From the NCBI GenBank assembly GCA_965202915.1, contig OZ241847.1:2194242-2258241 (forward strand): DNA of 64,000 bases, in the 5' to 3' direction. Below are positions 1 through 64,000 of this stretch, piece after piece. Position numbers and translations under genes: made by a program. The notes beneath the pieces were generated by a model. The model had not been told where the DNA came from. It worked only from the letters and a program-made list of their open reading frames with translations, and did no database searches. Numbering within the stretch: position 1 is the stretch's first letter; the number at the start of each line of letters is the position of its first letter. This DNA comes from Gammaproteobacteria bacterium (GTDB lineage Bacteria > Pseudomonadota > Gammaproteobacteria > Eutrophobiales > Eutrophobiaceae).

Positions 1-947
1 GCTGACGACAAGCCTTTTGCCAGGGTCATGGTATCGGGCTGAAAGCCAAACATGGTGGCACCAAAATCCTTGCCCGTTCGGCCAAACGCACAAATAACCT
101 CATCGTCAAGAAACAGGATATTATTATCCCGCAAAAGTCGTTGAACGCGTGGAAAGTAATCCCTGGGAGGCACTATTACGCCACCCGCGCCATTGATTGG
201 TTCAGCAATAAACGCAGCGATTGTCTCCGCTCCTTCGGTGTCGATTAATTCCTCAAGTTGATTGATCAGACGATCACAAAAAGCACTTTCCGACTCGCCA
301 TTTAAACCATTTCTATAGTAGTGAGGAGCATCTATGCGAAGTATGCCCAGAGCGTCGAATGGGAGATTAAAATGAGCATGATTTGCGGCCAGCCCGGTCA
401 GCGAAGCGGCGGCGACGGTCAATCCATGATAAGCATTATGTCGTGAAATAATTTTTCTTTTCTCAGGCGTACCCAGTATATGATTATAGTAACGCACAAT
501 TTTAACAAGTGAATCATTGGCATCGCTTCCTGAGTTGCCAAAAAATACCTTCGCCCCGCTGATATTCACCATTTCACTCAGTTTGTCAGCTAAATCAATG
601 CCCTCTTGATGTGTTTTCCCGCCAAATAAATGACTATAAGACAGGCGTTCCAGTTGCCCGGAGATGGCCTCTACCAGTTCCTCATTCCCATAGCCCAATG
701 AGGCGCACCATAATCCGGCCAGACCTTCTATGTACTTTTTCCCCTTATCGTCATATACATATATGCCCTTACCCTTAGAAAACTTTATTTGCTCCGGTGC
801 GCATAAATTAGTGCTTGGATATAAAACACTGCTCATTATATTGCTTTCCTCATATGAACAAAACCAATCGCGACGTTCAGACCAGCTTTCCGGTTTATTT
901 ATCTGTATTAAATTATAGTCATTTAATTCTTTATAAACCATCGACAT
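1..947 (-). CDS. Class III (omega-type) PLP-dependent aminotransferase. The 3' end is truncated by the window edge. The start codon is the reverse complement of 945-947.
   Basis: Reverse-strand translation from the ATG at 947 gives MSMVYKELNDY...GLWCASLGYGNEELVEAISGQLERL...FIAEPINGAGGVIVPP...LFLDDEVICAFGRTGKDFG, which fits the class III aminotransferase fold. It is not in the ORF track because it runs off the window. GC is near the backbone value. Confidence 0.7.
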   Translation of the reverse strand, partial: MSMVYKELNDYNLIQINKPESWSERRDWFCSYEESNIMSSVLYPSTNLCAPEQIKFSKGKGIYVYDDKGKKYIEGLAGLWCASLGYGNEELVEAISGQLERLSYSHLFGGKTHQEGIDLADKLSEMVNISGAKVFFGNSGSDANDSLVKIVRYYNHILGTPEKRKIISRHNAYHGLTVAAASLTGLAANHAHFNLPFDALGILRIDAPHYYRNGLNGESESAFCDRLINQLEELIDTEGAETIAAFIAEPINGAGGVIVPPRDYFPRVQRLLRDNNILFLDDEVICAFGRTGKDFGATMFGFQPDTMTLAKGLSS

Positions 948-1076
948 ATTTTCACTTAATCTGTGAATATATCTCACTGATGGCGTTCGCAATGTTTATC
1001 AGGTGGCTTGTTTAGCCTTAAAGCAGGCACAAACCCTTAGCCCACACAACCGCGCGACAGCCTTTATTCCGGGAGA

Positions 1077-1124
1077 AACATTGGCTGAACGCAACATTGG
1101 CTGAACGCAACATTGGCTCACGCC
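1077..1124. repeat. Tandem direct repeat, three copies of a 16-nt unit (aacattggctgaacgc), in the intergenic region between the aminotransferase and the first TMTC-like gene.
   Basis: Read directly from the sequence: aacattggctgaacgc aacattggctgaacgc aacattggctcacgcc. Confidence 0.8.
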
Positions 1125-1259
1125 GGCATTTGCCACGCCACCCCCTATGCCTGGCGGCATACATACCGTTGACGCATCACCATGGGGTCATTAAAATATT
1201 CCCGTGTCGCACTACGGACTGGAATCTTCCCTCACACTTAATAATGAGAATCATCAAAA

Positions 1260-3146
1260 GTGAGTAGGCAATCAAATTTCAATGCCAGAAAACGCGGCAA
1301 CAGGAACCGACGCCGGCAAGCCAAATCGCAACCGGTTTCGCCAACAAGCTCAAAGCCATCAGCGACAATATCAGCAAGGGAAAGTATCCATATTACCCCG
1401 GCGCCGCACGGGCCGGAGTCACCCGTCTCCGCCGCGGCACCGGAAGCCGCCATCGCAACCGTATTCGCGCTGCCGGCACTATGCCTGTTAATCACCCTCA
1501 GTTACCTGCCCGCAACCTGGGCGGGGTTGGTGTGGGACGACGTCGTACTGACGATGGCCCAACCGTTGCAACATCTGTCCGGCCTATGGGATATCTGGTT
1601 CGCGCCCCGTTCCCTTTCCCAGTTTGAGGGACACTACTGGCCGCTTCTCTATACGTCTTTCTGGCTGGAGAATCGATTGTGGGGCGTCACCCCGGTCGGC
1701 TATCATATTGTCAACCTTGTACTACATGGCTTGGTCACAGTACTGCTATGGCGCCTGTTACTAAGGCTGGCCGTTCCCGGTGCCTGGTTTGCGGCGGCGG
1801 TGTTCGCGGTACATCCCCTGCACGTGGAGTCCGTGGCATGGATCATCGGACGCAAGGACGTGCTGGCCTCACTGTTTTATCTGGCCTGCGTGCTGAGTTA
1901 CCTGCATTTCATCGAGGCCCGGCGGCGCCGGTTTTATGCCGCGGCACTGGCACTGTTCATGGCGGGTCTGTTGTGCAAATCCATCCTGGTCACGCTGCCC
2001 GTATCGCTACTGATCTGGCACTGGTGGCAACAGGGGCGCGTGACGCCGGCCGACGTGCGCAGAGTGCTGCCGTTCCTGCTGCTGGGGCTGTGCGTCACGA
2101 TCGCCGACGTCTTGTTCTACAAGAGCAGGGATCCCACCGCCTTTGACTATTCAATCGTTGAACGGCTACTGATCGCGGCGCAGGCATTGTGGTTCTACCT
2201 GGGAAAACTGGTCTGGCCGACGCAACTGGCGGTCATTTACCCGCGCTGGGAGGTCGGCGTCGCCAACCCGCTGGCCTGGGGGTGTTTGATGGCCGCCTTC
2301 GCTGCGGTGGCGGCGCTGTGGTTCGGGCGCCACCGCATCGGTCGGGGGCCGCTGGCGGGTGCACTGTTCTTCGTGGTGACGCTGTCGCCGACGCTGGGCT
2401 TCGTGGACTATGGCTACATGCTGTACTCCTTTGTCGCCGACCGCTACCAATACTTGGCCGGGGCCGGTGTGATTGCAACACTGGCCGCAGCCGTAACCCT
2501 GGGCATGGGCAGACTGCCGGGCGCATACCGGCGCGGAGCGCAGGGCATGGCGGTGCTGCCGCTGGCCGCACTGGGCGTCATCACCTGGAACCAGGCGGGA
2601 ATCTACCGGGACAACTACACTTTTTACAGCCACGTCCTCTCTCTCAACCCGCAGGCCCGCTTCGCCCACCACAGTATCGGCCTGGAGTATCAAAAGCAGG
2701 GCCGCCACGAAGAGGCACTTGCCGCTTTTGAAACCGACTATCGTCTTGCCCCGGAGCAGCCGTCCCCACGGGTGCGCATGAGCAAGGCCCAGACCAGCAT
2801 CGGAACGTCGCTTGCGGCACTGGGCCGGATCCAGGAAGCGGAGGAGCACTTCCGGCGCGGGGTTGAGATCGCCCCGGACTTTCCGGGGGCCTACGATCAT
2901 CTGGGCGGGTTCCTGATCACGCACAAGCGTTACCGGGAGGCCCTCGAAGTTTTTCAAGCCGTCATCACCATAACGCCCGGCAATGCAAGGTTTCACGTCG
3001 GCCTGGGGGTCTCGCAGGCGGGCTTGGGACGGCTGGATGAGGCCTTGCAGAGCTACGAGCGGGCGCTGTTGATAGACCCCTTGCAGGAGCAGGCGCTAAG
3101 CAATCGCGCCAGCCTGTTGAAGTTCAGAGAGAGTGGCGGCGGATAG
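1260..3146 (+). CDS. Membrane glycosyltransferase-like protein with a DUF1736 domain and C-terminal TPR repeats (TMTC-like, paralog 1). A GTG start is predicted.
   Basis: 628 aa. It has a K/R-rich N-terminal tail, several TM segments with GHYWPLLYTSFWLE...GYHIVNLVLHGL...AVHPLHVESVAWIIGRKD (DUF1736-like), and TPR-like repeats in the C-terminal third. GC looks well above the backbone. Confidence 0.7.
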   Translation: MSRQSNFNARKRGNRNRRRQAKSQPVSPTSSKPSATISARESIHITPAPHGPESPVSAAAPEAAIATVFALPALCLLITLSYLPATWAGLVWDDVVLTMAQPLQHLSGLWDIWFAPRSLSQFEGHYWPLLYTSFWLENRLWGVTPVGYHIVNLVLHGLVTVLLWRLLLRLAVPGAWFAAAVFAVHPLHVESVAWIIGRKDVLASLFYLACVLSYLHFIEARRRRFYAAALALFMAGLLCKSILVTLPVSLLIWHWWQQGRVTPADVRRVLPFLLLGLCVTIADVLFYKSRDPTAFDYSIVERLLIAAQALWFYLGKLVWPTQLAVIYPRWEVGVANPLAWGCLMAAFAAVAALWFGRHRIGRGPLAGALFFVVTLSPTLGFVDYGYMLYSFVADRYQYLAGAGVIATLAAAVTLGMGRLPGAYRRGAQGMAVLPLAALGVITWNQAGIYRDNYTFYSHVLSLNPQARFAHHSIGLEYQKQGRHEEALAAFETDYRLAPEQPSPRVRMSKAQTSIGTSLAALGRIQEAEEHFRRGVEIAPDFPGAYDHLGGFLITHKRYREALEVFQAVITITPGNARFHVGLGVSQAGLGRLDEALQSYERALLIDPLQEQALSNRASLLKFRESGGG

Positions 3147-3391
3147 TGCTAAAGGGCTCAAGATAAATATATTCTGCGCGGCAAAGCGGGAACATCGGCC
3201 AATAACACCGAGGAAAGGCATCACACACCACAACCAGATCGTGGCCATTCACGCCGACCAAGAGCGAATGAACCGGCAGGTACTCACACCCCACCTCAAA
3301 AGACCAGTTGTCATTGAACGACATATTCAAGATTCCGATCTTACGATTCGGATGGTTTCGGTGATAATGGTGGGCAGGGGGGCAGGGTCAC

Positions 3392-3841
3392 TCATATTCT
3401 CTTTTGTGGCTTCTCCAGCATTTTTCCAAGCTGATTCAGTTTTCTGTTAAGAAGTTGCCCGTCTTTTAGCTGACATTCCCATATCCGCAATACTTTCCAT
3501 CCGTTGTTTTTAAGCGTCTTGTTTACCAGCCTGTCACGTTTCTTGTTGGCATATATTTTTTTAACCCAAAAATCTCTGTTGTTTTGGGGAACTTGGCCGT
3601 GCTTTGGGCAATCATGCCAGAAACATCCATCCATAAAGATCGCAAGCTTACTGTTTGGAAATACAATGTCTGGCTTGCCGAAAATCGGGTATCTGCGTCG
3701 CCATCCTATCACATGATTTCGCTTCAATATTTTAAGCAGTTTCCCTTCGGTTGATTTGTTTCCAGTAGAACGCACCTTACCCATAATCCATGAACGTTTT
3801 TCTTTTGAATAGACGTCAACCATTTTTCTTGACGTTGTCAA
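3392..3841 (-). CDS. vsr: Very-short-patch-repair endonuclease Vsr.
   Basis: 149 aa. Canonical Vsr motifs are present: RSWIMGKVRSTGNKSTE...RYPIFGKPDIVFPNSKLAIFMDGCFWHDCPKH. It overlaps the upstream GHKL gene by 26 nt. GC is low. Confidence 0.9.
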   Translation of the reverse strand: MTTSRKMVDVYSKEKRSWIMGKVRSTGNKSTEGKLLKILKRNHVIGWRRRYPIFGKPDIVFPNSKLAIFMDGCFWHDCPKHGQVPQNNRDFWVKKIYANKKRDRLVNKTLKNNGWKVLRIWECQLKDGQLLNRKLNQLGKMLEKPQKRI

Positions 3842-5477
3842 GCCTAAACAATAAAAATGAAATTAGACTTAGAATATCAAGGCAACTATTTTCTGGAAAT
3901 AATATATTTGATGTTGTCCTAGGTTCATGGTGCGTTGGATTTCTGAATGCTTGCACCAAACCAACTGAAAGAAATTGTTGACCCCTTTGCATGTTAAGTT
4001 CTGTGTCGTCGGAAAGGTCTGAAATTTGAAGTATTGGAAGCCTGGTTATTGTTGTTCTCCCTCTCTCGTTGTGTGATTCAAAACTAAAAGATTTATGCAT
4101 CAAATCAGTAGATGAATAATTAACACCAGCCTTATCTCTAATTTCCCTTTCATAAATCACCACTCCCTCTTTTGCAGCATCCAGATATCGGGCATTTTTA
4201 TAATCTTCGTACAGTCGATCCCTGATAAGCTGATGCAAATTTCTCCAATGATAATAAGGGTAAGAAGGTATAAGTTTTTTAAACTCGACAAACAGCCGAT
4301 TTGATTCAATAGTTTCTATTTCAGGAAAATCTTCAATCAGTTTTTCAGTAATAACCTCAATACTATTCTGAATTTCCTCCGGCATAGAATTTTTCCAGTC
4401 TTCCAGACCAATATCGCCAAGGCTGTTATCAACCTCGGCTATTTTCTTTTCTTTACGCTTTCTACGCCAATCCAATTGAACGAACTGGACACATTTCTCA
4501 AGATATGTATGAAGTTTGCTAGTTTGTAAATACCCCCAGTTTAGGTTTTGTCTGTTAGTGGAAATTACGTCCTCTGAAAAATCTTCTATAAAATCCACTT
4601 CCAACCATCCCGTCATATAAGAAAAGAAATGACTGGACGTGCTATCAGAAAATTGATAAGGAGATTGCACGAGTTTCCCCCGCGAAAACAAAGAAATACC
4701 CCTTGAATCAAATCTTGGTGCAATGGGCTTTTCAGGCGTAATGATCTTTCCCTGAATCTCAGACCGGTGCTCATAATCTGATTCTATGTTTGAAAAATCC
4801 TCGGGGAAATTCCAAGAAAATTCTTCACCAAATGCGGAGAAGTGCATATCATTGGACAACATTACCGGGTCTTCATCGTTACGCCTTACGGTAACGGAAA
4901 AATCTTCATCGAAAATAAAAAACCTTGCTATGCTGTTGGCAAGAAATTTTTCCGAAAAATCAGATTCTCTATTGATGTTTGTAAGTATTATTTGAGTTCC
5001 GGATTGACCATCTTCAACAATTTTGTCAATTACTTGCGGGATCATTAAATATTTCCCTCTCGTGGAGTTCATTAAATCATCCCAATCCATCGTAAAAATA
5101 TTTCTTTTTCCCTGTTGAACAGTGTTTACGGTAATTGTCCGAACAATCCCAAAGAATGAAAGCTTGCCCAAACCCTTTTTACCGATAACCTTCCTACCTC
5201 TCGGAGTCAACTCTTCTCCATCTTCTCTGCGGTTTCTCCCAATAACAAGAAATTTCTTGTCAATATCATTAAAAGACATTCCTGTTCCATTGTCCGTTAC
5301 AATAATTTCTTTTTCATTAATATCATTCAACTGCACTTCCACTTTTGTGGCATCTGCATCATATGCGTTGGCTAGCAGCTCACTTAAAACCGGAGGAAGA
5401 GTTGAGTACATACGAACTCCAAGGTGCTCTATAACTCTTGGGTCAAACTTCATCGTCAATTGATTAGATTCCAGCAT
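3816..5477 (-). CDS. GHKL (Bergerat-fold, HATPase_c) ATPase of the MORC/MutL-like type with no HisKA domain. It is a candidate restriction or repair-associated ATPase.
   Basis: 553 aa. Motif I is ELLANAYDADA, motif II is VTDNGTGMS and motif III is GKKGLGKLSFFG. There is no TM segment or phospho-acceptor region. It lies in an operon with dcm and vsr. Confidence 0.75.
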   Translation of the reverse strand: MLESNQLTMKFDPRVIEHLGVRMYSTLPPVLSELLANAYDADATKVEVQLNDINEKEIIVTDNGTGMSFNDIDKKFLVIGRNRREDGEELTPRGRKVIGKKGLGKLSFFGIVRTITVNTVQQGKRNIFTMDWDDLMNSTRGKYLMIPQVIDKIVEDGQSGTQIILTNINRESDFSEKFLANSIARFFIFDEDFSVTVRRNDEDPVMLSNDMHFSAFGEEFSWNFPEDFSNIESDYEHRSEIQGKIITPEKPIAPRFDSRGISLFSRGKLVQSPYQFSDSTSSHFFSYMTGWLEVDFIEDFSEDVISTNRQNLNWGYLQTSKLHTYLEKCVQFVQLDWRRKRKEKKIAEVDNSLGDIGLEDWKNSMPEEIQNSIEVITEKLIEDFPEIETIESNRLFVEFKKLIPSYPYYHWRNLHQLIRDRLYEDYKNARYLDAAKEGVVIYEREIRDKAGVNYSSTDLMHKSFSFESHNERGRTTITRLPILQISDLSDDTELNMQRGQQFLSVGLVQAFRNPTHHEPRTTSNILFPENSCLDILSLISFLLFRLDNVKKNG

Positions 5478-5489
5478 AATAAAACTATC

Positions 5490-6530
5490 TCAGCCCGAGT
5501 AAAAAGATTTCGCTATTCTGTAAGCAAGTTGCGGTGGCACTGCATTGCCTATTAGCTTGGCTGCGATCATTGAACTTTCACACGCAAAAACATAGTCTTC
5601 GCTGAACGTTTGTAGTGTTGCACCTTCTCTTAGGGACAATCCTCTGTTCTCCTCGGGATGGGCAAATCGACCATTTGAAATCCCGTTAAATCTCGTTGTA
5701 ATTGTTGAAGAGGGTTTATCCCACCTCAATCTCCCATAAACATCCCGAAAAGAATTATCTTTGCCTTTGTAGGTGTTCAATTGAAGCTCGGGGTCGTCTT
5801 TCCATGCGCTCCTTGTCCCGCCGTCTTTGGGTGTTAGCTTGAGCCGTCTCAAATTTTTTTCGGATAACGATGAAACTGTATCCATGAAATTATTTTCATC
5901 CTTATAACCGGATTGCAGAACGGGAAATCCATTATGGGTCCCTATAAATTCCTTCAATACGGATTCTTTCTCCGGTTGGGGAAGATCAATCGATTTTTTT
6001 ACCCTGGAAGCAATCAAGATAAATCTCTTTCTGCTTTGCGGAACTCCATAATACTTGGCATTGATAATATCCTCGACAATCTTATATTCTTTTTCAAGTT
6101 TCCGACAAAATTTGTCAAGCCCACTTTCCGCTTTGTTTCTTTTTATTCCCGGAACATTTTCTATAATTACATAACCCGGTTTGTAGTAACAGACAAAGCG
6201 CCAAAAATGATCAAGCAGTCCTCTGGTGTTCTCCGATGATCTTTTGTTCGTATTCAGGGTGGTCCAGTGCTGGCATGGGCTGCACCCTATAAAGATCAAA
6301 GAGTCGTCATTGCGTTTAATCCCACAATTTTTTTCCAGAAAAGTTCGTGGTGTGTCTTCTATATCTTTTAGAAAAAATTTTGTCCCCGGATGATTTGCCT
6401 CATATGTCTCTTTACAATCCTCATCCACATCTATCCCGGCAACAACCTTTACTCCGGCCATCTTTAACCCTTGGGACATGCCGCCGGCACCGCAAAAAAA
6501 ATCAACCGCTCTTAAGGATTTTTTTCTCAT
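5490..6530 (-). CDS. dcm: DNA (cytosine-5)-methyltransferase, Dcm-type.
   Basis: 346 aa. Motif I is DFFCGAGG, motif IV is GCSPCQHWT (PCQ), motif VI is ENV, motif VIII is QSRKRFILIA and motif X is GNAVPP. Confidence 0.9.
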   Translation of the reverse strand: MRKKSLRAVDFFCGAGGMSQGLKMAGVKVVAGIDVDEDCKETYEANHPGTKFFLKDIEDTPRTFLEKNCGIKRNDDSLIFIGCSPCQHWTTLNTNKRSSENTRGLLDHFWRFVCYYKPGYVIIENVPGIKRNKAESGLDKFCRKLEKEYKIVEDIINAKYYGVPQSRKRFILIASRVKKSIDLPQPEKESVLKEFIGTHNGFPVLQSGYKDENNFMDTVSSLSEKNLRRLKLTPKDGGTRSAWKDDPELQLNTYKGKDNSFRDVYGRLRWDKPSSTITTRFNGISNGRFAHPEENRGLSLREGATLQTFSEDYVFACESSMIAAKLIGNAVPPQLAYRIAKSFYSG

Positions 6531-8872
6531 TCGCCACCGCCCAAACTGGCTATTAATGTTACTATATGTGCCGCAACCGCGGACGAGGCAGCACGCACGA
6601 CAGAATCTTCGTCATATTCCTCCCGGCCATCGGAATTATCTTCGGAGTCACTGACAAGTCTCTTATACATTGCTAATGTGAGAATGCCCACCCCCACCCT
6701 GAAGCGGTGCCTGATGATCTCTCTCTTACCCTCATCTGATTCTTTGGAAATTAAGTACAAGAGATATTTATTGGCTTTGTTCACATATATGGTTAGCGTT
6801 TCTCCTCTGGACACATGACCGCCCGACTCTTCATTGTAGTTATGTTCATCCCAATATTCTTGCTCCACCCACTCAATATTCGGAAATTCCCGAGCCGGTC
6901 TCTCTTGATTGTTTGTGTCTGTTTCATCCCCGGGCGGGTTTCTTTGAGTTTCTTCCGCACTGGCAATTTTGATCATTACGTCAAAAGTCAGAGGATCTGT
7001 TCTTTCCGGGTTTGAGTCATCAAAGCCAAACTGAACGGCAATTTCATCTCCTACTTTTGCCCCCGCGGGAGTTATGACTTTTATTCGGAATTTTCCATTA
7101 CGCAGAGAACCCGAATGTGGCAATATATCAGGTGATGGGTGAATAAACTCCCCTCGGTTGGCATCTCTTATCAAATAATCATTTTGAGCGTCTGTTCTAC
7201 ATTCAATTCGTCTGTAAGAATTTATGGGAACACTCTTAACATTGCCCTCCTCCAAGTGCGTGGGAGTTAAATATGTGGGGAACAATTTCCCTTCATATTG
7301 ATCCTCACCTCCGGATGTTGCAATCTGACTGTCAACAATACTTCCAACATCAAATAGTTCTTGAAGATCCGGATTATCTTTAACAAGATTGGAAAGAAAT
7401 TCTTTATCGGTCTGCTCTTCTATTTGCTCGCTAATACGACGGTTTTTTATTTCTCTTGCATATTCCCTAAGTTCTCCGCTCCCGGCCAAGGCATCTATAA
7501 TAATTTTCTTTAGTTCTCTCGTGAGCCCTATGTCCGCCATTCTTTCCCTGTCCGATTTAAACACGGCGGCTCGCGCCGTATTATCCATGGCATTACAATC
7601 TATTTGAACAATTAAATGGTTTCTCAAATCATCCAGTCGCGCCTTCCGCAACAGACTGGCTCTGTCCGCAGATTGGGACTGACCGTTGATCGTGTAGAAC
7701 ATTCTGTATGGCTGTTTGCGCAAATAATCCTTCATTTTCTTCAACCCAAAATAAGATATTCGGATAGTCCCCAAATCCGAATTTTCAGAATTTTCAATTA
7801 CGTTTTCCAAGTCAACTTCGCTTTCCTCACTTCTTTCATCATCGGATTTGAGCACTATATTCATACCGGAAAAAGTTCTCGGTGCAATACCCTCCGCTCT
7901 AAGACCGCTCCTTGTGGGTTGAGCATCAAAATCATAAAGACGAACAGGCAAGGCACAATTTATAAGGTTGGTCGTAAGCGCATCATATAGTCCTATATCA
8001 ACCGCACGGGCACGAGGCCCTATATCGTATTCATATAACTTCACAATGCTGCCACCATTGATGACGACACCGATATCCTCTCTGCCAAAAGCCTTGATTT
8101 CATCGGTTTCAAAACAGGCAATTTCTCCGTCGGGACAAAAATACTCAACCACTGGCAAATCCTCTCCTTCTCGAACTCCTCTTACCCTTATCAAAGTCCA
8201 TCCCCATAGACCATCCGAACCGTAAGTGGTTCTTTTGGACAGAATAAACTTATACATCCCCGCCCTGATATCTGCTCGGGTACAAAAAGGTATGGATCCG
8301 GTGCTACCCATATTAAATCGACCTTGGACAAACGGAATGCCTTCCTTATTCTTTTCTCCAAGAGATAAAAAAGTTTTTCCAAAATCTGTATGATTTTGCC
8401 CCTCACCAAAATCAACTATCGTATAGTTTGGACAAATATCATTTCTCCTTCCTGTTCTCTTAATACCAATCAAAACACTTTTTTCAGCCAGATCAGTCCT
8501 TTGATTCGGGCTTAACAAAGCCAACCTGCCTTCTTGAACTTTGGGGAAAAAGTGTTTGACAGCCTCGCTCATATCTTGGGGAGCTGATTCACCATAAAAA
8601 TCTATTTGCTCTTCCTTTGCCCTGCGCATAAGGATTGCGTCAATGGAATTAATGATTAACTCTGCCAACGCACCGACTGGTTGGCTCGTTTGGACGCTCA
8701 CCCTGTCCCAATTTTTATCCGCGCCGCCGTAAGGCTTCCAATTTTCATCAGCGCTAAATTCAGGCTGGCTTTCCATGAACCGATTAACGTCGTCGGCTGA
8801 CAAAGCACCGAGAAACTTATTCGCTATTAACTTTGAAAGTGGGCTGTTGAAAAATTTTCTCGAATCATTCAT
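6527..8872 (-). CDS. Large protein with an N-terminal GHKL ATPase-like head and a ~550-aa uncharacterised C-terminal region. It is the first gene of the low-GC cassette.
   Basis: 781 aa. Bergerat motifs are AELIINSIDA (motif I), IVDFGEGQNH (motif II) and QGRFNMGSTGS (motif III). I recognised no motifs in the C-terminal region. It overlaps the dcm start by 4 nt, which suggests translational coupling. Confidence 0.6.
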   Translation of the reverse strand: MNDSRKFFNSPLSKLIANKFLGALSADDVNRFMESQPEFSADENWKPYGGADKNWDRVSVQTSQPVGALAELIINSIDAILMRRAKEEQIDFYGESAPQDMSEAVKHFFPKVQEGRLALLSPNQRTDLAEKSVLIGIKRTGRRNDICPNYTIVDFGEGQNHTDFGKTFLSLGEKNKEGIPFVQGRFNMGSTGSIPFCTRADIRAGMYKFILSKRTTYGSDGLWGWTLIRVRGVREGEDLPVVEYFCPDGEIACFETDEIKAFGREDIGVVINGGSIVKLYEYDIGPRARAVDIGLYDALTTNLINCALPVRLYDFDAQPTRSGLRAEGIAPRTFSGMNIVLKSDDERSEESEVDLENVIENSENSDLGTIRISYFGLKKMKDYLRKQPYRMFYTINGQSQSADRASLLRKARLDDLRNHLIVQIDCNAMDNTARAAVFKSDRERMADIGLTRELKKIIIDALAGSGELREYAREIKNRRISEQIEEQTDKEFLSNLVKDNPDLQELFDVGSIVDSQIATSGGEDQYEGKLFPTYLTPTHLEEGNVKSVPINSYRRIECRTDAQNDYLIRDANRGEFIHPSPDILPHSGSLRNGKFRIKVITPAGAKVGDEIAVQFGFDDSNPERTDPLTFDVMIKIASAEETQRNPPGDETDTNNQERPAREFPNIEWVEQEYWDEHNYNEESGGHVSRGETLTIYVNKANKYLLYLISKESDEGKREIIRHRFRVGVGILTLAMYKRLVSDSEDNSDGREEYDEDSVVRAASSAVAAHIVTLIASLGGGE

Positions 8873-8924
8873 TTATGAAAATTCACCTAGGTTTTGGTAT
8901 TTAATCAGTACATATCCATAACCG

Positions 8925-9420
8925 TTAAAAATCATTCCCGGAACCAAATGGCCACCCACTTGCGGAATAGGCCCGGATGTCATCATCGCCGGCATATTTG
9001 AACCAAAAAACCGCCGCCGGCACAACCGAACATTTGCCAAGCCGGCAGTTTTCCACCACCACCTTGAGCATGGCGTATTCGCCGTTGACTTGGCAGGCGA
9101 AAGCCAGCATATCGAATGCTACTTGATACGCCAAATGATGTCGAGTTTAATATATCCAGTTTGACCATTACGCATGTCGGTGATGTCGAGATCTTCACGC
9201 AGTGCTTTATCGCCATTGGTTAGGACCATTTTGTAACTGTATTTGTCGCCGCCCGCTAGAATCGCCGGACATACGGACTCCCCGAACCAAGAATGATAAC
9301 ATTAGCTCCCTCTACAATCCAGGTATTTCCCAACGCCTGTCCTTCCAGAACACCTATCGACCAAACCATCGGTTACTGACAGAACAACATCTACGGACGT
9401 GGCGACAGCGGTAATTGGGT
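8925..9420 (-). pseudogene. Degraded ORF fragments (frameshifted remnants) at the boundary between the low-GC cassette and the second TMTC-like gene.
   Basis: Reverse-strand reading gives ...ILAGGDKYSYKMVLTNGDKALREDLDITDMRNGQTGYIKLDII* and then, in another frame, ...KVVVENCRLGKCSVVPAAVFWFKYAGDDD... The fragments are short and out of frame, and I recognised no family. Confidence 0.3.
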
Positions 9421-9788
9421 TATCATGGAATCATCCGATTCACACCATCTCCAGAATATACGGGCGGCAGCATCGGACACTTCCTTGGGTATGTGTGCTA
9501 CCCGCACCTCCAATTAACACGGCCGAGTTGAGAATGTGAACCAAGTATTTCGTTGGTAATTACCCCACATCCTTCGACTTATCAGGTAATGAGACAAGAC
9601 TCGGCAAGGTTACGGGACTTCCCCGGTCACCGTCTGTGCACAATCTTATAATGCTTTTCTGCGAAAATTATGAGGATTGTGTAAAATCCTCTCTTGTATA
9701 GGATTAGGATACCCTCTTGCCACACTTCAGACTGAAATCTGCCTTCTCCTCAAGAAAGGAGTGGCGCAAGGTGAACAGATAATCGGAT

Positions 9789-11648
9789 ATGGCGGCCCGA
9801 AAAAACCGAAACAAGGCCCGGCGCAGGCAAATGAAGCTGCAAACCACCGCCAGGCGCCCCGGCACGGTGCGTAGCCGGACCGGCCCCGTACCCATCAAAT
9901 CGTCGCCGGGCGGGTTGCAATCGCTTTTTTCCGGGCTCAAGCGGAGCGTACTTCACGGGGACCCGATCCCACCCGCACTCGCGGCCACGGCGCTGTGGCT
10001 GCTGATACTCATCAGTTACCTGCCCGCGACCTGGGCCGGTTTCGTGTGGGACGACTTCGCGTTCACGGAGGCCGAACAGGTACTGCGCCCATCCGGTCTT
10101 TGGGATATCTGGTTCAAGCCGCACTCGCTGCAGAATGAAGGCCATTACTGGCCGCTCCTCTATACGACCTTCTGGCTGGAGCACAAGTTGTGGGGGCTGG
10201 ACCCGACCGGTTATCATATCGTCAACCTGCTGCTGCACGGGTTGACCACGCTGTTGTTGTGGCGCCTGCTGCTGCGGCTGGCCGTGCCGGGCGCCTGGTT
10301 CGCGGCGGCGGTGTTCGCCGTGCACCCCCTGCACGTGGAGTCGGTGGCATGGGTTATCGGACGCAAGGACGTGCTGGCGGGGCTGTTCTCCGTGGCCTGC
10401 GTGCTGAGCTATCTGCGTTTCGTGGAAGCTGGTCGCCGCGCACGCTATACGCACTACTTTCGGGCACTGGCGCTGTTCGTGGCGGGACTGTTGAGCAAAT
10501 CCATTGTCGTCACCCTGCCGGTGTCGCTGTTGATCTGGCACTGGTGGAAGCAGGGTCGCGTAGCCGTGACCGACGCACTGAGGACGCTGCCGTTCCTGCT
10601 GCTGGGGCTCGGCATCACGATCATCGACTGGTGGTACTACAAGGACCGGGAAGAGATTGTCCTGGAGGACTACTCGTTGATCGAGCAGACGCTGAACGCG
10701 GCGCACGCGCTGTGGTTCTACGTTGGCAAACTGGTCTGGCCGGCGGAACTGGCAGTCATCTACCCGCGCTGGGAAATCAACGTCAGCGAGCCACTGGCCT
10801 GGGCGTATCTGGTCACCGCCGTCGCGGTGGTGTGGCTGCTGTGGTTCTACCGCGACCGCATTGGCCGGGGGCCGCTGGCGGGGGTGCTGTTCTTCGTGGT
10901 GACGCTATCACCGACCCTGGGGTTCGTCGAGTACGGTTTCATGCAGTTCTCGCTGGTCGCCGACCGCTATCAGTACCTGGCCGGGATCGGAGTGACGGCG
11001 GGCCTCGTGGCCGCCGCGGCCCGCGTTGCAGGCCGGCTGTCGGGTACGCCGGCGAGGGGCGTACAGGCCGCGGCGGTGCTGCTGCTGGTCGTGCTGGGAA
11101 CCATCAGTTGGAACCAGGCGGGCATCTACCGCGACAACTTCACGTTCTACCAGCATATCATCGCTCTCAACCCGCAGGCCAGGAACGCCTGGTACAACCT
11201 TGGCAGAGAGTATTCCATGCAGGGCCGCACGCAGGATGCGCTGGCCGCGTATCTCACCGCCGGCGAGCAGCGCCCCGACCACGTCTGGGCGCATATCGGC
11301 GCCGGGCAGATGGCCGCGGAACTGGGAAGGCTCGCCGAGGCGGAGATGTACCTGCAACGCGCGCTTGCGGTTGACCCGAGTTTCCCGGAAGCCCTCAACA
11401 ATATGGGAGCGCTGCGGCTCAGACAAAAACGCTACAGCGAGGCGCTCGAACTCTTTGAGACCCTGATTGAGATGCAGCCCGAGTACGCCAAGGTTTATTC
11501 TGGCATAGGCGTGGCCCTGGCCGGACTCAGGCGGTTTGAAGAGGCGTTGCGGAGTTTTGACCGCGCGCTTGAACTGGACCCGTCACTGGAAGAGGCGCGG
11601 GTCAACCGCGAGCACGTATTGCGGAACTCCAAAAGCGAGAGCAGGTAA
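9789..11648 (+). CDS. Membrane glycosyltransferase-like protein with a DUF1736 domain and C-terminal TPR repeats (TMTC-like, paralog 2).
   Basis: 619 aa. It has the same architecture as the 1260..3146 product, about 60-70% identical across the TM core (GHYWPLLYTTFWLE...AVHPLHVESVAWVIGRKD), with a diverged N-tail and TPR region. Its stop overlaps the start of the next gene. Confidence 0.75.
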   Translation: MAARKNRNKARRRQMKLQTTARRPGTVRSRTGPVPIKSSPGGLQSLFSGLKRSVLHGDPIPPALAATALWLLILISYLPATWAGFVWDDFAFTEAEQVLRPSGLWDIWFKPHSLQNEGHYWPLLYTTFWLEHKLWGLDPTGYHIVNLLLHGLTTLLLWRLLLRLAVPGAWFAAAVFAVHPLHVESVAWVIGRKDVLAGLFSVACVLSYLRFVEAGRRARYTHYFRALALFVAGLLSKSIVVTLPVSLLIWHWWKQGRVAVTDALRTLPFLLLGLGITIIDWWYYKDREEIVLEDYSLIEQTLNAAHALWFYVGKLVWPAELAVIYPRWEINVSEPLAWAYLVTAVAVVWLLWFYRDRIGRGPLAGVLFFVVTLSPTLGFVEYGFMQFSLVADRYQYLAGIGVTAGLVAAAARVAGRLSGTPARGVQAAAVLLLVVLGTISWNQAGIYRDNFTFYQHIIALNPQARNAWYNLGREYSMQGRTQDALAAYLTAGEQRPDHVWAHIGAGQMAAELGRLAEAEMYLQRALAVDPSFPEALNNMGALRLRQKRYSEALELFETLIEMQPEYAKVYSGIGVALAGLRRFEEALRSFDRALELDPSLEEARVNREHVLRNSKSESR

Positions 11649-13414
11649 TGGCGAAACGGAAAAACCCCCGCCCCGCCACTCGCCGGCGCCGACAACCTGG
11701 GGCAGCGGCGCCGACAACGGCAACGATGCCCTGGCGGTGGCGCGCGGGCGACGCCTTATTTGCCGCCGACCGCCCGCGGCTCGCCGGCGACGGCGAACAC
11801 TGGACGTATTTCTGGCCGCTGCTGGGCGCGGCCCTGCTGCTGCGCGCTGCCATCGCCCTGTGGGGTGACTTTGTGCTGCATCCGGACGAGATCATGCAAT
11901 ACCTGGAGCCGGCCCACTATGTGGCCTTCGGCAATGGCGTCCTCTACTGGGAATATCTCCACGGCGCACGCAGCTGGCTGATCCCGGGCGCGATCGCCGG
12001 CGTGCTGAAGGCGCTGGATGGCTTGGGGCTGGCGCAGCCGGCCATCTATATCGCCGTGGTGAAACTGTTGTTCTGCCTGCTGTCGCTGTCGGTGCCGTGG
12101 GCCATGTACCGCTTCACGCAAATCACGGTCAACGAGCGATCTGCTCGGCTGGCGCTGATCTTCGGCTGCTTCTGGTACGAACTGGCGGCGCTGGCGCACA
12201 AACCCTTCACCGAATTGTTCAGCACTTCCATTTTCATGGTCGTGCTCGCTCTGTCCGTGGGCAGGGAAGCGGAAAGACCCGCCAGGCTGTTTGCCATCGG
12301 CCTGCTGGCGGCACTCAGCGGTGCGGTGCGCCTGCAGTACGCACCCGTGGCGTTGCTGCTGTTGTTGCTGCGCTCGGTATCCCTGCGCAACGGCGTTGCC
12401 GGGCTGGTGTCGTTATGGGCGGGCGCCGGGCTGCTGACGCTGCTAGTGGGTATCTTCGAATGGCAGACCTGGGGGGCGCCGTTTCATTCCTACCTGAGCA
12501 ACTTCTTTATCAATCTCGCCATTGACCCCGCACGCGCCGGTGAATCAAGCCGATGGCTTCTGTTGGGGCAGTTGGCCGCGGCCAGCGGCGGCATGGCACT
12601 GATCGCCTTTGCCGCTGCGCTGCCCAGGGGGCGGCGGCATCTGCTCATCCTGGTGACGAGCGCGGTGATACTCGTCCTGCACCTGCTCCCGGAGCATCGC
12701 GAATACCGCTTCATCCACGTCCTGATCCCGTGCTGGTTGATGCTGCTGGCGGCCTGGATCGCGCGCTGGGGCGACGGATTGTCCGGCGAACGAGGCCGGA
12801 TATCCGCACTGGCGCGGCGCTGGGGCGCGGCGGCGGTGCTGGCCTTCGGCATCCCAGCCCTACTCAATGCGTTTCCCTGGCAGAGCCGGGTGTACCAGAG
12901 TTTCTCCGTGGAAAAACCGGTGTACTACTTGCGCAATCAGGACCCGATATTTGAGATCATGTCTTTCCTGGCCGCCCAGGACGACGTGCACGGAGCTCTC
13001 TACCATACCCGGGAATACAACGCATACTTCAGCACTGGCGGCTATTACTACCTGCACCACGACGTCCCTTTCTATACCGCGCAAGACACCTGGCAAACCA
13101 TCAGGGAACGGCACCCGGCGGTGCCTCAGGAATCGTTGGTTTCCCATATCGTGACCGAGGCCGACGGCCCCGCCATCCAGGGGTTCGAACGACTGCTCCG
13201 GCGTGGAAACCTGGCGCTGTGGCGGCGCCGGGACAACGACAGTGCAGTCCCCCGCTGGCGCGAGCACGTGATCAAGGTAAGCCATGCGGACCTAAACGAC
13301 CTGGTGAGCAGAACCATGCGGCGCCTGAACGCCTCTTCCATGCTCGACCTTTTCGTAGCCGATGACTTGTACTGGGTGGAGGCGCCACCGTTGTTTGAGT
13401 CGGCGGATGAATAA
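11648..13414 (+). CDS. GT22-like (PIG-B/ALG9/ALG12-type, Glyco_transf_22) membrane mannosyltransferase homologue.
   Basis: 588 aa. The GT22 signature LHPDEIMQYLEPAHYVAFGNG (HPDE..Q..E) sits near the N-terminus. The protein is multi-TM and GC-rich. Its start overlaps the upstream stop (TAATG). Confidence 0.6.
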   Translation: MAKRKNPRPATRRRRQPGAAAPTTATMPWRWRAGDALFAADRPRLAGDGEHWTYFWPLLGAALLLRAAIALWGDFVLHPDEIMQYLEPAHYVAFGNGVLYWEYLHGARSWLIPGAIAGVLKALDGLGLAQPAIYIAVVKLLFCLLSLSVPWAMYRFTQITVNERSARLALIFGCFWYELAALAHKPFTELFSTSIFMVVLALSVGREAERPARLFAIGLLAALSGAVRLQYAPVALLLLLLRSVSLRNGVAGLVSLWAGAGLLTLLVGIFEWQTWGAPFHSYLSNFFINLAIDPARAGESSRWLLLGQLAAASGGMALIAFAAALPRGRRHLLILVTSAVILVLHLLPEHREYRFIHVLIPCWLMLLAAWIARWGDGLSGERGRISALARRWGAAAVLAFGIPALLNAFPWQSRVYQSFSVEKPVYYLRNQDPIFEIMSFLAAQDDVHGALYHTREYNAYFSTGGYYYLHHDVPFYTAQDTWQTIRERHPAVPQESLVSHIVTEADGPAIQGFERLLRRGNLALWRRRDNDSAVPRWREHVIKVSHADLNDLVSRTMRRLNASSMLDLFVADDLYWVEAPPLFESADE

Positions 13415-13654
13415 AAGTTTGTGGTCACGATCTTACACGGGCAGCCCGATGCCGATACCGTTCGCAGGTGTGGCCCACCGGGCCAGGTGGTCGGCGATGC
13501 TTTCCGACCCCATGGAGCCCCGCGCGGCCCCGGAATAGTCTTCGCAACCGCTCATTGGTTTGCCGGCGACAATATGGCACACTCTCCGGCAGTTTGATTG
13601 TAATGTTGATCCTGTCTTTTGATTTGCTTTTTCATTGCTTTAGGAGGCCCGCCC

Positions 13655-14404
13655 ATGTCCAAAAACCTAAGCGACTTTTCAACCCTGAGCCTGGACTGCT
13701 ATGGCACACTCATTGACTGGGAGACTGGCATTTGGGACGCGCTACAGCCCCTGATCCGGCGATCCGGACGAGACGACGTCGTGCGCCGCCAAGGACTCGA
13801 GGCGTTCGCCCGATTTGAAAATGCCCGCGAAATGGAGACACCGGAGCTGCCCTACCCGGAGATTTTGCAACGAACCCACGCCGACGTGGCGGCCTACCTG
13901 GGAATGACCACCTCGGTGGAACTGGACCGCGAGTTTGCCTGCTCCATCGCCCACTGGCCGGCCTTTGCCGACACCGCCGACGCGCTGCGCCGCCTGCGGA
14001 AGCACTATAAACTGGTGATCCTGTCCAACGTCGACCGGGCCGGATTCGCCGCCTCGGCGACCAAGCTCGGCGTCGCCTTTGACGCCGCCTACACAGCGGA
14101 AGATATCCGCTCCTATAAACCCGCCGCCGCCAACTTCCACTACCTGATCGAACATCTCCAGGCCGATCTCGGCGTTAAGCGCGAAGCCATCCTGCACACC
14201 GCCCAGAGCCTGTTCCACGACCACGCACCGGCCAACGCCTTCGACCTCGCCAACGTCTGGATCGACCGCCAGGGGCTGTCGCATAGCGACAACTGGGGCG
14301 CCACCGCCAGGCTCGACAAGCGCCCCGACGTGGACTTCCTGTTCCCGACCCTGGCGGCGATGGCGGACGCAGTGGAAGGGGAGGTCGAGCCGCCCCAGGG
14401 TTGA
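13655..14404 (+). CDS. HAD-superfamily hydrolase, L-2-haloacid dehalogenase type II-like.
   Basis: LSLDCYGTLIDWE (DxYGT motif), ILSNVD and SYKP are present. The start was taken at MSKNLSDF with AGGAGG 8 nt upstream. The ORF track starts earlier, at 13619. Confidence 0.7.
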   Translation: MSKNLSDFSTLSLDCYGTLIDWETGIWDALQPLIRRSGRDDVVRRQGLEAFARFENAREMETPELPYPEILQRTHADVAAYLGMTTSVELDREFACSIAHWPAFADTADALRRLRKHYKLVILSNVDRAGFAASATKLGVAFDAAYTAEDIRSYKPAAANFHYLIEHLQADLGVKREAILHTAQSLFHDHAPANAFDLANVWIDRQGLSHSDNWGATARLDKRPDVDFLFPTLAAMADAVEGEVEPPQG

Positions 14405-14712
14405 AAGCGGTCATGCACTGTACCAGTTAAGGATATAAATCCAGTGGTGGGTCTGGTACCTGGCGTCGTTCCTGATTCCGCACTGATGGCGGGGCGGGGA
14501 GCAAGTGCACAGCAGGGGCCAGGACTGAACACTTCGGCAGTGGGTGCTGCCTGGCGTCTTGCTGGTTGTACAAACGCGCCGGTGCCACGTTGCTGGCGGT
14601 GCTGCTTCCCACCAATTGCGCCGCCGGGACATTTTTAATGAACTATGTCCACAAAAAATTCACTTGTCCGAGCGAAAGCTTTGTAGTGCCCGCCCTGGTG
14701 CGCGAGATTCAC

Positions 14713-15498
14713 TTACCCGTTCGCCATTGTGGAGACGGTCGTGTATCTGCGCGCGAGTGCCGCACGAGAGACACGGTGTTCGTCGACCAGTGGCGGGATT
14801 CCCCGATGTTGCCGTATTACTTGAGCGGTCAACTCATTTTCTGCTGCGGCCTGGGACACTACACCAGACTGCCCGGTGACCTTGTATAGGGTGATATCCT
14901 CGCGCACTTGCTCCAACAGATAGAATTCCATCCGGGCATGGTTGAAAGCGAAGCGATCTCCTGACCGGTTGTTGAACACCAGCTTGGAGAGCGCAATGTT
15001 GACGACTACCAGCGCGGCCAAAATTGTCAGTATCCAGTGATTAGACAGCCCTAGCCTGCAAACCACGGCAAACCCCTTGAGATGGGTCGGATTTCGACCC
15101 TGTGCGTAAACCAGCGTCAGCAGCAGAATCAAAAGAAAAAGCAGCACGTGTAAGGAATACACCTTCTGGATAATGGACTGCGACCAGAATAGCTTGGAAA
15201 ACCCGTAGGCGAAGCCGGCCATGTAGCCGCCGAGGCGGCCGCCCGTCAGGTGGACCGCCACCAGATATAGCACCGCGCAGGCCGCCGCGCCCAAAAGGGC
15301 GCTCAATATGTTGCCGGCCAGCGGGCGCGAAAGCAACGGCAGGTGGGCGAACGGGAAGCACAACATGCTGTACAGCGGGTAACCCGGCGGGTGCACTGGT
15401 TGGCCGTAGTGGCAAATCAGGTTGAAGATCGCTGCGTCTTCGTAGGTGACGACACGGGGCATCGTGGCCAGATATACGATAAAAAGCCCGGTAAACAC
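14713..15498 (-). CDS. DUF2723 (TMEM260-like) membrane protein. Only the N-terminal part is present, and the gene is probably a truncated pseudogene.
   Basis: VTYEDAAIF...HPPGYPLYSM matches the DUF2723 signature. Family members are usually longer than 500 aa, but this ORF ends at 261 aa and its tail looks non-native. Confidence 0.45.
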   Translation of the reverse strand: MFTGLFIVYLATMPRVVTYEDAAIFNLICHYGQPVHPPGYPLYSMLCFPFAHLPLLSRPLAGNILSALLGAAACAVLYLVAVHLTGGRLGGYMAGFAYGFSKLFWSQSIIQKVYSLHVLLFLLILLLTLVYAQGRNPTHLKGFAVVCRLGLSNHWILTILAALVVVNIALSKLVFNNRSGDRFAFNHARMEFYLLEQVREDITLYKVTGQSGVVSQAAAENELTAQVIRQHRGIPPLVDEHRVSRAALARRYTTVSTMANG

Positions 15499-15656
15499 GG
15501 CCAGAGGGGGGGCAGCCCTGTCCTTCGATGTTATCGCGTAATGAAAACAAGCTAACCGTAGCGGCGTTGCGCACCCTGTCTTGGGACTGGGGGCGCACCT
15601 TACCCGAACGGGTACGGTTTTTTCTTTTACTCTTTCTGCGCATGGTGCCTACCCAA

Positions 15657-15956
15657 CTACAGTCCCTTTTTGGCAAATACTATCACGTCTGATGCTGTAC
15701 CCGCTCGAATCGGCTCGCCTGAACGGGAGGGCGGAATGATTGTAATGTCGACTATGATGTCGCGTGTTTCATCCGGGCGGTTTTGTTGAATCTCGTCTTT
15801 TATGATTTGTATGTCCAGCCGGATCAACGGTTTATTCAGGTCAAAGATTTTCGCCAATTGGTAGCAAACGTCGCCGTCAAAGAATAAATCTTTGCGGTCT
15901 GTCTCAACCTCATATTGGGGGTTATAATGGTCTTGAGTTCGTTTTGCTTGGCACAA
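15657..15956 (-). CDS. Hypothetical small protein in an AT-rich patch.
   Basis: 99-aa ORF on the minus strand with no recognisable motifs. GC is low. Confidence 0.3.
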   Translation of the reverse strand: MCQAKRTQDHYNPQYEVETDRKDLFFDGDVCYQLAKIFDLNKPLIRLDIQIIKDEIQQNRPDETRDIIVDITIIPPSRSGEPIRAGTASDVIVFAKKGL

Positions 15957-16329
15957 TCGTAATATTTACTCAGTAGTGGACCAATCCACCGCTGTTTTTT
16001 CTTTGATAATACTCTGCACTTTTTTGATTGGATATAGCGAGTTCAAGGATGTGTTTGACTCACTGCTAAAAGACAACCCTATCTTCCACATGTCCCGACA
16101 AGCGGCCCTATTCAACCAAAAACTGGCTGACACGTCCCCGCATCGGGGTTGGCTACCCAAATACAACGCCATCCGACCTCATAAAGGAGTTGGACTCAAA
16201 ACACCCGTATGGATTACTATCGATAACAACAAAATTTATACAATATGTGGTGGACCCCATACATAGAGTAGTAGAAATATCGCTATGTGGGAGTATATAT
16301 GCAGATAAGGCATAGGGAGTTTCCTAATA

Positions 16330-17304
16330 ATGAAATTAGATGAATTAAATAAATACAGAAGGCTAATACTCATTATTAGTGTTATTGCCTTTTCTCTTTT
16401 GTTAATTGGTGTGTCTGAGGTCTTTCTAGCCAGATATATGGGCCTGGGTGAGCCTGTACTTTATGACTCATCTCCAATATACGGGTATAGGCCATTGCCT
16501 GGAAAAACATACTCTAGATTTTATGGAAAGGAGGTAAAGTTTAATAATCTGGGGCTAAGGTCTGAATCTGATTGGAACGAAGATATTGAAGATAAAATAC
16601 TTTTTCTTGGTGATTCCGTAACTTATGGAGGTTCTTATATTAGCAATACGGAATTGTTTTCTTATCTATCTGTAAAAAATCTGGGAAACAATTACGTTAG
16701 CGGGAATGCCGGGGTAAATGCATGGGGGGTTGAAAATATATATGGTCTTATTGTCGAGTCAGGGTTCATGCCCGCGGGAATTTACGTCACAGTTATTCCA
16801 GAATCTGATTTTTACAGAGGCTTGACTAGAATACACGGGCTCCCTTTCTATAATGAGGATCCAAAATATGCTTTTCAGGAGCTATTTGATTATTTTATTA
16901 TTAATAAAAATAATAATAAGCGATACAAAGGTTGGCAACACTATGCTGATAAAAACACAAAGGCTTTCGTTATAGAAAAAGCAGTGAAAAAACTAAAGAT
17001 GATCGATGTATTGTTAAAGGAAAAGGGGTATAAGCACTTAATCTTTATTTCTCCCAAAAAAAGGCAAGTGATAAAACATTTGGAGAAAGATCTTCTGAAA
17101 AAAGATCCATTGGTTAAAAAATTTCTAACGAAACATGGGCTGTTTCCTTTCTATATAAAAGATGAAATAAATAAGCTTGATTTATTGAGGGAGGAAATAG
17201 AGGGTATCTATCATGGCGACCATGACAACATACATCTTTCAGAAAAGGGCCATAGGCTCTGGGCAAGGATTATAACAAATAAGTTACAAGAGTTACTGCT
17301 TTAG
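16330..17304 (+). CDS. SGNH/GDSL-family hydrolase with an N-terminal TM anchor.
   Basis: 324 aa. FLGDSVTYGG is a GDSx block I, and an N-terminal hydrophobic segment is present. The gene is AT-rich. Confidence 0.6.
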   Translation: MKLDELNKYRRLILIISVIAFSLLLIGVSEVFLARYMGLGEPVLYDSSPIYGYRPLPGKTYSRFYGKEVKFNNLGLRSESDWNEDIEDKILFLGDSVTYGGSYISNTELFSYLSVKNLGNNYVSGNAGVNAWGVENIYGLIVESGFMPAGIYVTVIPESDFYRGLTRIHGLPFYNEDPKYAFQELFDYFIINKNNNKRYKGWQHYADKNTKAFVIEKAVKKLKMIDVLLKEKGYKHLIFISPKKRQVIKHLEKDLLKKDPLVKKFLTKHGLFPFYIKDEINKLDLLREEIEGIYHGDHDNIHLSEKGHRLWARIITNKLQELLL

Positions 17305-17593
17305 TTGGCGTTAAGCCCTGGGTTGGCAGCTAACGATTGCGGGTTTTATTCTGTCGCCATGGGGTCGCTTTGTTGGACAATATATTGCATTAATCTCAAC
17401 AAGTTAATCGCAACCAAAGAATCATTTGGCAACGTATTATCATAATAATTATCTTTCCATTCATAGGGTTATTGTACCGATTTACTTGGCCTGGCTGTAT
17501 AAGCTCAGAAACATATTGCGGGCAATATCCTCGGCGTATATCATGTCATCGTGTGTGACGTTCCGCTATCGCAAGACAACCAGGATAAACAAT

Positions 17594-17935
17594 ATGACTG
17601 ATACCGTATTTGGAAAAATCATAGCCGGGGAAATACCCGCGGACGTGGTCTATGAGGATGACTTGTGTCTGGGATTTCGTGACGTCAATCCTCAGGCACC
17701 GACCCATATACTGCTGATTCCGAAAAAATCTATCGCTAAATTATCCGAGGCAGGGCCGGAGGATCAGGCGTTGCTTGGCCACCTGATGTTGACCGCCGCT
17801 AAAATTGCCGGACAGGAAGGTGTTGGTGATCGCTTCCGGCTGGTGATGAATAATGGTGCTGATGCCGGTCAAACCGTATTCCATCTGCATATCCATATCC
17901 TTGCCGGTCGACAATTGGACTGGCCCCCCGGGTAG
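17594..17935 (+). CDS. HIT-family (histidine triad) nucleotide-binding protein.
   Basis: HLHIHIL is a histidine-triad motif. The start was taken at MTDTVFGKIIAGEIP, which is internal to the track ORF 17426..17935. Confidence 0.8.
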   Translation: MTDTVFGKIIAGEIPADVVYEDDLCLGFRDVNPQAPTHILLIPKKSIAKLSEAGPEDQALLGHLMLTAAKIAGQEGVGDRFRLVMNNGADAGQTVFHLHIHILAGRQLDWPPG

Positions 17936-17968
17936 CCTGGCCCGTCCCGGCAATAAAGATGCGGCTTT

Positions 17969-18784
17969 TTAGTGCTTCTTTTGCCGGCATAAAAGCGAAA
18001 TAAAATAGGCTGAGCAAGCGATGAGCACCATGACGGATGCCGCCGGCAGATCAGGCTGATAGGAAACGGCCAATCCAAGCCAGGTGACCATTAATGCAAT
18101 CAGGCAGGCAACGATCATCATTTTTTTCAGTGATTTTGTGAATAGAGCCGCGGTCGCGGCCGGCATGCTTAACAAACAGATAACCAGTATTAATCCAACG
18201 ACTTGTATTAATAATACGACGGTCAGTGCAATCAATAAAAACAGCAAATAATAGATTGCCTCGACGTTAATGCCTCGAATGCGGGCAAATTCTTCATCAA
18301 AGACCGATAACAGTATTTGTTGGTAAAAGATCGATACCACGCTGATGATCACTATATCAAGAACCAGCATCAGAATAAGATCGGAATCAGTGATCAGCAG
18401 GATATTGCCAAATAGATAAGCGAATAAATCCACGTTATATCCCGGCGTCTTTGACAGGAAGATAATGCCGATTGCCATCCCGGCGGACCATATTGCGGCA
18501 ATTAAGACGTCTTCCTGCTGTTTCCATTTCAGATTAATCCAGCCAATAATCATTGCCGCGATAATCGCGGTGATGATTGCGCCGTGCATCGGCGACGCAC
18601 CAAAGAAATAGGCGATACCCATGCCTGCCAGAACCGAATGCGCTATCCCGGCACTGATGCTGCTGATCCTCTTGACAACGACGTAACTGCCAATGATGCC
18701 GCAACCGATGCTCGCCAGCAGACAGGCAATCACCGCATATTGCATGAATTGGTAATTGCTTAATAAATTAATGGCTTCATTCAT
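17969..18784 (-). CDS. znuB: Zinc/manganese ABC transporter permease (ABC-3 family).
   Basis: 271 aa, multi-TM, typical of the ZnuB/MntB family. It sits in an operon with an ATPase and a His-rich binding protein. Confidence 0.8.
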   Translation of the reverse strand: MNEAINLLSNYQFMQYAVIACLLASIGCGIIGSYVVVKRISSISAGIAHSVLAGMGIAYFFGASPMHGAIITAIIAAMIIGWINLKWKQQEDVLIAAIWSAGMAIGIIFLSKTPGYNVDLFAYLFGNILLITDSDLILMLVLDIVIISVVSIFYQQILLSVFDEEFARIRGINVEAIYYLLFLLIALTVVLLIQVVGLILVICLLSMPAATAALFTKSLKKMMIVACLIALMVTWLGLAVSYQPDLPAASVMVLIACSAYFISLLCRQKKH

Positions 18785-19497
18785 ACCGGATGCTGATGAT
18801 GAATGATATTGACCCGCACGTCGTAGAGTTCCTCAATCATCTTGCCGCTGATTGATTCGGTGTCGTGGCAAATCAGTGTTTTATTCAGACAAGCGACTCT
18901 GCTGACATAGGAGGAAATAAAGGCCACGTCATGCGACACAATAATGATGGTCATATATTCATTGTATTTTTCCAGAAAACTGAAAATATTTTCTTCCCCT
19001 TTGACGTCAATATTGGCCGTTGGCTCATCCAAAATAAGGATCTTCGGACGACAAACCAGCGCCCGCGCCACCAATACACGCTGGAGTTGGCCGCCCGATA
19101 ACGCGCCTATGGGTTTGGCGGCTATATGATCGATTTCCACCTCCCGCATGGTTTCCCTTACCAACGCACTGTGCTCAGACTGTATGCTATTGGCGGTTCC
19201 AAGCATGACCACTTCTTCAACAGTGATCGGAAAGTCTCTGGAAAACTTTGCATATTGGGGAACATAACCAATGTGATGCACGGCTTGTTCAGGCGGCTTG
19301 CCATAAATTGTGATCTTGCCGCGTTCAGGCTTTAGCAGTCCCAGCATTAATTTAAGGAGGGTCGTCTTGCCGCCGGCATTCGGGCCAATGATGCCAATAA
19401 ATTCCTCTTGATAAATGGAAAGATTAATATCCTTTAATACCCGCACCTCCGAATAGGAGAAATCAAGCGCCTGAATATCGATGACTATATCCGCCAT
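18781..19497 (-). CDS. znuC: Zinc ABC transporter ATP-binding protein.
   Basis: Walker A is GPNAGGKTT, the ABC signature is LSGGQLQRV and Walker B is ILILDEP. Confidence 0.85.
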   Translation of the reverse strand: MADIVIDIQALDFSYSEVRVLKDINLSIYQEEFIGIIGPNAGGKTTLLKLMLGLLKPERGKITIYGKPPEQAVHHIGYVPQYAKFSRDFPITVEEVVMLGTANSIQSEHSALVRETMREVEIDHIAAKPIGALSGGQLQRVLVARALVCRPKILILDEPTANIDVKGEENIFSFLEKYNEYMTIIIVSHDVAFISSYVSRVACLNKTLICHDTESISGKMIEELYDVRVNIIHHQHPV

Positions 19498-20462
19498 TAT
19501 CTTAATGATAATGCAATTGCATCACTCACGCGATCCAGATTGGCAAGATAATCCTCCGCCAACGGGTCTATAGTGATAATGTTGCCATTAATCTCTTTCG
19601 CAAGAACGCTGGCGGCATTTTGATTGAACTGGGGCTGTACAAATATGGTGCGCACCGCGTTTGTTTTGGCAAATTGGATCAGATCAACCAGTTTTGCGGC
19701 ATTAAGCTCGCGTCCATATTCCTCAAGTGATACCTGAACCAGGTCATAATCATGGGCAAAATATCCCCATGCAGGATGTGAAACGATAAATGCTTTGCGT
19801 TTTTTATCGGCCAGTTTGGATTTGATTTTTTCATCCATCAAAATGAGGGCGTCGGTTAAATGTTTGTGGTTGTCGGCAAATTCACTTTGCAATAAAGGTT
19901 TCAAGCGGAGGAGATGCGCGTATATTGCATCCGCTAAATGCGCCGCCTGTCTTGGACTGGTCCATATATGGGGATCAATATTATTACCGCTTTGATGGTG
20001 GTGGTGATCATTAATTTTGACGGCCGCGTCACAGCACCTGAGCAGTTGCATTTGCGGGTGGCGTTGCATAAAGACCTCGGCCCAAACCGATTCAAAAGGA
20101 ACACCAATAAAAAAAAACAGGTCCGTCGAGGCCAGTGCCGCCATTTGTTTTGGGGTCGGTTCATAGATCGCCGGATTATGCCCAGGTTTCACCATTACAG
20201 ACACGTCAACGTGGTCCCCGCCGATGCGTTCAACAAAATATTTTTGTGGTGGCACCGATACAAACACCCTGATCTTGTCATCCGCATGCAGGAATGATGC
20301 GTTGAGTAGCAGGACAAATAAAATACAGTGGCCGATAAGGTTGCCTCTGTCCATATCCATCATTGATTTCATAAAATCCGTAACGGCCAAATGGCCTGAT
20401 TGGTTTCCGGTAAAGACCCGTTTTGCGAGCTTGTCACTGAATATACGGCACCGATGGTTCAT
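19497..20462 (-). CDS. znuA: Zinc ABC transporter periplasmic binding protein with a His-rich loop. The true start is probably downstream, at MKSMMDM..., before the signal peptide.
   Basis: A signal-like segment, a cluster-9 SBP fold and the His-rich loop DHHHHQSGNNIDPH are present. Confidence 0.8.
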   Translation of the reverse strand: MNHRCRIFSDKLAKRVFTGNQSGHLAVTDFMKSMMDMDRGNLIGHCILFVLLLNASFLHADDKIRVFVSVPPQKYFVERIGGDHVDVSVMVKPGHNPAIYEPTPKQMAALASTDLFFFIGVPFESVWAEVFMQRHPQMQLLRCCDAAVKINDHHHHQSGNNIDPHIWTSPRQAAHLADAIYAHLLRLKPLLQSEFADNHKHLTDALILMDEKIKSKLADKKRKAFIVSHPAWGYFAHDYDLVQVSLEEYGRELNAAKLVDLIQFAKTNAVRTIFVQPQFNQNAASVLAKEINGNIITIDPLAEDYLANLDRVSDAIALSLR

Positions 20463-20925
20463 GCCCGGGCGGTCTTGCCGGCCATTTGATTGAACGCCAC
20501 AAGCTATGCAGCGTCTAATACCTCAAGCCTGGTCGTTCCGCAATAAATGTAACCCTCGATATAATGAACACCCTTTTGAGCCGCCACGCTTGTTTGCTGA
20601 ATTGATTGTAACAGGCATATAAACATTACGCCGATCTTTCACGGGTCGGAACGGGCTGATAGTATTATGGTTTTGCATGATCAAGTATCGATTACACTAT
20701 AACATATCACCTTATTTTATTGCACGTTCCGACTGGTTAATAGTGTGAATCCGGATAACAATCAAAGCGGCCGCGTCGCTTTATTGCACCTGCCATCGAA
20801 CGCTGGGATAAATATGCAGTCCGGAACACCTGGCACAACCGGGCGCCCTCGATTCAGCGATCACCGGGCGGGCGGTAATATTGGTTTAAGCGGGTGTTTC
20901 CAATATAATTGGCGAAAAAGTTGAT

Positions 20926-21186
20926 ATGGACGATGGAATAAAATACGACGAATATCTCGATGCCAAGGGTCTGAATTGCCCCTTGCCCATCTTAAAGACC
21001 AAGGTGCTGCTCAATAAAATGCAAGCCGGTCGAGTGCTTTACGTTGAAGCCACCGACCCACATTCAAAGGTTGATTTTGAAGCCTATTGCGCCAGAACAA
21101 ATCACGGTTTGTTGACCAGTGGTAAAACCGATGATGGGATTTTTTCCTTTTATATAAAACGCGCCGAAAATCCAAAAAAAATATGA
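20926..21186 (+). CDS. TusA/SirA-family sulfurtransferase-like protein.
   Basis: 86 aa. LNCPLPILK is a CPxP motif. Confidence 0.75.
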   Translation: MDDGIKYDEYLDAKGLNCPLPILKTKVLLNKMQAGRVLYVEATDPHSKVDFEAYCARTNHGLLTSGKTDDGIFSFYIKRAENPKKI

Positions 21187-21318
21187 ACGTCCGTCGCCCA
21201 TATTAACCATGATGCCCTGCTTTATTATGCAAGCGCGGCATACATCCGCAACTCTAACGAGCATATCTCATCCGGTAATGATATGATATACAGGGCATGC
21301 CGCTCCGCGGAGGATAGA

Positions 21319-21981
21319 ATGACTGCAAAAAAGATTTTAGTTGTTGACGACGACGCCACCACTGCGATTGTTATGCAGTTGTACCTGCGAAATTTCGGTT
21401 TCCACGTACCTACTATTGCCAAGTCGGCCAGCGAGGCGATTTCCATGGCAAAAGCCGAAAGACCAGACCTGGTATTAATGGACATTCGCCTTGGAGGAGG
21501 TCTGGATGGCATTGACGCCGCCGAGGTGATCATTGAAAGGATTGGTATTCCGGTGGTTTACGTCACCGCCTATTCGGATGAAGCCACCCTGGAACGGGCA
21601 CAATTGTCCAACCCCGTCGGTTTTATTAATAAACCGTTGCGCGAAAAAGATCTGAAGACAACACTTCGATTTGCATTGACCGGCAATAACAAGCCGCAAC
21701 CAAAAACCGTCCGAAACTTTAATATGGTCTCAATGTTGCGAAATATTTATGATCTTACCCGTGCGGAAGCAAGAGTAGTGGCGACCTTGCTTAATAACCC
21801 CAATGTTGAAAATGCCGCAAACACCTTACACGTCAGTCTCTCCACCGTGCGCACGCATTTAAAGCATATATATCGAAAGACCGGCACCAAACGCCAAACG
21901 GCCCTGCTACACAAAATAGTGACCGGGCCAATCCCAACAATAATGGGTTCTCCCGAACTACCGATCCAAACTGAGGACTGA
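21319..21981 (+). CDS. Two-component response regulator with a receiver domain and a LuxR-type HTH.
   Basis: KILVVDDD...LVLMDIRL is the receiver, and the C-terminal ...LTRAEARVVATLL...LHVSLSTVRTHLKHIYRKTG is the HTH. Confidence 0.75.
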   Translation: MTAKKILVVDDDATTAIVMQLYLRNFGFHVPTIAKSASEAISMAKAERPDLVLMDIRLGGGLDGIDAAEVIIERIGIPVVYVTAYSDEATLERAQLSNPVGFINKPLREKDLKTTLRFALTGNNKPQPKTVRNFNMVSMLRNIYDLTRAEARVVATLLNNPNVENAANTLHVSLSTVRTHLKHIYRKTGTKRQTALLHKIVTGPIPTIMGSPELPIQTED

Positions 21982-22075
21982 GATAAATTGCCCGCAAACA
22001 TTGACCCCAAAAGCAATCCCGAACAGACCATGTATTCAATCCCACGGCCTTTAGCCGCGGTTCGGTAAATAAAAT

Positions 22076-22152
22076 TGGTAGCGGGGGCAGGATTTGAACC
22101 TGCGACCTTCGGGTTATGAGCCCGACGAGCTGCCAGACTGCTCCACCCCGCA
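22076..22152 (-). tRNA. Initiator tRNA-fMet (anticodon CAU).
   Basis: The reverse complement is TGCGGGGTGGAGCAGTCTGGCAGCTCGTCGGGCTCATAACCCGAAGGTCGCAGGTTCAAATCCTGCCCCCGCTACCA. It is nearly identical to E. coli tRNA-fMet, with three G-C pairs in the anticodon stem and an unpaired 1:72 position. Confidence 0.9.
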
Positions 22153-22294
22153 CCGGACGGTCAAGTATAAAGGCCTGAGTTTATTTTTCAAGGGGGGCGT
22201 ATAAATCCGCAATATACGGATCAGTATGGGATAGACGGGGTTGTGGTTGCGATGTGCTCGGACAATAACCGTAGCCAGAGAGATATCGCCTCAA

Positions 22295-22801
22295 CTAACC
22301 GCCACTCAATAATGCAAAAACGCCAATGATCGCACCGATTCCAACACCAATTTGAACGTCCGCGGGTGCATTAACGACGGCCTTTGTGAACCAGTCATAT
22401 TCCTGTTCCGGTTGTTGCTCGGGAGCGTCGGTGGCCTGGGGCTCAGCAGATTCATCGTTTGCCGTTGTTTTGCCGTTTCCCGCTTCAGCACCATGATAAA
22501 TATAATAATCACTCTCGGTAACGCGGATACCACCCAGTTCAAATGACCATATCCCGTGTTTGTCCATCTCCAGGCCGAAAAGCGCCGGCTTGTTGAGATC
22601 AAAACCGGAATCAATGGGTGTTTGTATCAAGCTGCGGTCCAGTCTCAAGCCAAAACTGTATTGGTTCGCCGATTGACTTGCGCCGGCGAGCGGAATATTA
22701 AAATAGACGTAGGCCTGATGATCCAGAACAGGTTCGATGGCATAAAGGTTGAAAGAAACGGCTGAAATAACCGCGAATAGAAGACAGTGTGGTTTGCGCA
22801 T
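22295..22801 (-). CDS. Secreted or membrane-anchored hypothetical protein.
   Basis: A signal-like MRKPHCLLFAVISAVSFNLYA and an acidic low-complexity region are present. The C-terminus is hydrophobic: IGVGIGAIIGVFALLSGG. Confidence 0.45.
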   Translation of the reverse strand: MRKPHCLLFAVISAVSFNLYAIEPVLDHQAYVYFNIPLAGASQSANQYSFGLRLDRSLIQTPIDSGFDLNKPALFGLEMDKHGIWSFELGGIRVTESDYYIYHGAEAGNGKTTANDESAEPQATDAPEQQPEQEYDWFTKAVVNAPADVQIGVGIGAIIGVFALLSGG

Positions 22802-22918
22802 ATTATCCTCCCCGGCTATATGAGGGCATGATGAATGACCATGAAAAACCAATATCGATATTTACCCTGCCAGGGGCGTATTCAAGCGGTGCCGTGAAAT
22901 GCTGCAATCTCATCACCT

Positions 22919-23389
22919 TTAGAACGGGATATCATCATCCAAGTCGGCGGTCGGGCCGGGTTGTTGAGGTTTTGCCGGTGCCGGATTTTCACCCGCATTA
23001 GGCCGGGCATTTTGCTGTGGAGGCGTGCTATCAATACTGGCCGAGCCGCCACTGCGACTATCCAGCATTTGCATTTCCCTGGCGACGATTTCCGTCGTAT
23101 AGCGATCATTACCCTCCTTGTCCTGCCATTTACTTGTTTGTATTCGGCCCTCCACGTACACCTTGGAGCCCTTATGCAGGTATTCACCAACGATCTCGGC
23201 AAGGCGCCCGAAAAAAACCACTCTATGCCACTCCGTGCGTTCCTGCTGGTCGCCGGTTTCTTTGTCACGCCATGACTCACTGGTGGCAATACTTATGTTG
23301 GCAACCGCGGCCCCATTGGCCGTGTAGCGTATATCCGGATCATTCCCCAGATTACCGATTAAAATAGCTTTATTAATACCGCCGGCCAT
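22919..23389 (-). CDS. ssb: Single-stranded DNA-binding protein.
   Basis: [23 protein letters not shown]... has an OB fold, and the tail is Gly/Gln/Pro-rich and ends in DDDIPF. Confidence 0.9.
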
Positions 23390-23669
23390 ATTTTGATCCC
23401 CCTGTCTCCTTAATAGTGTCCTTGCTCCCGGCACAGGATACCCTTTTTGTTGGAAAGATGACAACAAATATTTGATGCCGGCACATTCTAAAAAACGGCG
23501 GGACGGCGAGTGTCTGGCAGGACGTCTTTCCAGTGCGGGCGTCTTGCCGGTCGATCTCTGCATTCCCTTTCAAGTTGACCCCGGAACGCCGGTCACGCAA
23601 CAGGTTGATTCTGCCCGCGTTGCGCAAATTATCCGGCAGAACCCTCAGACGGCGGATTTGCTGTTTTGC

Positions 23670-25091
23670 TCAGGCCTTTTGCTCAGACCGCGCATCCAGA
23701 ATGTATCCGGCTTGATGCAGTGAATCGCGATCCAGATTATCGATATCAACCTTCAAATAGGCCACGCCCTCTTCCGCGACCACGGTTGCATCCACCACCC
23801 CGGATACGGCCGATAACGTGCCGGCCAGTTTGCCGGCGTTTTCGGCGTCCAGCTTGCCTACGTTAAGCAGATAGCTCTTATGCCGAGCGAGCCGGGGCAG
23901 GGTCAATATCAGGATAAGCCAGGGCAGGGTTAATAACGCACAACCAAAATAAACCGCGGCAATACCAAATAGTGCATATAATCCACCGCCCGCTATTCCA
24001 CCCACAAAAATGCCGGCAAATTGGGCGGTGGAATGTGCACCGAGGGCGGTGCCCTTGGCGGCAATCGGCGCACTGCGCGACACCTGCGAAGGCAGGAAGG
24101 CTTCAAGGTAATTAAATGCAATAAACAGCATCGTGGTCAAGAAAAACACCGCGGCATGTGAGGAATAGTATAATGCATTGCCGAATTGTGAGATAAATAG
24201 TAACAGGGTTGAAGGAAGTAGATATTTGCCGGGGTTGCCCCGGCGTTCTCCATATACCAACACCGAGCCGGCAATCACCAGCGAAATGAGGACTACCGGC
24301 AAATAAAAATGCCAATGCATTGCCGCCTCCAGTCGGTGATGGTCGAGCAGGATAATCGGCAACACGGTAAAATTGGCCATAAGGATCGTATGGGCGATAA
24401 GGATGCTGAGATTAAGCCGCACCAAAACAGGGTTGCGGATCACCGATTTTAAATCGGCGTAAATGAATCCGGTGTCGCGATATCTGCGTATCCGCCGGGG
24501 ATCGGGCACCATAACAAACAGGACGGCTATCGCGGCAACGGCGAGCAGAGTGCACAATAGGAACAGGCCGGCGTGGCCCACCACCGCGTACATTATCGGC
24601 CCGGCAACAAAGGCGAATGAAAACGCGAGCCCTATGCCGCCGCCAATAATCGCCATGATCTTGGTACGCTGCTCATCTCGGGTTAAATCCGCGGCCAGCG
24701 CCAGCGTGGCCGCGGCTATCGCACCGGCCCCCTGCAACGCCCGACCGATAATGATCATATCGATGGTATCAGCCCCGGCGGCGATCAGACTGCCCACGGC
24801 GAAAATAACCAGTCCCAGGGTAATAACCGGTTTTCTTCCCCAGCGATCGGATAACAGGCCAAACGGGATTTGAAAGACCGCCTGCGTCAGACCGTAGATC
24901 CCCAGCGCAAGCCCGGTCTTAAAAGGCGTGTTGCCGGCAAGCTCGTTTGCCATCAGGGCAATGACCGGCAACAGCATAAACAGCCCCAGCATGCGAAGAA
25001 ACAGCACCAGGGAAACGGACGCTCCAACTTTTAACTCAAAAGCGGAAATTTTATTATCGGGGGTCACTGACGATTGAATTGCATCACGCAT
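23670..25091 (-). CDS. MFS transporter with a ~90-aa C-terminal soluble extension.
   Basis: There are twelve predicted TM segments and the MFS motif [11 protein letters not shown]. The start was taken at MRDAIQSS, which is internal to the track ORF. Confidence 0.65.
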
Positions 25092-25140
25092 GTAAAAACA
25101 TTTATAGTAACAGGTTATTTTGTCACTGGCGAAAGAGTAA

Positions 25141-28020
25141 ATGGATAGTATTAGAATACGCGGGGCACGCACCCATAACCTGAATAATGTTGACCTGGAT
25201 ATTCCCAGGGACCGGCTCATCGTGATCACCGGGATCTCCGGATCAGGCAAATCATCGCTTGCATTTGATACCATCTATGCGGACGGGCAACGGCGTTACG
25301 TTGAATCGCTGTCGGCCTACGCGCGCCAGTTTCTATCGGTGATGGAAAAACCCGACGTCGATCATATAGAGGGTCTTTCACCGGCAATTTCCATCGAACA
25401 AAAATCAACCTCACATAACCCCCGTTCCACGGTCGGCACGATCACCGAAATCTATGATTATCTGCGCTTACTGTTTGCAAGAGTGGGTGAACCGCACTGC
25501 CCCACGCATCGGACGCCGCTGGCCGCGCAAACCGTCGGTCAGATGGTGGATCAAGTGATGACGCGTGAACAGGGGGAAAGATTAATGCTGCTTGCTCCGG
25601 TGGTACAGGATCGCAAGGGCGAACACGTGCAATTGATAGAACGACTCAGGATAGATGGTTTTTTGCGGGCGCGGGTGGACGGGCAAATCATTGAACTGGA
25701 CAACGTGCCCGCTCTCGATCTTTATAAAAAACACACAATAGAAGTGGTGGTCGATAGATTCAAGATTAAACCCACGCCGGAAATGCAACTCAGATTGAGC
25801 GAGTCCTTTGAAACCGCACTGAAATTATCCGAAGGTACGGCAAAGATCGTTGCAATGGATAATGAATGCGATGAACAACTGTTTTCTTCATTGTTTGCCT
25901 GTAATCAATGCGGTTATAGCCTGAACGAGCTTGAACCAAGATCATTTTCCTTCAATAATCCGGCCGGTGCCTGTGACGGCTGTGACGGCCTTGGGATAAT
26001 AGAGTTTGTCGACCCGGATCGAGTCGTGCGGGACCCTGATCTGAGCCTGCCCGGCGGCGCGATAAAGGGTTGGGACAGACGCAACGCCTATTATTACCAA
26101 ATGCTAAAGTCTCTCGCTCAGCATTATAAGTTTGAGCTTGACGCGCCGTTTAACCGTTTATCAAAAGAGATACAAAACGTGATTCTTTACGGCAGTGGAA
26201 CCGCCGAGATTGAATTCCAATATCTGCACGACGGCGGTACTCCCCTTGTTCAACGCCATACTTTTGAAGGCGTGTTGCCGAATATGCAACGACGCTTGCG
26301 GGAAACGGAATCAATTACGATGCGGGAAGAGCTGTCCAAATACCAGACCAGCACAAGCTGTTCAAAATGTGACGGCACCCGGCTGAACCAAGCCGCTCGC
26401 CACGTGTTTATAGAGACCATGGCCTTGCCGAATATCACCGCGATGACCATCGTCAAGGCGCAATCTTTTTTTGCGTCATTGCACTTGCAGGGAAGTCGCG
26501 GTGAAATTGCCGCCAAGATACTCAAGGAAGTGAACGACCGTTTGCGTTTCCTGGTCAACGTCGGGCTGGATTATTTGACGCTTAACCGCAGTGCCGAAAC
26601 ACTTTCCGGCGGAGAGGCGCAGCGAATACGCCTGGCCAGCCAGATCGGTGCCGGACTGGTCGGGGTAATGTACGTACTGGATGAACCTTCCATCGGATTG
26701 CATCAGCGTGATAACCGGCGACTGTTATCCACCCTGTTCGATTTACGTGATTTGGGAAATACCGTGATCGTCGTTGAACACGACGAGGAGGCGATCAATG
26801 CCGCGGATCACGTCATCGACATCGGTCCGGGCGCCGGTATTCATGGAGGCTGCATTGTCGCCGAGGGCAAACCTGAGGAGATCGCCGCCGATCCAAATTC
26901 GCTGACCGGACAATACTTGTCCGGCGTGAAAGAAATTGCAACACCCAGGCGACGCACGACCTATGACAAGACGCGCACCCTAAAACTGACGGGCGCAAGC
27001 GGTAATAATCTGAACTCGGTGAATTTGGCAATACCAATAGGGCTTATGACTTGTGTAACGGGTGTATCCGGATCGGGGAAATCGACACTGGTCAACGACA
27101 CGCTGTATAAAATCGCGTCACATAAATTGAATTGCGCCAATACTGAGCCGGCCCCATATCAATCCATCTGCGGTCTGGAACATTTTGACAAAGTCATCGA
27201 TATCAATCAGAGTCCAATAGGACGCACGCCGCGCTCTAATCCGGCCACCTACACCGGTGTATTTACACCGATACGGGAGTTGTACGCGGCCACTCAGGAG
27301 GCGCGTTCACGCGGCTATAAGCCGGGACGCTTCAGTTTTAATGTAAAAGGCGGTCGTTGCGAAGCCTGTCAGGGAGACGGTTTGATCAAGGTGGAAATGC
27401 ACTTCCTGCCGGACATATACGTCCCCTGCGACGTTTGCAAAGGCAGGCGCTATAACCGTGAAACTCTGGATATTCGCTACAAGGGCGTCAATATCCGCGA
27501 AACGCTTGAAATGACCATAGAAGAGGCCCGCGAGTTATTCGACGCGGTGCCGGTGATTGCCCGTAAGCTGCAAACCCTGATGGACGTTGGGCTTAGCTAT
27601 ATCCAGTTGGGTCAAAATGCGACGACTTTATCCGGTGGCGAGGCACAACGGATAAAATTATCCAAAGAACTGTCCAAGCGAGACACGGGTAAAACGCTTT
27701 ATATTCTGGATGAGCCGACAACCGGCCTGCATTTTCATGATATTCGACAACTTTTGGCCGTACTACGGCGCTTGCGGGACCACGGTAATACGATTGTGAT
27801 CATTGAGCATAACCTGGACGTGATCAAAACCGCCGATTGGATTGTCGATATGGGACCGGAAGGCGGTGACGGCGGTGGCAACATTATTGCCAAAGGCACG
27901 CCTGAGAAGATTGCACAGGCAAAAAAATCCTATACCGGGCAATTTCTCAAGAGATTATTTGCTCGCGCGACGCGGCAAAAACGCGCCGGTCGGCAAAAAA
28001 CTCTCGATAAAGTGGGTTGA
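25141..28020 (+). CDS. uvrA: Excinuclease ABC subunit A.
   Basis: 959 aa. It has two ABC modules, zinc-finger cysteines and ABC signatures: [22 protein letters not shown] and [12 protein letters not shown]. Confidence 0.95.
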
Positions 28021-28082
28021 TACCTTTTCAAACTGAGCGCATTTCATTTATCATGAATACAACAACCCATTAAATATATGAT

Positions 28083-29018
28083 ATGAAAGCGCTTATTTGT
28101 GGCTCAGTTGCCTACGATAATATTATGGTCTTTCCGGACTATTTTAAAAACCATATTTTGCCCGATAAGGTACACATGCTTAATGTGTCATTCATGGTGC
28201 CGAGTCTGAGGCGCGAGTTCGGCGGCTGCGCGGGAAACATCGCCTATAATCTAAATCTGCTCATGGATGATATTGCCGTGCCCATGGGAACGGTGGGTAA
28301 AGATTTCCAACCTTATGCAAACTGGATGGATAAAAATAAGATAAATCGGCAATGCGTCAGAGTCATTGATACCGTTTTTACCGCGCAGGCCTACATTACC
28401 ACCGATTTGGATGATAATCAGATCACCGCTTTTCACTCCGGGGCGATGGAATTTGCGCATCACAACAAAATTGTGAACAAAGACGATATAGCCATCGGCG
28501 TGATTGCGCCCGATGGCCGTGAAGGCATGCTTCAGCACGCCGCACGGTTTCATGATCTGGGCATTCCTTTTATCTTCGACCCGGGACAGGGCATGCCTAT
28601 GTTTGGCGGAGAAGAATTAAAGGATTTTATCCATCAGGCGGATTGGATCACGGTCAATGATTATGAATGGCAGCTCATGCAAAAGTACACCGGATATAAC
28701 GCCGAGGAGGTTGCCGAACAGGTGCGGGCACTGGTTGTGACCCTGGGCGGTCAGGGATCGATAATTTACGCGGCGGGCAAAGAGTATAAAATACCGGCGG
28801 TACAAGTTGATCACTTACAGGATCCAACCGGTTGCGGCGATGCTTTTCGCGCCGGCCTGATGTACGGCTTATTAAAAGATATGGATTGGGAAACCATGGG
28901 GCGCGTTGCATCGTTAATGGGCGCCATCAAGATTGCATCACACGGCAATCAGAATCATTCATTCACGTTCGACGAGTTTCAAGCAAAATTCAAAGAAAGC
29001 TTTAACCGAACAATATAA
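28083..29018 (+). CDS. PfkB-family carbohydrate/nucleoside kinase.
   Basis: DPTGCGDAFRAGLMYGL is the PfkB C-terminal signature. Confidence 0.7.
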   Translation: MKALICGSVAYDNIMVFPDYFKNHILPDKVHMLNVSFMVPSLRREFGGCAGNIAYNLNLLMDDIAVPMGTVGKDFQPYANWMDKNKINRQCVRVIDTVFTAQAYITTDLDDNQITAFHSGAMEFAHHNKIVNKDDIAIGVIAPDGREGMLQHAARFHDLGIPFIFDPGQGMPMFGGEELKDFIHQADWITVNDYEWQLMQKYTGYNAEEVAEQVRALVVTLGGQGSIIYAAGKEYKIPAVQVDHLQDPTGCGDAFRAGLMYGLLKDMDWETMGRVASLMGAIKIASHGNQNHSFTFDEFQAKFKESFNRTI

Positions 29019-29021
29019 AAA

Positions 29022-31367
29022 TCATCCACCGATTGCGTCGCGGCGGCCGGCGCGTTTGCCGATCAATAGCGACGCAATTGCCGGCAAAATCAAAATTGCA
29101 CCCGCCATGCTGACAAGTAACATGAAGCTAAGAAGAACGCCCATGTCGGCCTGGAATTTTAACGGAGAATACAACCAGGTTATCACCCCGGTGGCCAGCG
29201 TTACGCCGGTAAAGATGACACCGAAACCACTGGTTTGCAAAGCGATAAAATACGCCTGGCGTATGCTCGCGCCCCGCTTCAAGGAGTCGGATATTTGGCT
29301 GTATATGTAAATCCCGTAATCGACACCGATGCCTATGCCCAATGCAACCACCGGCAGGGTGTTCACCTTCAAACCGATTGCAAGATAACTCATCAGGGCA
29401 TAGCTAAGTAAAGACACAAGTACCAGGGGTAATACGATGCACAGCATCCCGCTGATGGATCGAAATTGTATTAAACAGAGCAATATGATTGCGGCAAAAA
29501 CATAAAGTAAAATTGGAAATTGTGCCGCCCTGACCTCCTGGTTAGTGGCCGCCATTACACCGACGTTGCCGGTCGCGAGTCTGAAATTGACCAAATCGGT
29601 TTGATTTTCGGTCTTAAATTGTTCCACGCCGTCTATTACCGCGTCAATCGTTTCGGCCTTGTGGTCCTGGGTGAATATATGCACCGGCATGGCACTGCAA
29701 TCAGTGTTCAACAATCCGGAAGAGGTCGGCACGTGGGAAACGGCACGGGTCAGGGACGACCGGTTCCTGGGCAATACTCGCCACTTCATATCGCCTTCAT
29801 TCCATCCGGCGTTTATTCTTTTGGCAATTAACGGCAGCCCGACCACGGATTGAACTCCGGGCGTGTTTTGCATGTGCCATGCAAACCGATCGATCAAATC
29901 CATGACGTGATAATCGATACAACCTTCACTCTTTGTTTCGGCGATTATCGAAATCACGTCGACACCGATTGAAAATCGTTTTGTGATCGCGTCGGTGTCG
30001 ACGTTATAGCGCGCCTCTTCATGCAATTCCGGAACGCCGCGATGCAAGTCGCCTATCTTCACATCCGTCCCCTTTACAAACCCGAAAATGCCCAGCAATA
30101 CCGAAACTGCAATAATCGATTGCGCGTAAGGATAAGCGGTCAGGCCGGACGTCTTCCACCATAAAGCTCGCAGAGCATCGGCCCGGCGTTGTAATTTTTC
30201 ACCATAAGACGCGTCAAACTTGATAAATGAAATCAGCACCGGCAGTAAAAATAGGTTGGTAAAAATGATCACGGCCACGCCTATGCTTGCGGTGATCGCC
30301 ATTTCCCGGATGATATCGATCTCGATGAACGAGATGCTTATAAAACCGATCGCGTCACTGATAAGCGCAATCGAGCCGGCAATGAATAATTTTCTAAAAC
30401 TTTTTTTGGCCGCGTTCAAACTATCGGCGCCCCGATAAATTTCAGCGCCCGCGGCGCCAATCATCTGCACGCCGTGGCTGACCCCGATGGCAAAGATTAA
30501 AAAGGGCAGAAGTATCGACATCGGGTCGATTCCAAATCCGAACAGGGACAGCACGCCCAGTTGCCAGATCACCGCAACCAGTGAACAGACCAATGGCACG
30601 ACCGCCATTTTGATCGATTGCGCATAATAAATGACCAGCAACGCGGTGATCAGAAACGCAATCGCAAAAAACGCAACCACCCGCTTGACGCCTTTGCTAA
30701 TTTCGTTAATTACCATCGCAAAGCCTGTGATATGGTAATCGATATTTGTTGCCGCATATTTTGTCCTGATATTTTCTTGCAATTGTTCGGCAACGCGGAC
30801 GTAATCAAGCCGTTCGCCGGTTCTTGGATCAATCTCCAGCAGTTGTGCGCTGATTAACGCCCCTGAAAAATCATTCGCCACCAGCCGACCCAACAGGCCC
30901 GCCTTGATGATGTTTTCCCGTACCCGCTTGAACCCTTCATCGGTCGCCGCAAAATTATCAGGAATAACGTTGCCGCCGGCAATGCCCTCCTCGACCACCT
31001 CGATAAAACGCACGTTAGGGGTAAAAAGTGATCTAATTTGGGCGCGATCGACACCGGCAATAAAAAATACTTCGTCGGTCACCTTATTCAAGGTATTAAA
31101 GAATTCGGGAGTAAATATATCCCCCTCTTTCGCCACCAGGGCAACCAGAATTCGGTTTGCCGCGCCAAACTCATTCTGATATTGGATGAAGGTTTGCATG
31201 TATTCATGTTTGAGCGGCAGTAATTTGTCAAAACCGGCGTCCATTTTAAGGTGGCTGGCCGACCAAAGCATGAATGCGCTTATGAGCAGGAATATGCCGA
31301 TCACCACCGCACGGTTGGCAAATAAAAACCATTCGAGGCAGGCAAGCGGGGCCGATTGCCGCATCAT
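29022..31367 (-). CDS. MMPL/RND-superfamily exporter.
   Basis: 781 aa with two blocks of about 6 TM segments separated by periplasmic loops. It is the last gene of a four-gene minus-strand operon. Confidence 0.7.
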   Translation of the reverse strand: MMRQSAPLACLEWFLFANRAVVIGIFLLISAFMLWSASHLKMDAGFDKLLPLKHEYMQTFIQYQNEFGAANRILVALVAKEGDIFTPEFFNTLNKVTDEVFFIAGVDRAQIRSLFTPNVRFIEVVEEGIAGGNVIPDNFAATDEGFKRVRENIIKAGLLGRLVANDFSGALISAQLLEIDPRTGERLDYVRVAEQLQENIRTKYAATNIDYHITGFAMVINEISKGVKRVVAFFAIAFLITALLVIYYAQSIKMAVVPLVCSLVAVIWQLGVLSLFGFGIDPMSILLPFLIFAIGVSHGVQMIGAAGAEIYRGADSLNAAKKSFRKLFIAGSIALISDAIGFISISFIEIDIIREMAITASIGVAVIIFTNLFLLPVLISFIKFDASYGEKLQRRADALRALWWKTSGLTAYPYAQSIIAVSVLLGIFGFVKGTDVKIGDLHRGVPELHEEARYNVDTDAITKRFSIGVDVISIIAETKSEGCIDYHVMDLIDRFAWHMQNTPGVQSVVGLPLIAKRINAGWNEGDMKWRVLPRNRSSLTRAVSHVPTSSGLLNTDCSAMPVHIFTQDHKAETIDAVIDGVEQFKTENQTDLVNFRLATGNVGVMAATNQEVRAAQFPILLYVFAAIILLCLIQFRSISGMLCIVLPLVLVSLLSYALMSYLAIGLKVNTLPVVALGIGIGVDYGIYIYSQISDSLKRGASIRQAYFIALQTSGFGVIFTGVTLATGVITWLYSPLKFQADMGVLLSFMLLVSMAGAILILPAIASLLIGKRAGRRDAIGG

Positions 31368-32431
31368 CGATTGTTTTGGAAAACGTCACGCCGCGTCAAG
31401 CGTTTAATGCCAAATTCACCGACCAACACCAGCCCGTCATCAGCGACCGTACTGATTGCCGCAATCCCCTGTCGTTGCTCCAGGGAGCGGGACTGGAACG
31501 TTGCCCCATTATCGCGACTGAGCAGATACCGGCCTCCGGTCGCGGAGATAACGATGCCGTCGGCCAATCCAAGCCCTGCAGTTAACCTTTCCGTGGTATT
31601 AATATCGATTTTATTCCAGTTAACGCCGGCATCGGTCGATCTGTACAGATGGCCGCGCAGACCGAACACCAAAAGAGTATCGGCTCGTGCCGGCAAGACG
31701 CCAAAAAAAGAGCCGTCATAGGGGGACGAGATCGCCGACCAGGTCGCACCCTGGTCGAAAGATTGAAAAATATTGCCCGCTTCCGCGGCAATATATAACA
31801 CTCCTTCGTCAGACCCGGCAATATCATGCAAATGAAAATCAAAGAAGTCTTCAGCGGCGCCATCGGTGCCGAGCAGGTCGGCAAAGGCCAATTGCCGCCA
31901 ACTGGAACCGCCGTCTTGCGTCAGCAGATATAAACCATATGCACCGATCGCAATGCCATGATTTGCATCGAAAAACCAAAGATCGAGTAATGGGGCGTCC
32001 AATTCAATGTTAGAGTGGACTTTGGTCCAATTTTTGGCGCCGTCCTCGGTTTTCAGAATAATTGCATCATGACCGGCGGCCCAGCCGATGCTATCATCCA
32101 GCATAAAAACACTGGTCAGCGTTGCTCTGCTTGCAACCCTGGCCTGATGCCAATTTACACCGTCGGCCGAATAAAGAATATGGCCTCGTTCTCCGACCAC
32201 CACGACCAACGACTTGGAGGATGCCGCCGACAGCAATAAGGATTGTTTTGCCAGCGGCGCAATAGTGGCGTATTCATCGTTTGCCAGGACAATCCCGGCT
32301 CCGAGGAATAAAAATAATAAGGGCATTGAAGAAACAAAACCGGAGGGCTTCGGCGCGTGATGAAACATTGAACCGCCATCATTAAAAAACCTGTTCATTG
32401 CCGCCACCGGAGCTGATTTTCCAGTCGGCAA
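31364..32431 (-). CDS. BNR/Asp-box beta-propeller protein, Ycf48-like.
   Basis: Repeated S-x-D-x-G-x-x-W Asp-boxes (for example TEDGAKNW and TQDGGSSW) and a signal peptide are present. Its start overlaps the stop of the upstream gene. Confidence 0.65.
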   Translation of the reverse strand: MPTGKSAPVAAMNRFFNDGGSMFHHAPKPSGFVSSMPLLFLFLGAGIVLANDEYATIAPLAKQSLLLSAASSKSLVVVVGERGHILYSADGVNWHQARVASRATLTSVFMLDDSIGWAAGHDAIILKTEDGAKNWTKVHSNIELDAPLLDLWFFDANHGIAIGAYGLYLLTQDGGSSWRQLAFADLLGTDGAAEDFFDFHLHDIAGSDEGVLYIAAEAGNIFQSFDQGATWSAISSPYDGSFFGVLPARADTLLVFGLRGHLYRSTDAGVNWNKIDINTTERLTAGLGLADGIVISATGGRYLLSRDNGATFQSRSLEQRQGIAAISTVADDGLVLVGEFGIKRLTRRDVFQNNR

Positions 32432-32439
32432 GCGGTCAT

Positions 32440-33792
32440 TTATCGGCGTCCCCGCCTGCGCAACGCGCCCGGCGTAAATTCCCAGTTGGAAAAATTCACA
32501 TTGAAGTTAAGCGGCATACTCTCATTATTCAGTCCTATGGCCAGATATCGGCCAACCTGCAGATCGGTATGCACTTCCAGCGTGGTCCATACACTTTGGA
32601 CGTCATAATAATTCATCGCAAAGCCCTCGGAGACCCGCCACAGCTGATCACGATTGTCATAATGATCGACTATCAGGATCTGCCATGAATCTTCATCGAC
32701 ATAAAATACTCTGCGTTTATAGATATGGCGCACACCCGGTTTCAACGTCGCCCGCACCACCCACACTCGGTGCAATTCATAGCGAGGATAACTCTGATTA
32801 ATATGCAACGGGGTCAAAATATCACCGTATTTAAGTGATGGGGAATGCAATTTGTAGCTGTTGTACGGCACGTAGATTTCCTTTTTACCCTCCAGGCTCC
32901 AGTCGTAACGTTCGGGACTGCCGTTGAACATGTCCAGTTGGTCATTGGTGCGCATACCATCCGATGCCGTACCCGGATTATCAAACGCCAGGTTGGGTGC
33001 GCGTCTCACCCGCCGTTGACCGGGATTATAAAACCATGCTTTGCGATTTTCCGCCTTTTGATTCATGGTTTCATGAACCAATAATATACCACCCGCCAAA
33101 CGAGCCGGGGCTTTCACTTCCTGTTTGAAATATAAAATAATGTTATTCAGTTTATCCGGCGTCATATCCTCATGGCTGTATAACATGGCAAAATGATCAT
33201 GGAACTGAACCAGGGTATAATCACCTCCCCTTGTTGGTGTCGCCTGGGCAATATTTCGTTCGACATACTCTCCGCGCCAACGCAATATATGATTCCAGAT
33301 CACTTCCAGCCCGTTCGCGGGGATTGGAAATGGAATGCCCAGCACCGCGTTTTGTACGCCGTTACCATCCGCGGTCAGCCTCGCCGACGCGGCGATCCGT
33401 TTAGTCGCGTCGTAGATGTGCCTGGGTGCCGAGGCGCTGCGCCGAGTCGGGTATATATTCATCTTATAAGTGTCAGGATAGGTGCCAAGCAATGCCTTAT
33501 GCCCCGCACTTAATTTATCCGCGTGGTCATCGGCGTTATTTGCGGTTATGGTAAATTTCACGGCATCGCCGGCATACGGGTCCGTATAATGTTGGCCGGG
33601 TATATAAGCGGACGGTGGCGTAGTAATACCGCCCTCCCAGGCGGGAATGGTGGCATTCGCATTGGCCGCTTTATCGCCACCCAAAGGCGTGAGGTCATTG
33701 TCCAAACGTGCAATTTGATCCGCGGAGATTTCTGCGGATGCAGGCAATGATATTAACGGCAGAATCAGGAGGAAACTGTTTATCAATCTCAT
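32440..33792 (-). CDS. DUF1329-family secreted protein.
   Basis: 450 aa with a signal peptide. Its position between DUF1302 and Ycf48-like/MMPL genes matches a conserved gammaproteobacterial arrangement. The call rests on recall of that family context. Confidence 0.5.
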   Translation of the reverse strand: MRLINSFLLILPLISLPASAEISADQIARLDNDLTPLGGDKAANANATIPAWEGGITTPPSAYIPGQHYTDPYAGDAVKFTITANNADDHADKLSAGHKALLGTYPDTYKMNIYPTRRSASAPRHIYDATKRIAASARLTADGNGVQNAVLGIPFPIPANGLEVIWNHILRWRGEYVERNIAQATPTRGGDYTLVQFHDHFAMLYSHEDMTPDKLNNIILYFKQEVKAPARLAGGILLVHETMNQKAENRKAWFYNPGQRRVRRAPNLAFDNPGTASDGMRTNDQLDMFNGSPERYDWSLEGKKEIYVPYNSYKLHSPSLKYGDILTPLHINQSYPRYELHRVWVVRATLKPGVRHIYKRRVFYVDEDSWQILIVDHYDNRDQLWRVSEGFAMNYYDVQSVWTTLEVHTDLQVGRYLAIGLNNESMPLNFNVNFSNWEFTPGALRRRGRR

Positions 33793-33811
33793 AATTTATT
33801 CTCCGCCGGAG

Positions 33812-35518
33812 TTAGAAGGAATATTTAACGTTAAAGGCAAAGAAATCACGGTCATGTATCAAATTTTGCCGGCCTGCGCCAAAGAAATTGGTATAGCTCA
33901 TATCGACCTCCCATTGATTCTGATAGATCGCGCGCAAACCCAAATTAAAGGATTTTCTGCCTTCAATAAAATTACCGCCTGGTCCGGGGCTGATTCCATG
34001 TATATCATGTTGCCAGCCAAAACGCGGTTGCAAATTGACCGCATTAAAAAGCGCATTATTATAATCAAGCCTGCCAACCAATCGATATCCGTACGCGGTT
34101 GCATCAGGAAAATTGGTCAATGGCTCAGACGCCGGCTGACCGAGCAAAACCACGGACGCGGTGGCGGGCACAAATGTATGAGGGGCTTCCAACCGGAATG
34201 TACGTTTAGCCGGTAGATTGTGGACATGGGTGATTGCAAATTCACCTAATAAAAAAGCGGAACTTGCCTTTAACGTCGGCCCGAATATTTTCGAAACAGT
34301 GAACTGAAATTGGCTGCTGTCTCGCAATATAAAACCGTCGAGGCGATTGCCCGCCGAAAATGAGCCCGCCGGTGTGATTTGGTTCGGAACACCCAGACCG
34401 GCGGCCAGCAATTCCTCAAGGTCAATTTGAAACGGCGCATCACGCCTGTAAGAATATTCACCCTGTATCGCTATGCCCGACTGACCAAGTTCATTATTAA
34501 AGCTGAAACCGAGCAGTTGTATATCCTCAGGATAACTAATGAAATACCGGGCATCAGTCAACCCACCCCGGCTGTTGCCGGAAATTGCATTTACGATCGG
34601 TAATTTGCTGTGATAATTAATGTAATAGAAGCCAAATTCGGTGGCATTAAGAATCGGGGTAAAGACTCTGATCGCCATACCATATTCTCCACCGTTGGCC
34701 GGTTCCCGGTCCGGGCCCCTGGCAAGATGGGATGCATCCATAAAGCTCCGATCGGTCCCCCTGCCAAAACCGGCGGCCACCGCAAAAACACCGCCCTTGC
34801 CAACAAAATCATTGGTGCTGAAATACGAACCCGGCGGATCAATAACGGTCTGTTCCCAATCATATTGATAAAAGGCCTCGACCGAAATATTTTCCGTTAT
34901 GGCCACATCACCCCAGATCATGCCGACCGGAATCAATGCCTCACGCACCTCCGCACCGGGCGTTCTCAATCTCGAGACGTCAACCGGATTGATGGTATTG
35001 ATACCGTTCTGAATGAAGGTGCTTTCTCCCCAACTCAACACCTGTTCACCGACCTTGATCGTACCCGGCACCTTGCCTATGGAAAAATCCAGCCACGCAA
35101 ACAAATCCCGTAAGACCAGGTTCGATTCTACAAGGCGTTTGGCGTCATTGCTCAGCGGGGTGCGATCAGTCTTATCAATCGAATGGTCGCCAAAACCACT
35201 GCCGCGAAAAAAGATCCCGGCATGGTTTTTATAAACAAGATCGAGCTCGGTGGTGAATTGTCCGGTTGCGGCGACTAATCCGGGGTCATAGTTCAAATTA
35301 CCATCATCGCCGTTGATGGAAAAGGCCGAACCGCCGTTGGCAACGCCCACCAGTTGTTTCGACCTGGATTGTACTCGGTATAGATGGCCGTAGGTTAAGA
35401 TGGTATCCCAACTACCACTAAACTCGTTAAATCTAAATGCAACGGCATTAACGGAAGCCGAATACTGCAACAAGATCAATACGGCAAACAGTCGCTTAAC
35501 CGGGCACAAATCAATCAT
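33812..35518 (-). CDS. DUF1302-family outer-membrane beta-barrel-like protein.
   Basis: The start was taken at MIDLCPVKRLFAVLILLQYSASVNA, which reads as a signal peptide. The C-terminus is ...VKYSF, an aromatic end typical of OMPs. The context is as for the DUF1329 gene. Confidence 0.5.
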   Translation of the reverse strand: MIDLCPVKRLFAVLILLQYSASVNAVAFRFNEFSGSWDTILTYGHLYRVQSRSKQLVGVANGGSAFSINGDDGNLNYDPGLVAATGQFTTELDLVYKNHAGIFFRGSGFGDHSIDKTDRTPLSNDAKRLVESNLVLRDLFAWLDFSIGKVPGTIKVGEQVLSWGESTFIQNGINTINPVDVSRLRTPGAEVREALIPVGMIWGDVAITENISVEAFYQYDWEQTVIDPPGSYFSTNDFVGKGGVFAVAAGFGRGTDRSFMDASHLARGPDREPANGGEYGMAIRVFTPILNATEFGFYYINYHSKLPIVNAISGNSRGGLTDARYFISYPEDIQLLGFSFNNELGQSGIAIQGEYSYRRDAPFQIDLEELLAAGLGVPNQITPAGSFSAGNRLDGFILRDSSQFQFTVSKIFGPTLKASSAFLLGEFAITHVHNLPAKRTFRLEAPHTFVPATASVVLLGQPASEPLTNFPDATAYGYRLVGRLDYNNALFNAVNLQPRFGWQHDIHGISPGPGGNFIEGRKSFNLGLRAIYQNQWEVDMSYTNFFGAGRQNLIHDRDFFAFNVKYSF

Positions 35519-35834
35519 TCCCTGGCCATACACTGATATCCCTCCAAAAATAACGCGTTTGCATGCACAAAAACCGATGTGATTTTTATCCTCAACGCAA
35601 TCCAAGCATACCCGGAAGCGGCGGCTGATTGCAAGGATGACGCGACTTATTAGCGTGCAGGCACAATCGCGGTGGCACATGGATTGCCCCGTATGGTTGT
35701 AGGCGGAGCTGACAGAAGCCGGCGGGACTAAGCCGATCAGCTCAGCGCACCGATTGCCACCGACAAATTGCCCAAAATTGGTATGGCAATTATTTATTAA
35801 AGCAGTTATAATAGTCTGGCATGATGTATTTTGG

Positions 35835-35865
35835 GAGTGGGCCTTAGCGCCCACTTTTTGGTTTT
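35835..35865 (+). terminator. GC stem-loop followed by a U-tract immediately upstream of the rimP start. It could be an attenuator or an intrinsic terminator.
   Basis: AGTGGGC-cttagc-GCCCACT is followed by TTTTTGGTTTT and ends 3 nt before the rimP ATG. A TATAAT element lies ~50 nt further upstream. Confidence 0.45.
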
Positions 35866-35867
35866 AT

Positions 35868-36323
35868 ATGTACAGGCAAAATCAGGCACTCATTAATCTG
35901 TTGGAGCCGGTGGTGAACGCACTCGGCTATAGGCTGTTAGGTATAGAATACCTGCCCGGAAGCAGGGGCGTACTATTGCGGTTTTATATAGATAACGATG
36001 CGGGCATCACCCTTAATGATTGTGCCAGGGTCAGCCAGCAGGTAACCGGCGTATTGGACGTCGAGAACCCGGTCCGGGACATATATGAGCTCGAGGTATC
36101 ATCACCGGGCCTGGATCGACCTTTGTTTACACTGGAGCAGATTAAGCAGTATGCGGGTCACATGGTAAGTCTAAAATTGTATGAAAAACTGCAGGGTCGC
36201 ATGCGTTTTCGAGGCAAGGTGAAAACGGTGCATAACGGTGCCGTTGTTATTTTGGCGGAAGATACTGAATATTTAATACCGGCTGGTATGATTAAAAAAG
36301 CCAGACTGGTACCTCGGATATAG
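35868..36323 (+). CDS. rimP: Ribosome maturation factor RimP.
   Basis: It aligns with E. coli RimP, including ...VSSPGLDRPLF... Confidence 0.85.
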   Translation: MYRQNQALINLLEPVVNALGYRLLGIEYLPGSRGVLLRFYIDNDAGITLNDCARVSQQVTGVLDVENPVRDIYELEVSSPGLDRPLFTLEQIKQYAGHMVSLKLYEKLQGRMRFRGKVKTVHNGAVVILAEDTEYLIPAGMIKKARLVPRI

Positions 36324-36346
36324 TGATAGAACGGATGTTGAACGGT

Positions 36347-37855
36347 ATGAATAAAGAAATATTAATGGTAGTCGACGTCGTCTCCAACGAAAAAGGCGTC
36401 GCCAAAGAGATCATCTTTAACGCGCTGGAGGCGGCACTTGCAAGCGCAACCAAGAAACGCAGTCGCGAGGACATCGAGGCACGAGTATCGATTGATCGTG
36501 AAACGGGCGATTATAAAACCTTTCGCCGCTGGCAAGTGCTGGATGATGATCCGGAATTATTTGAAACGCCCAGCAGGCAAATATCATTGAGTGACGCGCG
36601 TAAAAATAATCCTGATATTAATGTGGGTGATTTTATCGAAGAACCGATGAAATCGCTGGAATATGGACGAATTGCGGCACAGGCGGCAAAACAGGTTATC
36701 GTCCAAAAAGTTCGTGAAGCAGAGCGCGACCAGGTTATCAAAAATTATCAGGACCGCATTGGTGAAATGCTGGGGGGAACTTTCAAACGCATGGACCGTA
36801 ATGGTGTAATTATCGATCTGGGCAATAATGCCGAGGGCTTGATCCCTCATTATGAATTGATTCCGCGTGAATCATTCAGACTCGGCGATCGTGTACGCGC
36901 TTATTTAACGGAGGTGAGACCGGAAGTACGCGGCCCCCAGTTATTCTTAAGCCGCACATCTCCAAAGCTGTTGATTGAACTCTTTAAAATCGAGGTTCCG
37001 GAAATTAATGAAGGCCTTATCGATATTATTAATGGTGCTCGCGACCCGGGGGTGCGGGCAAAGATTGCGGTAAAGGCAAATGATCCCCGCATTGACGCTG
37101 TTGGTGCTTGTGTCGGTATGCGCGGCTCCAGGGTGCAGGCGGTATCAAACGCGCTGGCCGGTGAACGTGTTGATATTATTTTATGGGATACAAATCCGGC
37201 TCAATTCGTTATTAATGCAATGGCACCGGCTGAAGTCGTTTCAATTATGGTGGATGAGGATGCAAAGTCCATGGATATTGCCGTTGCCGAAGAGCATTTA
37301 TCGCAGGCGATTGGCCGTGGAGGACAAAACGTTAAATTAGCCAGTGAACTGACTGACTGGGCACTAAACATCATGTCCATTGAACAGGCGGAAGAAAAAA
37401 ATGAATCTGAGGCGGAATCGTTGCGGGCGATATTCATGGAACAGCTGGACGTGGATGAGGAAGTGGCGATTATTCTGGTGCAGGAGGGTTTTTCCAGCAT
37501 TGAAGAAGTGGCCTATGTTCCGGAAAACGAGATGCTGGACATTGACGAATTTGATAATGAACTGGTGCAGGAATTAAGGGCGCGCGCGCGTAACGCCATA
37601 TTGACGCATGCCATCGCAAACGAAGAAAAACTGGGTGACGCCAAACCGGACAATGATTTATTGACTATGGAGGGCATGGATGAACAGTTGGCTTACGAAC
37701 TGGCCGGTCGAGGCGTGGTGACCGTGGAAAATTTGGCCGAACAATCGGTTGATGAACTGTTGGATATTCAAGGATTGGATAAAGATCGTGCCGGAGAGTT
37801 GATAATGACCGCCAGACAGCCTTGGTTCGAAGCCGAAAAAATGAGTAAGGTGTGA
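36347..37855 (+). CDS. nusA: Transcription termination/antitermination factor NusA.
   Basis: The start [18 protein letters not shown] matches E. coli NusA. An S1 domain, two KH domains and C-terminal acidic repeats are present. Confidence 0.95.
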
Positions 37856-37862
37856 GCAAGAG

Positions 37863-40361
37863 ATGGCAAAGATAACAATAGCTGAATTTGCTAAAAATAT
37901 AGGAGTCCCGACTGATCGTCTGACGCAGCAATTGATGGAAGCGGGCATGGGTGAAAAATCCGCCAATGGCATGATCACCGATGAGGAAAAATCTGATCTG
38001 CTTAATTTTCTGCGCCGCAGACATAGTAAAAAAGACGGCTTTGAACCTGAGAAAATTATCCTGAAAAGAAAAACAATCAGTGAAATCAAAATGCCGCCCA
38101 CCACCCAGAGCAGAATAAAGTCGCGGACAAAAACAGTGAACGTTGAATTTAGAAAACGCCGCACCTACGTTAAACGGAGCGTGGTAGCCAAAGACATGCT
38201 GAAGCAGAGGGAAGATGAAGTTGCCGCGCAACAGGCCAAACAACAGGAGGCAGAAGAGCAGAAATTAAAAATTCAGGCCGAAAAAGTCGCTCAACAAGCC
38301 GAGGAAGCGACGCCCCAGGCCGACGCGCTAAACAATGAAAAGGCGACGCTGATCAGTGAACCCCCGATAACCGCCGAAGAAAATGAAGTGAACGCGGCGT
38401 CTATGGACGCCGTGCCGCAGGCCACACCGGCGGCTGACGAGCCGGAAACGCCAAAGAAACAAGCGGAGCAAAAGGATCATAATAGTCGTAAAGAATTGCA
38501 TATTGCGAGTGAAAAATCCGGCCGGCGCAGGAAAAGAACCATCCGTCCGAAATCGGTGGTTGCCCAGGCATCACGCAAGCATGGATTTGAAAAACCAACC
38601 GCACCGATCGTTCATGCAGTGGAAATTCCCGAAAGCATTACCGTGGCGGATCTGGCCCAACGCATGTCCATTAAGGCTTCCGAAGTGCTCAAGACCATGA
38701 TGGGGCTGGGCAGTATCGCCACTATCAATCAGACTATCGATCAGGACGTGGCCGCAATTGTGGTGGAAGAGATGGGGCACAAACCGCAAATGCTAAAGGA
38801 GAACGCGCTGGAGGAAAAAATCATTCAGTCATCAAAGCAAGCGGGGGCGCAAATCAGCCGCACGCCGATCGTAACCATTATGGGACACGTTGACCACGGT
38901 AAAACGTCTTTGCTGGATTATATTCGCCGTTCCAAGGTGGCCGCCGGGGAACCCGGTGGCATCACGCAACATATTGGCGCATATCGGGTCTCCACCGATA
39001 ACGGCGATATTACCTTCCTCGACACACCGGGGCATGAGGCATTTACTGCAATGCGCGCTCGCGGGGCAAAAGTGACTGACGTGGTCGTGGTGGTTATCGC
39101 GGCCGATGATGGGGTCATGCCGCAAACCGATGAGGCGATCAAACATGCCAGGGCGGGTTCGGTGCCCATCATAGTTGCGATCAATAAAATTGACAAAGAT
39201 GACGCGGATACCGAGCGCGTCAAGCGGGAATTATCCAAGCATGGGCTGATTTCCGAAGACCTGGGCGGCGATACCATGGTGATTCACGTGTCTGCAAAAA
39301 CCGGGCAGGGCATTGATGAACTGCTGGACGGTATTCTCCTGCAAACGGAAATACTTGAGCTTAAGGCCATCAAATCCGGGCCTGCATCAGGCACTGTGAT
39401 CGAATCGAGACTGGACAAGGGACGTGGTCCGGTGGCCTCGATCCTGGTGCAGAATGGCAAATTAAACAAGGGCGACGTTATATTAAGCGGGCATGAGTTT
39501 GGGCGGGTTCGATCCATGATTGATCATAGTGGCAGGGAAGTAAGCGAAGTCGGACCTTCAACGCCGGTGGAGGTGTTCGGCTTGTCCGGCACGCCCAGGG
39601 CCGGCGATGAAATGATCGTCGTGCCGGATGAAAAGAAAGCGCGTGAGATTGCATTATTCAGGCAGGGGAAATACCGCGAAACCAAAATGGTACGGCAACA
39701 GACTGCCAAGCTCGAAGACGTGCTGTCACAAATGGGCGATGGCCTGGCAACCGGGTTGAATTTGATAATCAAAACCGACGTGCAGGGTTCGGCTGAAGCA
39801 ATGGTGGATATGCTGACGCGCTTGAGCAATGATGAAGTCCAGGTCAATATCGTCAGCAGTGGAGTGGGCGGGATCACAGAATCGGATATCAATTTGGCGA
39901 TGACCTCCAAAGGGAGGGTGATCGGTTTTAACGTCCGTGCCGACGCCGCGGCAAAAAAGCTGGCTGATGCGGAAGGTATAGATCTGCGCTATTACAGCGT
40001 CATCTATGACGTGGTTGATGACGTGAAAGCAATAATCACCGGATTGCTTACGCCTGAAGTGCATGAACAGATCATCGGTATTGCAGAGGTGCGTGATGTA
40101 TTCCATTCTCCCAAATTTGGGAATATTGCCGGATGTATGGTTGCAAGCGGAGCCATAAAGCGCAATAGCCCAATTCGGGTGTTGCGCGACAATATCGTCA
40201 TCTACCAGGGCGAATTGGAATCATTGAGACGATTCAAAAATGACGTCAGCGAGGTTAAATCCGGGATGGAATGCGGGATAGGCGTTAAAAATTACACCGA
40301 CGTCAGAGTCGGGGATCAGATAGAAATATTTGAATGTGTCGAAGTGGAGCGTAATACATAG
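37863..40361 (+). CDS. infB: Translation initiation factor IF-2.
   Basis: 832 aa. The G-domain motifs [20 protein letters not shown] and NKID are present. Confidence 0.95.
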
Positions 40362-40401
40362 ACCGCAGTCAGGTGACGCTGCTTTATCATAAGTCGATAT
40401 C

Positions 40402-40761
40402 ATGCCAAAAGAATTTGGACGCAATCGCCGTATTGCCGAGTTGATCAAGCACGAGCTGGCGGGGGCCTTGCAACAGCGGTTCCCGACCAGTCAATATGGC
40501 CTTATCACCCTGTCGGCGGTGGACGTCAGCCCTGACCTGGAAAATGCCAGGGTTTATGTAACCTGCCTCAGAGAGGATAGCGATATCCCGGTTTTTATCA
40601 AAGCACTGAATGCGCAGACGTATTTTTTTAGAACCCGGATCGCCAGGGTAATGCACTCCAGAAAAGTGCCGGTAATACAATTCCAATATGACGAATCGAT
40701 ACGGCGGAGTGAACGTCTGACTGCGCTGCTTGATTCACTGGCACCGCCAAAGACCGATTGA
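40402..40761 (+). CDS. rbfA: Ribosome-binding factor A.
   Basis: 119 aa, in the conserved position after infB. Confidence 0.9.
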   Translation: MPKEFGRNRRIAELIKHELAGALQQRFPTSQYGLITLSAVDVSPDLENARVYVTCLREDSDIPVFIKALNAQTYFFRTRIARVMHSRKVPVIQFQYDESIRRSERLTALLDSLAPPKTD

Positions 40762-40786
40762 TCAAAATAATCAGCCCGGAAAGACG

Positions 40787-41689
40787 GTGCAACGCGGTAG
40801 AAACCTGAACGGTATATTATTATTGGATAAGCCCGCCGGCAGGACCTCCAACCAGGTTTTACAAGTCATCAAGAGACTATTTGATGCAGACAAGGCCGGG
40901 CACACCGGCAACTTGGACAGACCGGCGACCGGATTATTAATCATCTGTTTTGGCCGTGCCACCAAGATATCCGGCTTCCTGTTAAATGCGGATAAATATT
41001 ATCGAGTCCAATGCCGGTTGGGTATTCAAACCACAACCGGAGACGCCGAGGGTGATATCGTCGAGCAGAGACCGGTGGACAATTATTCTGCGACCGATAT
41101 CCGGCCGATACTATCGGCATTTACCGGTGAGAGTAAGCAGGTGCCGCCGATGTATTCCGCGCTGAAACATAATGGCCGGAGATTGTATCGACTCGCCTAT
41201 CGAGGCATCAACGTGGCGCGTAAACCGCGCAAAATAAAAATTTCCAAGATCAAGCTGCTTGACTATGCATCCGAGCGACTGAGCCTGGAAGTGCACTGCT
41301 CAAAAGGGACCTATATTCGCGTCCTGGTGGAAGATATTGGCGATAAGTTGGGTTGTGGCGCGCACGTGCATGATCTCAGACGGCTTGGTATCGGACATTT
41401 TAGCGCTCAGCAAATGCTGTCATTGGACACGATTGAGGACTTGGCGCAACAAGGATATGCCGCTCTGGATAAGTTGCTTCTCCCGATAGATGCGGCCTTG
41501 ACAAATTTGGCCACCGTATATCTGGATGAAAAGACGGCGTACTATTTGCGCCGGGGGCGGGCCGTGCGGGTGTCGGATGCGCCGGCACAGGGGTGGCTGC
41601 GAATCTATGATGAGCGGGGAAACTTTTTTGCCATTGGAGAGGCAAGGGGGGACGGGCATATCGCTACAAAGCGTTTAATCATCCCCTGA
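40787..41689 (+). CDS. truB: tRNA pseudouridine-55 synthase TruB. A GTG start at 40787 is preferred over the ATG at 40730, which would overlap rbfA by 32 nt.
   Basis: ...RGRNLNGILLLDKPAGRTSNQ...GHTGNLD... follows the E. coli TruB pattern. Confidence 0.85.
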   Translation: MQRGRNLNGILLLDKPAGRTSNQVLQVIKRLFDADKAGHTGNLDRPATGLLIICFGRATKISGFLLNADKYYRVQCRLGIQTTTGDAEGDIVEQRPVDNYSATDIRPILSAFTGESKQVPPMYSALKHNGRRLYRLAYRGINVARKPRKIKISKIKLLDYASERLSLEVHCSKGTYIRVLVEDIGDKLGCGAHVHDLRRLGIGHFSAQQMLSLDTIEDLAQQGYAALDKLLLPIDAALTNLATVYLDEKTAYYLRRGRAVRVSDAPAQGWLRIYDERGNFFAIGEARGDGHIATKRLIIP

Positions 41690-41788
41690 TCGGTGGGCAC
41701 TGCCAAGCGATAAAAATAGCGGGAATAGAGTGTATCTTTATGGCTCCGAGACAAACCAGGCACCATTTCTTCCATGCGGGTTATCGAT

Positions 41789-42973
41789 TTACCAGGGACG
41801 GAGAACAAAATCAGCGACTTTCGAAGAATAATCTATCGGGGGAATGCGATGCCTTTTCCATTTGGGTTGGGCCAGCTCATCCAATGCCTCAAGGATTTCC
41901 GGTTCTGACGCATCTGCCGGCAGCGACAGACCCGCTTTGAAACGATGAATTTCCTTTATGGTGTCTGCTTCCGGCGGCCCAAGAAATAGAACCGGCGCCT
42001 CCGTTTGGAGAATTCCGTACAGCTTGCTGGGAATAATGATGCCCTCCCATCCCGGATTCATTGTGATTAAGTGCACGGTGGCGTTGAAAAAAAGATTAGT
42101 GAATTCTTCCAATGGCGGATAATCAAGGACACAAAAGTTTTTGAGGTCGTTAGTATCCTCGATCAGCTGCTTGCGACCAGACCCGCGGATGACAAACACG
42201 AATATCCAGTCATTGTGGTTTGCTTCAGACAACAAACGAGCCGCGCCCACTAGGGCTTTTGAGGAATGACCCCGGCCAAGATTGCCCGCGTAGAGGGCGA
42301 TCTTGGCGTCCTTCAGTCCGTGCCTCTCGACAAGGCTGTCATTGCTTGTCTTGTGGCGCCGGAGCGGACGGGCATCCCATGGAGGGATCACAACAATTGC
42401 CTGATCGCGATTATGTAAGGCAGGATAACGACTTAGGCGTTGCTTCTGTTTCTCGCCGAGCGAGATCACGCCCGCAATACTTTTCAGTCCCAGGTTGTTT
42501 ACGCGGCGCAGGCAACGATAGACAATACCGCTCTCGTTTAGGAACGAAGCAGCCGCCAATGCCTCCGGATAGAGATCCATCGCCCACAAAATCAGAGAGC
42601 GCTTCCTGCCATAGCAAAACAGGCGTGAGGGCCAGGCACTGAAGATCAAAAAAGGTGGGTCCGTCAATAGAACACAACGGTCCCAGTTAAGCAGTGGGAC
42701 CCGGATGAGGGCCTGGCACCAGAACAGAAACCAGTTGAGAGGACGCAAGCGGAAAGGCGGGGTAAAGGCAAAATGCATGACAAATGCGCCGGCTCTATCC
42801 GCTCGCGCGGGCATTGAAGGCACGTATGAATCGCGGCTGGAAAAAACCTCCACGGTGTGACCCTTGACGGCCAGGTGGAGAGCCACGTCATGGAGCATTC
42901 TGCCGGAGGGAGAAGCCTGCTCGTCTCCGAAAAATCGATTGACTAAGAGAATACGCATGAAGGCAGGACTCAA
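41789..42973 (-). CDS. Glycosyltransferase, GT-B fold (GT1/GT4 family-like).
   Basis: 394 aa with ...ALYAGNLGRGH... and ...EAPVLFLGPP... blocks. It occupies the position where rpsO-pnp follow truB in enterics. Confidence 0.5.
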   Translation of the reverse strand: MSPAFMRILLVNRFFGDEQASPSGRMLHDVALHLAVKGHTVEVFSSRDSYVPSMPARADRAGAFVMHFAFTPPFRLRPLNWFLFWCQALIRVPLLNWDRCVLLTDPPFLIFSAWPSRLFCYGRKRSLILWAMDLYPEALAAASFLNESGIVYRCLRRVNNLGLKSIAGVISLGEKQKQRLSRYPALHNRDQAIVVIPPWDARPLRRHKTSNDSLVERHGLKDAKIALYAGNLGRGHSSKALVGAARLLSEANHNDWIFVFVIRGSGRKQLIEDTNDLKNFCVLDYPPLEEFTNLFFNATVHLITMNPGWEGIIIPSKLYGILQTEAPVLFLGPPEADTIKEIHRFKAGLSLPADASEPEILEALDELAQPKWKRHRIPPIDYSSKVADFVLRPW

Positions 42974-43465
42974 TTACAGTACAGGCAGTGTAGAAGCAGG
43001 TGCAAGCTGATAGACGGTCAATACGGTTACAAAAAATACCCTGATGCAGGACGACAAACCATGCCGGCATTTATTCTGTTGTCAATGAGTCTGGATTGCA
43101 GTCCGGGCATTATTGAGATTCCACATGAAATAGGTTGGCTATGATGTATGGGTATTATAAAACACCTGCATTGACAAATACAGCGGGGAAGCATGCACTT
43201 AGGTTGCAAAGGGGCCATTGATGGACAAGAGTTAAAGCATGGCTATTGCCGGCGTGGTGGTATCGCTTGAATAACGGTCACAGAGCCGGGCATGCATGGA
43301 ATCACAAAGCAAATTGGCACAACGGATAGCGGTCAATGCCAAAATTTCGTCTTTTTTACACTTAAATGCATTGCATGAGGACGGCGACTCATCTACAATT
43401 AACCCTTTAGCGTTTGTCTCACCGTCTTAAAATGAGGAAATTACTTAACCATGAGGATGCAATAG

Positions 43466-43963
43466 ATGCGGCACTATGAAATTGTGTTATTGGTCCATCC
43501 CGACCAGAGCGACCAGGTGCCCGCGATGGTAGATAAATACCAGGCCATGGTCACTACTAATGGTGGTGCCATTCATCGCATTGAAGACTGGGGACGGAGA
43601 TTGCTCGCCTATCCGATCAATAAAATGCATAAAGCGCATTATATTCTGCTCAATATCGAATGCGACGCGGATATCCTTAAACAGCTTACCGACGGGTTTT
43701 TCTTCAACGACGCGGTTATTCGTAATCTTGTTATTCGCCGTGACCGCGCCTTCAAGGAACCATCGCTGTTGGCAAAATCCGATGAAGAAGGTGATGACGG
43801 CGACGACGCGGAGGCACAGGAACCGGAAAGTGTTGAAGGAGAGGATTTAAAGCAGTCTGATGCACAGGAGCTGCCGGCGGATAACACCGCCGATCCGGTG
43901 GAAGAAACCTCCGGGGAACGCGACGAAACAGCCGAAGACGCGGCGGCAACCGATAAAGTATAG
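43466..43963 (+). CDS. rpsF: 30S ribosomal protein S6 with an extended acidic C-tail.
   Basis: [19 protein letters not shown]... has a long E/D-rich tail. Confidence 0.95.
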
Positions 43964-43974
43964 AGGAACACTCG

Positions 43975-44199
43975 ATGGCATATTTTTTAAAACATAAGCG
44001 CTATTGCCGCTTTACAGTAGAGCGTGTTGAGGAAATTGATTACAAGGATATAAACATGCTAAGGAATTACATTACCGAAACGGGGAAAATTATCCCGAGT
44101 AGAATGTCCGGTACCAGTGCAAAATATCAGCGACAGTTGGCGACGGCAATTAAACGTGCAAGATTTCTGGCGCTTATGCCATACTGTGACGCACACTAG
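43975..44199 (+). CDS. rpsR: 30S ribosomal protein S18.
   Basis: 74 aa: ...[35 protein letters not shown]... There is no priB between rpsF and rpsR. Confidence 0.95.
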
Positions 44200-44292
44200 C
44201 AAAATATATATTATTGTTGTCACCCCCGGGTTGCCAGAATAACCATGACAAGCCGGGTATCGTCCGATACCATTTGATTTTGAGAAGCGGCA

Positions 44293-45195
44293 ATGCACGC
44301 ATTGGGCAACCATATACTTCGCGGCCGGTCACAAGCGATTATAATTATTACCGCCTTCACCCTGTGCTCCGTGATATTATTTCCATTGGCTTATTTGCTA
44401 AGTGGCGCGCCGCTGGCCCTGGTCACTTTGGGGCAAGGCAGTCGGCAGGGCCTGCAGGTTATTATCGGGGTCGGACTGGTTCTGACTTTATTTAGCCTGG
44501 CCGTGCAATGGCCGGTGCATCTGGTACTGGCATATTCTATTTTTATCTGGATACCGGTGTGGTTATGCGCAACCATTTTGCGCTTGAGTCAACAACAGGG
44601 CATACTGGTAACCGCGGCCGGTTTAATGGGCATAGTGACATTGGCCACCTTATACGTCACATTGAGCGACACTGGCGGCTGGTGGCAAAATCTGCTTAAT
44701 AACGTAATTGAAAAGAATCTGCCCATTGAGCAACAAGCCGAATACAAAGACAGGCTATTGCCGATGGCGGAGTTTATCAGCGCTTTGCTGGTGGTCGGCT
44801 TTGTGGTAAATTTGGTCACAACGGTCATGTTGTCGCGCTGGTGGCAGGCTTTGCTGTACAATCCGGGTGGATTCGGTAAAGAATTTCGCGCACTCCGGTT
44901 GCCACCGGTAATACTGATGCTGACCGCGGTAAATATTATTGCCTGCCTGGTCGTAGCCGAGCCCTGGGGCCGGTTTGCCAGAGACACGTTGGCGGTAATA
45001 GTATTTATGTTTTTATTTCAGGGTCTGGCTTTGGCGCATAGAACCGTCGACGCCAGGCGCTTACCTGATTTTTGGCTGGTGATCACGTACGGCTTACTGC
45101 TGCTTGTACCGGGGTTGGCACTGTTTATGGCCTGCCTGGGGATGATCGACAGTTGGCATGCAAGCCGTAAGCCCATCAGGCCTAATCATGATTAA
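44293..45195 (+). CDS. Multi-TM membrane protein, possibly DUF2232 (YybS-like).
   Basis: 300 aa with 7-8 TM segments. It sits between rpsR and rplI as in pseudomonads. Confidence 0.45.
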   Translation: MHALGNHILRGRSQAIIIITAFTLCSVILFPLAYLLSGAPLALVTLGQGSRQGLQVIIGVGLVLTLFSLAVQWPVHLVLAYSIFIWIPVWLCATILRLSQQQGILVTAAGLMGIVTLATLYVTLSDTGGWWQNLLNNVIEKNLPIEQQAEYKDRLLPMAEFISALLVVGFVVNLVTTVMLSRWWQALLYNPGGFGKEFRALRLPPVILMLTAVNIIACLVVAEPWGRFARDTLAVIVFMFLFQGLALAHRTVDARRLPDFWLVITYGLLLLVPGLALFMACLGMIDSWHASRKPIRPNHD

Positions 45196-45237
45196 GACGG
45201 GGCACTGTCCCATTTGTTAATTAACGGTAGCGATGAG

Positions 45238-45690
45238 ATGGACATTATTTTATTGGAAAAAGTGCATAGTCTCGGTGACCTGGGAGATCAGGTCAAAGTC
45301 AGGCCCGGATACGGGCGCAATTATTTGATACCCAGCGGCAAGGCGGTGGCAGCCTCCGATGATAATCGCAAGATGGTCAAAGTCCGGCAGGCGGAGCTGG
45401 AAAAACAGCAAAAACAAACCCTGGAGCGAGCCGCTGCCAGGGCCGAAAAGATGCGGGACTTGACAGTCGATATCACCAGCAAAGCCGGTGCCTCGGGCAA
45501 ACTGTTTGGTTCCGTGGGAACCGCCGATATAGCCGCCGCGGCCACGGCCGCCGGAGTGGAACTCGCCAAGCACGAGGTCAGATTACCGCAGGGTTCACTA
45601 CGGGCAACGGGTGAATATGATATTGACGTGCAATTACACGCGGACGTGACAACGGCAATTAAAATCAATATTGTAGCGGAGGAATCTTAG
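45238..45690 (+). CDS. rplI: 50S ribosomal protein L9.
   Basis: MDIILLEKVHSLGDLGDQVKVRPGYGRNYLIPSGKAV. Confidence 0.95.
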   Translation: MDIILLEKVHSLGDLGDQVKVRPGYGRNYLIPSGKAVAASDDNRKMVKVRQAELEKQQKQTLERAAARAEKMRDLTVDITSKAGASGKLFGSVGTADIAAAATAAGVELAKHEVRLPQGSLRATGEYDIDVQLHADVTTAIKINIVAEES

Positions 45691-45853
45691 CTATAGGTAT
45701 GATGCACTTTTAGCTCCAGGCCATCAAACATCCCATCTCGTATTAGATACGCGGATAGGTTGATGAATTTGTAAGCTGCTGCCGATGACCCCGGTTCCGT
45801 GGCTTGTTGCGAAAGCTCATCATTGCAGAGCAAACGAAAATCCGGAGGAAATA

Positions 45854-47281
45854 ATGCAGGAAATGGCTCAAACACCCGGTGCCGGTGACGCCGAAGTTGA
45901 TGCTTTGAAAATCCCGCCTCACTCCATTGAGGCCGAGCAGTCGGTGCTGGGTGGCGTGTTGTTGGATAAAAATGCCTGGGTTAAAGCCACCGAACACGTT
46001 CGGCAAGAGGATTTTTACCGGAAAGACCACAGACTTATCTTTCAGGCCATCGCCAGGCTGGATAACGAAGGTCAGCCGTTCGATATCGTCACAGTGGCGG
46101 AATGGCTGGAAAACCATCAACAGCTCGAAGACGCCGGCGGGATAAGTTATCTGGCCGCATTGGCGGAAAACACCCCCCACGTCAGCAACATTGCCGTCTA
46201 TGCCGATATAGTACGAAAGCGCTCGATCCTGCGTCAACTCATCACCGCAACCAGGAATATAGGCGACACCATTTTTAATCCGCAGGGTAGAAGCAGCGAC
46301 GAAATTCTGGATTTTGCCGAGCAGTTGGTGTTTGAAATCGCCGAACAGGAAGGGCGTAGCAAAAAAAATTACAAGAACATCAAAGACGTTGTGGCAACCG
46401 CGCTTAAACGCGTGGATGAACTGTTTCACAAGAACAGTCCCATTACCGGCGTGGCAACCGGTTTCGATGATCTGGATGCCAAAACGGCGGGCCTGCAACC
46501 CTCCGATCTGATCATCATTGCCGGACGTCCGTCCATGGGAAAAACCGCACTGGCAATTAATATCGCCGAGCATGCCGCGATCAAGGACAAAATGACCGTT
46601 GCTATCTTCAGCATGGAAATGTCGGGCGAACAACTTGCCATGCGGATGATGGCGTCGCTGGCGCGTATCGATCAACACAATATCCGCACCGGTAGGCTTG
46701 ATGAAGACGATTGGCCAAGATTAACCTCTTCACTGGCGGTATTGTCGGAAACCAGCATGTTTATCGATGATACCCCGGCGTTAACGCCCGCCGAATTAAG
46801 AGCACGTTGCCGACGTATTGCCAGAGAGCAGCACGGTCTTGATATGATTGTGGTTGATTACCTGCAACTCATGCAAGTGCCGGGTACGGCGGAGAATCGA
46901 GCCACGGAATTATCCGGGATATCCCGTTCCCTAAAGGCAATGGCAAAGGAATTGAATATTCCAGTGGTTGCATTATCACAATTAAATCGCAGTCTCGAAC
47001 AACGGCCCAACAGACGTCCGGTGATGTCCGACCTGCGTGAGAGTGGCGCGATTGAACAGGACGCCGACGTTATCCTGTTTATTTATCGCGACGAGGTTTA
47101 TGACAAGGACAGTCCCGACAAAGGCATGGCCGAAATCATTATAAGCAAACAAAGAAACGGCCCGATTGGCATGGTGAAATTGGCTTTCAGGGGACAATTT
47201 ACCCGCTTTGAAAATTATATTGAGGAACGGGACCTGGTCCTGGCGGGCGACTCATACCTTGTATCGAGATCGGATGAATGA
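45854..47281 (+). CDS. dnaB: Replicative DNA helicase DnaB.
   Basis: A GGAGGA RBS precedes the start. LKIPPHSIEAEQSVLGGVLLD and the Walker motif GRPSMGKTALA are present. Confidence 0.95.
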   Translation: MQEMAQTPGAGDAEVDALKIPPHSIEAEQSVLGGVLLDKNAWVKATEHVRQEDFYRKDHRLIFQAIARLDNEGQPFDIVTVAEWLENHQQLEDAGGISYLAALAENTPHVSNIAVYADIVRKRSILRQLITATRNIGDTIFNPQGRSSDEILDFAEQLVFEIAEQEGRSKKNYKNIKDVVATALKRVDELFHKNSPITGVATGFDDLDAKTAGLQPSDLIIIAGRPSMGKTALAINIAEHAAIKDKMTVAIFSMEMSGEQLAMRMMASLARIDQHNIRTGRLDEDDWPRLTSSLAVLSETSMFIDDTPALTPAELRARCRRIAREQHGLDMIVVDYLQLMQVPGTAENRATELSGISRSLKAMAKELNIPVVALSQLNRSLEQRPNRRPVMSDLRESGAIEQDADVILFIYRDEVYDKDSPDKGMAEIIISKQRNGPIGMVKLAFRGQFTRFENYIEERDLVLAGDSYLVSRSDE

Positions 47282-48351
47282 CGCGACCATCCCGGGTCAT
47301 TATTGATCGCGCCGCACTTCAGCATAATTTTTCTGTTGTAAAATCCATCGCCCCCGCCGCCCGGATCATGGCCATCATCAAGGCCGATGCCTATGGTCAC
47401 GGCCTGATCCGGGTCGCAAAGCTGTTGCGCGACGCCGATGCCTTTGGGGTGGCCTGCCTGGAAGAGGCAAGCCAATTGCGCGACGCCAATATTGACCGGA
47501 CCATAGTCTTGCTTGAGGGCCCGTATGATGCCGGGGATATCCCTCCGGTGCGTGATCTCAAACTGGATATCGTCATCCATAACCAACACCAGATCGAGAT
47601 GTTAAAAGGCGCATCCTGCTACGATCTGCAAACCTGGATCAAGGTCGACACCGGCATGCATCGTCTGGGATTCCAGGCCGATGCGGTTGCCAACGTGTGC
47701 CAACAATTGGAAGCCTTGCGCTTGTCCCGCCCACCAAGACTCATGACTCACCTGGCGGTCGCGGACCAGCCGAAGAATCAATTTAATCGATTACAATTGG
47801 CGCGCTTTAGTGAGCTCAACGCAGGCGTCGCGCTGGAAAAAAGTGTTGCCAATTCCGCCGCGATTCTGGCCGAATCTGAAACTCATATGCATTGGGTCCG
47901 CCCCGGCTTGATGCTCTATGGCGTCTCGCCCTTTCCCGAAAAACAGGCAAATGATCATGATTTAAAACCGGTTATGACCCTGGAGTCGGAATTGATCTCG
48001 GTCCGGTGGTTAAAAAAAAATGAACCGGTCGGCTATGGCGCCGATTGGCGTTGCCCGGAAGATATGCCGATAGGCACAGTGGCTACCGGATATTGCGATG
48101 GCTTTTCCAGGCACGCGCGCCCCGGCACCCCGATATTGGTGCACGGCAAACGCTGCGCACTCATTGGCAGGGTGTCGATGGATATGCTCACCGTAGATCT
48201 GCGCAATTGTGCCACCGCCGGTATCGGCGCGCCGGTTACGCTATGGGGAAACGGATTGCCGGTGGAGGAAATTGCCAGGGCGGCCGATACCATCCCCTAT
48301 GAATTATTATGCGGCGTCCATAAGCGGCTTGAATTTGTAGAACGTGGCTAA
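47278..48351 (+). CDS. alr: Alanine racemase.
   Basis: The PLP lysine motif AIIKADAYGHG is present. Its start overlaps the dnaB stop. Confidence 0.9.
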   Translation: MTRPSRVIIDRAALQHNFSVVKSIAPAARIMAIIKADAYGHGLIRVAKLLRDADAFGVACLEEASQLRDANIDRTIVLLEGPYDAGDIPPVRDLKLDIVIHNQHQIEMLKGASCYDLQTWIKVDTGMHRLGFQADAVANVCQQLEALRLSRPPRLMTHLAVADQPKNQFNRLQLARFSELNAGVALEKSVANSAAILAESETHMHWVRPGLMLYGVSPFPEKQANDHDLKPVMTLESELISVRWLKKNEPVGYGADWRCPEDMPIGTVATGYCDGFSRHARPGTPILVHGKRCALIGRVSMDMLTVDLRNCATAGIGAPVTLWGNGLPVEEIARAADTIPYELLCGVHKRLEFVERG

Positions 48352-49726
48352 AACAAAAATACAATTTCAATGCAGTGAATGCAGTGCAATAGCCCCAAAA
48401 TGGTCCGGACAATGCGCGGAATGCCGATCATGGAACAGTATGATTGAGGTGACAATGGCGGCGCCGTCCCTACATACCGCACGGTTACCACAGGACTCAG
48501 GCGAGTCGGTAAAAGTCTGCGCGCTCAGTGCGGTACGCTTTAATGATGAGCCGCGTCAGCATACCGGCATCGCCGAACTCGACGTCGTCATTGGCGGTGG
48601 CATAGTCAAGGGATCGGTGACATTGATAGGAGGCGATCCGGGGATCGGCAAATCCACCCTGTTATTACAGGCCTTGTCGGGACTCAGGCAAGTCGGCAAT
48701 ATAAGCAGCTTGTACGTAACCGGCGAAGAATCGGCGCAACAGGTGGGTTTGAGGGCACAAAGACTGGGGTTGCCGCTTGACGGTCTGAAATTACTTACCG
48801 ACAACCGGCTTGAAAGAATATTAACCATCATCGCCGGCGAACAACCGCAGGTTATCGTCATTGATTCCATCCAGACAATGTACAGTGAACTGGTGCAGTC
48901 GGCGCCCGGGTCCGTTGCCCAGGTGCGTGAATGCGCGGCACAATTGGTGCGGTTTGCCAAATACAGCGGTACCGCGGTATTTCTTGTCGGACACGTGACC
49001 AAAGAAGGGGCGCTGGCCGGCCCGCGTGTACTGGAACACATGGTTGATACCGTTTTGTATTTTGAGGGTGAGCACGATAGTCGCTACCGGATAGTGCGGT
49101 CGGTCAAGAACCGATTCGGCGCGGTCAATGAACTGGGGATCTTTGCGATGACCGATAAGGGATTCAAAGAGGTGAATAACCCGTCGGCAATATTCCTGTC
49201 ACGCCATGATGAACAAATACCGGGGTCGGTGGTGATGGTGATGCGTGAAGGCACCCGGCCCATACTGGTCGAGGTGCAGGCGCTGGTTGACGCCGGGCAC
49301 CCCGGCAATCCCCGCCGAGTCATACTGGGCATGGAACAAAACCGCCTGGCGATGCTGTTGGCGGTATTGCATCGTCACGCCGGTATCGTCACCACCGACC
49401 AGGATATATACGTCAACGTGGTCGGTGGCGTGCGCATCAGCGAGACTGGTGCCGACCTGGCCATTTTGCTGGCGATCATGTCCAGTTTACGCAACCAATG
49501 CCTGCCTTTGGATTTGGTCGTGTTTGGAGAAGTGGGTTTGTCCGGTGAAATTCGTCCGGTTCAGAATGGTCCGGAAAGATTGAATGAGGCGGTCAAACAT
49601 GGTTTCAAGAATGCCATTATTCCAGGGGCCAATAAACCCAGACAAAATATCGCCGGCTTAAATGTTATTGCAACCGACAATTTACAGTCGGCACTACAGG
49701 CACTCAAACGGCTCTGCCGGTTGTGA
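48344..49726 (+). CDS. radA: DNA repair protein RadA/Sms.
   Basis: It has an N-terminal C4 zinc finger (CSECSAIAPKWSGQCAEC), the RecA-like motif GGDPGIGKSTLLLQ and a Lon-like C-terminus. Confidence 0.95.
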   Translation: MAKTKIQFQCSECSAIAPKWSGQCAECRSWNSMIEVTMAAPSLHTARLPQDSGESVKVCALSAVRFNDEPRQHTGIAELDVVIGGGIVKGSVTLIGGDPGIGKSTLLLQALSGLRQVGNISSLYVTGEESAQQVGLRAQRLGLPLDGLKLLTDNRLERILTIIAGEQPQVIVIDSIQTMYSELVQSAPGSVAQVRECAAQLVRFAKYSGTAVFLVGHVTKEGALAGPRVLEHMVDTVLYFEGEHDSRYRIVRSVKNRFGAVNELGIFAMTDKGFKEVNNPSAIFLSRHDEQIPGSVVMVMREGTRPILVEVQALVDAGHPGNPRRVILGMEQNRLAMLLAVLHRHAGIVTTDQDIYVNVVGGVRISETGADLAILLAIMSSLRNQCLPLDLVVFGEVGLSGEIRPVQNGPERLNEAVKHGFKNAIIPGANKPRQNIAGLNVIATDNLQSALQALKRLCRL

Positions 49727-49820
49727 ACCGATTTGCATGGCCTGAAAATATTGTCTCACTGATGCATTGGATTAGCGTATCGCTTATAAAAAAAGGATTC
49801 CAGGGGCGGCCCGGAAAAAA

Positions 49821-51143
49821 CTAAACCGGCGTGGAGTGGCGTACGTCTTCAGTAATTCTGGCTTTCTTAACCGCGTTATCAACAACCTGAATGATTTCTA
49901 TGGTGTAATTATTTATGCGTAAGCTGGTATTCGCAACCGGAATATGTTCAAGCTGTTCCAGGACCAGACCATTCAATGTTTTCGCCCTTTCGGTCGGGAA
50001 ATTCCATTGTAATTGCCGATTTATTTCTCTCAGCGCGATCGACCCATCCACCATATAAACGCCATTTCCCTGTTCATGTATGTCTTGGTTAAACATCTGC
50101 ATATTGGTTGTGAACTCACCGACAATCTCTTCAAGAATATCTTCCATGGTTACAATACCCTTAATGACGCCATATTCATCCACCACCAGGCCATAGCGAA
50201 GTTTTTGACGCTGAAAATTAAATAACTGTGTATGCAGTGGCGTACCCTCAGGCACAAAATAAGGCTCGGACAAGACGTCTCTGAGTGCCTCGGGGGTGAA
50301 ACCATCTTTATCGGATAAGACCCGCAGGACGCGACGAACGTGCAGTACCCCGATAACATTATCAATATCCCTGTCATAAACCGGCAGGCGGGTATGCTGA
50401 CTACGGTCCAGTTGCTTGATGACGTTGCCGGCCGCTTGGTTGATATCGATCGCCACCATTTCGTTGCGCTTAATCATGATATCATCAACGGTGACGTTCT
50501 CCAGCTCAAGGATATTCATCAGCATTTTTTTATGGCGCGGCGGGATCAGGTGACCGGCCTCCCTGACGACGGTATGCAACTCATCACGAGACAGCGCCAC
50601 TCCGGTTTGGCCCTCCGGATCTATCTTGAACAGCATAAGTATGCCATTTGATATTTTATTGACGACAAATACCGCCGGGTAACACAGCTTCATCAACACC
50701 GACAAGACGTGCGAGGCCGGAAACGCAACGGCTTCGGGATACAACGCGGCCGTGGTCTTGGGCAACACCTCGGCAAAGATAAGGAACACAACAACCAGGA
50801 TAAAAGGCGCCAGCGCCACGCCGACGTCTCCCAATAGACGCATACCGATTAAGGTGGCAATAGTCGCGGCAATGAGATTGACGAGATTATTACCAAGCAG
50901 AATCAATCCAAATAATCGATCCGGGCGCTGTAATAATCGGTTGGCTTTAATTGCAGACTTATGATTATTCTTAACGAGATGACGCAGGCGATAACGATTG
51001 AGCGCCATCATACCTGTCTCAGAACTTGAAAAAAAAGCCGACAGGACAATCATGATCCCGAGCACAGCAAATAATACGGACAGGGGAATATCGTTCAAGT
51101 AATTTATGGTACCGGTTGTGGACTGGATATCATTTTGAGACAA
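49821..51143 (-). CDS. CNNM/CorC-HlyC-family membrane protein (DUF21 domain, CBS pair and CorC_HlyC domain).
   Basis: 440 aa with N-terminal TM segments, CBS domains and a C-terminal CorC_HlyC-like region. Confidence 0.75.
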   Translation of the reverse strand: MSQNDIQSTTGTINYLNDIPLSVLFAVLGIMIVLSAFFSSSETGMMALNRYRLRHLVKNNHKSAIKANRLLQRPDRLFGLILLGNNLVNLIAATIATLIGMRLLGDVGVALAPFILVVVFLIFAEVLPKTTAALYPEAVAFPASHVLSVLMKLCYPAVFVVNKISNGILMLFKIDPEGQTGVALSRDELHTVVREAGHLIPPRHKKMLMNILELENVTVDDIMIKRNEMVAIDINQAAGNVIKQLDRSQHTRLPVYDRDIDNVIGVLHVRRVLRVLSDKDGFTPEALRDVLSEPYFVPEGTPLHTQLFNFQRQKLRYGLVVDEYGVIKGIVTMEDILEEIVGEFTTNMQMFNQDIHEQGNGVYMVDGSIALREINRQLQWNFPTERAKTLNGLVLEQLEHIPVANTSLRINNYTIEIIQVVDNAVKKARITEDVRHSTPV

Positions 51144-51183
51144 AACCGGGGCATGTCAAGTCCAAATATTGCCCGGCGGACGA

Positions 51184-51993
51184 CTATACCCGCTTGAGAA
51201 TCAATTCCAGCACCATTTTGGAACCAAAATAGGCCAATAGCAGTAATGAAAAACCGCCTAATGCCCATTTCACGACGGTAATTCCCCGCCATCCCAAACG
51301 CCAACGCCCCCACAACAGAATGCCATAGACAAACCAGGCAAAAATCGAAAACACGGTTTTATGGGCAAGATGTTGAGCAAAGATATTATGGATAAACATC
51401 AGGCCGGAGGCGAGACTCAGGCTGAGTAAAAAGAACCCGATCATTATCAATTGAATCAACAGACTTTCCGTAGTCTGCATCGGTGGCAATATATTAAACA
51501 ATCCGGTGAAATGTTTATTCCGCAGGGTATATTCCTGGATATAAAGCATAAACGCCTGCAACGTGGCGATGGCAAGCAGGCTATAGGCAACAAGCGACAG
51601 CAAAATATGAAACTGTAGCCCAAATGACAGCAAACTATCCGGGGCTCCGGGATCATGCAGAGAGTATTGCAGGACCAGCACGATCACCGCCAACGGATAA
51701 ATAATTATCAACAGGCTTTCCACCGGTTTAACAACTGCGGTGAACGTGGCTATGGTGACGATAAGCCATGCCACCAGGGATAATGCATTATAGAAACCCA
51801 GGTCAACAACACCAGCAACAAGTAGGGTTTGATAGAGTGAAACCGCATGCAGAATCAACGCGCCCGCACCAACACCGAGATATAAAAACCGCGACCCAAA
51901 CCGGCTGCCAGGCCCCCCGGAAAAACGCATAAGGAGCATAACACTTGCCAGCAGATAGCCGACCATCGTCAATCCGAGGATAATAATATTCAT
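51184..51993 (-). CDS. Cytochrome c assembly family (CcsA-like/YpjD-like) inner membrane protein.
   Basis: 269 aa, multi-TM. It is paired with the CorC-family gene as ypjD/yfjD are in enterics. Confidence 0.6.
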   Translation of the reverse strand: MNIIILGLTMVGYLLASVMLLMRFSGGPGSRFGSRFLYLGVGAGALILHAVSLYQTLLVAGVVDLGFYNALSLVAWLIVTIATFTAVVKPVESLLIIIYPLAVIVLVLQYSLHDPGAPDSLLSFGLQFHILLSLVAYSLLAIATLQAFMLYIQEYTLRNKHFTGLFNILPPMQTTESLLIQLIMIGFFLLSLSLASGLMFIHNIFAQHLAHKTVFSIFAWFVYGILLWGRWRLGWRGITVVKWALGGFSLLLLAYFGSKMVLELILKRV

Positions 51994-52303
51994 TGCATGG
52001 TGATCATATTCTCAGCATGATTGCATATTAACAGAGATTCAAAAAATTCCTGTGCACGGGGCGGCGTCAAACAATGGTCGATCAAAAGATGCGGAAACAT
52101 TATTTCCAAAAAAGTAATATCACCGAGGCACAGGCCAATTTTTCCGGCTATTTATTGCCGGGAATTGAATTATAATTTTTCTTATTTTTTTAAATAGATA
52201 TAGCTTTTATTAAATAAATTGTATTAAGATCATATCATAAGCTATACTTATCTATACTTAACTTAGAGAAATTAACCTGAACAGACAGTCGTAATAAACA
52301 ATC

Positions 52304-54553
52304 ATGTCCGATGATACTGAAAAAAGTGCACTTGATTACCACCGCTTACCTCGTCCCGGCAAGATAGAGATTTCTCCAACCAAACCGCTGGCCAATCAAC
52401 GGGACCTGGCACTCGCCTACAGTCCCGGCGTTGCCGAACCCTGCAAGGCCATCGCATCGGATGAAAACATGGCCGCCGAGCTTACCTCCCGTTCCAACCT
52501 GGTTGCGGTGATCACCAATGGCACCGCGGTGCTTGGCTTAGGCAATATCGGCCCGCTTGCCTCCAAGCCGGTGATGGAAGGCAAAGGTGTATTATTCAAG
52601 AAATTTGCCGGTATCGACGTATTTGATATCGAAATCGAGGAACAGGACCCCGCCAAACTGGTTGATATCATCGCCAGTCTGGAACCCACCTTCGGCGGGA
52701 TCAATCTCGAAGATATTAAATCCCCGGAATGTTTTCTGGTCGAAGGCCAGTTACGGCAACGTCTCGGCATACCAGTATTCCATGACGATCAGCATGGTAC
52801 GGCAATCATCGTTGCCGCGGCGGTATTAAATGCCCTGCGCCTGGTGGAAAAGAATATCGCAGATATAAAAATAGTGGTGACCGGCGCCGGCGCCTCCGGC
52901 ATCGCCTGCCTGAAGCTACTGGTCAAAATGGGTGCAAAAAAGGCAAATATCATCGTCGTCGATAGAACCGGTGTGATTTCCAAAAATCGCGGGGGCTTGA
53001 CGCCTCACAAGAGGATGTTTGCAAGCGATACCGATGCCAGGACTTTATCCGACGCGATACAGGGCGCGGATATGTTTTTGGGTTTATCCGGGCCGGGGGT
53101 GGTCAAGCCTGAAATGGTGCGCAGCATGGCGAAACGACCGTTGATCTTTGCCCTGTCGAATCCACTGCCGGAGATACTGCCGGAGGAAGTCAAAGCGGTG
53201 CGGTCAGACGCGATCATTGCCACCGGGCGCTCCGATTACCCAAACCAGGTCAACAATGTATTGTGTTTTCCATTTATTTTCCGGGGCGCACTGGATGTAT
53301 GTGCGACCACAATCAACGATGAGATGAAACTTGCCTGCGTCAAGGCATTGGCGGAATTGGCTCATGAAGAGGCACCGGATACAGTGGTCGCCGCATATGG
53401 AGGGGACGAAATTAAATTTGGGCCGGATTACCTGATCCCCAAACCATTTGACCCCAGGCTGATCATGAAACTTGCGCCGGCGGTGGCAGAAGCGGCGATG
53501 CAAAGCGGCGTCGCCAGGCGGCCGATTAAAGATCTGCGGAAATACATGGAGAAGCTGTCACAATATGTATTCAGATCCATCATCCTGATGCGACCGGTAT
53601 TTGAAAAGGCCAAGCAGGCTCCCAAACGGCTGGTATATGCGGAAGGCGAACAACCCAAGGTATTGAGGGCGGTGCAATCGGTCATTGATGAAGGCATTGC
53701 AAAACCCATCTTGATAGGCGATGAAGCCCTGATTGACTCCCATATCAAAAGAATGGGGTTAAGAATTCGACCCGGTATAGACGTTCAAATCGTCAACCCT
53801 GAGCAACATGAGCCTGCAAAAAACAACCCGGATAGCCCGGATAGCATCACAAGCAATACCCGCCTTGCGGCAACCATGATTCACAACGGTGAGGCCGATG
53901 GCCTGATCTGTGGCACCACCGGCAACTACCATCAACACCTGAATCAAGTGATAGCGGAACTGGGGGTAATGAACGGCATACAGCAACCCACTGCAATGAA
54001 TATCCTGATCCTCAAAATGGGGGTATTTTTTATCTGTGATTCTGCAGTGACGGTTGAACCCAATGCCGAACAGATCGCCGGCAACACCCTACTGGCCACC
54101 GAAAGCGTCAGGCGATTCGGCATTACGCCCAGGGCGGCCCTGTTGTCGTTTTCAAATAACGGTGATATTTACCCTGACGATACCGCAAAAATGGCAACGG
54201 CACTACAATTGATCCGGCAACGACAACCCGACCTCAGGATCGAAGGGCCGATGCGGGCTGATGCGGCATTGGTAAGTGGGATAAGAAAACGGGTCTTACC
54301 TTATTCCAAACTCGTAGAAAACGCCAATCTATTGATCATGCCCAATCTGCATGCCGCCAAAATTGCATACGATATGATAAAAGTGTTGAGTGACGGGATA
54401 TCCATAGGCCCGATATTATTGGGATTAAACCATCCGGTTCACATCATGACGCCCTCATCCACCGTTCGGCGTTTGGTCAACGCCAGCGCGCTTGCAGTGG
54501 TTGATACGGGATTGGCGGTTGCGGCTCAACGACGGGTAAAAAAAGCCAGCTGA
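52304..54553 (+). CDS. maeB: NADP-dependent malic enzyme (a malic enzyme domain with a C-terminal phosphotransacetylase-like domain).
   Basis: 749 aa with a malic-enzyme N-domain and NAD(P)-binding motif ([12 protein letters not shown]) and a PTA-like C-terminus. Confidence 0.9.
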
Positions 54554-54747
54554 CTGTAGCGGGAGCACGGTTCCACCGTCATCTTCCCGTCATCGGTCAC
54601 GTCTTGCATTCCAATTGGCTGATATCCGGGTATTCCTCGCCAGCTCGTGCCCGCCGGGAAACGTCGGGGCGGGTGCATATCGGCCATTAAAATCACCGTG
54701 ACACTAAATTACAGTTGAAAACCAGGGTATAAATTAAACCTTGCAAG

Positions 54748-54786
54748 TGAGAATAGTTTTCATTTATCATTAGTTTCTCATTTAGA
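54748..54786. promoter_or_regulatory. Candidate Fur-box-like AT-rich element upstream of the OMP and P19 iron genes.
   Basis: gagaatagttttcatttatcattagtttctcatttag contains tcatttatcatta, which resembles Fur hexamer repeats. I did not score it against a matrix. Confidence 0.25.
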
Positions 54787-54806
54787 TTAGATAAAGGGGG
54801 AACGGT

Positions 54807-55544
54807 GTGGAAGCAAATCAAAAACTCGTCATTACCTGGTTCAACAGAGGCCGACGGGTCTGCCTGAGCACATTGTTCATTATAGCCTTTTCAGGCGGTG
54901 TCGCAACCGCCGATGAGGCCGCACAACTGGAAACAGAGGCATCCCTGAGGTGGGATTCCAAATACGTCTCTCGCGGACGAGATCAATTGGATGACGGCGG
55001 CATTTTCTCCCCGGAAATTGGCCTGTCTTATGGTAACAGTTACGTCGGCGCCTGGTTTGCCGTTGGCGATTCGGTCAACTATCGTGAATTGAATCTCTCG
55101 GTCGGACACGTTTTCTCGGCCGGTCCGGTGGAATTGGACCTGGGCTATACCTGGCTCTGGTTCGAGGATGAAAGAACGGACGAGAATGAATTCACCGCCA
55201 TTGCCTCCTGGCAGGCTCAGGAATGGCTGGGTTTCGACGCCGATTACATCTATAACACCCTCGAGGATGGATGGGCAATTGATGCGGTGGTACGGGGCAA
55301 TTTTGCCGTTGGCAATTTTACAATCTCTCCATACGCCCTTGCCGGATTTGATTTCGGCTTCTCCAGCCCTGAGCACAACGGCATTGCTGAAATTCAGATT
55401 GGCGCCGAGACGAGTATCCCACTGGGGGATAAATCGGAATTGAGTATCTACGCCGCTCATTCCCTGGCTCAAAGAGATAAGAGTAGAGACGGTCTGGGTG
55501 ACCTGAGCTGGATCGGGGTCGGACTGCATTTCCATCTGCCGTAG
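54807..55544 (+). CDS. Small outer-membrane beta-barrel protein of uncharacterised family. A GTG start is predicted.
   Basis: It has a signal peptide, alternating amphipathic strands rich in G/Y/W/F/D, and the end ...GVGLHFHLP. GGGAACG lies upstream of the GTG. Confidence 0.45.
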   Translation: MEANQKLVITWFNRGRRVCLSTLFIIAFSGGVATADEAAQLETEASLRWDSKYVSRGRDQLDDGGIFSPEIGLSYGNSYVGAWFAVGDSVNYRELNLSVGHVFSAGPVELDLGYTWLWFEDERTDENEFTAIASWQAQEWLGFDADYIYNTLEDGWAIDAVVRGNFAVGNFTISPYALAGFDFGFSSPEHNGIAEIQIGAETSIPLGDKSELSIYAAHSLAQRDKSRDGLGDLSWIGVGLHFHLP

Positions 55545-55583
55545 ATAACCGCTATTACTATCCAATATAGAGGAGGAAACACC

Positions 55584-56177
55584 ATGAATAATCATTATGC
55601 AATCAAGCTCCCAACTGTGCCGCAAGGCTTGCCGGGAAAATGCCTGGTACTGTGCTGGCCGTTACTGCTGGCGACGGACATATATGCCGCCGAACTGATC
55701 CTCGGCAAAGAGCGCATCCCACCCGGTATTGAGCTCATCTTTGAAGGTGCCGTCAAAGATGACGTGACGCCCGCCGGCCAACATTTGCCAATCGCTAAAA
55801 CCCACGTACACCTGGAGGCATTGGCGAACTGGGCTGAAGACGGGTCGGCACCGGCGGGCGCCCCCGGCGGAGGCTTCATACCTTACCTGAAGATCACTGC
55901 TGAAGTCACCAATGAAACAAGCGGGGCTTCAACACTGGTGGACCTGGTACCGCACATTAACCTGATTGACAACCTGCACTACGCACGCAACATGTCCCTG
56001 CCGGGCAAGATCACCGATAAATACGAGGTGACTTTCCACGTTGTCCCCCCCGGCAGATTCGACCTTGCCTATCACAAGGATTGGCGGGTGCAATACGAAA
56101 AAGGCTTATTCAAAGAAGCAAAATTCCGCATCCGGCACATCGACTTCGAGGAAATTGCGCTGGCGACCAGGGAGTAA
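55584..56177 (+). CDS. Periplasmic iron/copper-binding protein of the P19/FtrA family (an Ftr1-system accessory protein).
   Basis: ...HVHLEALANWAEDG...PYLKITAEVTNETSGA...VPHINLIDNLHYARNMSLP...YEVTFHVVPP resembles C. jejuni P19. Confidence 0.6.
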   Translation: MNNHYAIKLPTVPQGLPGKCLVLCWPLLLATDIYAAELILGKERIPPGIELIFEGAVKDDVTPAGQHLPIAKTHVHLEALANWAEDGSAPAGAPGGGFIPYLKITAEVTNETSGASTLVDLVPHINLIDNLHYARNMSLPGKITDKYEVTFHVVPPGRFDLAYHKDWRVQYEKGLFKEAKFRIRHIDFEEIALATRE

Positions 56178-56260
56178 GGCCTGCTGGTAAACACCGTCCG
56201 CCGCTGACCGGGGCAAACCGTGGCGATACAGTACACTCGCCGGTCGGCCGCGGGCATTGA

Positions 56261-56782
56261 TCAGTCCGGTTTAAACGAATGCCGATACAGGATGGCCGGT
56301 ACTGATGCAATCAAGATCGCCAGGAAGCAGATCATGCTCCATTCCGCAATACTCATACTCATGAAACGCCATTGCACCTCGGCACATTCGCCGGAACCGG
56401 TGAACACCATGCCAATGGCCTCCCGTAGCGGGAAGACTTCCAACATGTACTCCAGGCCCGGCCCACATTCAGGCACTTCATCCGGCGGCAAATGCTGTAG
56501 CCAGATCTGGCGCCCGGCAATCGCCGCGCCCGCCAACGCGATAACGCTGATCACCCCATGATAAATTTTGCCCACAAATTGGCGCGGACCGTGAATCACC
56601 GCAATCAGGGCGACCAGGGCGATCAATACATACGCTAACCGTTGCAGGATACAAAGCGGACAGGGTTCAAGTCCGACCCCGTATTCCAGATACAGTCCAA
56701 ACCCAAGCAATCCGATGCAGGCCAGGAGCAGCAGCAGAAAATACGCCCTTGATGTAACCATGCTGATCATCCTGACAAACAT
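56261..56782 (-). CDS. dsbB: Disulfide bond formation protein B.
   Basis: LEPCPLCILQRLAYVL is the CxxC motif in the first periplasmic loop. There are four TM segments and the second cysteine pair ECGPGLEYM. Confidence 0.85.
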   Translation of the reverse strand: MFVRMISMVTSRAYFLLLLLACIGLLGFGLYLEYGVGLEPCPLCILQRLAYVLIALVALIAVIHGPRQFVGKIYHGVISVIALAGAAIAGRQIWLQHLPPDEVPECGPGLEYMLEVFPLREAIGMVFTGSGECAEVQWRFMSMSIAEWSMICFLAILIASVPAILYRHSFKPD

Positions 56783-56790
56783 ATCATATT

Positions 56791-57783
56791 TTATGAATTT
56801 AACCGGCTTTTGAAAAACGCCGGAATGCGTCTTTCCAACCAATAGGTCGATTGAAACGGGAATCTTCCGCCGACAAATCCAACGTGACCGCCCGTATCGG
56901 CAAGTTCAAGCGTCACCTGATCCGATAATTCAGCCAAACCGGGAATGGCCGCCGCGGTCAGGAAAGGATCATCGCGGGCATGAACGATCAAGGTCGGTAC
57001 CCGGATGTCTTTTATAAATTGCCGGCTGCTGCATTTTGCATAATAATCATCGGCGTTTTTAAACCCATGCAAACGTGCGGTAACGCAATCATCGAATAAC
57101 GCAAAGCTGCTCCATTTATGCATCCGGGTCATATCAAAAGGCGTCGGTCTGTGCAAAAATTTGTAACGCATCTTATTTGCAAGACGGTTTATCAGATAAC
57201 GCCGGTACAAGCGTGACGCCCCTCGATCGAGTCTTGCCGCACCCTTGGCCAATTCAAACGGAACCGATACCGCCACCGCAACCTTGATCATGCTCCGATT
57301 GCCCTCTTCCCCCAGATACTTTAACAAAACATTGCCCCCCAGAGAAAACCCTATTATGGCGACGTCCCGATTTGGAAAATGGCGCGCCAGATATTTGATA
57401 AAATACCGCAGATCACCCGTGTCACCGGCATGATAACTTCTTTGCAATCTGTTATGCCTGCCGCCGCATCCTCTGAAATGCATAAGCACACCCTGCCAGC
57501 CCTGCCGTTCAACCCTGTGCAACATACCCCTTATATAGCGCGAATTAACAGACCCCTCAAGACCATGTAACAACACTATAATCGGGCCGTCACAGTCGCG
57601 GGTCCAAACCAAATCAACAAAGTCGCCATCATCGGTATCCAGAGTTTGCCATCGTAATTCAAGCCTGTTCCGCCGGCGGAACAGGGCCGGCCATATAGTC
57701 TGGAGATGTTTATTCCTAAGCCACCAGGCCGGCTGAAATTGACTTTCGATGATCACGGTATGGTCACAAAAACCACTTCCCAA
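56791..57783 (-). CDS. Alpha/beta-hydrolase of the YheT/ABHD1-3 type.
   Basis: ...IVLLHGLEGSVNSRYIRGML...GFSLGGN... is an abhydrolase fold. Confidence 0.7.
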   Translation of the reverse strand: MGSGFCDHTVIIESQFQPAWWLRNKHLQTIWPALFRRRNRLELRWQTLDTDDGDFVDLVWTRDCDGPIIVLLHGLEGSVNSRYIRGMLHRVERQGWQGVLMHFRGCGGRHNRLQRSYHAGDTGDLRYFIKYLARHFPNRDVAIIGFSLGGNVLLKYLGEEGNRSMIKVAVAVSVPFELAKGAARLDRGASRLYRRYLINRLANKMRYKFLHRPTPFDMTRMHKWSSFALFDDCVTARLHGFKNADDYYAKCSSRQFIKDIRVPTLIVHARDDPFLTAAAIPGLAELSDQVTLELADTGGHVGFVGGRFPFQSTYWLERRIPAFFKSRLNS

Positions 57784-57843
57784 AATACCTCATCTTGCCG
57801 GCAACCCGGCAAAACTTTCTCCTGATAGCGCGGCGACGCTTGT

Positions 57844-58887
57844 TCAAGGATTCTCCCCCTGTTCGAGTGTGTGCCGCATATTGCCAAGCCCAGGCGATGG
57901 ATGGAGTATTACGGACCGGTCCGGTTTGTTTGACAGGCATATCCGGTCGGCATCCGGACGGTCCAGTTCCATCACCACCAGCATAATCGTTTTCTCACCG
58001 CTATCCCTGATGCAGGACAGTACCGTGCCTATTGACCGGTCATTGCCATCATAACAAAGGGTGTCACCCACGTTTGCGTCCGCAGCCACCGACGCCGGCA
58101 TAAGGCGGCGTTTTACCGTGCCGCGGTAATGCAGGCGAGCAATCACTTCCTGCCCCGGAAAGCAGCCTTTGTTCAGGTTGATTGCAGACAGTAAATCCAG
58201 GTTCAGCATTTGCGGCAGAAACTGTTCGCTGGTCCTGGTGCCGACCCGGGGCAGGCCCTGCTTAATATCCAGATATTGCCAGGATAGGTCGTCAGTAAAA
58301 GACACCAACACTTCCCGGTTCTCGATAACGGACCGCATATCAGCAAAATCAGACAAGATCATCACCCTCCCCGAATGCTCAGGCAGACCGATTATTACCC
58401 GATTTTCATGCACGATGACCCCGCCGGGCGGACAGTCAATTCCCCCCCCGGTGTGCAGCGCATTAACCGTCTCCATATCCGCCGCACCCGATAAAACATA
58501 ATCATTACCGGCCTCCTCTATTTTTACATTGGCGCGCAACTTAAACATGGCCAGACGCGGTGACACCACAGCGGTTAAATCCTCAGGCAGCAGCATAAAA
58601 AAGTCGCCGCTGATATTGGCAAGTATAAAAAAACTGATCACCTGACCCCTGGGATTGCACCAGGCATTGAGCTGACAGCCCGAAGCCGCAATCGCGGTAA
58701 CGTCATTACTGAATTGACCGTTTAGAAATGACAGGGCATCGGGCCCCGACACCTTAATGATCGCCAAATGAGACAGATCAAACAGCCAGCACCGGTCTGG
58801 CCCCTGAAGTTCGGATACATCGCCAAGGTCGGCAAACCGGGTGAACCGACTCGACCGTTGCAGAAGGGTACGCCATTCCCGGTTCAT
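57844..58887 (-). CDS. ygfZ: Folate-binding Fe-S cluster repair/tRNA modification protein YgfZ.
   Basis: It is GcvT-like: ...IIKVSGPDALSFLNGQFSNDV... It lies directly downstream of sdhE, as in E. coli. Confidence 0.8.
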   Translation of the reverse strand: MNREWRTLLQRSSRFTRFADLGDVSELQGPDRCWLFDLSHLAIIKVSGPDALSFLNGQFSNDVTAIAASGCQLNAWCNPRGQVISFFILANISGDFFMLLPEDLTAVVSPRLAMFKLRANVKIEEAGNDYVLSGAADMETVNALHTGGGIDCPPGGVIVHENRVIIGLPEHSGRVMILSDFADMRSVIENREVLVSFTDDLSWQYLDIKQGLPRVGTRTSEQFLPQMLNLDLLSAINLNKGCFPGQEVIARLHYRGTVKRRLMPASVAADANVGDTLCYDGNDRSIGTVLSCIRDSGEKTIMLVVMELDRPDADRICLSNKPDRSVILHPSPGLGNMRHTLEQGENP

Positions 58888-58900
58888 AGATACCCAAAAA

Positions 58901-59152
58901 CTATTTAGTCTTTACTTGCCGTAACAGGGCAATGATGGCATTGAAATCATCCCGCCGCGGCCGGCCCTTATCCATGATCCAGGCGAGAATATCCAAATCG
59001 GCCTCATCCAGCATATCATCGAAACTCAGTTTTTGATTGTCCGACAGCCGGTCATAATGCCGTTCAATAAAGCCCTGCAACAACAAATCCATCTCCTTGA
59101 CGCCGCGCCGGCAACGCCACCGCAGACGGGAGCGACTGGCCTCCATAGACAC
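58901..59152 (-). CDS. sdhE: FAD assembly factor SdhE (YgfY/CptB).
   Basis: RWRCRRGVKEMDLLL is the RGxxE motif. It aligns with E. coli SdhE and starts 3 nt after the sdhB stop. Confidence 0.85.
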   Translation of the reverse strand: MSMEASRSRLRWRCRRGVKEMDLLLQGFIERHYDRLSDNQKLSFDDMLDEADLDILAWIMDKGRPRRDDFNAIIALLRQVKTK

Positions 59153-59154
59153 GA

Positions 59155-59943
59155 TTAAACCGTGCGGGTAAGCATCAATTTTTTAACCTCGGCAATGGCC
59201 TTCGCCGGGTTCAATCCTTTTGGACAGGTATTGGTACAATTCATAATCGTATGACAACGATACAGACGGAACGGGTCTTCCAGTTCATCCAGACGCTCAC
59301 CGGTATTTTCATCCCGACTATCGACAATCCAGCGATAGGCCTGAAGCAGTATCGCCGGCCCAAGATAGCGGTCCCCATTCCACCAATAGCTCGGACAACT
59401 GGTGGAACAACATGCGCACAATATGCACTCATACAAACCATCCAGCCGGGCCCGCTCCGGTTTTGATTGCAGACGTTCAGCATCCGGCGGCGGCGGACTC
59501 TGGGTTTGCATCCAGGGTTTAATGGATGCGTATTGCGCATAAAAATGGGTCAGATCAGGCACCAGGTCCTTGATCACCGGCAGATGCGGTAACGGATAGA
59601 TTGCAATATCACCGGCAAAATTTTTGATCGCCCTGGTACAGGCCAGGGTATTAGTGCCACCAACGTTCATCGCACAGGAACCACAGATCCCCTCCCGGCA
59701 GGAGCGACGAAAAGTGAGTGTCGAATCCAACTCATTTTTAATGTAAATCAGAGCATCCAGCACCATCGGCCCGCATTGATCAAGATCGATCCGGTAACTA
59801 TCCATGACCGGATTGTGATCCTTGTCCGGGTCCCAGCGATAGACGCGCAAAGTCTTGTCGCGTGCCGCACCATTGGCGGCGTTCACGGTCTTGCCCGATT
59901 TGACCCTGGAATTTTTTGGTAACGTGAATTCAGCCATGATCAC
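59155..59943 (-). CDS. sdhB: Succinate dehydrogenase iron-sulfur subunit.
   Basis: [25 protein letters not shown] and [12 protein letters not shown] are the three Fe-S cluster motifs. Confidence 0.95.
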
Positions 59944-59964
59944 TCTCTCAAATAGTTATAATAA

Positions 59965-61752
59965 TCAATAGACCCGTTTCTTAGGAGGAATAACCTCAAC
60001 CTCGTCAGTCAACGTGAACAAATGCGTTGGCCGATAACCAAACGACACCTTGCCGTTGGCATCGATCCAGGTCAAAGTATGTTTCATCCAGTTTTCATCA
60101 TCCCGATCGGGATAATCCTCCCTGGCGTGCCCGCCCCGGCTTTCCTGTCTATTATCGGCGGCGTGTATGCTCACGATTGCACACTGCAACAGATTTCTTA
60201 GCTCCAGTGTCTCCACCAGATCGGTATTCCAGATCATGCTTCTGTCTTCCAATTTAACGTCGGCAAATGAATCCCAGATCCCGGCCATTACCTCAATACC
60301 CTCGCGCATAACCTCGCCGGTGCGAAATACCGCGGCGTGACCCTGCATATTGCGTTGCATATTGGTGCGGATCCGTGACGTAGGAACCGAGCCGTTGCTA
60401 TGACGAAGCTGATCCAGTTCCTCTATCGCCTGCGCACCCGCGTCCTGAAGGGACTTATGCGCCATCCCCGGCTTGATATTTTCCGCGCAATAATTTGCGG
60501 CCGCCCGCCCAAACACGATCAGATCCAGCAGCGAATTGGAACCCAGCCTGTTGGCGCCGTGCACCGACACACAGGCCGCTTCACCGATAGACATCAAGCC
60601 GGGCACCACCGCGTCCGGATCATCACCGTCCAGGGTCACCACCTGGCCGTGGTAATTGGTCGGGATCCCACCCATATTGTAATGCACGGTCGGGATCACC
60701 GGTATCGGTTCCCTGGAGACGTCAACCCCGGCAAAAATCCTGGCCGACTCGGCGATCCCAGGCAGACGCTCATTGATCACCTCCGTGCCCAGATGCTCCA
60801 GATGCAGATGCACGTGATCCTTATCCGCCCCCACGCCCCGGCCTTCACGGATCTCGACCGTCATTGAACGGCTGACCACGTCACGCGATGCAAGGTCTTT
60901 CGCGGACGGCGCATAACGCTCCATGAATCGTTCGCCGTCCGAATTGGTTAAATAGCCACCCTCACCCCTGACCCCCTCGGTGATTAAACAACCGGAACCA
61001 TAAATCCCGGTCGGGTGAAATTGAATAAATTCCATATCCTGCAACGGCAACCCGGCGCGCAACACCATCGCATTCCCGTCACCGGTGCAGGTATGCGCCG
61101 AAGTGCAGGAAAAATAAGCGCGGCCATAGCCGCCGGTGGCCAATACCACCTGGTGGGCGCGAAACCGATGCAAGGTGCCGTCGTCCAACTTCCAGGCCAT
61201 CACCCCGACGCAGGCGCCGTCATCATCCATAATCAGATCCAGCGCAAAGTATTCAACAAAAAAATCGGCGTCATACTTTAACGATTGCTGATACAGCGTA
61301 TGCAATATCGCATGGCCGGTACGGTCCGCCGCCGCACAGGTTCGCTGGGCGGTGCCTTCACCATAATTGGTCGTCATGCCGCCAAATGGACGCTGATAGA
61401 TCTTGCCGTCCTCGGTGCGCGAAAACGGCACCCCGTAATGCTCCAGTTCTATCACCGACGGAGCCGCCTCACGACACATATACTCGATGGCATCCTGATC
61501 GCCCAGCCAATCGGACCCCTTGACCGTGTCGTACATATGCCAGCGCCAATCATCCTCTCCCATGTTACCGAGCGCGGCGCTCATTCCGCCCTGAGCCGCG
61601 ACGGTGTGGCTGCGGGTCGGAAACACCTTGGTGATACAGGCGGTCGCCAGGCCCTTCACGGCCATGCCGAACGTCGCCCGTAACCCGGCGCCGCCGGCAC
61701 CGACCACGACCACGTCATACCGATGTTCAATAATCTGATAACCGTCGGCCAT
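59965..61752 (-). CDS. sdhA: Succinate dehydrogenase flavoprotein subunit.
   Basis: [13 protein letters not shown] is the FAD Rossmann motif, and ...[10 protein letters not shown]... carries the FAD-linkage His. Confidence 0.95.
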
Positions 61753-61758
61753 CGCGGT

Positions 61759-62142
61759 TCAAAACCCCAGAGACATTTTCAATACCGCCACCAGCGCCGC
61801 CAACCCGGCCAAACAGAACAAAAACTTAACCAGCATGATGCACGCAATCTTTTGCCATTCCGGTTGAATATAATCCTCTATTACCACCTGCATACCGAGT
61901 GCCGCGTGATAATAAAGTGCAATCAACATCAGCAACATAAGCACACAGCGCATTGGCGATAACTGCAACCAGCTATTTATGCCGGCATAATCCATCGTAG
62001 TCATACTCACCAGGGAATAAACAAACCACACGCTGAGCGGCACCAGCAAAACCGCGGTCAATCTTTGCGCCCACCAATGGCGCAAACCCTCTTTGGCGGA
62101 ACCCAGGCCGCGCGCCCTGGCTATCGGGGTTTGCAGACTCAT
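61759..62142 (-). CDS. sdhD: Succinate dehydrogenase hydrophobic membrane anchor subunit.
   Basis: 127 aa with 3 TM segments, in the sdhC-sdhD-sdhA-sdhB order. Confidence 0.85.
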   Translation of the reverse strand: MSLQTPIARARGLGSAKEGLRHWWAQRLTAVLLVPLSVWFVYSLVSMTTMDYAGINSWLQLSPMRCVLMLLMLIALYYHAALGMQVVIEDYIQPEWQKIACIMLVKFLFCLAGLAALVAVLKMSLGF

Positions 62143-62522
62143 ACACTGCCACCCGCAAGCCAGGTCGCAACGCTAAGCAACAACGCAACCACGATGGCGG
62201 CGTAACCGCTTTTATAACTGGTCTCAAGCTCCAGGCCGAAACCCGCGTCCCAGAATAAATGCCTGATGCCGTTGCACAAGTGGTAATAGAAAGAAAGCAC
62301 AAACGCAAACAACAGACACTGACCGTACCAACTGCTGATATGAGTCTGCATCAGCGCGAAATATTGCGGCCCGGTGGCCGCCGCCGTTAACCAGCAGGCA
62401 AGCAACACCGCGCCCAGCGCCAAAAATACCCCGGTGCCGCGATGACTGATCGACAACAGCGAAGTCAACTGCGGTTTATATATCTGCAAATGCGGTGATA
62501 AGGGTCTATTTACCATCGCCAT
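62139..62522 (-). CDS. sdhC: Succinate dehydrogenase cytochrome b556 subunit. The start was taken at the internal MAMVNRP.
   Basis: ...RPLSPHLQIYKPQLTSLLSISHRGTG... is the SdhC signature. Confidence 0.85.
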   Translation of the reverse strand: MAMVNRPLSPHLQIYKPQLTSLLSISHRGTGVFLALGAVLLACWLTAAATGPQYFALMQTHISSWYGQCLLFAFVLSFYYHLCNGIRHLFWDAGFGLELETSYKSGYAAIVVALLLSVATWLAGGSV

Positions 62523-62593
62523 ACATGCTGCCTCCTCCTGATCACGTTTTATATCCGGTACATCAATCGCCCGGCGGGTGAATCCAAACCCGC

Positions 62594-62755
62594 CTAGAAA
62601 TCGATACAGCGCCCGCGCCGTTCCCAATCACCGTAGCGCGTCGGCTCCGGCCCCTGCGGACCTCCGATTTCACCGCCGGCGTTTTTTTTCACGTCCATAA
62701 CCGGCTCAGGTTGAATATCGTCCGGTTTTTTAGCATCATTGGTTTTTGCCTGCAT
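62594..62755 (-). CDS. DUF1674/SDHAF4-like small protein upstream of sdhC. The start is uncertain: the MQAK start gives 54 aa, and the alternative MDVKK start at 62698 gives 34 aa.
   Basis: The C-terminal ...GGEIGGPQGPEPTRYGDWERRGRCIDF matches the conserved GGPxGPEPTRYGDWE+KGR..DF signature of DUF1674 (SDHAF4). Confidence 0.6.
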   Translation of the reverse strand: MQAKTNDAKKPDDIQPEPVMDVKKNAGGEIGGPQGPEPTRYGDWERRGRCIDF

Positions 62756-62872
62756 TCGTAAATTATATCCCAGGCCGCCAAAAAAAACAGCACTTTTGTA
62801 CGTCGGAATACCGGCGAAAGTCCGGCCGCAATTAAAAACCACCAGAATAACAAGGAGACAGCATAAACCGGG

Positions 62873-63352
62873 ATGAGCAGAGAGAACCCTTTCCTATTGC
62901 CGCTATCGATTCCGGTGGCGGTATCGCCCAGGCTGATCAGGCTGCTGTACGCGGTGGCACTGGGGGCCGGCCTGGCAATATGGATCAGTGCCGCCACAGT
63001 GATAATAAAATCCGCGGCGTCACTATTATTATTGCTTTATATCGCGCTCCTGCGGCGCCGGCTCCAATCCAACCGGGCGCACGATCCCAGACAAATAACG
63101 CTACTCCATGATAACAGTTGGCGGATCATTACCCATGCCGGCGAGACCCTGCCGGCAACACAGGGCCGGGCGATCTTTATTCATCGCGATCTGATCGTGC
63201 TGCCTCTGCACTACAATCGGCGCAAAAAGATCCTGCTGTTGACGCCTGACAGCCTCGACAATACACTCCTGCGGCGCTTGCGGGTGCGCCTGCAATACCT
63301 CAGCGACCAGCCACCGCTCAGCACCAAAAATGTTTTATCTTCCAGGCAATAA
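62873..63352 (+). CDS. cptA: YgfX/CptA-family inner membrane protein.
   Basis: There are two N-terminal TM segments and then ...ITLLHDNSWRI...RAIFIHRDLIVLPL...KKILLLTPDSLDNTLLRRLRVRL. This parallels E. coli YgfX (...IRLLMDGRLRWQG...HLWLAADSMDEAEWRDLRRIL). Confidence 0.55.
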   Translation: MSRENPFLLPLSIPVAVSPRLIRLLYAVALGAGLAIWISAATVIIKSAASLLLLLYIALLRRRLQSNRAHDPRQITLLHDNSWRIITHAGETLPATQGRAIFIHRDLIVLPLHYNRRKKILLLTPDSLDNTLLRRLRVRLQYLSDQPPLSTKNVLSSRQ

Positions 63353-64000
63353 ACAACTTGCTCAGCGGACTCAGCGCATGCCGTTGCCGCAGGAATGAAT
63401 CGCAATGACGGATATCGACCCCGCACTGACGCGCCAGTAAACGGCACAGGATCAATGCATGCAACTGTTGCCGGCGGTCGGTCGCCGGCATCCGCTCATA
63501 GAGCCGCTGCAAATACCGCCGCAATTCCGTAAATAATGGAATAAAGACCGCCCGCAGCTCAGCCGCTTCCTGATTCAAACAGGCCGGAATAGAGGCCCGA
63601 CTTAAATAGCCGCCGGGGATAAAAATACGATCCTGCCGCAAATGAAAAGCGGTTTGCCCAAGCAGGCCGAACAACGCATTGACGGCCGCGGTTTTTGCCA
63701 AAACCTCCAGCGTATCGGGATCCGAACAGCCGCCTATCTCGGCACTCAGCCGCCAGATTGTACCGGGGCCGTTCATCAAAACCCGGATACAGGCATCCAA
63801 CGATTCAGGCTGCTCAATGCAGATCAAAGAATCGGCATGAGCGATGGGCCCGATCAGCCTGGCCCGGTCTATTGTGTGCACCGCAATGATCTCCGCCAAC
63901 GCACGGCTGATCGGATGCCCGGCCCTGTGCCGGTAAAGCCGGTCGATCTCCTCACTCCACCACAGTAACTTCAACCTGGCCACGCCCGGATCCTGGCAGG
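63318..64000 (-). CDS. Squalene/phytoene-synthase-family protein. Only the C-terminal part is in the window, and the N-terminus lies beyond the window end.
   Basis: LKLLWWSEEIDRL...HPISRALAEI...FGLLGQTAFHLRQDR...GGYL loosely follows the SQS_PSY second conserved region. The reading frame stays open to position 64000. Confidence 0.35.
   Translation of the reverse strand, partial: CQDPGVARLKLLWWSEEIDRLYRHRAGHPISRALAEIIAVHTIDRARLIGPIAHADSLICIEQPESLDACIRVLMNGPGTIWRLSAEIGGCSDPDTLEVLAKTAAVNALFGLLGQTAFHLRQDRIFIPGGYLSRASIPACLNQEAAELRAVFIPLFTELRRYLQRLYERMPATDRRQQLHALILCRLLARQCGVDIRHCDSFLRQRHALSPLSKLFIAWKIKHFWC

Follow-up and report, generated by a model that had tools for sequence, protein, structure and literature searches.

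Evidence for a foreign, partly decayed GT-C glycosyltransferase module split by a restriction-modification insertion in a marine gammaproteobacterium

Results

Gene content and composition of the interval

The features at the left end of the window, by which we mean the whole 64-kb stretch of DNA analysed, are collected in Table 1. The same window encodes UvrA, NusA, IF-2, DnaB, RadA and SdhA; the genome is 2.49 Mb. A preliminary description had treated positions 1240–15620 as a single GC-rich island with a class III aminotransferase gene just to its left. The aminotransferase gene (start candidates 947 and 941) does lie outside the island. Against 1-kb windows of the backbone at 20–64 kb (mean GC 0.511, sd 0.029), 1260–3148 (0.621, z = 3.8) and 9768–15620 (0.623, z = 3.9) are GC-rich, as claimed, but 1240–15620 taken together is not (0.530, z = 0.7). 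Positions 3149–9767 fall below the backbone (z = -3.0), and 15621–17400 further still (z = -4.2). GC3 is 0.75–0.82 in TPR_A, TPR_B, GT22, HAD and the TMEM260 remnant, 0.43–0.67 (about 0.56) in backbone genes, and 0.34–0.43 in genes of the insert. Instead of one block, the island is a mosaic with at least three compositional layers; the best explanation is that several pieces of horizontally acquired DNA lie together within the core chromosome of a marine gammaproteobacterium of ~51% GC. Layer 1 would be a GC-rich glycosylation module of TPR_A, TPR_B and GT22 (plus HAD), followed by the wrecks of the TMEM260-like and PMT_2 genes; layer 2 would be a type II restriction-modification cassette, a very recent arrival between TPR_A and TPR_B; and layer 3 would be the 1.8 kb of AT-rich DNA at the right border.

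Table 1. Features at the left end of the window
Feature	Positions	Strand	Description
Class-III aminotransferase	1..947	-	Backbone; runs off window start; PF00202 193 bits; GC3 0.425
TPR_A	1260..3146	+	628 aa; GT-C transmembrane domain + C-terminal TPR, TMTC-like architecture; GC-rich
AT-rich insertion	3149..9767	.	6.6 kb R-M cassette; GC 0.423; junctions by blastn vs L002/L003
Vsr very-short-patch repair endonuclease	3392..3841	-	PF03852 59 bits; PADLOC Vsr
GHKL ATPase (HATPase_c_3) + Hypoth_Ymh	3816..5477	-	PF13589 80 bits; PF09509 69 bits
C5 cytosine DNA methyltransferase, Dcm type	5490..6530	-	PF00145 177.5 bits; PADLOC MTase_II, E 2e-85
781-aa protein	6527..8872	-	4-nt overlap with Dcm start; conserved in L012
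TPR_B	9789..11648	+	619 aa; GT-C transmembrane domain + TPR; paralogue of TPR_A
GT22	11648..13414	+	ALG9/ALG12/PIG-B-like GT-C glycosyltransferase; 588 aa; PF03901
HAD-superfamily hydrolase	13619..14404	+	Type II haloacid dehalogenase-like; PF00702 41 bits; GC-rich cargo
PMT/PMT_2 remnant, inverted	14533..14886	+	aa ~400–520 of a 585–591 aa protein
TMEM260-like (DUF2723) pseudogene remnant	14872..15504	-	PF11028 63.6 bits
AT-rich right-border segment	15621..17400	.	GC 0.391; GC3 0.335; no counterpart in L007
ORF, possible transposase C-terminal remnant	15976–16266		rve_3 17 bits, E 0.005
ORF, 324 aa	16330–17304		Weak GDSL match (Lipase_GDSL 17 bits, under threshold)
HIT-family gene	17426..17935	+	80% aa identity to L007; NF007965

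The HIT gene and the znuBCA...UvrA-PfkB genes beyond it are syntenic with the closest backbone relative, L007 (UvrA 80%, GC 0.51), and the synteny extends only rightwards from HIT. As the first such backbone gene, HIT sets the outer right limit of the island. No integrase, tRNA or att site bounding the island was found, only the sub-threshold rve_3 trace.

The TMTC-like paralogues and GT22

TPR_A and TPR_B are 58% identical. They had been described as two DUF1736+TPR proteins. The GT-C fold, the TPRs and TMTC motifs M1–M4 are present, but DUF1736 (PF08409) was not recovered in either protein even at E<=10, and it appeared neither in the precomputed Pfam lists of 120 homologues nor in 10 family members at greater distance. 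In TPR_A, Pfam TPR families matched, and PMT_2 scored 24 bits, under threshold. Metazoan TMTC1–4 (CAZy GT105) are Dol-P-Man-dependent protein O-mannosyltransferases of cadherins (PMC7801869). With the motifs as defined in that work, hhalign joined the family to the TMTC3 N-terminus at 98.4% probability, over only the first ~180 residues, pairing DD, SHKSYRP/GHYWP, FAVHPxHxE, RxD/E and KExxxT/KSxxxT, with R143/E145 of TMTC3 matching RKD of the window protein. The window proteins thus resemble TMTC1–4 in having an N-terminal multi-pass GT-C domain followed by a lumenal or periplasmic TPR domain, in the presence of several paralogues side by side, and in the order and spacing of the first-loop DD, H-x-Y-x-P (M2), FAVHPxHxE, RxD/E (M3) and Kxxxx-T (M4). 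They differ in that nothing in the TPR_A/TPR_B family clearly corresponds to the metal-binding DW (M5), that S replaces the E of KE, and that these are bacterial proteins with 4–5 TPRs rather than 8–10.

The GT22-like enzyme, earlier recognized by HPDE..Q..E, was confirmed by a PF03901 match far over threshold (91.6 bits, E 8e-26). Profile comparison with the PDB gave ALG12 (E 8e-4) and ALG9 (E 2.6e-3); the AF2 model (pLDDT 85.1) had ALG9 (E 2.9e-7) and ALG12 (E 6e-7) as top Foldseek matches; and HPDE..Q..E and HKEYRF are invariant. To our knowledge, Dol-P-Man is the donor of all characterised enzymes of CAZy family GT22. The acceptors of eukaryotic GT22 enzymes are lipid-linked glycans rather than proteins. 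Unlike ALG9, ALG12, PIG-B and PIG-Z, the window GT22 is bacterial, ends in an additional periplasmic alpha/beta domain of ~180 aa and is coupled to a TPR-bearing GT-C enzyme, and neither Dol-PP-GlcNAc2Man(n) nor GPI can be its acceptor. An evolutionary survey found the ER-lumen ALG GT-Cs to be seemingly restricted to eukaryotes (PMC4973528). The TPR_B stop overlaps the GT22 start (TAATG), the end-to-start arrangement recurs in the relatives L002, L004 and L011, and the TPR–GT22 pair occurs together on many other contigs. TPR_A, TPR_B and GT22 all have the GT-C fold, conserved acidic motifs in the first loop and K/R-rich N-termini; GT-C topology and the positive-inside rule would place the acidic loops and the TPR domain in the periplasm.

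HAD and the gene remnants

The HAD hydrolase had been included in the cluster. It is present, scoring 119.8 bits against TIGR01428 (cutoff 125.4), but no counterpart was found in the L002–L006 clusters, no cluster of any relative has one, and nothing ties it to glycosylation. The TMEM260-like fragment was correctly noted, PF11028 being recovered, and is a pseudogene remnant. Compared by tblastn and blastn with the full-length L002/L003 genes, it has an internal deletion and a 3' truncation and retains only aa 59–247 and 423–497 of a 747–792 aa protein; at ~35% of full length, the gene cannot be active. Next to it, PMT_2 of L002/L003 detected a second remnant (tblastn E 2e-22; blastn inverted match to L002 19780–19495). 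This inverted remnant and the AT-rich insert are both absent from the preliminary description.

The insertion and comparison with a second strain

A strain 99% identical to the window, L012, is represented by an independent assembly from another sample (ERZ25068762). In the relatives TPR_A and TPR_B adjoin, and the ~70 bp spacer between them is the insertion point of the cassette. Positions 4001–9000 of the insert show zero differences from L012, while the flanks differ by 1–2% and the flanking genes have pS of 3–8%. The GHKL protein matched PADLOC REase_II (E 4e-32) and, under the cutoff of 550, NF050001 (224 bits); judged by sequence, it is a candidate BbrUII/HgiDII-like restriction enzyme. 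The 781-aa protein had no match in Pfam, NCBIfam, PADLOC or PDB.

Sharp compositional steps might suggest that the GC-rich segments belong to a co-occurring high-GC symbiont and were joined to this chromosome by chimeric assembly or binning, as might the disagreement between the window and L012 in what follows position 14448. The TMEM260-like remnant was not found in L012, in which HAD is followed by backbone-like NadB-rpoE-rseAB-degP (GC ~0.50–0.52). L012 nevertheless repeats TPR_A, the insert, TPR_B, GT22 and HAD at 99.08% identity before entering this backbone-like DNA, and the nearest high-GC clusters are only 75–77% identical, so that there is no known co-resident source. A chimera is accordingly very improbable.

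Relatives' clusters and origin

The full gene set occurs in MAGs of high-GC sponge symbionts: two to four PMT_2-TPR genes, GT22, a TMEM260-like gene, PMT_2 and a GT2-GtrA (DPMS-like) synthase. The GT2+GtrA_DPMS_TM gene is present in L002, L003 and L004, and ManC often adjoins the clusters; in L004, L005 and L011 it is found upstream of the TPR genes, in divergent orientation. The GC-rich DNA matches L002, L003, L005 and L006 in gene order, at 75–77% nt identity, and its proteins are 63–72% identical to those of the L002–L006 MAGs; the orthologue of TPR_A is a 594-aa gene of L002 (70% aa, 75% nt). Together with GC3 (~0.8 against ~0.56) and the end of L007 synteny at HIT, this sustains the earlier proposal of a foreign, high-GC donor. 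L006 is 95% identical to L003 over the cluster genes only and 98.4% identical to L005 over 5.4 kb only, with unrelated flanks in both cases, and these MAGs carry the labels Nitrospirales, Ca. Porifericomitaceae and Ca. Poriferihabitaceae. A set 95–98% identical across differently labelled MAGs with unrelated flanks must be mobile. In contrast to the cluster proteins, RseB, RpoE and DegP of L005 share just 34, 57 and 42% identity with their L012 counterparts. Layer 1 would derive from a cluster circulating among high-GC sponge-symbiont bacteria.

Discussion

We consider it very likely that the GT-C module at this locus is foreign, mobile and partly decayed, and that a restriction-modification insertion has split it. 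The clustering of several GT-C families dependent on lipid-linked sugars stands as first described, but the dedicated mannosylation pathway proposed earlier survives only as TPR_A, TPR_B and GT22; it is incomplete, with the TMEM260-like and PMT_2 genes wrecked. The suggested search nearby for a polyprenyl-phosphate-sugar synthase came up empty, as neither ManC nor a GT2-GtrA synthase was found in the 64 kb window. The destruction of half of the ancestral cluster, the splitting of the operon by the cassette, and the lack of donor synthase and ManC in the window might mean that the genes left behind are the relic of a decayed island, with no function in this organism. Such a relic is improbable: the ORFs are full-length and match their orthologues, the catalytic motifs are intact, TPR_A, TPR_B, GT22 and HAD have no stop codons in either strain's copy, and pN/pS between the two strains is 0.17, 0.18, 0.22 and 0.11, respectively, at pS of 3–8%. 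These ratios indicate that the surviving genes are functional, and, given purifying selection on them, the donor synthase must be encoded elsewhere.

Periplasmic glycosylation dependent on polyprenyl-phosphate-mannose is well supported. The sugar is probably mannose, as ManC and the DPMS-like GT2-GtrA synthase flank the relatives' clusters. ManC would make GDP-mannose, from which the GT2-GtrA synthase would make polyprenyl-phosphate-mannose, to be flipped across the membrane. The TMTC-like enzymes would dock the acceptor through their periplasmic TPR domain and attach the first mannose, Ser/Thr residues of envelope or surface proteins being the most likely sites, and the translationally coupled GT22 would put further mannose on the mannose-bearing acceptor, as do ALG9, ALG12 and PIG-B.

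A protein acceptor is plausible, though we propose it tentatively. Pseudomonas aeruginosa TfpW, an inner-membrane GT-C enzyme with ~11 TM helices, a DDx motif and a C-terminal periplasmic TPR domain, uses a polyprenyl-phosphate sugar donor for O-arabinofuranosylation of pilin (bioRxiv 10.1101/2020.04.19.049825). By description it is likewise a bacterial GT-C enzyme with periplasmic TPRs; its gene, however, adjoins pilA and D-Araf biosynthesis genes, whereas the present locus lacks a pilin gene and the neighbours in the relatives are ManC and DPMS-like genes. Metazoan TMEM260 (PF11028), the IPT-domain O-mannosyltransferase, for which distant bacterial homologs have been mentioned (PMC10214176), is comparable in that PF11028 recognises the N-terminal domain here; the relatives carry full-length proteins, in contrast to the remnant in the window. 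Actinobacterial Pmt (GT39), which with Ppm1 carries out bacterial protein O-mannosylation, lacks TPRs and works alone, whereas here up to four GT-C families occur together in a Gram-negative host.

With the same anatomy and origin, the acceptor could instead be a glycan or lipid (LPS core, O-antigen, lipid A or exopolysaccharide), the module being a Gtr/Arn-type three-component periplasmic system whose TPR domain binds a polysaccharide-assembly partner or the glycan. The relatives' clusters do resemble GtrABC and ArnC-ArnT in joining a GT2 polyprenyl-phosphate-sugar synthase, a GtrA-type module and GT-C enzymes, a three-component arrangement that is classic for glycan modification; such bacterial systems usually decorate glycans and are often horizontally mobile (PMC11194591). 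The substrates of GT22 relatives are lipid-linked glycans, and there is no conserved candidate acceptor protein: an L002 autotransporter is absent from L003, where the DNA to either side of it is 95% identical. GtrABC and ArnC-ArnT, however, have one GT-C enzyme without TPRs and modify O-antigen or lipid A, whereas here TPR-bearing GT-Cs of TMTC-like, TMEM260-like and GT22 lineages are found. A GT-C domain with C-terminal TPRs is a protein-directed signature, as in TMTC1–4, TMEM260 and TfpW (PMC10214176; bioRxiv 10.1101/2020.04.19.049825), the TMTC-specific motifs M1–M4 are conserved, and in none of the loci examined do genes for LPS or EPS assembly adjoin the cluster. We regard a glycan or lipid acceptor as somewhat unlikely, and the account of a mannosylation module as a whole as more likely right than not. 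Half of the genes of the relatives' cluster have been lost here. In sum, this marine gammaproteobacterium carries a genuine module of relatives of the animal TMTC and ALG9 enzymes, on which selection still acts.

Composition and layers of the island

A GC-rich block carrying O-mannosyltransferase homologues had been proposed at 1240-15620. Backbone composition was taken from 1-kb windows over 20-64 kb (mean GC 0.511, sd 0.029), and against this reference the proposed interval is not uniform and, taken whole, does not stand out (GC 0.530, z=0.7). The enrichment itself is real and resides in two sub-blocks, 1260-3148 (GC 0.621, z=3.8) and 9768-15620 (GC 0.623, z=3.9), which are separated by an AT-rich segment, 3149-9767 (GC 0.423, z=-3.0), and followed by a second, 15621-17400 (GC 0.391, z=-4.2). 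Third-position GC makes these compositional layers plain. GC3 was 0.75 for TPR_A, 0.82 for TPR_B, 0.80 for GT22, 0.79 for the HAD gene and 0.75 for the TMEM260-like remnant; sixteen backbone genes gave 0.43-0.67 (median ~0.56), the four genes of the segment 3149-9767 gave 0.34-0.43, and the ORF at 16330-17304 gave 0.335. The remainder of the window is core chromosome, encoding UvrA, NusA, IF-2, DnaB, RadA, MaeB and SdhA (homologues of UvrA point to a marine gammaproteobacterium as host), and the class III aminotransferase reported at the left is present. The explanation that these are native genes skewed by membrane-protein coding was rejected, since the GC excess falls on third codon positions and foreign clusters match the DNA at 75-77% identity.

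Two further features of the borders were observed. A perfect 16-nt tandem repeat, AACATTGGCTGAACGC, present in 2.6 copies at 1077-1118, lies ~150 bp ahead of TPR_A, at the compositional border on the left. On the right, 15621-17400 forms a third compositional layer of 31-42% GC, whose content is without counterpart in L007, the closest backbone relative.

Features of the island and its borders (coordinates are window positions)
Feature	Position	Strand	Description
Class III aminotransferase	1-~947	minus	PF00202, 193 bits
TPR_A	1260-3146		~440-aa polytopic domain, then TPR repeats
781-aa protein	6527-8872	minus	end overlaps Dcm start by 4 nt; conserved in L012 (99%-identical strain)
TPR_B	9789-11648		~440-aa polytopic domain, then TPR repeats
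GT22	11648-13414		PF03901, 91.6 bits
HAD hydrolase	13619-14404	plus	TIGR01428 (haloacid dehalogenase type II), 119.8 bits vs cutoff 125.4
TMEM260-like ORF	14713-15498		PF11028, 63.6 bits vs cutoff 24.2
ORF with 20-residue trace of a transposase C-terminus	15976-16266		rve_3, 17 bits, E 0.005, sub-threshold
324-aa ORF	16330-17304		sub-threshold GDSL/SGNH match

Foreign origin and comparison with a second strain

That the cluster is an island, as the preliminary description held, is borne out both by its deviant composition and by its absence from the syntenic site in L007. This genome, the nearest backbone relative found (UvrA 80% identical, GC 0.513), is syntenic with the window from HIT (17426) via znuBCA, SSB, MFS and UvrA to PfkB, at 66-82% identity; left of HIT, where ~2.4 kb is visible, a ResIII/TnsA-like gene stands in the cluster's place. 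The cluster proteins share 63-72% identity with their counterparts in loci L002-L006, from high-GC sponge-symbiont MAGs. The DNA at 1482-3148 is collinear with L002 8252-9933 (75%, blastn), and that at 9768-13414 with L002 10001-13644 (76.5%, blastn). TPR_A and TPR_B are preserved as orthology pairs, so the two travelled together, in tandem.

Among the MAG loci themselves, L006 and L003 share 95% nucleotide identity, confined to the cluster genes, and L006 and L005 share 98.4%, confined to the 5.4 kb TPR_A-TPR_B-GT22 core. The flanks of L006, L003 and L005 are unrelated, the MAG labels being Nitrospirales, Ca. Porifericomitaceae and Ca. Poriferihabitaceae. If these labels are right, sharing of the core reflects recent transfer across orders and phyla; either way, by sequence comparison, the module's surroundings differ. 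At the window's island neither an integrase nor a tRNA nor a flanking repeat was found, the nearest tRNA being at 22076 and the only trace of a mobile element the 17-bit rve_3 match. Likewise, a tblastn search with the IS3 transposase of L003 found no match in the window, and the search for target-site duplications or inverted repeats around the island and around the segment 3149-9767 gave chance-level matches only.

The strain L012, assembled independently from another sample, is 99.08% identical to 1648-14448, including the AT-rich segment and the HAD gene. Past 14448 (L012 12803), just after the HAD gene, L012 runs into NadB-rpoE-rseA-rseB-degP at backbone GC; the window there continues into wrecks of TMEM260 and PMT_2 genes, AT-rich DNA and then HIT-znuBCA. 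Because L012 reproduces the cluster and then backbone-GC genes, it argues against the GC-rich segments being an assembly chimera, which we regard as exceedingly improbable. The divergence past 14448 does indicate that the right flank is structurally unstable, the breakpoint being a hotspot of rearrangement or else a misassembly, in L012 or in the window. The L005 cluster likewise abuts rseB/rpoE; between L005 and L012, RseB is 34%, RpoE 57% and DegP 42% identical, all below the 63-72% seen for the cluster proteins.

Comparison with L012 also allowed constraint to be measured. The pN/pS values were 0.17 for TPR_A, 0.18 for TPR_B, 0.22 for GT22 and 0.11 for HAD, with pS of 3-8% and no stop codons in the four genes. 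These low ratios indicate that the glycosyltransferase genes are maintained by selection, and the idea that the surviving genes are a relic is, given this codon-level evidence of purifying selection, very unlikely.

A probable restriction-modification cassette between TPR_A and TPR_B

The spacer between TPR_A and TPR_B is ~70 bp in the relatives L002 and L006 (blastn), so 3149-9767 is a 6.6 kb insertion within the spacer. A putative type II restriction-modification cassette, it holds four genes overlooked in the preliminary description, encoding Vsr, a GHKL ATPase with Hypoth_Ymh, Dcm and a 781-aa protein. The Dcm methyltransferase and Vsr gave clear matches, and the GHKL ATPase is a candidate nuclease resembling BbrUII/HgiDII (224 bits, below the curated cutoff of 550). 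Searches of Pfam, NCBIfam, PADLOC and PDB gave no match for the 781-aa protein, nor was any similarity detected that would make it a paralogue of the neighboring GHKL protein; it is probably an unrecognized partner in the restriction-modification or defense cassette. By eye, a GHKL N-box-like 'ELIINSIDA' is seen near its residue 70.

Between the insert and L012 1502-8120 there are zero differences across 4001-9000 and one synonymous change in Vsr, versus pS of 3-8% in the GC-rich genes that flank it. The cassette is thus much younger than the divergence of its flanks: either it was gained not long ago, or recombination through the TPR genes on either side has lately carried it from one strain to another. 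In L003, the TPR_A/TPR_B spacer holds another selfish insert (6623-8022), with an HNH_2 endonuclease gene (6745-7503, minus strand), and inserts seem to land in this intergenic site repeatedly.

TPR_A and TPR_B are TMTC-like GT-C proteins

TPR_A and TPR_B, paralogues with 58% identity, each have an N-terminal membrane domain of GT-C fold. Downstream of the last TM helix, at residues ~450-615, each matches TPR_1, TPR_2 and related families, and the helical repeats of the predicted TPR model have pLDDT >95. The two had been described as DUF1736 proteins. This assignment failed: PF08409 gave no match at E<=10, and was absent from the Pfam lists of 120 homologues and from 10 distant family members. 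PMT_2 alone is detected by Pfam in the TPR proteins, mostly below threshold. TPR_A and TPR_B are accordingly not DUF1736 proteins by the Pfam definition.

The TMTC architecture behind that description fared better. Residues invariant in the family include D88-D89, E117/H119/W121/P122, H143/N146/H150, F176-A-x-H-P-x-H-x-E184, R192-K-D194, K237-S/T242, Y325-P-x-W328 and D392-R-x-x-Y396. TMTC motifs M1 (DD), M2 (SHKSYRP), M3 (RxD), M4 (KE[T/Q]xxT) and M5 (DW) have been defined (PMC7801869), and under the definitions of that work the invariant residues map onto M1, M2, M3, M4 and M7. A profile of the TM domain aligned by hhalign to the human TMTC3 N-terminus with probability 98.4%, E 4.3e-15 and 28% identity over 172 columns, the TMTC3 sequence used being one whose agreement with Table 4 of PMC7801869 was checked at five motif positions only (DD31-32, SHKSYRP66-72, R143/E145, KEQxxT188-193 and DW303-304). 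The alignment pairs DD with DD, SHKSYRP with EGHYWP, GRAE with GRKD and CKEQGIT with SKSIVVT (TMTC3 first), M2 and M4 being partial matches. No clear equivalent of the DW motif (M5) was found in the family, and the alignment ends ahead of the DUF1736 region. Judged by these sequence comparisons, TPR_A and TPR_B are homologous to TMTC-type enzymes and are predicted to work alike. A search of PDB sequences with the TM-domain profile (hmmsearch) returned nothing at E<=10, neither a TMTC structure nor a close solved relative.

The N-termini of TPR_A and TPR_B are K/R-rich (positive inside) and the TPR repeats come after the final TM helix, which, if TMTC and TfpW are a guide, would put the TPR domain in the periplasm. 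A similar K/R-rich start (e.g. MAARKNRNKARRRQ, MAKRKNPRPATRRRRQ) is shared by TPR_A, TPR_B and GT22, at 1260-1330, 9789-9850 and 11648-11700. The tail is kept in the consensus of both families and could be a common signal for docking in the cytoplasm or for topology.

Relatives of the TM domain alone, counted as representatives of 50%-identity clusters, numbered 69,263 at E<=1e-3, 38,239 at E<=1e-10 and 5,344 at E<=1e-30. Few of the listed homologues carry a name from their source, all of these being just 'tetratricopeptide repeat protein', and most are nameless. In the literature searched, no characterized member was found among the ~38,000 relatives at E<=1e-10. The TPR-GT-C family is thus large and unstudied, and much of what symbiont genomes label simply 'TPR protein' probably consists of membrane glycosyltransferases.

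GT22 resembles ALG9 and ALG12

The identification of a GT22-like enzyme held up well, with a PF03901 score far above the cutoff of 23.8 (E 8e-26; the match spans profile positions 6-351 of 414), and PF03901 is found in every one of the 120 homologues listed. The HPDE..Q..E signature noted earlier was likewise confirmed, H78, P79, D80, Q84 and E87 being invariant and E81 conserved in at least 90%. A second motif, HKE(Y/E)RF, is conserved at H350, E352, Y353, R354 and F355, and the HPDE and HKEYRF regions align with ALG9/ALG12. The family profile retrieved ALG12 and ALG9 from PDB; a profile was needed for this, the single sequence giving nothing useful against PDB by phmmer. The predicted model of GT22 (pLDDT 85.1, pTM 0.88) found human ALG9 as its best Foldseek match in PDB (9s6s_A, E 2.9e-7, TM 0.56/0.60), then chicken ALG12 (9s6t_A, E 6e-7, TM 0.58/0.70), with OST and ArnT next. 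The GT22 start overlaps the TPR_B stop (TAATG), as it does in the relatives. From its family, GT22 would use polyprenyl-P-Man as donor and a mannose-terminated acceptor.

Remnants and the HAD gene

The N-terminal fragment of a TMEM260-like protein proposed for this region does score above the Pfam threshold, and is just a remnant, covering aa 59-247 and 423-497; the remainder of the ORF is out-of-frame or inverted PMT_2 DNA, and the complete gene of bacterial relatives encodes ~750-790 aa. The DNA at 15016-15529 matches the 5' part of the relatives' gene and that at 14936-15016 matches a part ~620 bp further on, a jump which indicates an internal deletion. An inverted part of a PMT_2 gene is matched by 14594-14873, with aa ~400-520 of PMT_2 left at the protein level. 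The TMEM260-like remnant is missing from the 99%-identical L012.

The HAD hydrolase is present as described, its best model falling just under the cutoff. A role as the pathway's sugar-phosphate phosphatase was considered and rejected, because no relative's cluster has a HAD gene and the best model is haloacid dehalogenase type II. The HAD gene has a GC3 like that of the donor (0.79) and is the most strongly constrained gene in the island (pN/pS 0.11). Its product, a dehalogenase-like enzyme, is more likely to be independent cargo than a member of the pathway.

Related clusters in sponge-symbiont MAGs

Species-representative genomes were scanned with the GT22 protein, and orthologues of 63-67% identity were found in four chromosome-level MAGs of sponge-associated lineages, labeled Ca. 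Porifericomitaceae (OZ243038), Ca. Poriferihabitaceae (OZ253546 and OZ243042) and Nitrospirales (OZ243044), labels as given. The full cluster (L002/L006, L003) comprises 2-4 PMT_2-TPR genes, GT22, a TMEM260-like gene (747-792 aa), PMT/PMT_2 (585-591 aa) and GT2+GtrA_DPMS_TM (369 aa), the last with the domain layout of polyprenyl-phosphate-sugar synthases. A gene for a bifunctional ManC (GDP-mannose pyrophosphorylase/PMI) is found divergently upstream of the TPR genes in L004, L005 and L011, and in L004 a GT2-GtrA gene follows GT22. GC is 58-64% across the whole of the related loci, and the cluster's composition is therefore native in these MAGs. The TPR-GT-C and GT22 families co-occur on many contigs, and loci of Gemmatimonadota-type sponge MAGs have GtrA, one or two copies of GT22 and up to five tandem PMT_2-TPR paralogues.

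Other proteins are embedded in some of these loci. Between GT22 and the TMEM260-like gene, L002 encodes a 930-aa autotransporter with He_PIG (Ig-like) and PKD-like domains (13832-16624, minus strand). It occurs in L002 only; L003 lacks it, despite 95% identity on either side. In animals, TMTC and TMEM260 mannosylate Ig-like domains, and the autotransporter is thus a possible acceptor protein. In L014, from a 2.99 Mb genome, three consecutive proteins of 523-543 aa (14546-19612) lie between PMT_2-TPR genes; none has a precomputed Pfam match, and two that were rescanned again gave none. They are possibly further components or acceptors of such systems.

Proposed function and significance

The best-supported reading of the cluster is a polyprenyl-phosphate-mannose-dependent periplasmic glycosylation module. 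It brings together GT-C folds, intact catalytic motifs, coupling of TPR-GT-C with GT22, ManC/DPMS-like neighbors in relatives, and purifying selection. A nearby polyprenyl-phosphate-mannose synthase had been suggested as a check; the 64-kb window contains no GT2-GtrA homologue, nor any of ManC or the autotransporter. The sugar would be mannose. By analogy with TMTC and TfpW, and from its TPR repeats, TPR-GT-C would transfer it from polyprenyl-P-Man to protein Ser/Thr as first acceptor, and GT22 would act as extender. The chief alternative, that the enzymes modify a glycan or lipid in the manner of the Gtr/Arn type (PMC11194591), is possible though somewhat unlikely.

An extension of the periplasmic glycosylation module, rather unlikely taken as a whole, is that sponge bacteria share a mobile, complete O-mannosylation toolkit that coats adhesin-like surface proteins with animal-type O-mannose glycans. 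It would consist of bacterial counterparts of all three animal O-mannose initiation families (PMT/POMT-like, TMTC-like and TMEM260-like), the GT22 extender, the DPMS-like synthase and ManC, with the He_PIG/PKD autotransporter embedded in the L002 cluster as candidate acceptor; the coat would serve recognition or immune evasion inside the host. If this were true, the gene pool could bear on the source of metazoan TMTC and TMEM260 enzymes, and the window would hold a recently transferred, trimmed-down copy serving part of the function.

O-mannosylation of proteins by TMTC and TMEM260 enzymes is considered particular to animals. The ALG-type GT-Cs of the ER lumen have been called eukaryote-specific (PMC4973528), and bacterial homologues of these families have been noted in passing (PMC10214176). 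In the literature searched we found no prior description of bacterial TMTC/TMEM260/GT22 clusters or of sponge-symbiont mannosyltransferases; the families are known, as is periplasmic glycosylation from lipid-linked sugars, and it is the gene set, its mannose-gene context and its mobility among sponge symbionts for which no description was found. Bacterial proteins of TMTC, TMEM260 and ALG-type architectures travel together as a compact gene set that adjoins mannose-activation genes, moves between unrelated sponge symbionts at 95-98% identity, and, once transferred into a lower-GC host, is still constrained by purifying selection. The window's copy is a trimmed, interrupted derivative, chiefly a natural experiment on the genes that are kept, the TPR-GT-C pair and GT22, and the wider cluster deserves study.

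What the first reader, a model, noticed from the sequence alone, without database searches (positions are those of the whole stretch)
1260..11648. Cassette sits between two diverged TMTC-like paralogs: nested islands with a degraded scar
The genes at 1260..3146 and 9789..11648 encode the same DUF1736+TPR architecture. They are near-identical across the TM core and divergent at the N-tail and TPR end. The low-GC cassette lies exactly between them. A ~900-nt stretch (8880..9780) holds only frameshifted ORF fragments. This looks like an AT-rich mobile module inserted into, or beside, a tandem gene pair inside an already foreign GC-rich block. No integrase, transposase or recognisable flanking direct repeats are seen.
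Basis: seen in the sequence. Interest (0 to 1): 0.5.

Follow-up and report, generated by a model that had tools for sequence, protein, structure and literature searches.

The report
Defence cassette inserted between glycosyltransferase paralogs
A 6.6-kb AT-rich DNA-methylation defence cassette, still carrying broken pieces of the genes that flanked it in another genome, has been spliced into the 70-base gap between two neighbouring glycosyltransferase genes of an uncultured gammaproteobacterium; this is a clear but fairly ordinary case of nested horizontal gene transfer.

Summary
Genes A (1260-3146) and B (9789-11648) are old paralogs, 62% identical. They have a GT-C/PMT_2-like membrane domain plus TPRs; DUF1736 was not detected. 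Related islands in two sponge-symbiont genomes have the A and B orthologs 70 nt apart, followed by the same GT22 gene, so those are empty sites.

The 6.6 kb between A and B (GC 0.37-0.50, flanks 0.62-0.64) holds four intact minus-strand genes: a 781-aa GHKL ATPase with no Pfam family, a C5 cytosine methyltransferase, a GHKL-Ymh fusion and Vsr. The "scar" is not target debris. It is the 3' third of a porphobilinogen synthase gene (hemB, 8952-9265). A fragment of a GBBH-like gene (3241-3348) lies at the other end.

In two other genomes the same cassette sits between intact hemB and that GBBH-like gene, so the insert is an imported chromosomal chunk with donor flanks. No recombinase or target duplication is present. 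A second strain differs at 20.7 sites/kb in the flanks but at one site across 3165-9914.

Verdict: a new member of a known kind, of moderate interest.

The parts
1260..3146 (+). Paralog A: multi-pass membrane (GT-C/PMT_2-like) domain plus C-terminal TPR array, 628 aa, GC 0.62
   Evidence: ORF. Pfam TPR_1/TPR_2 E 1e-21 to 1e-22; PMT_2 24.7 bits, just below the cut-off. Orthologs at 67-73.5% in L002, L007 and L014, closer than paralog B at 62%.
3147..3164 (.). Probable remainder of the original A|B spacer, left of the insertion point
   Evidence: The last strain differences before the near-identical tract are at 3147 and 3164. In L007 the L002-like spacer likewise runs 19 nt past the A stop before diverging.
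3165..9788 (.). The inserted segment as a whole (about 6.6 kb): cassette plus donor-flank remnants
   Evidence: It replaces a 70-nt spacer seen in L002 and L014. Window 3264-9259 aligns contiguously with L079 and 3433-9259 with L077, at 72-73%. There is one difference to strain L078 across 3165-9914, against 141 expected.
3241..3348 (-). Remnant of the 5' part (residues 12-47 of 121) of a GBBH-like_N (PF06155) gene, from the right flank of the cassette's hemB-adjacent locus
   Evidence: tblastn with the L077 and L079 proteins gives E 1e-8 and 4e-7. The same gene is intact just downstream of the cassette in L077 and L079. See also alignment A6.
3392..3841 (-). Vsr very-short-patch repair endonuclease
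   Evidence: Pfam PF03852 E 3e-16; PADLOC Vsr 7e-18. It is 68-74% identical to the Vsr region after the cassette in L076, L077, L079 and L081.
3816..5477 (-). GHKL ATPase (HATPase_c_3) fused to a C-terminal Hypoth_Ymh (TIGR02391) domain, 553 aa
   Evidence: Pfam PF13589 E 2e-22 and PF09509 E 5e-19. NCBIfam BbrUII/HgiDII restriction-enzyme family scores 224 bits on residues 8-379, below the 550-bit cut-off. PADLOC REase_II 4e-32 and Aga_HEPN 5e-10.
5490..6530 (-). C5 cytosine DNA methyltransferase (Dcm-type), 346 aa; its start overlaps the stop of the upstream gene
   Evidence: Pfam PF00145 E 6e-52; PADLOC MTase_II 2e-85.
6527..8872 (-). 781-aa protein with no Pfam family: N-terminal GHKL ATPase plus transducer fold (paraMORC-like), C-terminal beta-rich and helical domains of unknown function
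   Evidence: No Pfam, NCBIfam or PADLOC hit. More than 350 full-length homologs, all unnamed. AlphaFold model pLDDT 81.6. Foldseek top hits are the GyrB 43K fragment and Hsp90, E 4e-9. Invariant E71/N75/D78, D154/G156/G158 and G184...G192. Always followed by a Dcm gene.
8873..8951 (-). Spacer between the hemB remnant and the 781-aa gene start, conserved with the hemB-adjacent loci; possible promoter region (inferred)
   Evidence: Alignment A7 shows it conserved in window, L007, L077 and L079 but not in loci without hemB.
8952..9265 (-). hemB (porphobilinogen synthase, ALAD) pseudogene fragment, codons about 205-316 of about 320, frameshifted
   Evidence: tblastn with the intact L077 HemB gives 38.9 and 42.0 bits, colinear; the shuffled maximum is 23.1. 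Pfam ALAD profile 259-312, E 1.4e-4. The L007 counterpart scores 45.4 bits, E 8e-12.
9266..9788 (.). Unassigned non-coding stretch. It may be further-degraded hemB (only weak colinear matches). Positions 9399-9468 are conserved with L007.
   Evidence: No significant HemB match. blastn to the L007 gap gives 71% over 70 nt, E 3e-7. Alignment A2.
9789..11648 (+). Paralog B: same architecture as A, 619 aa, GC 0.64; its stop overlaps the start of GT22
   Evidence: ORF; TPR hits. Orthologs at 71.5% in L002, L007 and L014, always followed by GT22. Gene callers start it at Met15.
11648..13414 (+). GT22 (Alg9-like) glycosyltransferase, part of the conserved A-B-GT22 block
   Evidence: Pfam PF03901 E 8e-26. 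It is 65-67% identical and syntenic in L002, L007 and L014.

Best explanation
The segment between A and B (about 3165-9788) is a horizontally acquired piece of another bacterium's chromosome. It is not a self-mobile element.

Its core is a four-gene m5C methylation-based restriction-modification-like module, read on the minus strand:
- a paraMORC-like GHKL ATPase (781 aa);
- a C5 methyltransferase;
- a GHKL-Ymh fusion whose N-half resembles HgiDII/BbrUII restriction enzymes;
- Vsr.

In at least two sponge-symbiont genomes this module lies between an intact hemB and a GBBH-like/ubiE operon. The window's copy was cut out of such a locus with the 3' part of hemB on one side and the first ~50 codons of the GBBH-like gene on the other. 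It was joined into the 70-nt spacer between two tandem glycosyltransferase genes, about 18 nt after the A stop. The joining was by illegitimate, recombinase-independent end-joining or microhomology (inferred). The redundant hemB and GBBH pieces decayed, while the four cassette genes stayed intact.

Likely function, inferred from domain content and from Iyer et al. 2008 (PMC2292703): the methyltransferase marks host DNA; the two GHKL ATPases form the ATP-driven restriction or effector part; Vsr repairs the T:G mismatches that 5-methylcytosine deamination creates. Persistence and spread would follow from defence benefit and/or post-segregational killing.

The insertion at this site predates the split between the window's island and the L007 island. 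In L007 most of the cassette was later replaced by an HNH nuclease gene. Within the window's own species the tract has recently been exchanged between strains, probably by homologous recombination through A and B.

Shown: the anatomy, the empty sites, the other locations, the donor-flank remnants and the strain contrast. Inferred: the joining mechanism, the restriction activity and the reason for persistence.
For: Empty site:
- L002 and L014 have the A ortholog, a 70-nt spacer, the B ortholog and GT22.

Same cassette elsewhere:
- L077 and L079 carry adk, intact hemB, the 781-aa gene, Dcm, GHKL-Ymh, Vsr, the GBBH-like gene and ubiE.
- The window aligns contiguously over 5.9-6.1 kb at 72-73%, including the end of hemB.

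Donor flanks in the window:
- hemB codons 205-316 at 8952-9265.
- GBBH-like residues 12-47 at 3241-3348.

Other ectopic copies, also carrying hemB fragments, in unrelated contexts:
- L080, between aroA and hisD.
- L081, next to a phosphatase fragment.

Composition and integrity:
- Cassette GC is 0.41-0.43 in every host, whatever the backbone GC (0.475-0.625).
- The cassette genes are intact and full length compared with homologs.

No mobility machinery:
- No integrase or transposase, and no target duplication.

Separate history from the flanks:
- One difference across 3165-9914 against strain L078, versus 20.7/kb in the flanks; 141 differences expected, P about 5e-60.

Age:
- L007 keeps, at the same insertion point, a 31-codon remnant of the 781-aa gene plus the hemB C-terminus.

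Domain assignments.
Against: - The direction of change is not proven. With the tree (window,(L007,(L002,L014))), one gain plus one clean loss costs as many events as two gains.
- The donor cannot be named. All cassette copies are 72-79% identical, so none is a recent source.
- The window genome's own hemB locus lies outside the 64 kb. An intragenomic relocation from its own hemB locus is therefore not excluded. The hemB fragments have roughly host-like GC in each genome. That fits either decay in place or a local origin.
- No nuclease domain of a classical restriction enzyme was found, so 'restriction-modification' is a contextual inference.
- The strain contrast rests on two metagenome assemblies. 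A mosaic consensus is unlikely, given that the tract edges coincide with the insert, but it is not excluded.
Confidence: 0.75

Rival explanations
1. The unit is, or was, a site-specific integrative element that targets the 3' end of hemB, as many islands target tRNA or other conserved genes. It would carry a copy of the hemB 3' end as its attachment site. The window copy would be a secondary-site integration whose integrase has since been lost.
For: A hemB 3' fragment accompanies the cassette in every ectopic copy seen: window, L007, L080 and L081. In two genomes the cassette sits directly downstream of intact hemB.
Against: No integrase or transposase lies next to the cassette in any of the contexts examined. 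The hemB fragments start at different codons, about 98, 205 and 237. A fragment of the opposite flank (the GBBH-like gene) travels too, which an attachment-site mechanism does not predict. There are no direct repeats at the window junctions. More distant cassettes have no hemB at all.
Confidence: 0.1
2. The arrangement is old and vertically inherited. The cassette and hemB were native here, and the GC-rich glycosyltransferase genes were inserted on either side of them.
For: The L007 island (about 76% identical) carries remnants of the same insert at the same point, so the junction is old. The hemB fragment has backbone-like GC of 0.50.
Against: hemB here is a frameshifted 3' fragment, and the opposite flank is also a gene fragment. 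A, B and GT22 form a tight conserved block with a 70-nt A|B spacer in L002 and L014, and tandem arrays of this family are tightly packed in many other genomes. The neighbourhood around hemB in L077 and L079 (adk, ubiE, ubiB) is absent from the window. The insert tract is about 140-fold less diverged than its flanks between strains.
Confidence: 0.07
3. The two paralogs arose as a long target duplication created by the insertion itself, as described for some restriction-modification insertions.
For: The insert is flanked by two copies of a similar gene in direct orientation.
Against: A and B are only 62% identical. Each has a closer ortholog (67-73.5% and 71.5%) in other genomes, where they are adjacent without any insert. 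The duplication therefore long predates the insertion.
Confidence: 0.02
4. Assembly or binning chimera: an AT-rich fragment from another organism was wrongly joined into a GC-rich region.
For: There are sharp GC steps at both edges, and the source is metagenomic.
Against: The left junction is in an independent Logan assembly and both junctions are in an ENA assembly from another sample. L007 has remnants of the same insert at the same point.
Confidence: 0.02

Closest known systems
MORC/paraMORC GHKL-ATPase restriction-modification operons (Iyer, Abhiman & Aravind 2008, Biol Direct 3:8, PMC2292703; read)
   Same: GHKL plus transducer ATPases are encoded next to a cytosine methyltransferase and a Vsr-superfamily endonuclease. 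Distribution is sporadic and lateral, with insertion into hotspots. In the paper, as here, function is predicted from context only.
   Different: This cassette has two different GHKL proteins. One has no Pfam family. The other is fused to a Ymh (HEPN-like by PADLOC) domain instead of a nuclease. There is no SF-II helicase. Assignment to paraMORC1-5 was not tested.
HgiDII/BbrUII family Type II restriction enzymes with their C5 methyltransferases (NCBIfam NF050001)
   Same: The N-terminal 380 residues of the 553-aa protein match the family profile positions 2-397 (224 bits). A C5 methyltransferase is adjacent.
   Different: The score is far below the 550-bit family cut-off. The C-terminal 260 profile positions are not matched and are replaced by Hypoth_Ymh. 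It is therefore a relative, not a member.
Restriction-modification gene units that move without their own recombinase, seen as presence/absence polymorphisms between colinear genomes (Furuta, Abe & Kobayashi 2010, Nucleic Acids Res 38:2428; cited from my own knowledge, not read here)
   Same: A compact R-M unit is present in some genomes and absent from the same intergenic site in others. There is no transposase or integrase, and its composition differs from the host.
   Different: There is no long target duplication. The unit carries truncated pieces of both genes that flanked it elsewhere, and similar pieces are seen at several different loci.
Eukaryotic TMTC1-4 O-mannosyltransferases (DUF1736 plus TPR)
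   Same: The overall architecture matches: an N-terminal multi-pass GT-C-type membrane domain followed by a TPR array. Here the genes are neighbours of other GT-C enzymes (GT22, TMEM260-like).
   Different: DUF1736 is not detected. The membrane domain matches PMT_2 only weakly. The family is bacterial, occurs in tandem arrays, and its substrate is unknown.

Membership tests
TMTC-like (DUF1736 + TPR) proteins | C-terminal tetratricopeptide repeat array | tested here: met
   TPR_1/TPR_2/TPR_11 and related models, E 1e-16 to 1e-27, in both A and B.
TMTC-like (DUF1736 + TPR) proteins | DUF1736 (PF08409) domain | tested here: not met
   No hit at E<=10 on the whole proteins or on their membrane domains alone. 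It is absent from the precomputed Pfam lists of the 120 best homologs.
TMTC-like (DUF1736 + TPR) proteins | GT-C type (PMT_2-like) multi-pass membrane domain | tested here: inconclusive
   A scores 24.7 bits on PMT_2 against a 26.1-bit cut-off; B has no hit. Most homologs carry PF13231.
Type II restriction-modification system with C5 methyltransferase | C5 cytosine methyltransferase | tested here: met
   PF00145 E 6e-52; PADLOC MTase_II 2e-85.
Type II restriction-modification system with C5 methyltransferase | Cognate endonuclease with a recognisable nuclease domain | tested here: inconclusive
   Only a sub-threshold match of the GHKL half to the HgiDII/BbrUII family (224 vs 550 bits) and PADLOC REase_II. 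No classical restriction-nuclease family (PD-(D/E)xK, HNH) appears among the Pfam/NCBIfam/PADLOC hits of either GHKL protein. Vsr is the only clear nuclease.
Type II restriction-modification system with C5 methyltransferase | Sequence-specific methylation and restriction activity | not testable with these tools
   Needs methylome data and restriction assays.
MORC/paraMORC GHKL ATPase R-M operons | GHKL (Bergerat) ATP-binding motifs | tested here: met
   781-aa protein: invariant E71/N75/D78, D154/G156/G158 and G184..G192 across 40 homologs. 553-aa protein: PF13589 E 2e-22.
MORC/paraMORC GHKL ATPase R-M operons | Transducer (S5-like) domain after the GHKL domain | tested here: met
   The predicted structure (pLDDT 81.6) aligns over 420-470 columns with the GyrB 43-kDa ATPase-plus-transducer fragment and with Hsp90, E 4e-9. 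This is a fold match on a model, not a solved structure.
MORC/paraMORC GHKL ATPase R-M operons | Conserved linkage to a DNA methyltransferase and often to Vsr | tested here: met
   A Dcm gene follows the 781-aa gene in all nine contexts examined (the window plus eight loci). Vsr is found in all except L082.
MORC/paraMORC GHKL ATPase R-M operons | Assignment to one of the named families (MORC, paraMORC1-5) by their specific motifs | not tested
   No profiles of those families were available. The SF-II helicase typical of MORC operons is absent.
Self-mobile element (integrative island, transposon, IS) | Own integrase, transposase or recombinase | tested here: not met
   None in 3147-9788 and none adjacent to the cassette in eight other loci. 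The only trace in the region is a weak rve_3 remnant at 15976-16266, outside the insert.
Self-mobile element (integrative island, transposon, IS) | Target-site duplication or terminal repeats | tested here: not met
   The junction-to-junction local alignment is no better than shuffles, and no repeat family spans the edges. In L007 a GGCGGCGG-type match is borderline: score 21, against a shuffle 95% value of 20.

The most novel reading that the evidence does not exclude
The segment [hemB 3' end - GHKL ATPase - Dcm - GHKL/Ymh - Vsr - GBBH-like 5' end] is a recombinase-less unit that repeatedly relocates among sponge symbionts as one block. On this reading the hemB piece is retained for a reason rather than by accident. 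It would carry the cassette's promoter, or act as a one-sided homology anchor that lets the unit re-enter genomes next to the highly conserved hemB (homology-facilitated illegitimate recombination). The 781-aa Pfam-less GHKL protein would be the ATP-driven restriction component of a still uncharacterised m5C-dependent defence system.
Probability: 0.25. Interest if true: 0.55.

Novelty: new member of a known kind. Interest (0 to 1): 0.35.

Why it matters
This is a clean, well-documented example of nested horizontal transfer in an uncultured host-associated bacterium. An outer glycosylation island is shared across phyla of sponge symbionts, and an inner defence cassette has a traceable earlier address in the form of broken hemB and GBBH-like genes. 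The case shows that restriction-modification-type modules can spread as raw chromosomal chunks without a recombinase, and that they can then sweep between strains through the homology of the genes they were dropped between. It also flags a family of more than 350 unnamed 780-aa GHKL ATPases that are always paired with a C5 methyltransferase. That family is a reasonable target for defence-system testing. None of this overturns current views. R-M mobility, defence hotspots and gene sharing among sponge symbionts are all established themes.

Tried and rejected
- Direct or inverted repeats and att-like sequences at the cassette edges: none above chance.
- Promoter and terminator scan of 3000-10000: counts equal the shuffled expectation, so it was uninformative.
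- Rfam and tRNA scans: only a tRNA-Met at 22076-22152, unrelated to the insert.
- Pfam on individual ORF fragments and whole-frame translations of the scar: only the last ~55 residues of ALAD were recovered.
- A very permissive tblastn showed that everything upstream of 9306 is not significantly hemB. I therefore withdrew my first impression that nearly the full gene is present.
- Sequence-profile search of the 781-aa family against PDB: nothing. The fold search was needed.
- Phage collection: no homolog of the 781-aa protein. Plasmids: only 21-27% relatives on non-mobilizable replicons. No vector was identified.
- One literature search (DUF1736 or sponge) was too broad and returned nothing useful.
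- Target duplication as the origin of A and B was rejected on orthology.

Full report
**What is in the window**

GC content is 0.60-0.66 over 1250-3250 and 9750-15700. It is 0.37-0.46 over 3300-9500 and about 0.51 over the rest of the 64 kb. The rest of the window carries uvrA, nusA, infB and sdhA, so this is a chromosome. UvrA's best named relatives, at 75-80% identity, are Gammaproteobacteria-type MAGs.

Gene A (1260-3146, 628 aa) and gene B (9789-11648, 619 aa) are both on the + strand. B is translationally coupled to a GT22/Alg9-like glycosyltransferase (11648-13414), followed by a HAD hydrolase and a TMEM260-like fragment.

**The two paralogs**

A and B are 62% identical over 550 residues. 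By region:

| Region | Identity |
|---|---|
| N-tail | 37% |
| Membrane core | 71% (peak 92-95% at residues 141-200) |
| TPR end | 44% |

The TPR arrays are unambiguous. DUF1736 is not found at any threshold. PMT_2 is just sub-threshold in A, absent in B, and present in most homologs.

**Relatives and the empty site**

A pattern scan of one genome per species returned 74 loci. As far as their record titles show (sponge-derived taxon names such as Poriferihabitaceae, Spongiihabitans and Entotheonella, and sponge-type bin names), they come from sponge- or coral-associated MAGs. They are labelled as many phyla, and the genes often sit in tandem arrays of two to seven.

Three loci hold clear orthologs of both genes. 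A is 67-73.5% identical to their first gene and B is 71.5% identical to their second, and GT22 follows at 65-67%. Both values exceed the 62% between A and B, so the duplication is older than these islands.

- In L002 and L014 the A ortholog's stop and the B ortholog's start are 70 nt apart.
- L002 and L014 are 98.4% identical over exactly the 5.4-kb A-B-GT22 block and unrelated outside it. The outer GC-rich block is therefore itself transferred between genomes.

**The cassette**

Four intact minus-strand genes fill 3392-8872:

| Coordinates | Product |
|---|---|
| 3392-3841 | Vsr |
| 3816-5477 | 553-aa HATPase_c_3 protein with a C-terminal Hypoth_Ymh domain; its N-half resembles the BbrUII/HgiDII restriction-enzyme family below threshold |
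| 5490-6530 | C5 cytosine methyltransferase |
| 6527-8872 | 781-aa protein with no family hit |

The 781-aa protein has more than 350 full-length unnamed homologs. A 40-sequence alignment shows invariant Bergerat-type motifs. Its AlphaFold model (pLDDT 81.6) matches the GyrB 43-kDa fragment and Hsp90 over about 450 residues. It is therefore a GHKL-plus-transducer ATPase.

This protein is followed by a Dcm gene in every context examined. Vsr is present in all but one, and the GHKL-Ymh gene in the closer relatives. This is the gene content that Iyer et al. 2008 predicted for MORC/paraMORC restriction-modification operons.

**What the 'scar' is**

The stretch 8873-9788 has no ORF above 77 aa. One fragment matches the C-terminus of delta-aminolevulinate dehydratase.

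The decisive result came from the genomic contexts of the 781-aa homologs. In L077 and L079 the order is adk, intact hemB, 781-aa gene, Dcm, GHKL-Ymh, Vsr, GBBH-like gene, ubiE, SCP2, ubiB.

- Window 3433-9259 aligns contiguously with L077 at 72.9%, and 3264-9259 with L079 at 71.6%. Both alignments run into the end of hemB.
- tblastn with the intact L077 HemB places codons 205-256 at 9265-9122 and codons 258-316 at 9119-8952, at 38.9 and 42.0 bits. The maximum for shuffled sequence is 23.1.
- Upstream of about 9306 nothing is significant.
- At the other end, 3241-3348 encodes residues 12-47 of the GBBH-like protein, E 1e-8.

The insert is therefore a chromosomal chunk from a hemB-adjacent locus, with both flanking genes truncated.

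**Other ectopic copies**

- L080 has an 86-codon hemB fragment plus the cassette between aroA and hisD.
- L081 has pieces of hemB codons about 98-216 plus the cassette beside a phosphatase fragment.
- Their right ends also reach into the GBBH-like gene, to about codon 49 in L080 and about codon 25 in L081.

The cassette is 0.41-0.43 GC in all hosts, whose backbones range from 0.475 to 0.625. It was not found on phages, and only distant relatives occur on plasmids.

**Age and dynamics**

L007 is 95% identical to L002 in A and in B-GT22, but it has 1.38 kb where L002 has 51 bp. That gap holds three things:

- an HNH_2 nuclease gene;
- a 31-codon remnant of the 781-aa gene's N-terminus (MNNSEKFSDSELSK... 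against MNDSRKFFNSPLSK... in the window);
- the hemB C-terminus (45.4 bits), in the same order and next to B.

The L002-like spacer continues 19 nt past the A stop in L007. The same insert therefore once sat at the same point in an island only about 76% identical to the window's. This favours one old insertion, a later swap for HNH in L007, and loss in the L002/L014 lineage, although two independent gains cost as many events.

Within the window's own species the picture is different. A contig from another sample (L078) is colinear over 1-14448. It differs at 20.7 sites per kb in the flanks but at a single site across 3165-9914. About 141 differences would be expected, P about 5e-60. The low-diversity tract starts 18 nt after the A stop and ends 126 nt into B, so it is the insert. 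The insert has been exchanged between strains much more recently than its flanks diverged, most simply by homologous recombination through A and B.

**Mechanism and rivals**

There is no recombinase and no target duplication. Both donor flanks are carried, and the hemB pieces differ in length between copies.

Together these points argue for illegitimate joining of a chromosomal fragment and against a hemB-targeting integrative element, which I keep at about 0.1. The remaining rivals fare worse:

- A native-locus reading is contradicted by the truncated flanks, by the missing adk/ubiE neighbourhood and by the empty sites.
- A target-duplication origin of A and B is refuted by orthology.
- A chimeric assembly is contradicted by independent assemblies that contain the same junctions.

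**Verdict**

The 'scar' is reinterpreted as a hitch-hiked hemB fragment. The object is a new member of a known kind: a GHKL-ATPase/Dcm/Vsr restriction-modification-type cassette inserted, without its own mobility genes, into a transferred glycosylation island. Interest is moderate.

Noticed in passing
L002-L075; arrays in L003 10199-20702, L005 1306-17432, L009 1805-13807: By their record titles (sponge-derived taxon names, sponge-type bin names), the 74 loci with close relatives of A/B appear to come from sponge- or coral-associated MAGs. They are labelled as many phyla: Nitrospirales, Latescibacterota, Acidobacteriota, Gemmatimonadota, Spirochaetia, Chloroflexota, Binatia, Entotheonella and Gammaproteobacteria. 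Identity is 42-72%, and the genes often form tandem arrays of up to seven, frequently beside GT22 or TMEM260-like genes. This looks like habitat-specific cross-phylum sharing of a glycosylation toolkit. The scan used two exact peptide patterns, so it is biased towards close relatives.
   Followed up: partly
L002 8174-13610 vs L014 8174-13607: The A-B-GT22 block is 98.4% identical between a MAG labelled Poriferihabitaceae and one labelled Nitrospirales, while their flanks do not align at all. This is either a very recent transfer of exactly this 5.4-kb block or a binning or labelling problem.
   Followed up: partly
L007 8685-9443 (minus strand): At the same A|B site a 252-aa HNH_2 endonuclease gene (PF13391, E 1.6e-13, GC about 0.42) has replaced most of the GHKL/Dcm cassette. 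The site therefore behaves as a small defence-gene hotspot.
   Followed up: partly
window 14449-17500: Colinearity with the second strain (L078) ends at 14448, just after the HAD gene. L078 continues with nadB and rpoE-rseA-rseB-degP, which are not in the window. The window instead has a rearranged TMEM260-like fragment (14594-14873 is inverted relative to L014), a weak integrase-core (rve_3) remnant at 15976-16266, and an AT-rich SGNH/GDSL-like gene at 16330-17304 (GC 0.35-0.39). This looks like a second, strain-variable insertion at the right edge of the GC-rich block.
   Followed up: partly
L083 116-10777: In another MAG a 781-aa-homolog/Dcm/Vsr trio, an Eco57I-type methyltransferase gene and an 827-aa TMEM260_N gene all sit among the genes of the NADH dehydrogenase (nuo) operon.
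   Followed up: no
L081 4817-7575: Next to the ectopic cassette there is a 92-aa alkaline-phosphatase fragment. It lies about 850 bp downstream of a full 542-aa alkaline-phosphatase gene, with two small ORFs between them. This may be a partial target duplication or a second rearrangement.
   Followed up: no
window 1077-1133: Three tandem copies of a 16-nt unit (AACATTGGCTGAACGC; the third is degenerate) lie about 130-180 nt upstream of gene A. The 1001-1500 interval is also the most strain-variable 500 nt in the region, with 28 differences to L078.
   Followed up: no
window 3816-5477 (minus strand): The 553-aa protein joins an HgiDII/BbrUII-like GHKL N-half to a Hypoth_Ymh/TIGR02391 domain. 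PADLOC matches that domain to pAgo-associated HEPN and PD-Lambda-3_B. This suggests a nuclease-domain swap from a DNA-cutting to a possibly RNA-cutting effector.
   Followed up: no
window 9399-9468 and L007 9829-9896: A 70-nt non-coding stretch upstream of gene B is 71% identical between the window and L007, with an almost exact 18-mer (ATCCGATTCACACCATCT). The surrounding pseudogene sequence has decayed. Its function is unknown; it may be regulatory for B.
   Followed up: no

Follow-up and report, generated by a model that had tools for sequence, protein, structure and literature searches.

A horizontally acquired cassette joins an NmeAI-type methylase trio to an unannotated MORC-like ATPase

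Gene content and origin of the cassette

Four co-directional genes, all on the minus strand of the window (the whole 64,000-nucleotide stretch of DNA that we analysed) and overlapping or closely packed in its ORF calls, make up the cassette described here (Table 1). In transcription order they encode a 781-aa protein that we call R781, a Dcm-type methyltransferase, a 553-aa GHKL ATPase with a HEPN domain (GHKL-HEPN) and a Vsr endonuclease, of which the first two overlap by 4 nt, the middle two lie 12 nt apart and the last two overlap by 26 nt. A preliminary description of the locus had placed the ORFs exactly where we find them; the motifs it quoted are all present in the translations, its family assignments (Vsr, Dcm and a GHKL ATPase for the 553-aa protein) hold in profile searches, and both large proteins are, as it said, GHKL ATPases. 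It had also called the cassette an AT-shifted island, which stands relative to the immediate flanks (GC 0.411 for the four genes versus 0.62–0.64 for the flanking genes) but less so relative to the window as a whole, where GC is only 0.509 and the flanks are the unusually GC-rich part (GC3 0.75–0.82). No other 5.5-kb segment in the window falls as low in GC as the cassette (minimum elsewhere 0.439, sd 0.028).

Table 1 Features of the cassette and its borders, with positions in the window.
Feature	Position	Strand	Basis and remarks
Transferred segment, ~6.0 kb (four-gene cassette and short flanks)	3261..9259	.	blastn; GC 0.417
Vsr very-short-patch-repair endonuclease, 149 aa	3392..3841	-	TIGR00632, PF03852; TTG start
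GHKL-HEPN, 553-aa paraMORC-type GHKL ATPase with Ymh-family HEPN (R.NmeAIP-type)	3816..5477	-	Pfam, NCBIfam and PADLOC profiles
HEPN (Ymh, PF09509/TIGR02391) domain of GHKL-HEPN	3843..4244	-	Profile match, Rx4H motif
Dcm-type C5 cytosine DNA methyltransferase, 346 aa	5490..6530	-	PF00145, TIGR00675
R781, unannotated family, candidate methylation-sensitive 'R' component	6527..8872	-	4-nt overlap with dcm
R781 C-terminal module, aa 505-781	6530..7360	-	Ig-like beta-sandwich, small alpha/beta unit, long helical hairpin
R781 GHKL (Bergerat) and S5/transducer ATPase module, aa ~60-445	7538..8695	-	
Frameshifted hemB (porphobilinogen synthase) 3'-end remnant	8950..9259	-	Alignment to hemB of L003, L009 and L010

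The gene order of the cassette was found again in at least seven other genomes from different phyla at 70–74% nucleotide identity, indicating that the arrangement did not come about by chance. Window positions 9259 to 3261 align by blastn, at 72–74% nucleotide identity, with MAGs of different lineages (loci L003, L009 and L010), and the aligned segment includes a hemB remnant that reads '...AGGDKYSYKM...' and then, in another frame, '...ACQVNGEYAMLK...'. In L003 and L010 this remnant aligns with an intact hemB adjoining the upstream end of the cassette, and in L009 it aligns with a fragment of hemB. Given such cross-phylum nucleotide identity and the co-transferred hemB fragment, we conclude that the cassette was acquired horizontally, together with a piece of the donor's hemB. 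That fragment, instead of mobile-element signatures, accounts for the left border of the island: there are no tRNA genes in 1–20 kb, no integrase, and no direct or inverted repeats that convincingly flank it. A promoter and terminator scan returned sites no more numerous than in shuffled sequence.

Dcm, Vsr and the GHKL-HEPN protein

The methyltransferase matches PF00145 (E 5.9e-52, 177.5 bits, cut-off 22) and TIGR00675 (138.1 bits, cut-off 100.65) and carries motifs I (FCGAGG), IV (SPCQ), VI (ENV), VIII (QSRKR) and X (GNAVPP). It is 49–53% identical to methylases that are paired with GHKL-HEPN only, and 32–38% identical to those paired with R781 in Betaproteobacteria. The Vsr protein matches TIGR00632 over all of its 119 profile positions (1–119; 115.6 bits, cut-off 97.85) and PF03852 (E 3.3e-16). 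'GKPDIVF' and 'DGCFWHDCPKHG' can be read directly in its translation; the former corresponds to the catalytic-Asp motif KPD(I/V) and 'FMDGCFWHDCPKHG' to the Cys/His cluster DGCFWH..C, residues whose roles we take to be those of their counterparts in E. coli Vsr.

The 553-aa protein is a two-part protein, only the first part of which had been recognised previously. Its HATPase_c_3 domain (aa 28–159, E 1.8e-22, 80.3 bits, cut-off 25) is confirmed, and a C-terminal Hypoth_Ymh domain that the preliminary description overlooked lies at aa 412–545 (E 5.4e-19, 68.7 bits, cut-off 25; TIGR02391, 65.4 bits, cut-off 39.45). The protein also matches PADLOC REase_II (E 3.9e-32) and positions 2–397 of the 659-position BbrUII/HgiDII model NF050001 (E 3.6e-66), although at 224 bits, below the equivalog cut-off of 550, and with the C-terminal domain unmatched it is not a full member of that family. 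Its sequence 'GISLFSRGKLV' fits the MORC S5 motif GhXhhpXXRhl except for K268 in place of R. Anantharaman et al. 2013 (PMC3710099) placed Ymh among the HEPN families and predicted an RNase site for it, and the domain matches the PADLOC models PD-Lambda-3_B and pAgo-associated HEPN. In its Rx4H motif, 'RNPTHH', R512 is invariant and H517 is present in at least 90% of 24 sequences of 44–74% identity.

R781, an unannotated MORC-like family

The truly uncharacterised part of the cassette is the 781-aa family, a point that the preliminary description missed. R781 contains GHKL motifs I (ExxxNxxD), II (DxGxG) and III (GxxGxG) in a Bergerat fold, yet it has no match in the Pfam, NCBIfam, PADLOC or PHROGs HMM libraries, including none among the defence-system HMMs of PADLOC-DB v2.0.0 at E values up to 0.1. 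A profile search of PDB sequences returned a single, spurious match (E 0.57). The family is widespread: relatives occur in 473 of 185,579 species genomes and form 1080 clusters at 50% identity, and each of more than 351 homologues is annotated as 'hypothetical'. Its closest structural match is eukaryotic MORC3.

We detected no nuclease fold or classical nuclease motif in R781; none of the known Type II folds (PD-(D/E)xK, HNH, GIY-YIG, PLD and half-pipe) or their catalytic motifs was found. Its C-terminal module has an invariant TD-x4-Y-x2-R motif plus W674, N698 and N701; it has neither an invariant His or Lys nor a cluster of acidic residues. A canonical ββα-Me reading of the small alpha/beta unit (aa 655–710) was dropped since no His is conserved there. 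'Short forms' of the module of ~355 aa, which may be split or broken genes, also exist, the only contig found being 2.4 kb long.

Neighbourhoods of the two ATPases

Homologues of both GHKL proteins recur beside Dcm, part of them with Vsr. Of 80 metagenome loci with GHKL-HEPN, 73 have a Dcm gene no more than 200 nt away from it, the two mostly overlapping by 4–25 nt; Vsr is present in 26 of the 80 and R781 in one. In Parcubacteria and Clostridium, GHKL-HEPN and a C5 methylase form isolated two-gene units among housekeeping genes. (A 771-aa ORF near the Clostridium locus, L083, was considered as an R781 relative and rejected as unrelated.) Likewise, among 32 genome loci with R781 relatives at 40% identity or more (L002–L033), Dcm is adjacent in 27, and R781 is elsewhere the sole partner of a Dcm. 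Its units with Dcm, or with Vsr and Dcm, have genes for ribonucleotide reductase, transketolase, GreA or a recombinase at their borders, indicating that the units are self-contained.

These pairings bear on the proposal that the cassette is a self-contained, mobile methylation and very-short-patch-repair module, in which the GHKL pair would act as private MutL-like activators of Vsr and make up for an uncooperative host MutL. Our data do not match this proposal, which we consider very unlikely: the GHKL genes track Dcm and not Vsr, which is missing from 54 of the 80 GHKL-HEPN loci and from four or five R781-Dcm loci (L002/L013, L014, L020 and L026). Further, L006 retains R781, Dcm and Vsr without GHKL-HEPN, L008 retains both ATPases without Vsr, and neither a HEPN RNase domain nor an Ig-like module has a role in stimulating repair.

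GHKL ATPases act as dimers, and 12 of the 32 R781 loci (L002–L033) have both genes flanking one dcm, in two gene orders, as would be expected if the two proteins formed an obligate MutL-alpha-like heterodimer that served as the single restriction enzyme of the cassette. Against this extremely improbable arrangement, each protein occurs widely without the other, with R781 in just one of the 80 GHKL-HEPN loci and GHKL-HEPN absent from 15 of the 27 loci in which R781 adjoins Dcm. The two ATPase domains are also not close paralogues, having only motif I in common (12 columns in a profile-profile comparison, and nothing by BLAST). R781 is joined to the Dcm/GHKL-HEPN module in two gene orders and with two Dcm types (33–38% versus 72–78% identity), and the GHKL-HEPN proteins of both unions are ~43% identical to that of the window, as are R781-free ones, suggesting that the union arose twice.

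More distant R781 relatives have N6/N4 methylases as neighbours and occur in defence islands that also carry GmrSD, Mrr and EcoEI-R. Some show translational coupling to PIN nucleases, and a 340–410-aa partner protein of the distant relatives has no match in Pfam or NCBIfam. For approximately half of them there is no methylase nearby, indicating that the R781 superfamily is not strictly a restriction-modification (R-M) one. This last observation, together with the structural match to MORC3 and the lack of a nuclease fold, would suit a role for R781 not in restriction but in reading or organising methylated DNA in a MORC-like way, for example by compacting or silencing DNA or by loading or targeting Dcm. 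We regard such an epigenetic role as improbable, given that the cassette is a mobile, AT-shifted island that crosses phyla, that distant relatives sit among defence genes and in part are coupled to PIN nucleases, and that the overlapping two-gene units resemble R-M systems. In L033, moreover, R781 is truncated while Dcm persists, a pattern of decay that fits a toxic R781 partner.

Proposed function of the cassette

We propose that the cassette is probably a horizontally acquired 5-methylcytosine R-M-type defence (or addiction) operon in which two modules share one methyltransferase. The data establish the domain content of the cassette, its operon structure and its horizontal transfer, as well as that the catalytic motifs of the ATPases and of HEPN are conserved and that each ATPase pairs with Dcm independently of the other. 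A restriction or defence role was one of the readings offered previously, and it fits the finding that elsewhere each GHKL gene occurs by itself in a tight pair with a C5 methylase, as well as the homology of the 553-aa ATPase module to the BbrUII/HgiDII restriction enzymes.

The DNA binding, methylation sensitivity and effector chemistry that we infer for the ATPases could operate as follows. In the first module, the NmeAI-type trio, Dcm would mark host DNA, the paraMORC GHKL-HEPN protein would be the methylation-sensitive toxic or restriction component, and Vsr would mend T:G mismatches left by deamination of 5-methylcytosine. The second module would be R781, a MORC/MutL-like GHKL and S5 ATPase with an Ig-like C-terminal module. 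Each ATPase may dimerise on ATP binding around DNA that Dcm has not marked; R781 may read the site with its C-terminal module, which carries the TD-x4-Y-x2-R motif, and would then inactivate the unmarked DNA via an unrecognised catalytic site or ATP-driven clamping. GHKL-HEPN would release its RNase activity as an abortive second line. Neither ATPase would be triggered by methylated host DNA. Counting against a restriction role, the effector of the 553-aa protein is HEPN, known as an RNase and not a DNase, and no nuclease fold is detectable in R781, which leaves both candidate 'R' proteins without a recognised means of cutting DNA. Vsr itself could be a source of nicking activity.

A stricter division of labour between the layers, in which R781 would be the only true DNA-acting restriction component and GHKL-HEPN a PrrC/RloC-like suicide RNase, held by the intact R-M complex and freed when a phage disables that complex, seems to us unlikely. 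Anantharaman et al. 2013 (PMC3710099) drew the PrrC/RloC analogy for paraMORC-Ymh fusions encoded in the vicinity of R-M genes, and both the conserved Rx4H motif and the matches of the Ymh domain to the PD-Lambda-3_B and pAgo-associated HEPN models are consistent with it. However, in 73 of the 80 GHKL-HEPN loci Dcm, alone or accompanied by Vsr, is the protein's only partner and no other restriction candidate is present, so that there would mostly be nothing for it to guard, and R781 accompanies it in a single locus.

The cassette presents the mechanistic problem of nuclease-less GHKL ATPases in compact form: one methylase is combined with two different GHKL proteins without a DNase fold, each of which suffices elsewhere as the only Dcm partner. 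It is possible, though we advance this tentatively, that R781 founds an undescribed, widespread MORC-like family whose members, lacking any known nuclease fold, are the only restriction component accompanying a DNA methyltransferase, the Ig-like C-terminal module being a new DNA-cleaving or base-excising domain or, alternatively, the protein acting by non-cutting, ATP-driven topological clamping or compaction. The latter variant, if true, would parallel MORC-mediated silencing in prokaryotes. Learning how R781 discriminates and disables unmethylated DNA could reveal new restriction chemistry or bacterial MORC-like silencing, and would bear on the proposed R-M origin of eukaryotic MORCs. The family merits a Pfam or NCBIfam model and a place in defence-system finders.

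Comparison with known systems

The preliminary description judged the cassette to be 'not a textbook system', which was overstated. GHKL, Dcm and Vsr operons, some with two different GHKL proteins, were reported by Iyer et al. 2008 (PMC2292703), and the GHKL and Ymh architecture of R.NmeAIP was published by Orlowski and Bujnicki 2008 (PMC2441816), where restriction activity is putative, and by Anantharaman et al. 2013 (PMC3710099). One close counterpart is the NmeAI-type system of Neisseria, which comprises the CCGG C5 methylase M.NmeAI, R.NmeAIP (GHKL and Hypoth_Ymh) and the Vsr protein V.NmeAIP; NmeAI has been counted among the R-M systems that contain Vsr, and a CCGG methylase is assigned to it (PMC7973814). 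Dcm, GHKL-HEPN and Vsr of the cassette match the N. gonorrhoeae locus gene for gene and in the same order (Dcm 55% identity, target-recognition region included; GHKL-HEPN 37%; Vsr E 6e-29), though the gonococcal copy examined is pseudogenised by a stop codon and frameshifts. The cassette differs in adding R781 upstream, overlapping dcm.

BbrUII and HgiDII are Type II restriction enzymes (GTCGAC) with an N-terminal GHKL domain and a C5 methylase partner, and their GHKL and middle module is homologous to that of the 553-aa protein. Full-length relatives (L171 and L172, which match NF050001 positions 3–646) share the overlapping Dcm-then-GHKL layout of the cassette, but their ~260-aa C-terminal domain is replaced by HEPN in the 553-aa protein and is unrelated to the C-terminus of R781 (hhalign probability 0.1%). 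M.BbrII is essential in Tn-seq (PMC5514069), indicating that its GHKL-type R partner is active in vivo. Our literature searches found no experiments on any member of either GHKL family of the cassette, and no report of a biochemical mechanism for a nuclease-less GHKL/MORC-type member tied to a cytosine methylase.

Prokaryotic MORC and paraMORC systems (Iyer, Abhiman and Aravind 2008) resemble the cassette in their GHKL and S5 ATPases, their operons with cytosine methylases and Vsr, and their sporadic, laterally mobile distribution; most of these operons, however, include SF-II helicases and recognisable nucleases, and the cassette has neither. By published signatures R781 is set apart from MORC and paraMORC2–5: in place of the MORC S5 motif GhXhhpXXRhl it reads 'FYTINGQSQSADR' (a MutL-like 'NG' turn, Q398), and it lacks the paraMORC2 ExxxH in S5, the paraMORC3 RE fold, the paraMORC4 TIR and the paraMORC5 HxH in the C-terminal domain. 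Identity of R781 to the N-terminal ATPase modules of eukaryotic MORC3/MORC2, SMCHD1 and MutL is only 11–13%, and instead of CW, coiled-coil, hinge or MutL C-terminal endonuclease domains it has the Ig-like C-terminal module. GHKL-Shedu (VcSduA, formerly paraMORC3) is similar in that a GHKL ATPase controls an effector domain, and its anti-phage activity, abolished by ATPase mutants, has been established by experiment (PMC12137116). VcSduA differs in having a PD-(D/E)xK DUF4263 nuclease, a domain that neither GHKL protein of the cassette has, and in needing no methylase.

The association of GHKL/MORC-type ATPases with cytosine methylases has been known from comparative genomics since 2008, and the Dcm, GHKL-HEPN and Vsr trio is itself a known architecture, described computationally in 2008 and 2013. 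The cassette joins this trio to R781, a widespread and unannotated MORC-like ATPase.

Cassette layout and composition

All four open reading frames of the preliminary description, with their positions and quoted motifs, are present in the translations. They form an operon-like arrangement in which the gene for R781 (a 781-aa GHKL ATPase) overlaps that of the Dcm methyltransferase by 4 nt, a 12-nt gap separates Dcm from GHKL-HEPN (the 553-aa GHKL ATPase), and GHKL-HEPN overlaps Vsr by 26 nt. The cassette is an AT-shifted island (GC 0.411, GC3 0.34-0.43; flanking genes, GC 0.62-0.64 and GC3 0.75-0.82), but the sharp contrast first reported was inflated, since the flanks are unusually GC-rich and the whole window has only 0.509 GC. 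The lowest 5.5-kb stretch elsewhere in the window (0.439 GC) still lies above the cassette.

The island is placed between tandem paralogues (1260-3146 and 9789-11648, both plus strand; ~620 aa each, GC3 0.75-0.82) that have in common TPR repeats and an N-terminal membrane region (LSYLPATWAG.VWDD...HYWPLLYT.FWLE). Most of the window is near 0.50 GC, with values of 0.38-0.55 from ~15.5 kb on (0.377 at 16001-17000) and 0.40-0.47 in the first 1.25 kb, which contains no ORF of at least 85 aa; this patchy composition may reflect further foreign segments.

Features of the cassette and of related loci (L-numbers, loci in other genomes or metagenomes)
Feature	Location	Strand	Description
hemB 3'-end remnant (porphobilinogen synthase)	8950-9259 (approx.)	minus	frameshifted; upstream end of homologous segment
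R781	8872..6527	minus	ORF, 781 aa
Dcm C5 methyltransferase	6530..5490	minus	ORF, 346 aa; PF00145, E 5.9e-52
GHKL-HEPN	5477..3816	minus	ORF, 553 aa; HATPase_c_3 + Hypoth_Ymh/TIGR02391
Vsr	3841..3392	minus	ORF, 149 aa; TIGR00632, 115.6 bits (cut-off 97.85)
PIN genes upstream of R781 relatives	L054:2403-2810; L059:595-993; L060:7469-7888; L068:7487-7888
340-410-aa partner of R781 relatives	L040:6896-7948; L042:1183-2196; L045:6958-7974; L047:6985-8001; L052:2071-3159; L069:6825-7952; L077:661-1899

The two GHKL ATPases

Both large proteins are GHKL ATPases, as first proposed; their ATPase domains have motif I alone in common. Across 73 R781 sequences (identity down to 27%), the ATPase residues E71/N75/D78, D154/G156/G158, N396/G397/Q398 and R442 are invariant, as are F181-V-Q-G184, F186-N-M-G189 and G192. 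R781 has relatives in both bacteria and archaea, in 473 of 185,579 species genomes, and the more than 351 close homologues are all annotated as "hypothetical" and lack a Pfam domain. R781 matched nothing in the Pfam, NCBIfam, PADLOC and PHROGs HMM libraries, and our literature searches found no paper describing the family. The published signatures of MORC and paraMORC2-5 are missing from it.

The C-terminal module of R781 (aa 505-781) has conserved residues (T560, D561, Y566, R569, G574, G593, P664, W674, N698, and N701) that do not fit PD-(D/E)xK, HNH, PLD or GIY-YIG signatures. A profile of this module retrieved 1080 clusters at 50% identity, nearly always as the terminal part of proteins of 750-830 aa. 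The HgiDII-like C-terminus was considered as a counterpart and rejected as unrelated. Short forms consisting of the module only (homologues P0243, P0278, P0284, P0301, and P0348, ~351-364 aa; also L170) begin at a conserved S/D-R-D/E-R motif that closes the S5 domain, and may represent either split or broken genes.

The 553-aa protein combines an N-terminal HATPase_c_3 domain (E 1.8e-22) with a C-terminal Hypoth_Ymh/TIGR02391 domain (E 5.4e-19) that was previously overlooked. This family belongs to the HEPN class and is predicted to carry an RNase Rx4-6H site (PMC3710099); the motif here reads RNPTHH, in which R512 is invariant and H517 almost so. Residues 8-379 align with positions 1-397 of 659 in the NCBIfam BbrUII/HgiDII model (E 3.6e-66), with a score far under the cut-off set for that family, whose C-terminal domain the protein lacks. 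An identical architecture is found in R.NmeAIP (Orlowski and Bujnicki 2008, PMC2441816), and paraMORC-Ymh fusions have been placed in R-M neighbourhoods (Anantharaman et al. 2013, PMC3710099). The initial impression that no conventional restriction endonuclease fold is present holds for both proteins: R781 has no recognisable nuclease, and GHKL-HEPN carries an RNase-type domain.

Genomic associations of the ATPases

Among 80 metagenomic loci encoding GHKL-HEPN homologues (39-46% identical), a Dcm gene lay within 200 nt in 73, mostly upstream and overlapping, and four of the other seven were interrupted by a contig end. Vsr was found in 26 of the 80 and R781 in one (L151), and in Parcubacteria and Clostridium the Dcm and GHKL-HEPN pair stands alone amid housekeeping genes. 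The frequency of Dcm relative to Vsr, together with these isolated pairs, indicates that the conserved unit is methylase plus ATPase-HEPN, with Vsr optional. Plasmid-borne full-length HgiDII-like genes have the identical overlapping layout with Dcm. In Bifidobacterium breve, M.BbrII was essential in Tn-seq (PMC5514069), implying in vivo activity of the GHKL-type R protein paired with it. Downstream of the Dcm and GHKL-HEPN pair of Clostridium sp. (L083:9187-13677) are a NERD/ResIII helicase and a 771-aa protein, which has no Pfam domain and is unrelated to R781; these may be another defence module.

At 32 genome loci with R781 relatives of at least 40% identity, Dcm was adjacent in 27, Vsr in 19, and GHKL-HEPN in 12. 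In several loci (L002/L013, L014, L020, and L026) R781 and Dcm occur with nothing else, in units flanked by genes for ribonucleotide reductase, transketolase, GreA or recombinases. R781 can therefore be the only partner of Dcm, and such sole pairing is a classical R-gene signature. Dcm persists beside a truncated R781 in L033.

More distant R781 relatives (27-35% identity) have mixed neighbourhoods, including divergent Dcm and Vsr at eight alphaproteobacterial loci, N6/N4 methylases at ~10 loci, and, on a Halogeometricum plasmid, an adjoining site-specific DNA methyltransferase; many lie amid GmrSD, Mrr or EcoEI-R genes. Directly upstream of four of them, with a tight or overlapping junction, is a PIN-domain gene (~135 aa), which suggests a separate nuclease partner for some family members. 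Seven others, from bacteria and Methanoregula, have a conserved upstream gene encoding 340-410 aa without a Pfam or NCBIfam match; a DGQHR (DndB/DpdB-like) gene occupies its position in L038.

Assembly and transfer of the cassette

R781 and GHKL-HEPN recur together beside a C5 methylase and Vsr, in the order R781, Dcm, GHKL-HEPN, Vsr, in six other loci (L003, L004, L005, L007, L009, and L010); Vsr is missing from L008 and GHKL-HEPN from L006, and the L011 copy has decayed. Among the hosts are Arenicellales, Nitrospirales, Thermodesulfobacteriota, Candidatus Spongiihabitans and Poriferihabitaceae, and many have names that point to an association with sponges. Nucleotide homology is continuous over 9259-3261 of the window (72-74% identity). 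In L003 and L010 an intact hemB, homologous to the remnant in this segment, immediately precedes the cassette; the segment was thus imported with a piece of donor hemB, and the remnant delimits the transferred DNA on one side. It shows that transfer took place through recombination involving donor flanks and that the cassette did not travel as a self-mobile element. Searches around the cassette revealed no tRNA gene, no integrase and no terminal repeats.

In a betaproteobacterial group the genes run R781, Vsr, Dcm, GHKL-HEPN, and the Dcm is of a different type (33-38% identity). The GHKL-HEPN proteins of both R781-bearing groups are ~43% identical to that of the window, and R781-free ones are equally close; the Dcm, GHKL-HEPN and Vsr of the window are closest to R781-free NmeAI-type trios (Dcm 52-55% identity). 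These comparisons suggest that R781 joined a Dcm/GHKL-HEPN module more than once. In L007 (Thermodesulfobacteriota), Vsr and GHKL-HEPN are 39% and 51% identical to those of the window, against 70-75% for the rest of the cassette, indicating probable single-gene replacement.

Function and comparison with known systems

Two functions had been proposed for the cassette, and restriction or defence has the better support, since the two ATPases are linked to the methylase and not to Vsr, and elsewhere either one suffices as a Dcm partner. In addition, the 553-aa protein shows homology in its ATPase module to restriction enzymes of proven activity, and the cassette has the behaviour of a mobile island. 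The other proposal, a methylation and repair module in which the GHKL proteins stimulate Vsr, has a real biochemical precedent in MutL (PMC2715241, PMC6116569), but it fails on the co-occurrence data and gives no account of the HEPN domain. Since each GHKL gene also occurs without the other, the suggested MutL-like or MORC-like heterodimer is unlikely as an obligate pairing. Under restriction or defence, the ATPases would undergo ATP-driven dimerisation on unmethylated DNA, after which R781 may act on DNA, either by clamping it or through a catalytic site that escapes recognition, and RNA would be the target of the HEPN protein.

The architecture, earlier considered outside the textbook systems, has published precedents: Iyer et al. 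2008 (PMC2292703) described GHKL + Dcm + Vsr operons, some with two distinct GHKL proteins, and reports of the GHKL-Ymh fusion date from 2008 (PMC2441816) and 2013 (PMC3710099). The interest of the cassette therefore rests on R781. The Neisseria gonorrhoeae counterpart has the same gene order (Dcm, GHKL-HEPN, Vsr), with a Dcm 55% identical to that of the window, target-recognition region included, and a GHKL-HEPN 37% identical. M.NmeAI methylates CCGG (PMC4676702; PMC7973814), and the 55% identity makes CCGG the predicted site of the window's Dcm as well. The N. gonorrhoeae copy examined (L087, NZ_CP119142.1) is pseudogenised, with a stop codon and frameshifts in the Dcm and GHKL-HEPN genes and Vsr intact; the 2.17-Mb N. 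gonorrhoeae "plasmids" in PLSDB are evidently chromosomes. GHKL-Shedu provides an experimentally established case of anti-phage defence by an effector under GHKL control (PMC12137116).

Follow-up and report, generated by a model that had tools for sequence, protein, structure and literature searches.

A succinate dehydrogenase operon with genes for bacterial counterparts of three mitochondrial complex II maturation factors

In the window (the whole stretch of 64,000 nucleotides analysed), seven genes on the minus strand form a tightly packed unit from 62755 down to 57844: a 53-aa DUF1674/SDHAF4-like ORF, sdhC, sdhD, sdhA, sdhB, sdhE, and ygfZ. A gene of the YgfX/CptA family (62873–63352, plus strand) diverges from this unit. 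The operon specifies succinate dehydrogenase and, in addition, the bacterial counterparts of three maturation factors of mitochondrial complex II: SDHAF4, SDHAF2 (SdhE), and IBA57 (YgfZ). From sdhC to ygfZ, the intergenic distances range from −4 to about 27 nt, as gaps or overlaps. An earlier note on this DNA placed the locus at 58901–63352. The genes it named are present at or near its coordinates, but its left limit is too short, as the unit reaches through ygfZ (57844) to a terminator-like hairpin (57792–57815, minus strand) 29 nt past the ygfZ stop. This hairpin is weak: its T-run is not continuous, and the next gene's ribosome-binding site comes directly behind it. After sdhB, the order is sdhE, ygfZ, a YheT-like hydrolase gene, and dsbB.

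All four subunit genes score above the curated cut-offs of their NCBIfam models, which are equivalog models for sdhC, sdhD, and sdhA and subfamily models for sdhB. The sdhC gene (62139–62522, minus strand), encoding the cytochrome b556 subunit of 127 aa, reaches 126.1 bits with TIGR02970 (cut-off 52.3), and its ATG lies 7 nt past GGAGGAGG, with 71 nt between the mini-ORF stop and sdhC. The membrane anchor gene sdhD (61759–62142, minus strand; 127 aa; TIGR02968, 90.5 bits, cut-off 41.8) overlaps the sdhC end by 4 nt. The flavoprotein encoded by sdhA (59965–61752, minus strand; 595 aa; TIGR01816, 977 bits, cut-off 727) is mitochondrial-like, sharing 63% of its residues with human SDHA and 54% with E. 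coli SdhA. Among PDB entries, mitochondrial SDHA gives the higher scores (842–917 bits, against 679 for the E. coli protein), and the window's SdhA keeps the FAD-linking histidine as H49 (human H99). The iron-sulfur subunit gene sdhB (59155–59943, minus strand; 260–262 aa; NF004616, 376.7 bits, cut-off 228) encodes three cysteine cluster motifs. The E. coli sdhCDAB-sucABCD cluster specifies the same four-subunit enzyme, with two membrane anchors (SdhC, SdhD) and the order C-D-A-B. In contrast to E. coli, and as the earlier note had said of enterics, no sucAB lies past sdhB in the window; sucCD downstream and gltA upstream are likewise missing, and three maturation genes are found instead.

The sdhE gene (58901–59152, minus strand) encodes a flavinylation factor of the SDHAF2/Sdh5 family (81–83 aa; Pfam PF03937 Sdh5, 84.2 bits, above the curated cut-off), in which the RGxxE motif reads RGVKE. 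A start 3 nt past the sdhB stop had been proposed for it. The exact spacing does not hold: the frame is open from a GTG at 2 nt, and the ATG of public gene calls lies at 8 nt. As also proposed, ygfZ (57844–58887, minus strand) follows, starting 13 nt past the sdhE stop. Its product of 347 aa, a folate-binding Fe-S cluster maintenance protein of the IBA57/CAF17 family, scores 98.3 bits with TIGR03317 (cut-off 49) and 114.7 bits with the E. coli-type equivalog model PRK09559, under the cut-off of 219. It resembles YgfZ and mitochondrial IBA57 (COG0354) in the TIGR03317 domain and in the KGC[FY]xGQE motif, here KGCFPGQE. In E. coli, loss of ygfZ lowers SDH activity from 30 to 1.9 U/mg (PMC13036160). 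Its place at the end of an sdh operon implies that ygfZ is regulated together with its client.

The first gene of the unit (62594–62755, minus strand) encodes the 53-aa mini-protein MQAKTNDAKKPDDIQPEPVMDVKKNAGGEIGGPQGPEPTRYGDWERRGRCIDF. The ORF, ending ...GGPQGPEPTRYGDWERRGRCIDF (stop at 62594), scores 62.5 bits against Pfam PF07896 (DUF1674; cut-off 23.5), which bears out the DUF1674 terminus directly upstream of sdhC that the earlier note had described. An 82-aa ORF with a GTG start was replaced as its extent by the likely start ATG at 62755, and public records contain a gene call for exactly this product of 53 aa. The protein is present in NCBI/ENA/Logan and has 694 homologues. A variable, charged N-terminal part is followed by ~25 invariant residues at the C-terminus, the last two being Asp-Phe, and 21 positions are invariant among 33 family members compared. 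Over the last 26 codons, comparison with each gammaproteobacterial relative gave on average 11.5 synonymous and 3.9 non-synonymous differences (about 3 to 1). The earlier note had made its reading depend on the ORF being conserved and translated in relatives; it is conserved, and the substitution pattern is that of a translated gene and indicates purifying selection. AlphaFold2 models the mini-protein with a mean pLDDT of 56.5 and almost no secondary structure (one four-residue helix). This predicted lack of a fold matches the disorder-to-order behaviour described for SDHAF4.

Human SDHAF4 and yeast Sdh8 (PDB 8DYD, 8DYE; Van Vranken 2014; Sharma 2024, PMC10784507) belong to the same family, PF07896, and the C-terminal ~25 residues are almost identical. 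The match to human SDHAF4 (PDB 8dyd_C) has an E value of 2e-11, and 21 of the 23 residues at the C-terminus are the same. All are small proteins whose N-terminal part is variable and disordered, and their partners are a mitochondrial-like SdhA and an SDHAF2-family protein. On the other hand, the mini-protein is half the length of SDHAF4, because it has no mitochondrial targeting region, and its gene comes first in an sdh operon rather than being an unlinked nuclear gene. Rhodobacter sphaeroides RhR2 (PDB 2K5K; E value 5e-7) and other alphaproteobacterial DUF1674 proteins share the family and the C-terminal signature. 'Putative homologs in alpha- and gamma-proteobacteria' of SDHAF4 were mentioned in 2023–2024 (PMC10238741, PMC10784507).

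By aligning the mini-protein with SDHAF4, we compared the side-chain contacts listed in Supplementary Tables 2 and 4 of PMC10784507 for the SDHA-SDHAF4 crystal structures. SDHAF4 residues E84, E92, R95, Y96, D98, R101, K102, R104, D107, and F108 correspond to E29, E37, R40, Y41, D43, R46, R47, R49, D52, and F53, so that on this alignment every side-chain contact with SDHA, including the terminal Asp-Phe, is retained. In the window's SdhA, 14 of the 16 SDHAF4-contact residues of SDHA are identical. We notice that this surface is equally conserved in SdhA of E. coli, an organism without SDHAF4, and thus residue conservation is no proof of partner use.

The layout is widespread in non-enteric gammaproteobacteria. 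Our survey covered the best 80 of at least 592 DUF1674 matches, all from other genomes and not a random sample. At 36 of these 80 loci, all of the gammaproteobacterial type, DUF1674 lies directly upstream of sdhCDAB-sdhE, and two more are cut by contig ends; the co-occurrence with sdhC that the earlier note had suggested looking for is therefore present. At the other 42 loci, which are alphaproteobacterial, no sdh gene was found near DUF1674, and the gene adjoins htpX, rsmB, and rpe instead. Three further assemblies from this organism show the window's gene order too, as does a relative with a YgfX of only 51% identity. Together with the 36 loci, this recurrence places the arrangement beyond chance.

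In the gammaproteobacterial loci, the block occurs in two forms that differ in how ygfZ and ygfX flank it, and one inversion turns either form into the other. In Type II loci, ygfZ is divergent from an operon ending sdhE-ygfX, and recJ-prfB-lysS stands beside ygfZ. Since a single inversion relates the two forms, they are not independent evidence of selection on adjacency. The E. coli and Serratia sdhE-ygfX (cptB-cptA) locus with divergent ygfZ brings the SdhE, YgfX, and YgfZ families together as in Type II. In E. coli, lysS-prfB-recJ lies within 9 kb of ygfX-sdhE and ygfZ, while DUF1674 and sdh genes are absent there. As the earlier note had stated, sdh is far away: sdhCDAB sits with gltA and sucABCD, 2.3 Mb from ygfX-sdhE. 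With the recJ-prfB-lysS neighbours in common, the E. coli ygfZ/sdhE-ygfX locus looks like the same locus minus DUF1674-sdhCDAB. The window differs from it in that ygfX is divergent and not co-transcribed with sdhE, and ygfZ is co-transcribed and not divergent. We found neither the DUF1674-sdh operon linkage nor this reading of the E. coli locus as a relic in print.

The divergent gene announced by the earlier note encodes a membrane protein of 159 aa that scores 33.7 bits against Pfam PF07254 (Cpta_toxin; cut-off 27.3). Hydropathy indicates one hydrophobic hairpin of ~40 residues with two transmembrane segments, at about residues 20–60, and a conserved C-terminal motif reads LLTPDSLDNTLLRRLRVRL. 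The protein is about 20% identical to E. coli YgfX; a profile of its gammaproteobacterial homologues aligns with E. coli YgfX at a probability of 93.8% (hhalign, E value 1.8e-7). Of the 22 gammaproteobacterial loci with adequate flanking sequence, 13 have ygfX next to the sdh block. In the other 9 it is undetectable, and a cluster of this type can thus do without YgfX. Beyond ygfX in the window, a gene of the squalene/phytoene-synthase fold (63318–64000, minus strand, cut by the window end) is convergent with it and overlaps it by 35 nt. Its product scores 34.4 bits against PF00494 as a partial protein and 48.7 bits at full length; with the HpnD model it reaches 76.6 bits, far under the cut-off of 278.6. 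In the window's cluster form, this gene is a conserved neighbour, found in about 9 of 12 Type I loci.

Taken as a whole, the region quite probably serves as a stand-alone unit for making respiratory complex II (succinate:quinone oxidoreductase), with four subunits and three maturation factors in one operon and YgfX as an accessory. From the human SDHA-SDHAF2-SDHAF4 structures, we infer the binding and hand-off steps. SdhE (SDHAF2 family, RGxxE) would hold apo-SdhA until FAD is covalently attached to His49. The SDHAF4 orthologue, disordered alone, would then bind flavinylated SdhA, and its C-terminus (...GRCIDF-COOH) would put Asp52 and Phe53 into the dicarboxylate site, shielding the flavin. 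In doing so it may displace SdhE and keep SdhA assembly-competent until SdhB docks, while YgfZ would support the three Fe-S clusters of SdhB. YgfX, a predicted two-helix inner-membrane protein, is most likely a membrane-side accessory, for example placing SdhE/SdhA near SdhCD. As the layout is widespread and the families are known, the cluster is useful rather than new, and it offers a bacterial model for SDHAF4 and YgfX function.

It is possible, with perhaps a minor share of the probability, that only DUF1674, sdhE, and ygfZ are true SDH maturation genes, and that YgfX and the squalene/phytoene-synthase-like gene are inherited neighbours of unrelated membrane function in a slowly decaying ancestral order. 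One inversion explains both cluster forms, so the adjacency may have arisen once; the 9 loci without ygfX also fit, as do the very fast evolution of YgfX (only 3 matches among 5.8 billion database proteins) and the Shewanella protein, which does not bind YgfY and whose deletion has no phenotype (PMC8621075). However, ygfX has stayed adjacent to sdhE or the sdh block all the way from basal gammaproteobacterial lineages to E. coli, although genes were rearranged and sdh was lost, and a physical YgfX-SdhE interaction is reported for Serratia, as related in PMC5042078 citing McNeil 2013.

The mini-protein might instead act on the dicarboxylate site as a reversible plug or regulator, so that free or assembled SdhA would catalyse less or produce less reactive oxygen, and it might more generally pair with several SdhA-like flavoproteins, such as FrdA or NadB. 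In human structures, the terminal Asp of SDHAF4 imitates a dicarboxylate and blocks the active site (PMC10784507). The contact residues belong to the catalytic site and are conserved throughout the enzyme family, and the alphaproteobacterial gene is unlinked to sdh. The gammaproteobacterial gene, in contrast, is the first sdh cistron and adjoins no other flavoenzyme gene. Moreover, the bound SDHAF4 conformation clashes with SDHB binding (PMC10784507), which suggests action ahead of assembly. We regard the plug as improbable and favour a chaperone-like step in complex II production.

Even less credible is that YgfX/SdhE acts here as a type IV toxin-antitoxin pair (CptA/CptB), YgfX inhibiting FtsZ/MreB and SdhE counteracting it, with sdh proximity incidental. 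YgfX is in the family named for that toxin and is homologous to E. coli YgfX, and activity was reported in E. coli and Acinetobacter, as summarised in PMC8621075. However, 3.7 kb separates ygfX from sdhE, and the two are transcribed from opposite strands as parts of different units, which precludes coupled expression and makes a toxin-antitoxin operon impossible here. The ygfX gene keeps a fixed housekeeping context across many lineages rather than a mobile or variable one, SdhE has the flavinylation motif and its gene lies inside the sdh operon, and studies of Serratia and Shewanella found no YgfX toxicity (PMC5042078, PMC8621075). YgfX is thus unlikely to be a toxin. A role in SDH biogenesis, which the earlier note preferred, fits the strand arrangement and the adjacency in 13 of 22 loci, by guilt by association. 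The YgfX-SDH link, the SdhE-YgfX interaction, and the doubts on CptA toxicity are already published.

A last reading, in which the mini-ORF arose by chance, goes untranslated, or encodes a leader peptide in the sdh 5' region, is effectively refuted by conservation. In its favour, the ORF is small, has no Shine-Dalgarno sequence, and was passed over by gene callers in two related public assemblies. Against it, the Pfam score is 39 bits over the cut-off, the substitution pattern is of the coding type, the many homologues share an invariant C-terminus, and the last 23 residues hardly differ from those of a human protein characterised by experiment. In the 117-nt divergent intergenic region between ygfX and the mini-ORF (62756–62872), no Shine-Dalgarno sequence precedes the ATG, and a perfect TATAAT (62762–62767, minus-strand reading) lies 6 nt ahead of it. 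The consensus promoter scan missed this TATAAT because no −35 element matches. The two features suggest that the operon transcript starts leaderless or near-leaderless. In the relative L087, TATAAT lies 7 nt ahead of its mini-ORF ATG.

The ORF listing and the profile scores agree with the description of the SDH locus in the earlier note, apart from small corrections to the start codons and the left boundary. On the reverse strand, the DUF1674 mini-ORF (ATG at 62755, stop at 62594; 53 aa, located by ORF listing and profile searches) is followed by sdhC (62139–62522), whose ATG lies 7 nt past GGAGGAGG, sdhD (61759–62142), which overlaps sdhC by 4 nt, sdhA (59965–61752), sdhB (59155–59943), sdhE (58901–59152) and ygfZ (57844–58887). 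The spacings beyond sdhC are, in order, −4, 6, about 21–27, 2–8 and 13 nt, so a single operon is the simplest reading. Between the mini-ORF and ygfX (62873–63352, forward strand) lie 117 nt of divergent intergenic sequence. At the other end, a weak terminator-like hairpin (57792–57815, reverse strand) lies 3′ of ygfZ. A YheT-like alpha/beta hydrolase gene (PRK10985, 366.8 bits) and dsbB come next (56261–57783, reverse strand), and since the ribosome-binding site of the hydrolase gene sits directly behind the hairpin, read-through from the sdh operon is possible.

The earlier note read the terminus of the mini-ORF as the DUF1674 signature shared with the assembly factor SDHAF4, and the searches bear this out. 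PF07896 covers profile positions 10–50 of 50 with 62.5 bits against a cut-off of 23.5, and 21 of the final 23 residues are identical to human SDHAF4. Among solved structures, the mini-ORF matches human SDHAF4 (8DYD/8DYE, E 2e-11) and RhR2 of Rhodobacter sphaeroides (2K5K). Public assemblies include a gene call for precisely this 53-aa protein, and all 694 detectable homologues carry PF07896, some of them under the NCBI label ‘succinate dehydrogenase assembly factor 4’. An alignment of 33 family members contains 21 invariant positions, all in the C-terminal part except the initiator Met, and the N-terminal part varies. With the 33 sequences, AlphaFold2 gives no fold and hardly any secondary structure (one four-residue helix) at a mean pLDDT of 56.5 and a pTM of 0.14. 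This agrees with disorder in the free protein, as would suit one that becomes ordered on its partner, although it is a prediction and no measurement.

The contacts between SDHA and SDHAF4 were catalogued by Sharma et al. (PMC10784507). In the human complex, the terminal Asp-Phe of SDHAF4 plugs the dicarboxylate site, and two glutamates bind Arg171 of SDHA (PMC10784507). We aligned the mini-ORF to 8dyd_C and read the alignment against Supplementary Tables 2 and 4 of that paper. The SDHA-contacting residues E84, E92, R95, Y96, D98, R101, K102 and R104 are kept, the only change being K102 to Arg. Every residue of SDHAF4 that contributes a side chain is present, including the terminal Asp-Phe and the Arg171-binding glutamates. 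The mini-ORF ends in CIDF and then a stop, leaving an Asp-Phe carboxylate end; D52 and F53 are unchanged across the 33 aligned family members and in 36 of 36 gamma loci, the loci of other genomes in which a DUF1674 gene lies directly upstream of the sdh genes. Comparison of the last 26 codons with these 36 loci gives, on average, 11.5 synonymous and 3.9 non-synonymous differences from the window, a synonymous excess that marks a gene under constraint, translated and conserved in relatives. The mini-ORF is a real gene and, judging from these matches, an orthologue of SDHAF4.

In two public assemblies of a related organism (loci L086 and L087), the same cluster is present, and the gene calls omit a 57-aa DUF1674 ORF. 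This ORF (6712–6885, reverse strand) is intact, with the C-terminus ...RYGDWERGGRCIDF. Small SDHAF4 genes are therefore probably under-annotated. Because some gene callers miss it, the mini-ORF is worth seeking when such sdh operons are annotated or expressed heterologously.

The other components of the unit are also members of known families. SdhA (TIGR01816, sdhA_forward, 977 bits against a cut-off of 727), SdhC and SdhD (TIGR02970, 126 against 52; TIGR02968, 90.5 against 41.8) were judged by equivalog models, and SdhB by a subfamily model (NF004616, 377 against 228). His49 of SdhA aligns to human His99, so the covalent-FAD histidine is present. SdhA is 63% identical to human SDHA but 54% identical to E. 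coli SdhA, and scores 842–917 bits against mitochondrial chains compared with 679 against the E. coli protein; by these measures it is notably mitochondrial-like. Fourteen of the 16 SDHAF4-contact residues of human SDHA are identical in the window SdhA. E. coli SdhA retains the same 14, which rules out a distinctive contact surface in SDHAF4-partnered enzymes, and the conservation of the contacts thus shows compatibility only. SdhE scores 84.2 bits against the Sdh5 profile (PF03937, cut-off 27), falls under the cut-off of the E. coli-type equivalog model (63 against 120) and carries RGVKE at residues 14–18, an instance of the RGxxE motif of SdhE/SDHAF2 that is required for flavinylation. YgfZ (TIGR03317, 98.3 bits against 49) has KGCFPGQE at residue 240, matching KGC[FY]xGQE. 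E. coli that lacks ygfZ has roughly 15-fold less SDH activity (PMC13036160, after Waller 2010). With the mini-ORF included, the operon encodes bacterial counterparts of mitochondrial SDHAF4, SDHAF2 and IBA57.

With one genome taken per species, a scan turned up at least 592 loci that encode a DUF1674 relative. The best 80, ranked by similarity to the query and thus not a random sample, were fetched, and their ORFs were called and searched with the window proteins. In 36 of these best 80 loci, DUF1674 lies directly upstream of sdhC-sdhD-sdhA-sdhB, which answers positively whether the two genes co-occur across gammaproteobacteria; two more are cut by a contig edge. sdhE follows sdhB in the 36 loci wherever the contig runs on. 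The linked loci all bear gammaproteobacterial labels: Steroidobacteraceae, Nevskiales, Chromatiaceae, Methylomonas, Legionellales, Salinisphaerales, Alkalilimnicola, Granulosicoccaceae and Tahibacter. In contrast, none of the remaining 42, nearly all of which bear alphaproteobacterial labels, has an sdh gene within 8 kb; there DUF1674 is accompanied by htpX and rsmB upstream on the opposite strand, and by rpe and often an acetyl-CoA synthetase gene downstream. The linkage to sdh is thus a trait of the gammaproteobacteria, and the window is an ordinary case. The closest species-representative locus among the best 80 of at least 592 belongs to an uncultured gammaproteobacterium, with an SdhA 83% identical.

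The genes that flank this block occur in two arrangements. In Type I, the form of the window, ygfX is divergent upstream and ygfZ follows sdhE (8 of 8 loci with both genes visible), whereas in Type II ygfZ is divergent upstream and ygfX follows sdhE (again 8 of 8). The positions of ygfX and ygfZ are strictly coupled. One inversion of the DUF1674-sdhCDAB-sdhE block between its flanking genes interconverts the two types, so they are not independent inventions. From these gene orders, ygfZ-[block]-ygfX is evidently an old cluster kept across deep gammaproteobacterial lineages. The YheT-like hydrolase gene and dsbB are both found downstream of ygfZ again in the Type I loci L006, L022, L051 and L086/L087, and one or the other alone in L004, L013 and L014. 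Metagenome-assembled genomes labelled Klebsiella pneumoniae, Enterobacteriaceae or Phycisphaerae (L022, L078, L015 and L032) carry the non-enteric gamma cluster. Their SdhA is 71% identical to that of the window in the locus labelled Phycisphaerae and 80–82% identical in the two labelled Klebsiella and the one labelled Enterobacteriaceae (a short fragment); either the taxonomy given or the binning seems to be in error.

The two arrangements bear on the E. coli locus. In E. coli K-12, ygfX and sdhE share a strand and are followed by divergent ygfZ, with fldB, xerD, dsbC, recJ, prfB and lysS less than 9 kb away. As the earlier note had it, this site is far from sdh: sdhCDAB lies 2.3 Mb away, with gltA on one side and sucABCD on the other. 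The E. coli arrangement equals Type II minus DUF1674-sdhCDAB. Moreover, recJ-prfB-lysS stands directly beside ygfZ in at least 10 Type II loci, so the wider neighbourhood is common to both. We infer that the E. coli ‘cptBA’ locus (CptA and CptB being the toxin-antitoxin names for YgfX and SdhE) is a positional homologue of the SDH cluster.

The direction of change could be insertion of DUF1674-sdhCDAB in other lineages or its loss in the enteric lineage. The lineages that bear the cluster are generally placed near the base of the Gammaproteobacteria. Loss or replacement is more economical, because E. coli SdhA diverges from both the window SdhA and mitochondrial SdhA and because the cluster occurs in these near-basal lineages. 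We tentatively propose a joint reading, to which we give somewhat less than an even chance. E. coli ygfX-sdhE/ygfZ would be the remnant of an ancestral complex II operon, ygfZ | SDHAF4-sdhCDAB-sdhE-ygfX; the enteric lineage would have lost SDHAF4-sdhCDAB there, the divergent gltA-sdhCDAB-suc SDH would have taken over so that SDHAF4 was no longer needed, and YgfX would be a dedicated membrane-bound accessory of SdhA flavinylation and hand-off with no mitochondrial counterpart. The layout itself offers an uncomplicated evolutionary explanation for the grouping of ygfX, sdhE and ygfZ in E. coli. If the joint reading is true, basal gamma lineages are natural bacterial models of the SdhE-release step.

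The YgfX of the window scores 33.7 bits against PF07254 (Cpta_toxin; cut-off 27.3), in line with the CptA assignment of the earlier note, and has no pairwise BLAST match to E. coli YgfX. A profile of the gamma YgfX proteins aligns to E. coli YgfX with an hhalign probability of 93.8% (E 1.8e-7, 115 columns). A hydrophobic stretch at about residues 20–60, broken by Lys46 and followed by RRR, corresponds to two N-terminal transmembrane helices. A large-database search returned only three matches because YgfX evolves quickly, and a local HMM was therefore made from the fetched loci. Of the 22 gamma loci with at least 600 nt on both sides, 13 gave a YgfX match to this HMM, and Pfam confirms PF07254 for members at both the Type I and Type II positions. 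Four Type II loci in which no ygfX was detected (L005, L036, L038 and L054) have an RpoE-like ECF sigma factor gene after sdhE; in L005, sdhE is also followed by a 106-aa ORF, perhaps a YgfX that is truncated or has diverged strongly.

A CptA/CptB type IV toxin-antitoxin pair would have adjacent, co-transcribed genes, whereas ygfX and sdhE in the window are encoded on different strands and separated by 3.7 kb and five intervening genes. Results from homologues conflict on CptA/CptB growth arrest through FtsZ/MreB and its relief by the antitoxin (PMC8621075), and a lack of toxicity outside E. coli has been published (PMC5042078, PMC8621075). The putative role in SDH biogenesis rather than toxicity argued for in the earlier note is supported by association, ygfX being kept beside the sdh block in those 13 of 22 gamma loci. 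That YgfX might be no toxin had been proposed before, and its interaction with SdhE is in print for Serratia (PMC5042078). What the layout adds is a fixed SDH context for YgfX, a disputed toxin or SdhE partner.

By homology with the human proteins studied structurally, SdhE would promote covalent flavinylation of SdhA. The SDHAF4-like protein would dock first through Glu29/Glu37 on Arg121 of SdhA, and the subsequent folding of its C-terminus into the active site would free the dicarboxylate and SdhE and shield the flavin. Mature SdhB, made with the aid of YgfZ, would replace the SDHAF4-like protein, and the dimer would join SdhCD. In the weakest step, YgfX, which has two membrane helices and for which binding to SdhE is reported in Serratia (PMC5042078), may hold this chemistry at the membrane.

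In 2018, the group that later published PMC10784507 raised, as an open question, how the flavinylation factor leaves bacterial SdhA, and stated that no bacterial SDHAF4 homologue was known (PMC5773532). Putative bacterial homologues are noted in PMC10784507, whose alignment has only Rhodobacter, and the point is repeated in a review (PMC10238741). A 2025 analysis of SDH neighbourhoods mentions SdhE, and not SDHAF4 or YgfZ (PMC12727194). Within the literature searched, ‘DUF1674’ occurs only in two unrelated papers, and we met with no account of the linkage within one operon, of the two forms related by inversion or of the remnant reading of E. coli; as this search was thin on subscription journals, we make no claim of priority. 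The contribution is comparative evidence linking SDHAF4 of bacteria with SDH, a choice of candidate model organisms and an explanation of the E. coli locus. In many and varied non-enteric gammaproteobacteria, the sdh operon opens with an SDHAF4 orthologue, and this linkage is genomic-context evidence for SDHAF4 function in bacteria. Culturable carriers, including Methylomonas and Tahibacter, are genetically accessible systems.

Upstream of the mini-ORF, we notice by eye a perfect TATAAT 6 nt 5′ of its ATG (62753–62767, reverse strand) and no Shine-Dalgarno sequence. L087, whose YgfX is 51% identical, likewise has TATAAT 7 nt before the DUF1674 ATG and no Shine-Dalgarno sequence (6883–6900, reverse strand). 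The position of the box and the missing Shine-Dalgarno sequence suggest that translation of this cistron, the first in the sdh operon, starts on a leaderless mRNA. ATAAT-like boxes occur 5–9 nt ahead of the start in several further gamma loci. A consensus promoter scan found nothing in the divergent intergenic region between the mini-ORF and ygfX. We dropped a hairpin between the mini-ORF and sdhC as a regulatory element, since its folding energy is close to that of shuffled sequence (z −0.30) and the same spacer in L087 is only 18 nt. An Rfam search of 56000–64000 gave no RNA family, its sole weak match being a chance lncRNA; a tRNA gene (22079–22152, reverse strand) is the only match above gathering in the whole 64-kb window.

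Convergent with ygfX lies a gene of squalene/phytoene-synthase fold (63318–64000, reverse strand), cut by the window end. Its full-length counterpart at L002:4602–5438 encodes 278 aa and scores 48.7 bits against Pfam SQS_PSY. The protein is far under the cut-off of the HpnD model, its Asp-rich catalytic motifs were not found by eye, and it has five unnamed homologues and no match among solved structures. It is possibly related to NDUFAF6. About 9 of 12 Type I loci have the gene next to ygfX. Immediately past the window end, it overlaps the final part of a gene for a HAD phosphatase, itself located after ubiG (TIGR01983, 252.7 bits); it may thus be part of a ubiquinone-related operon beside the SDH cluster.
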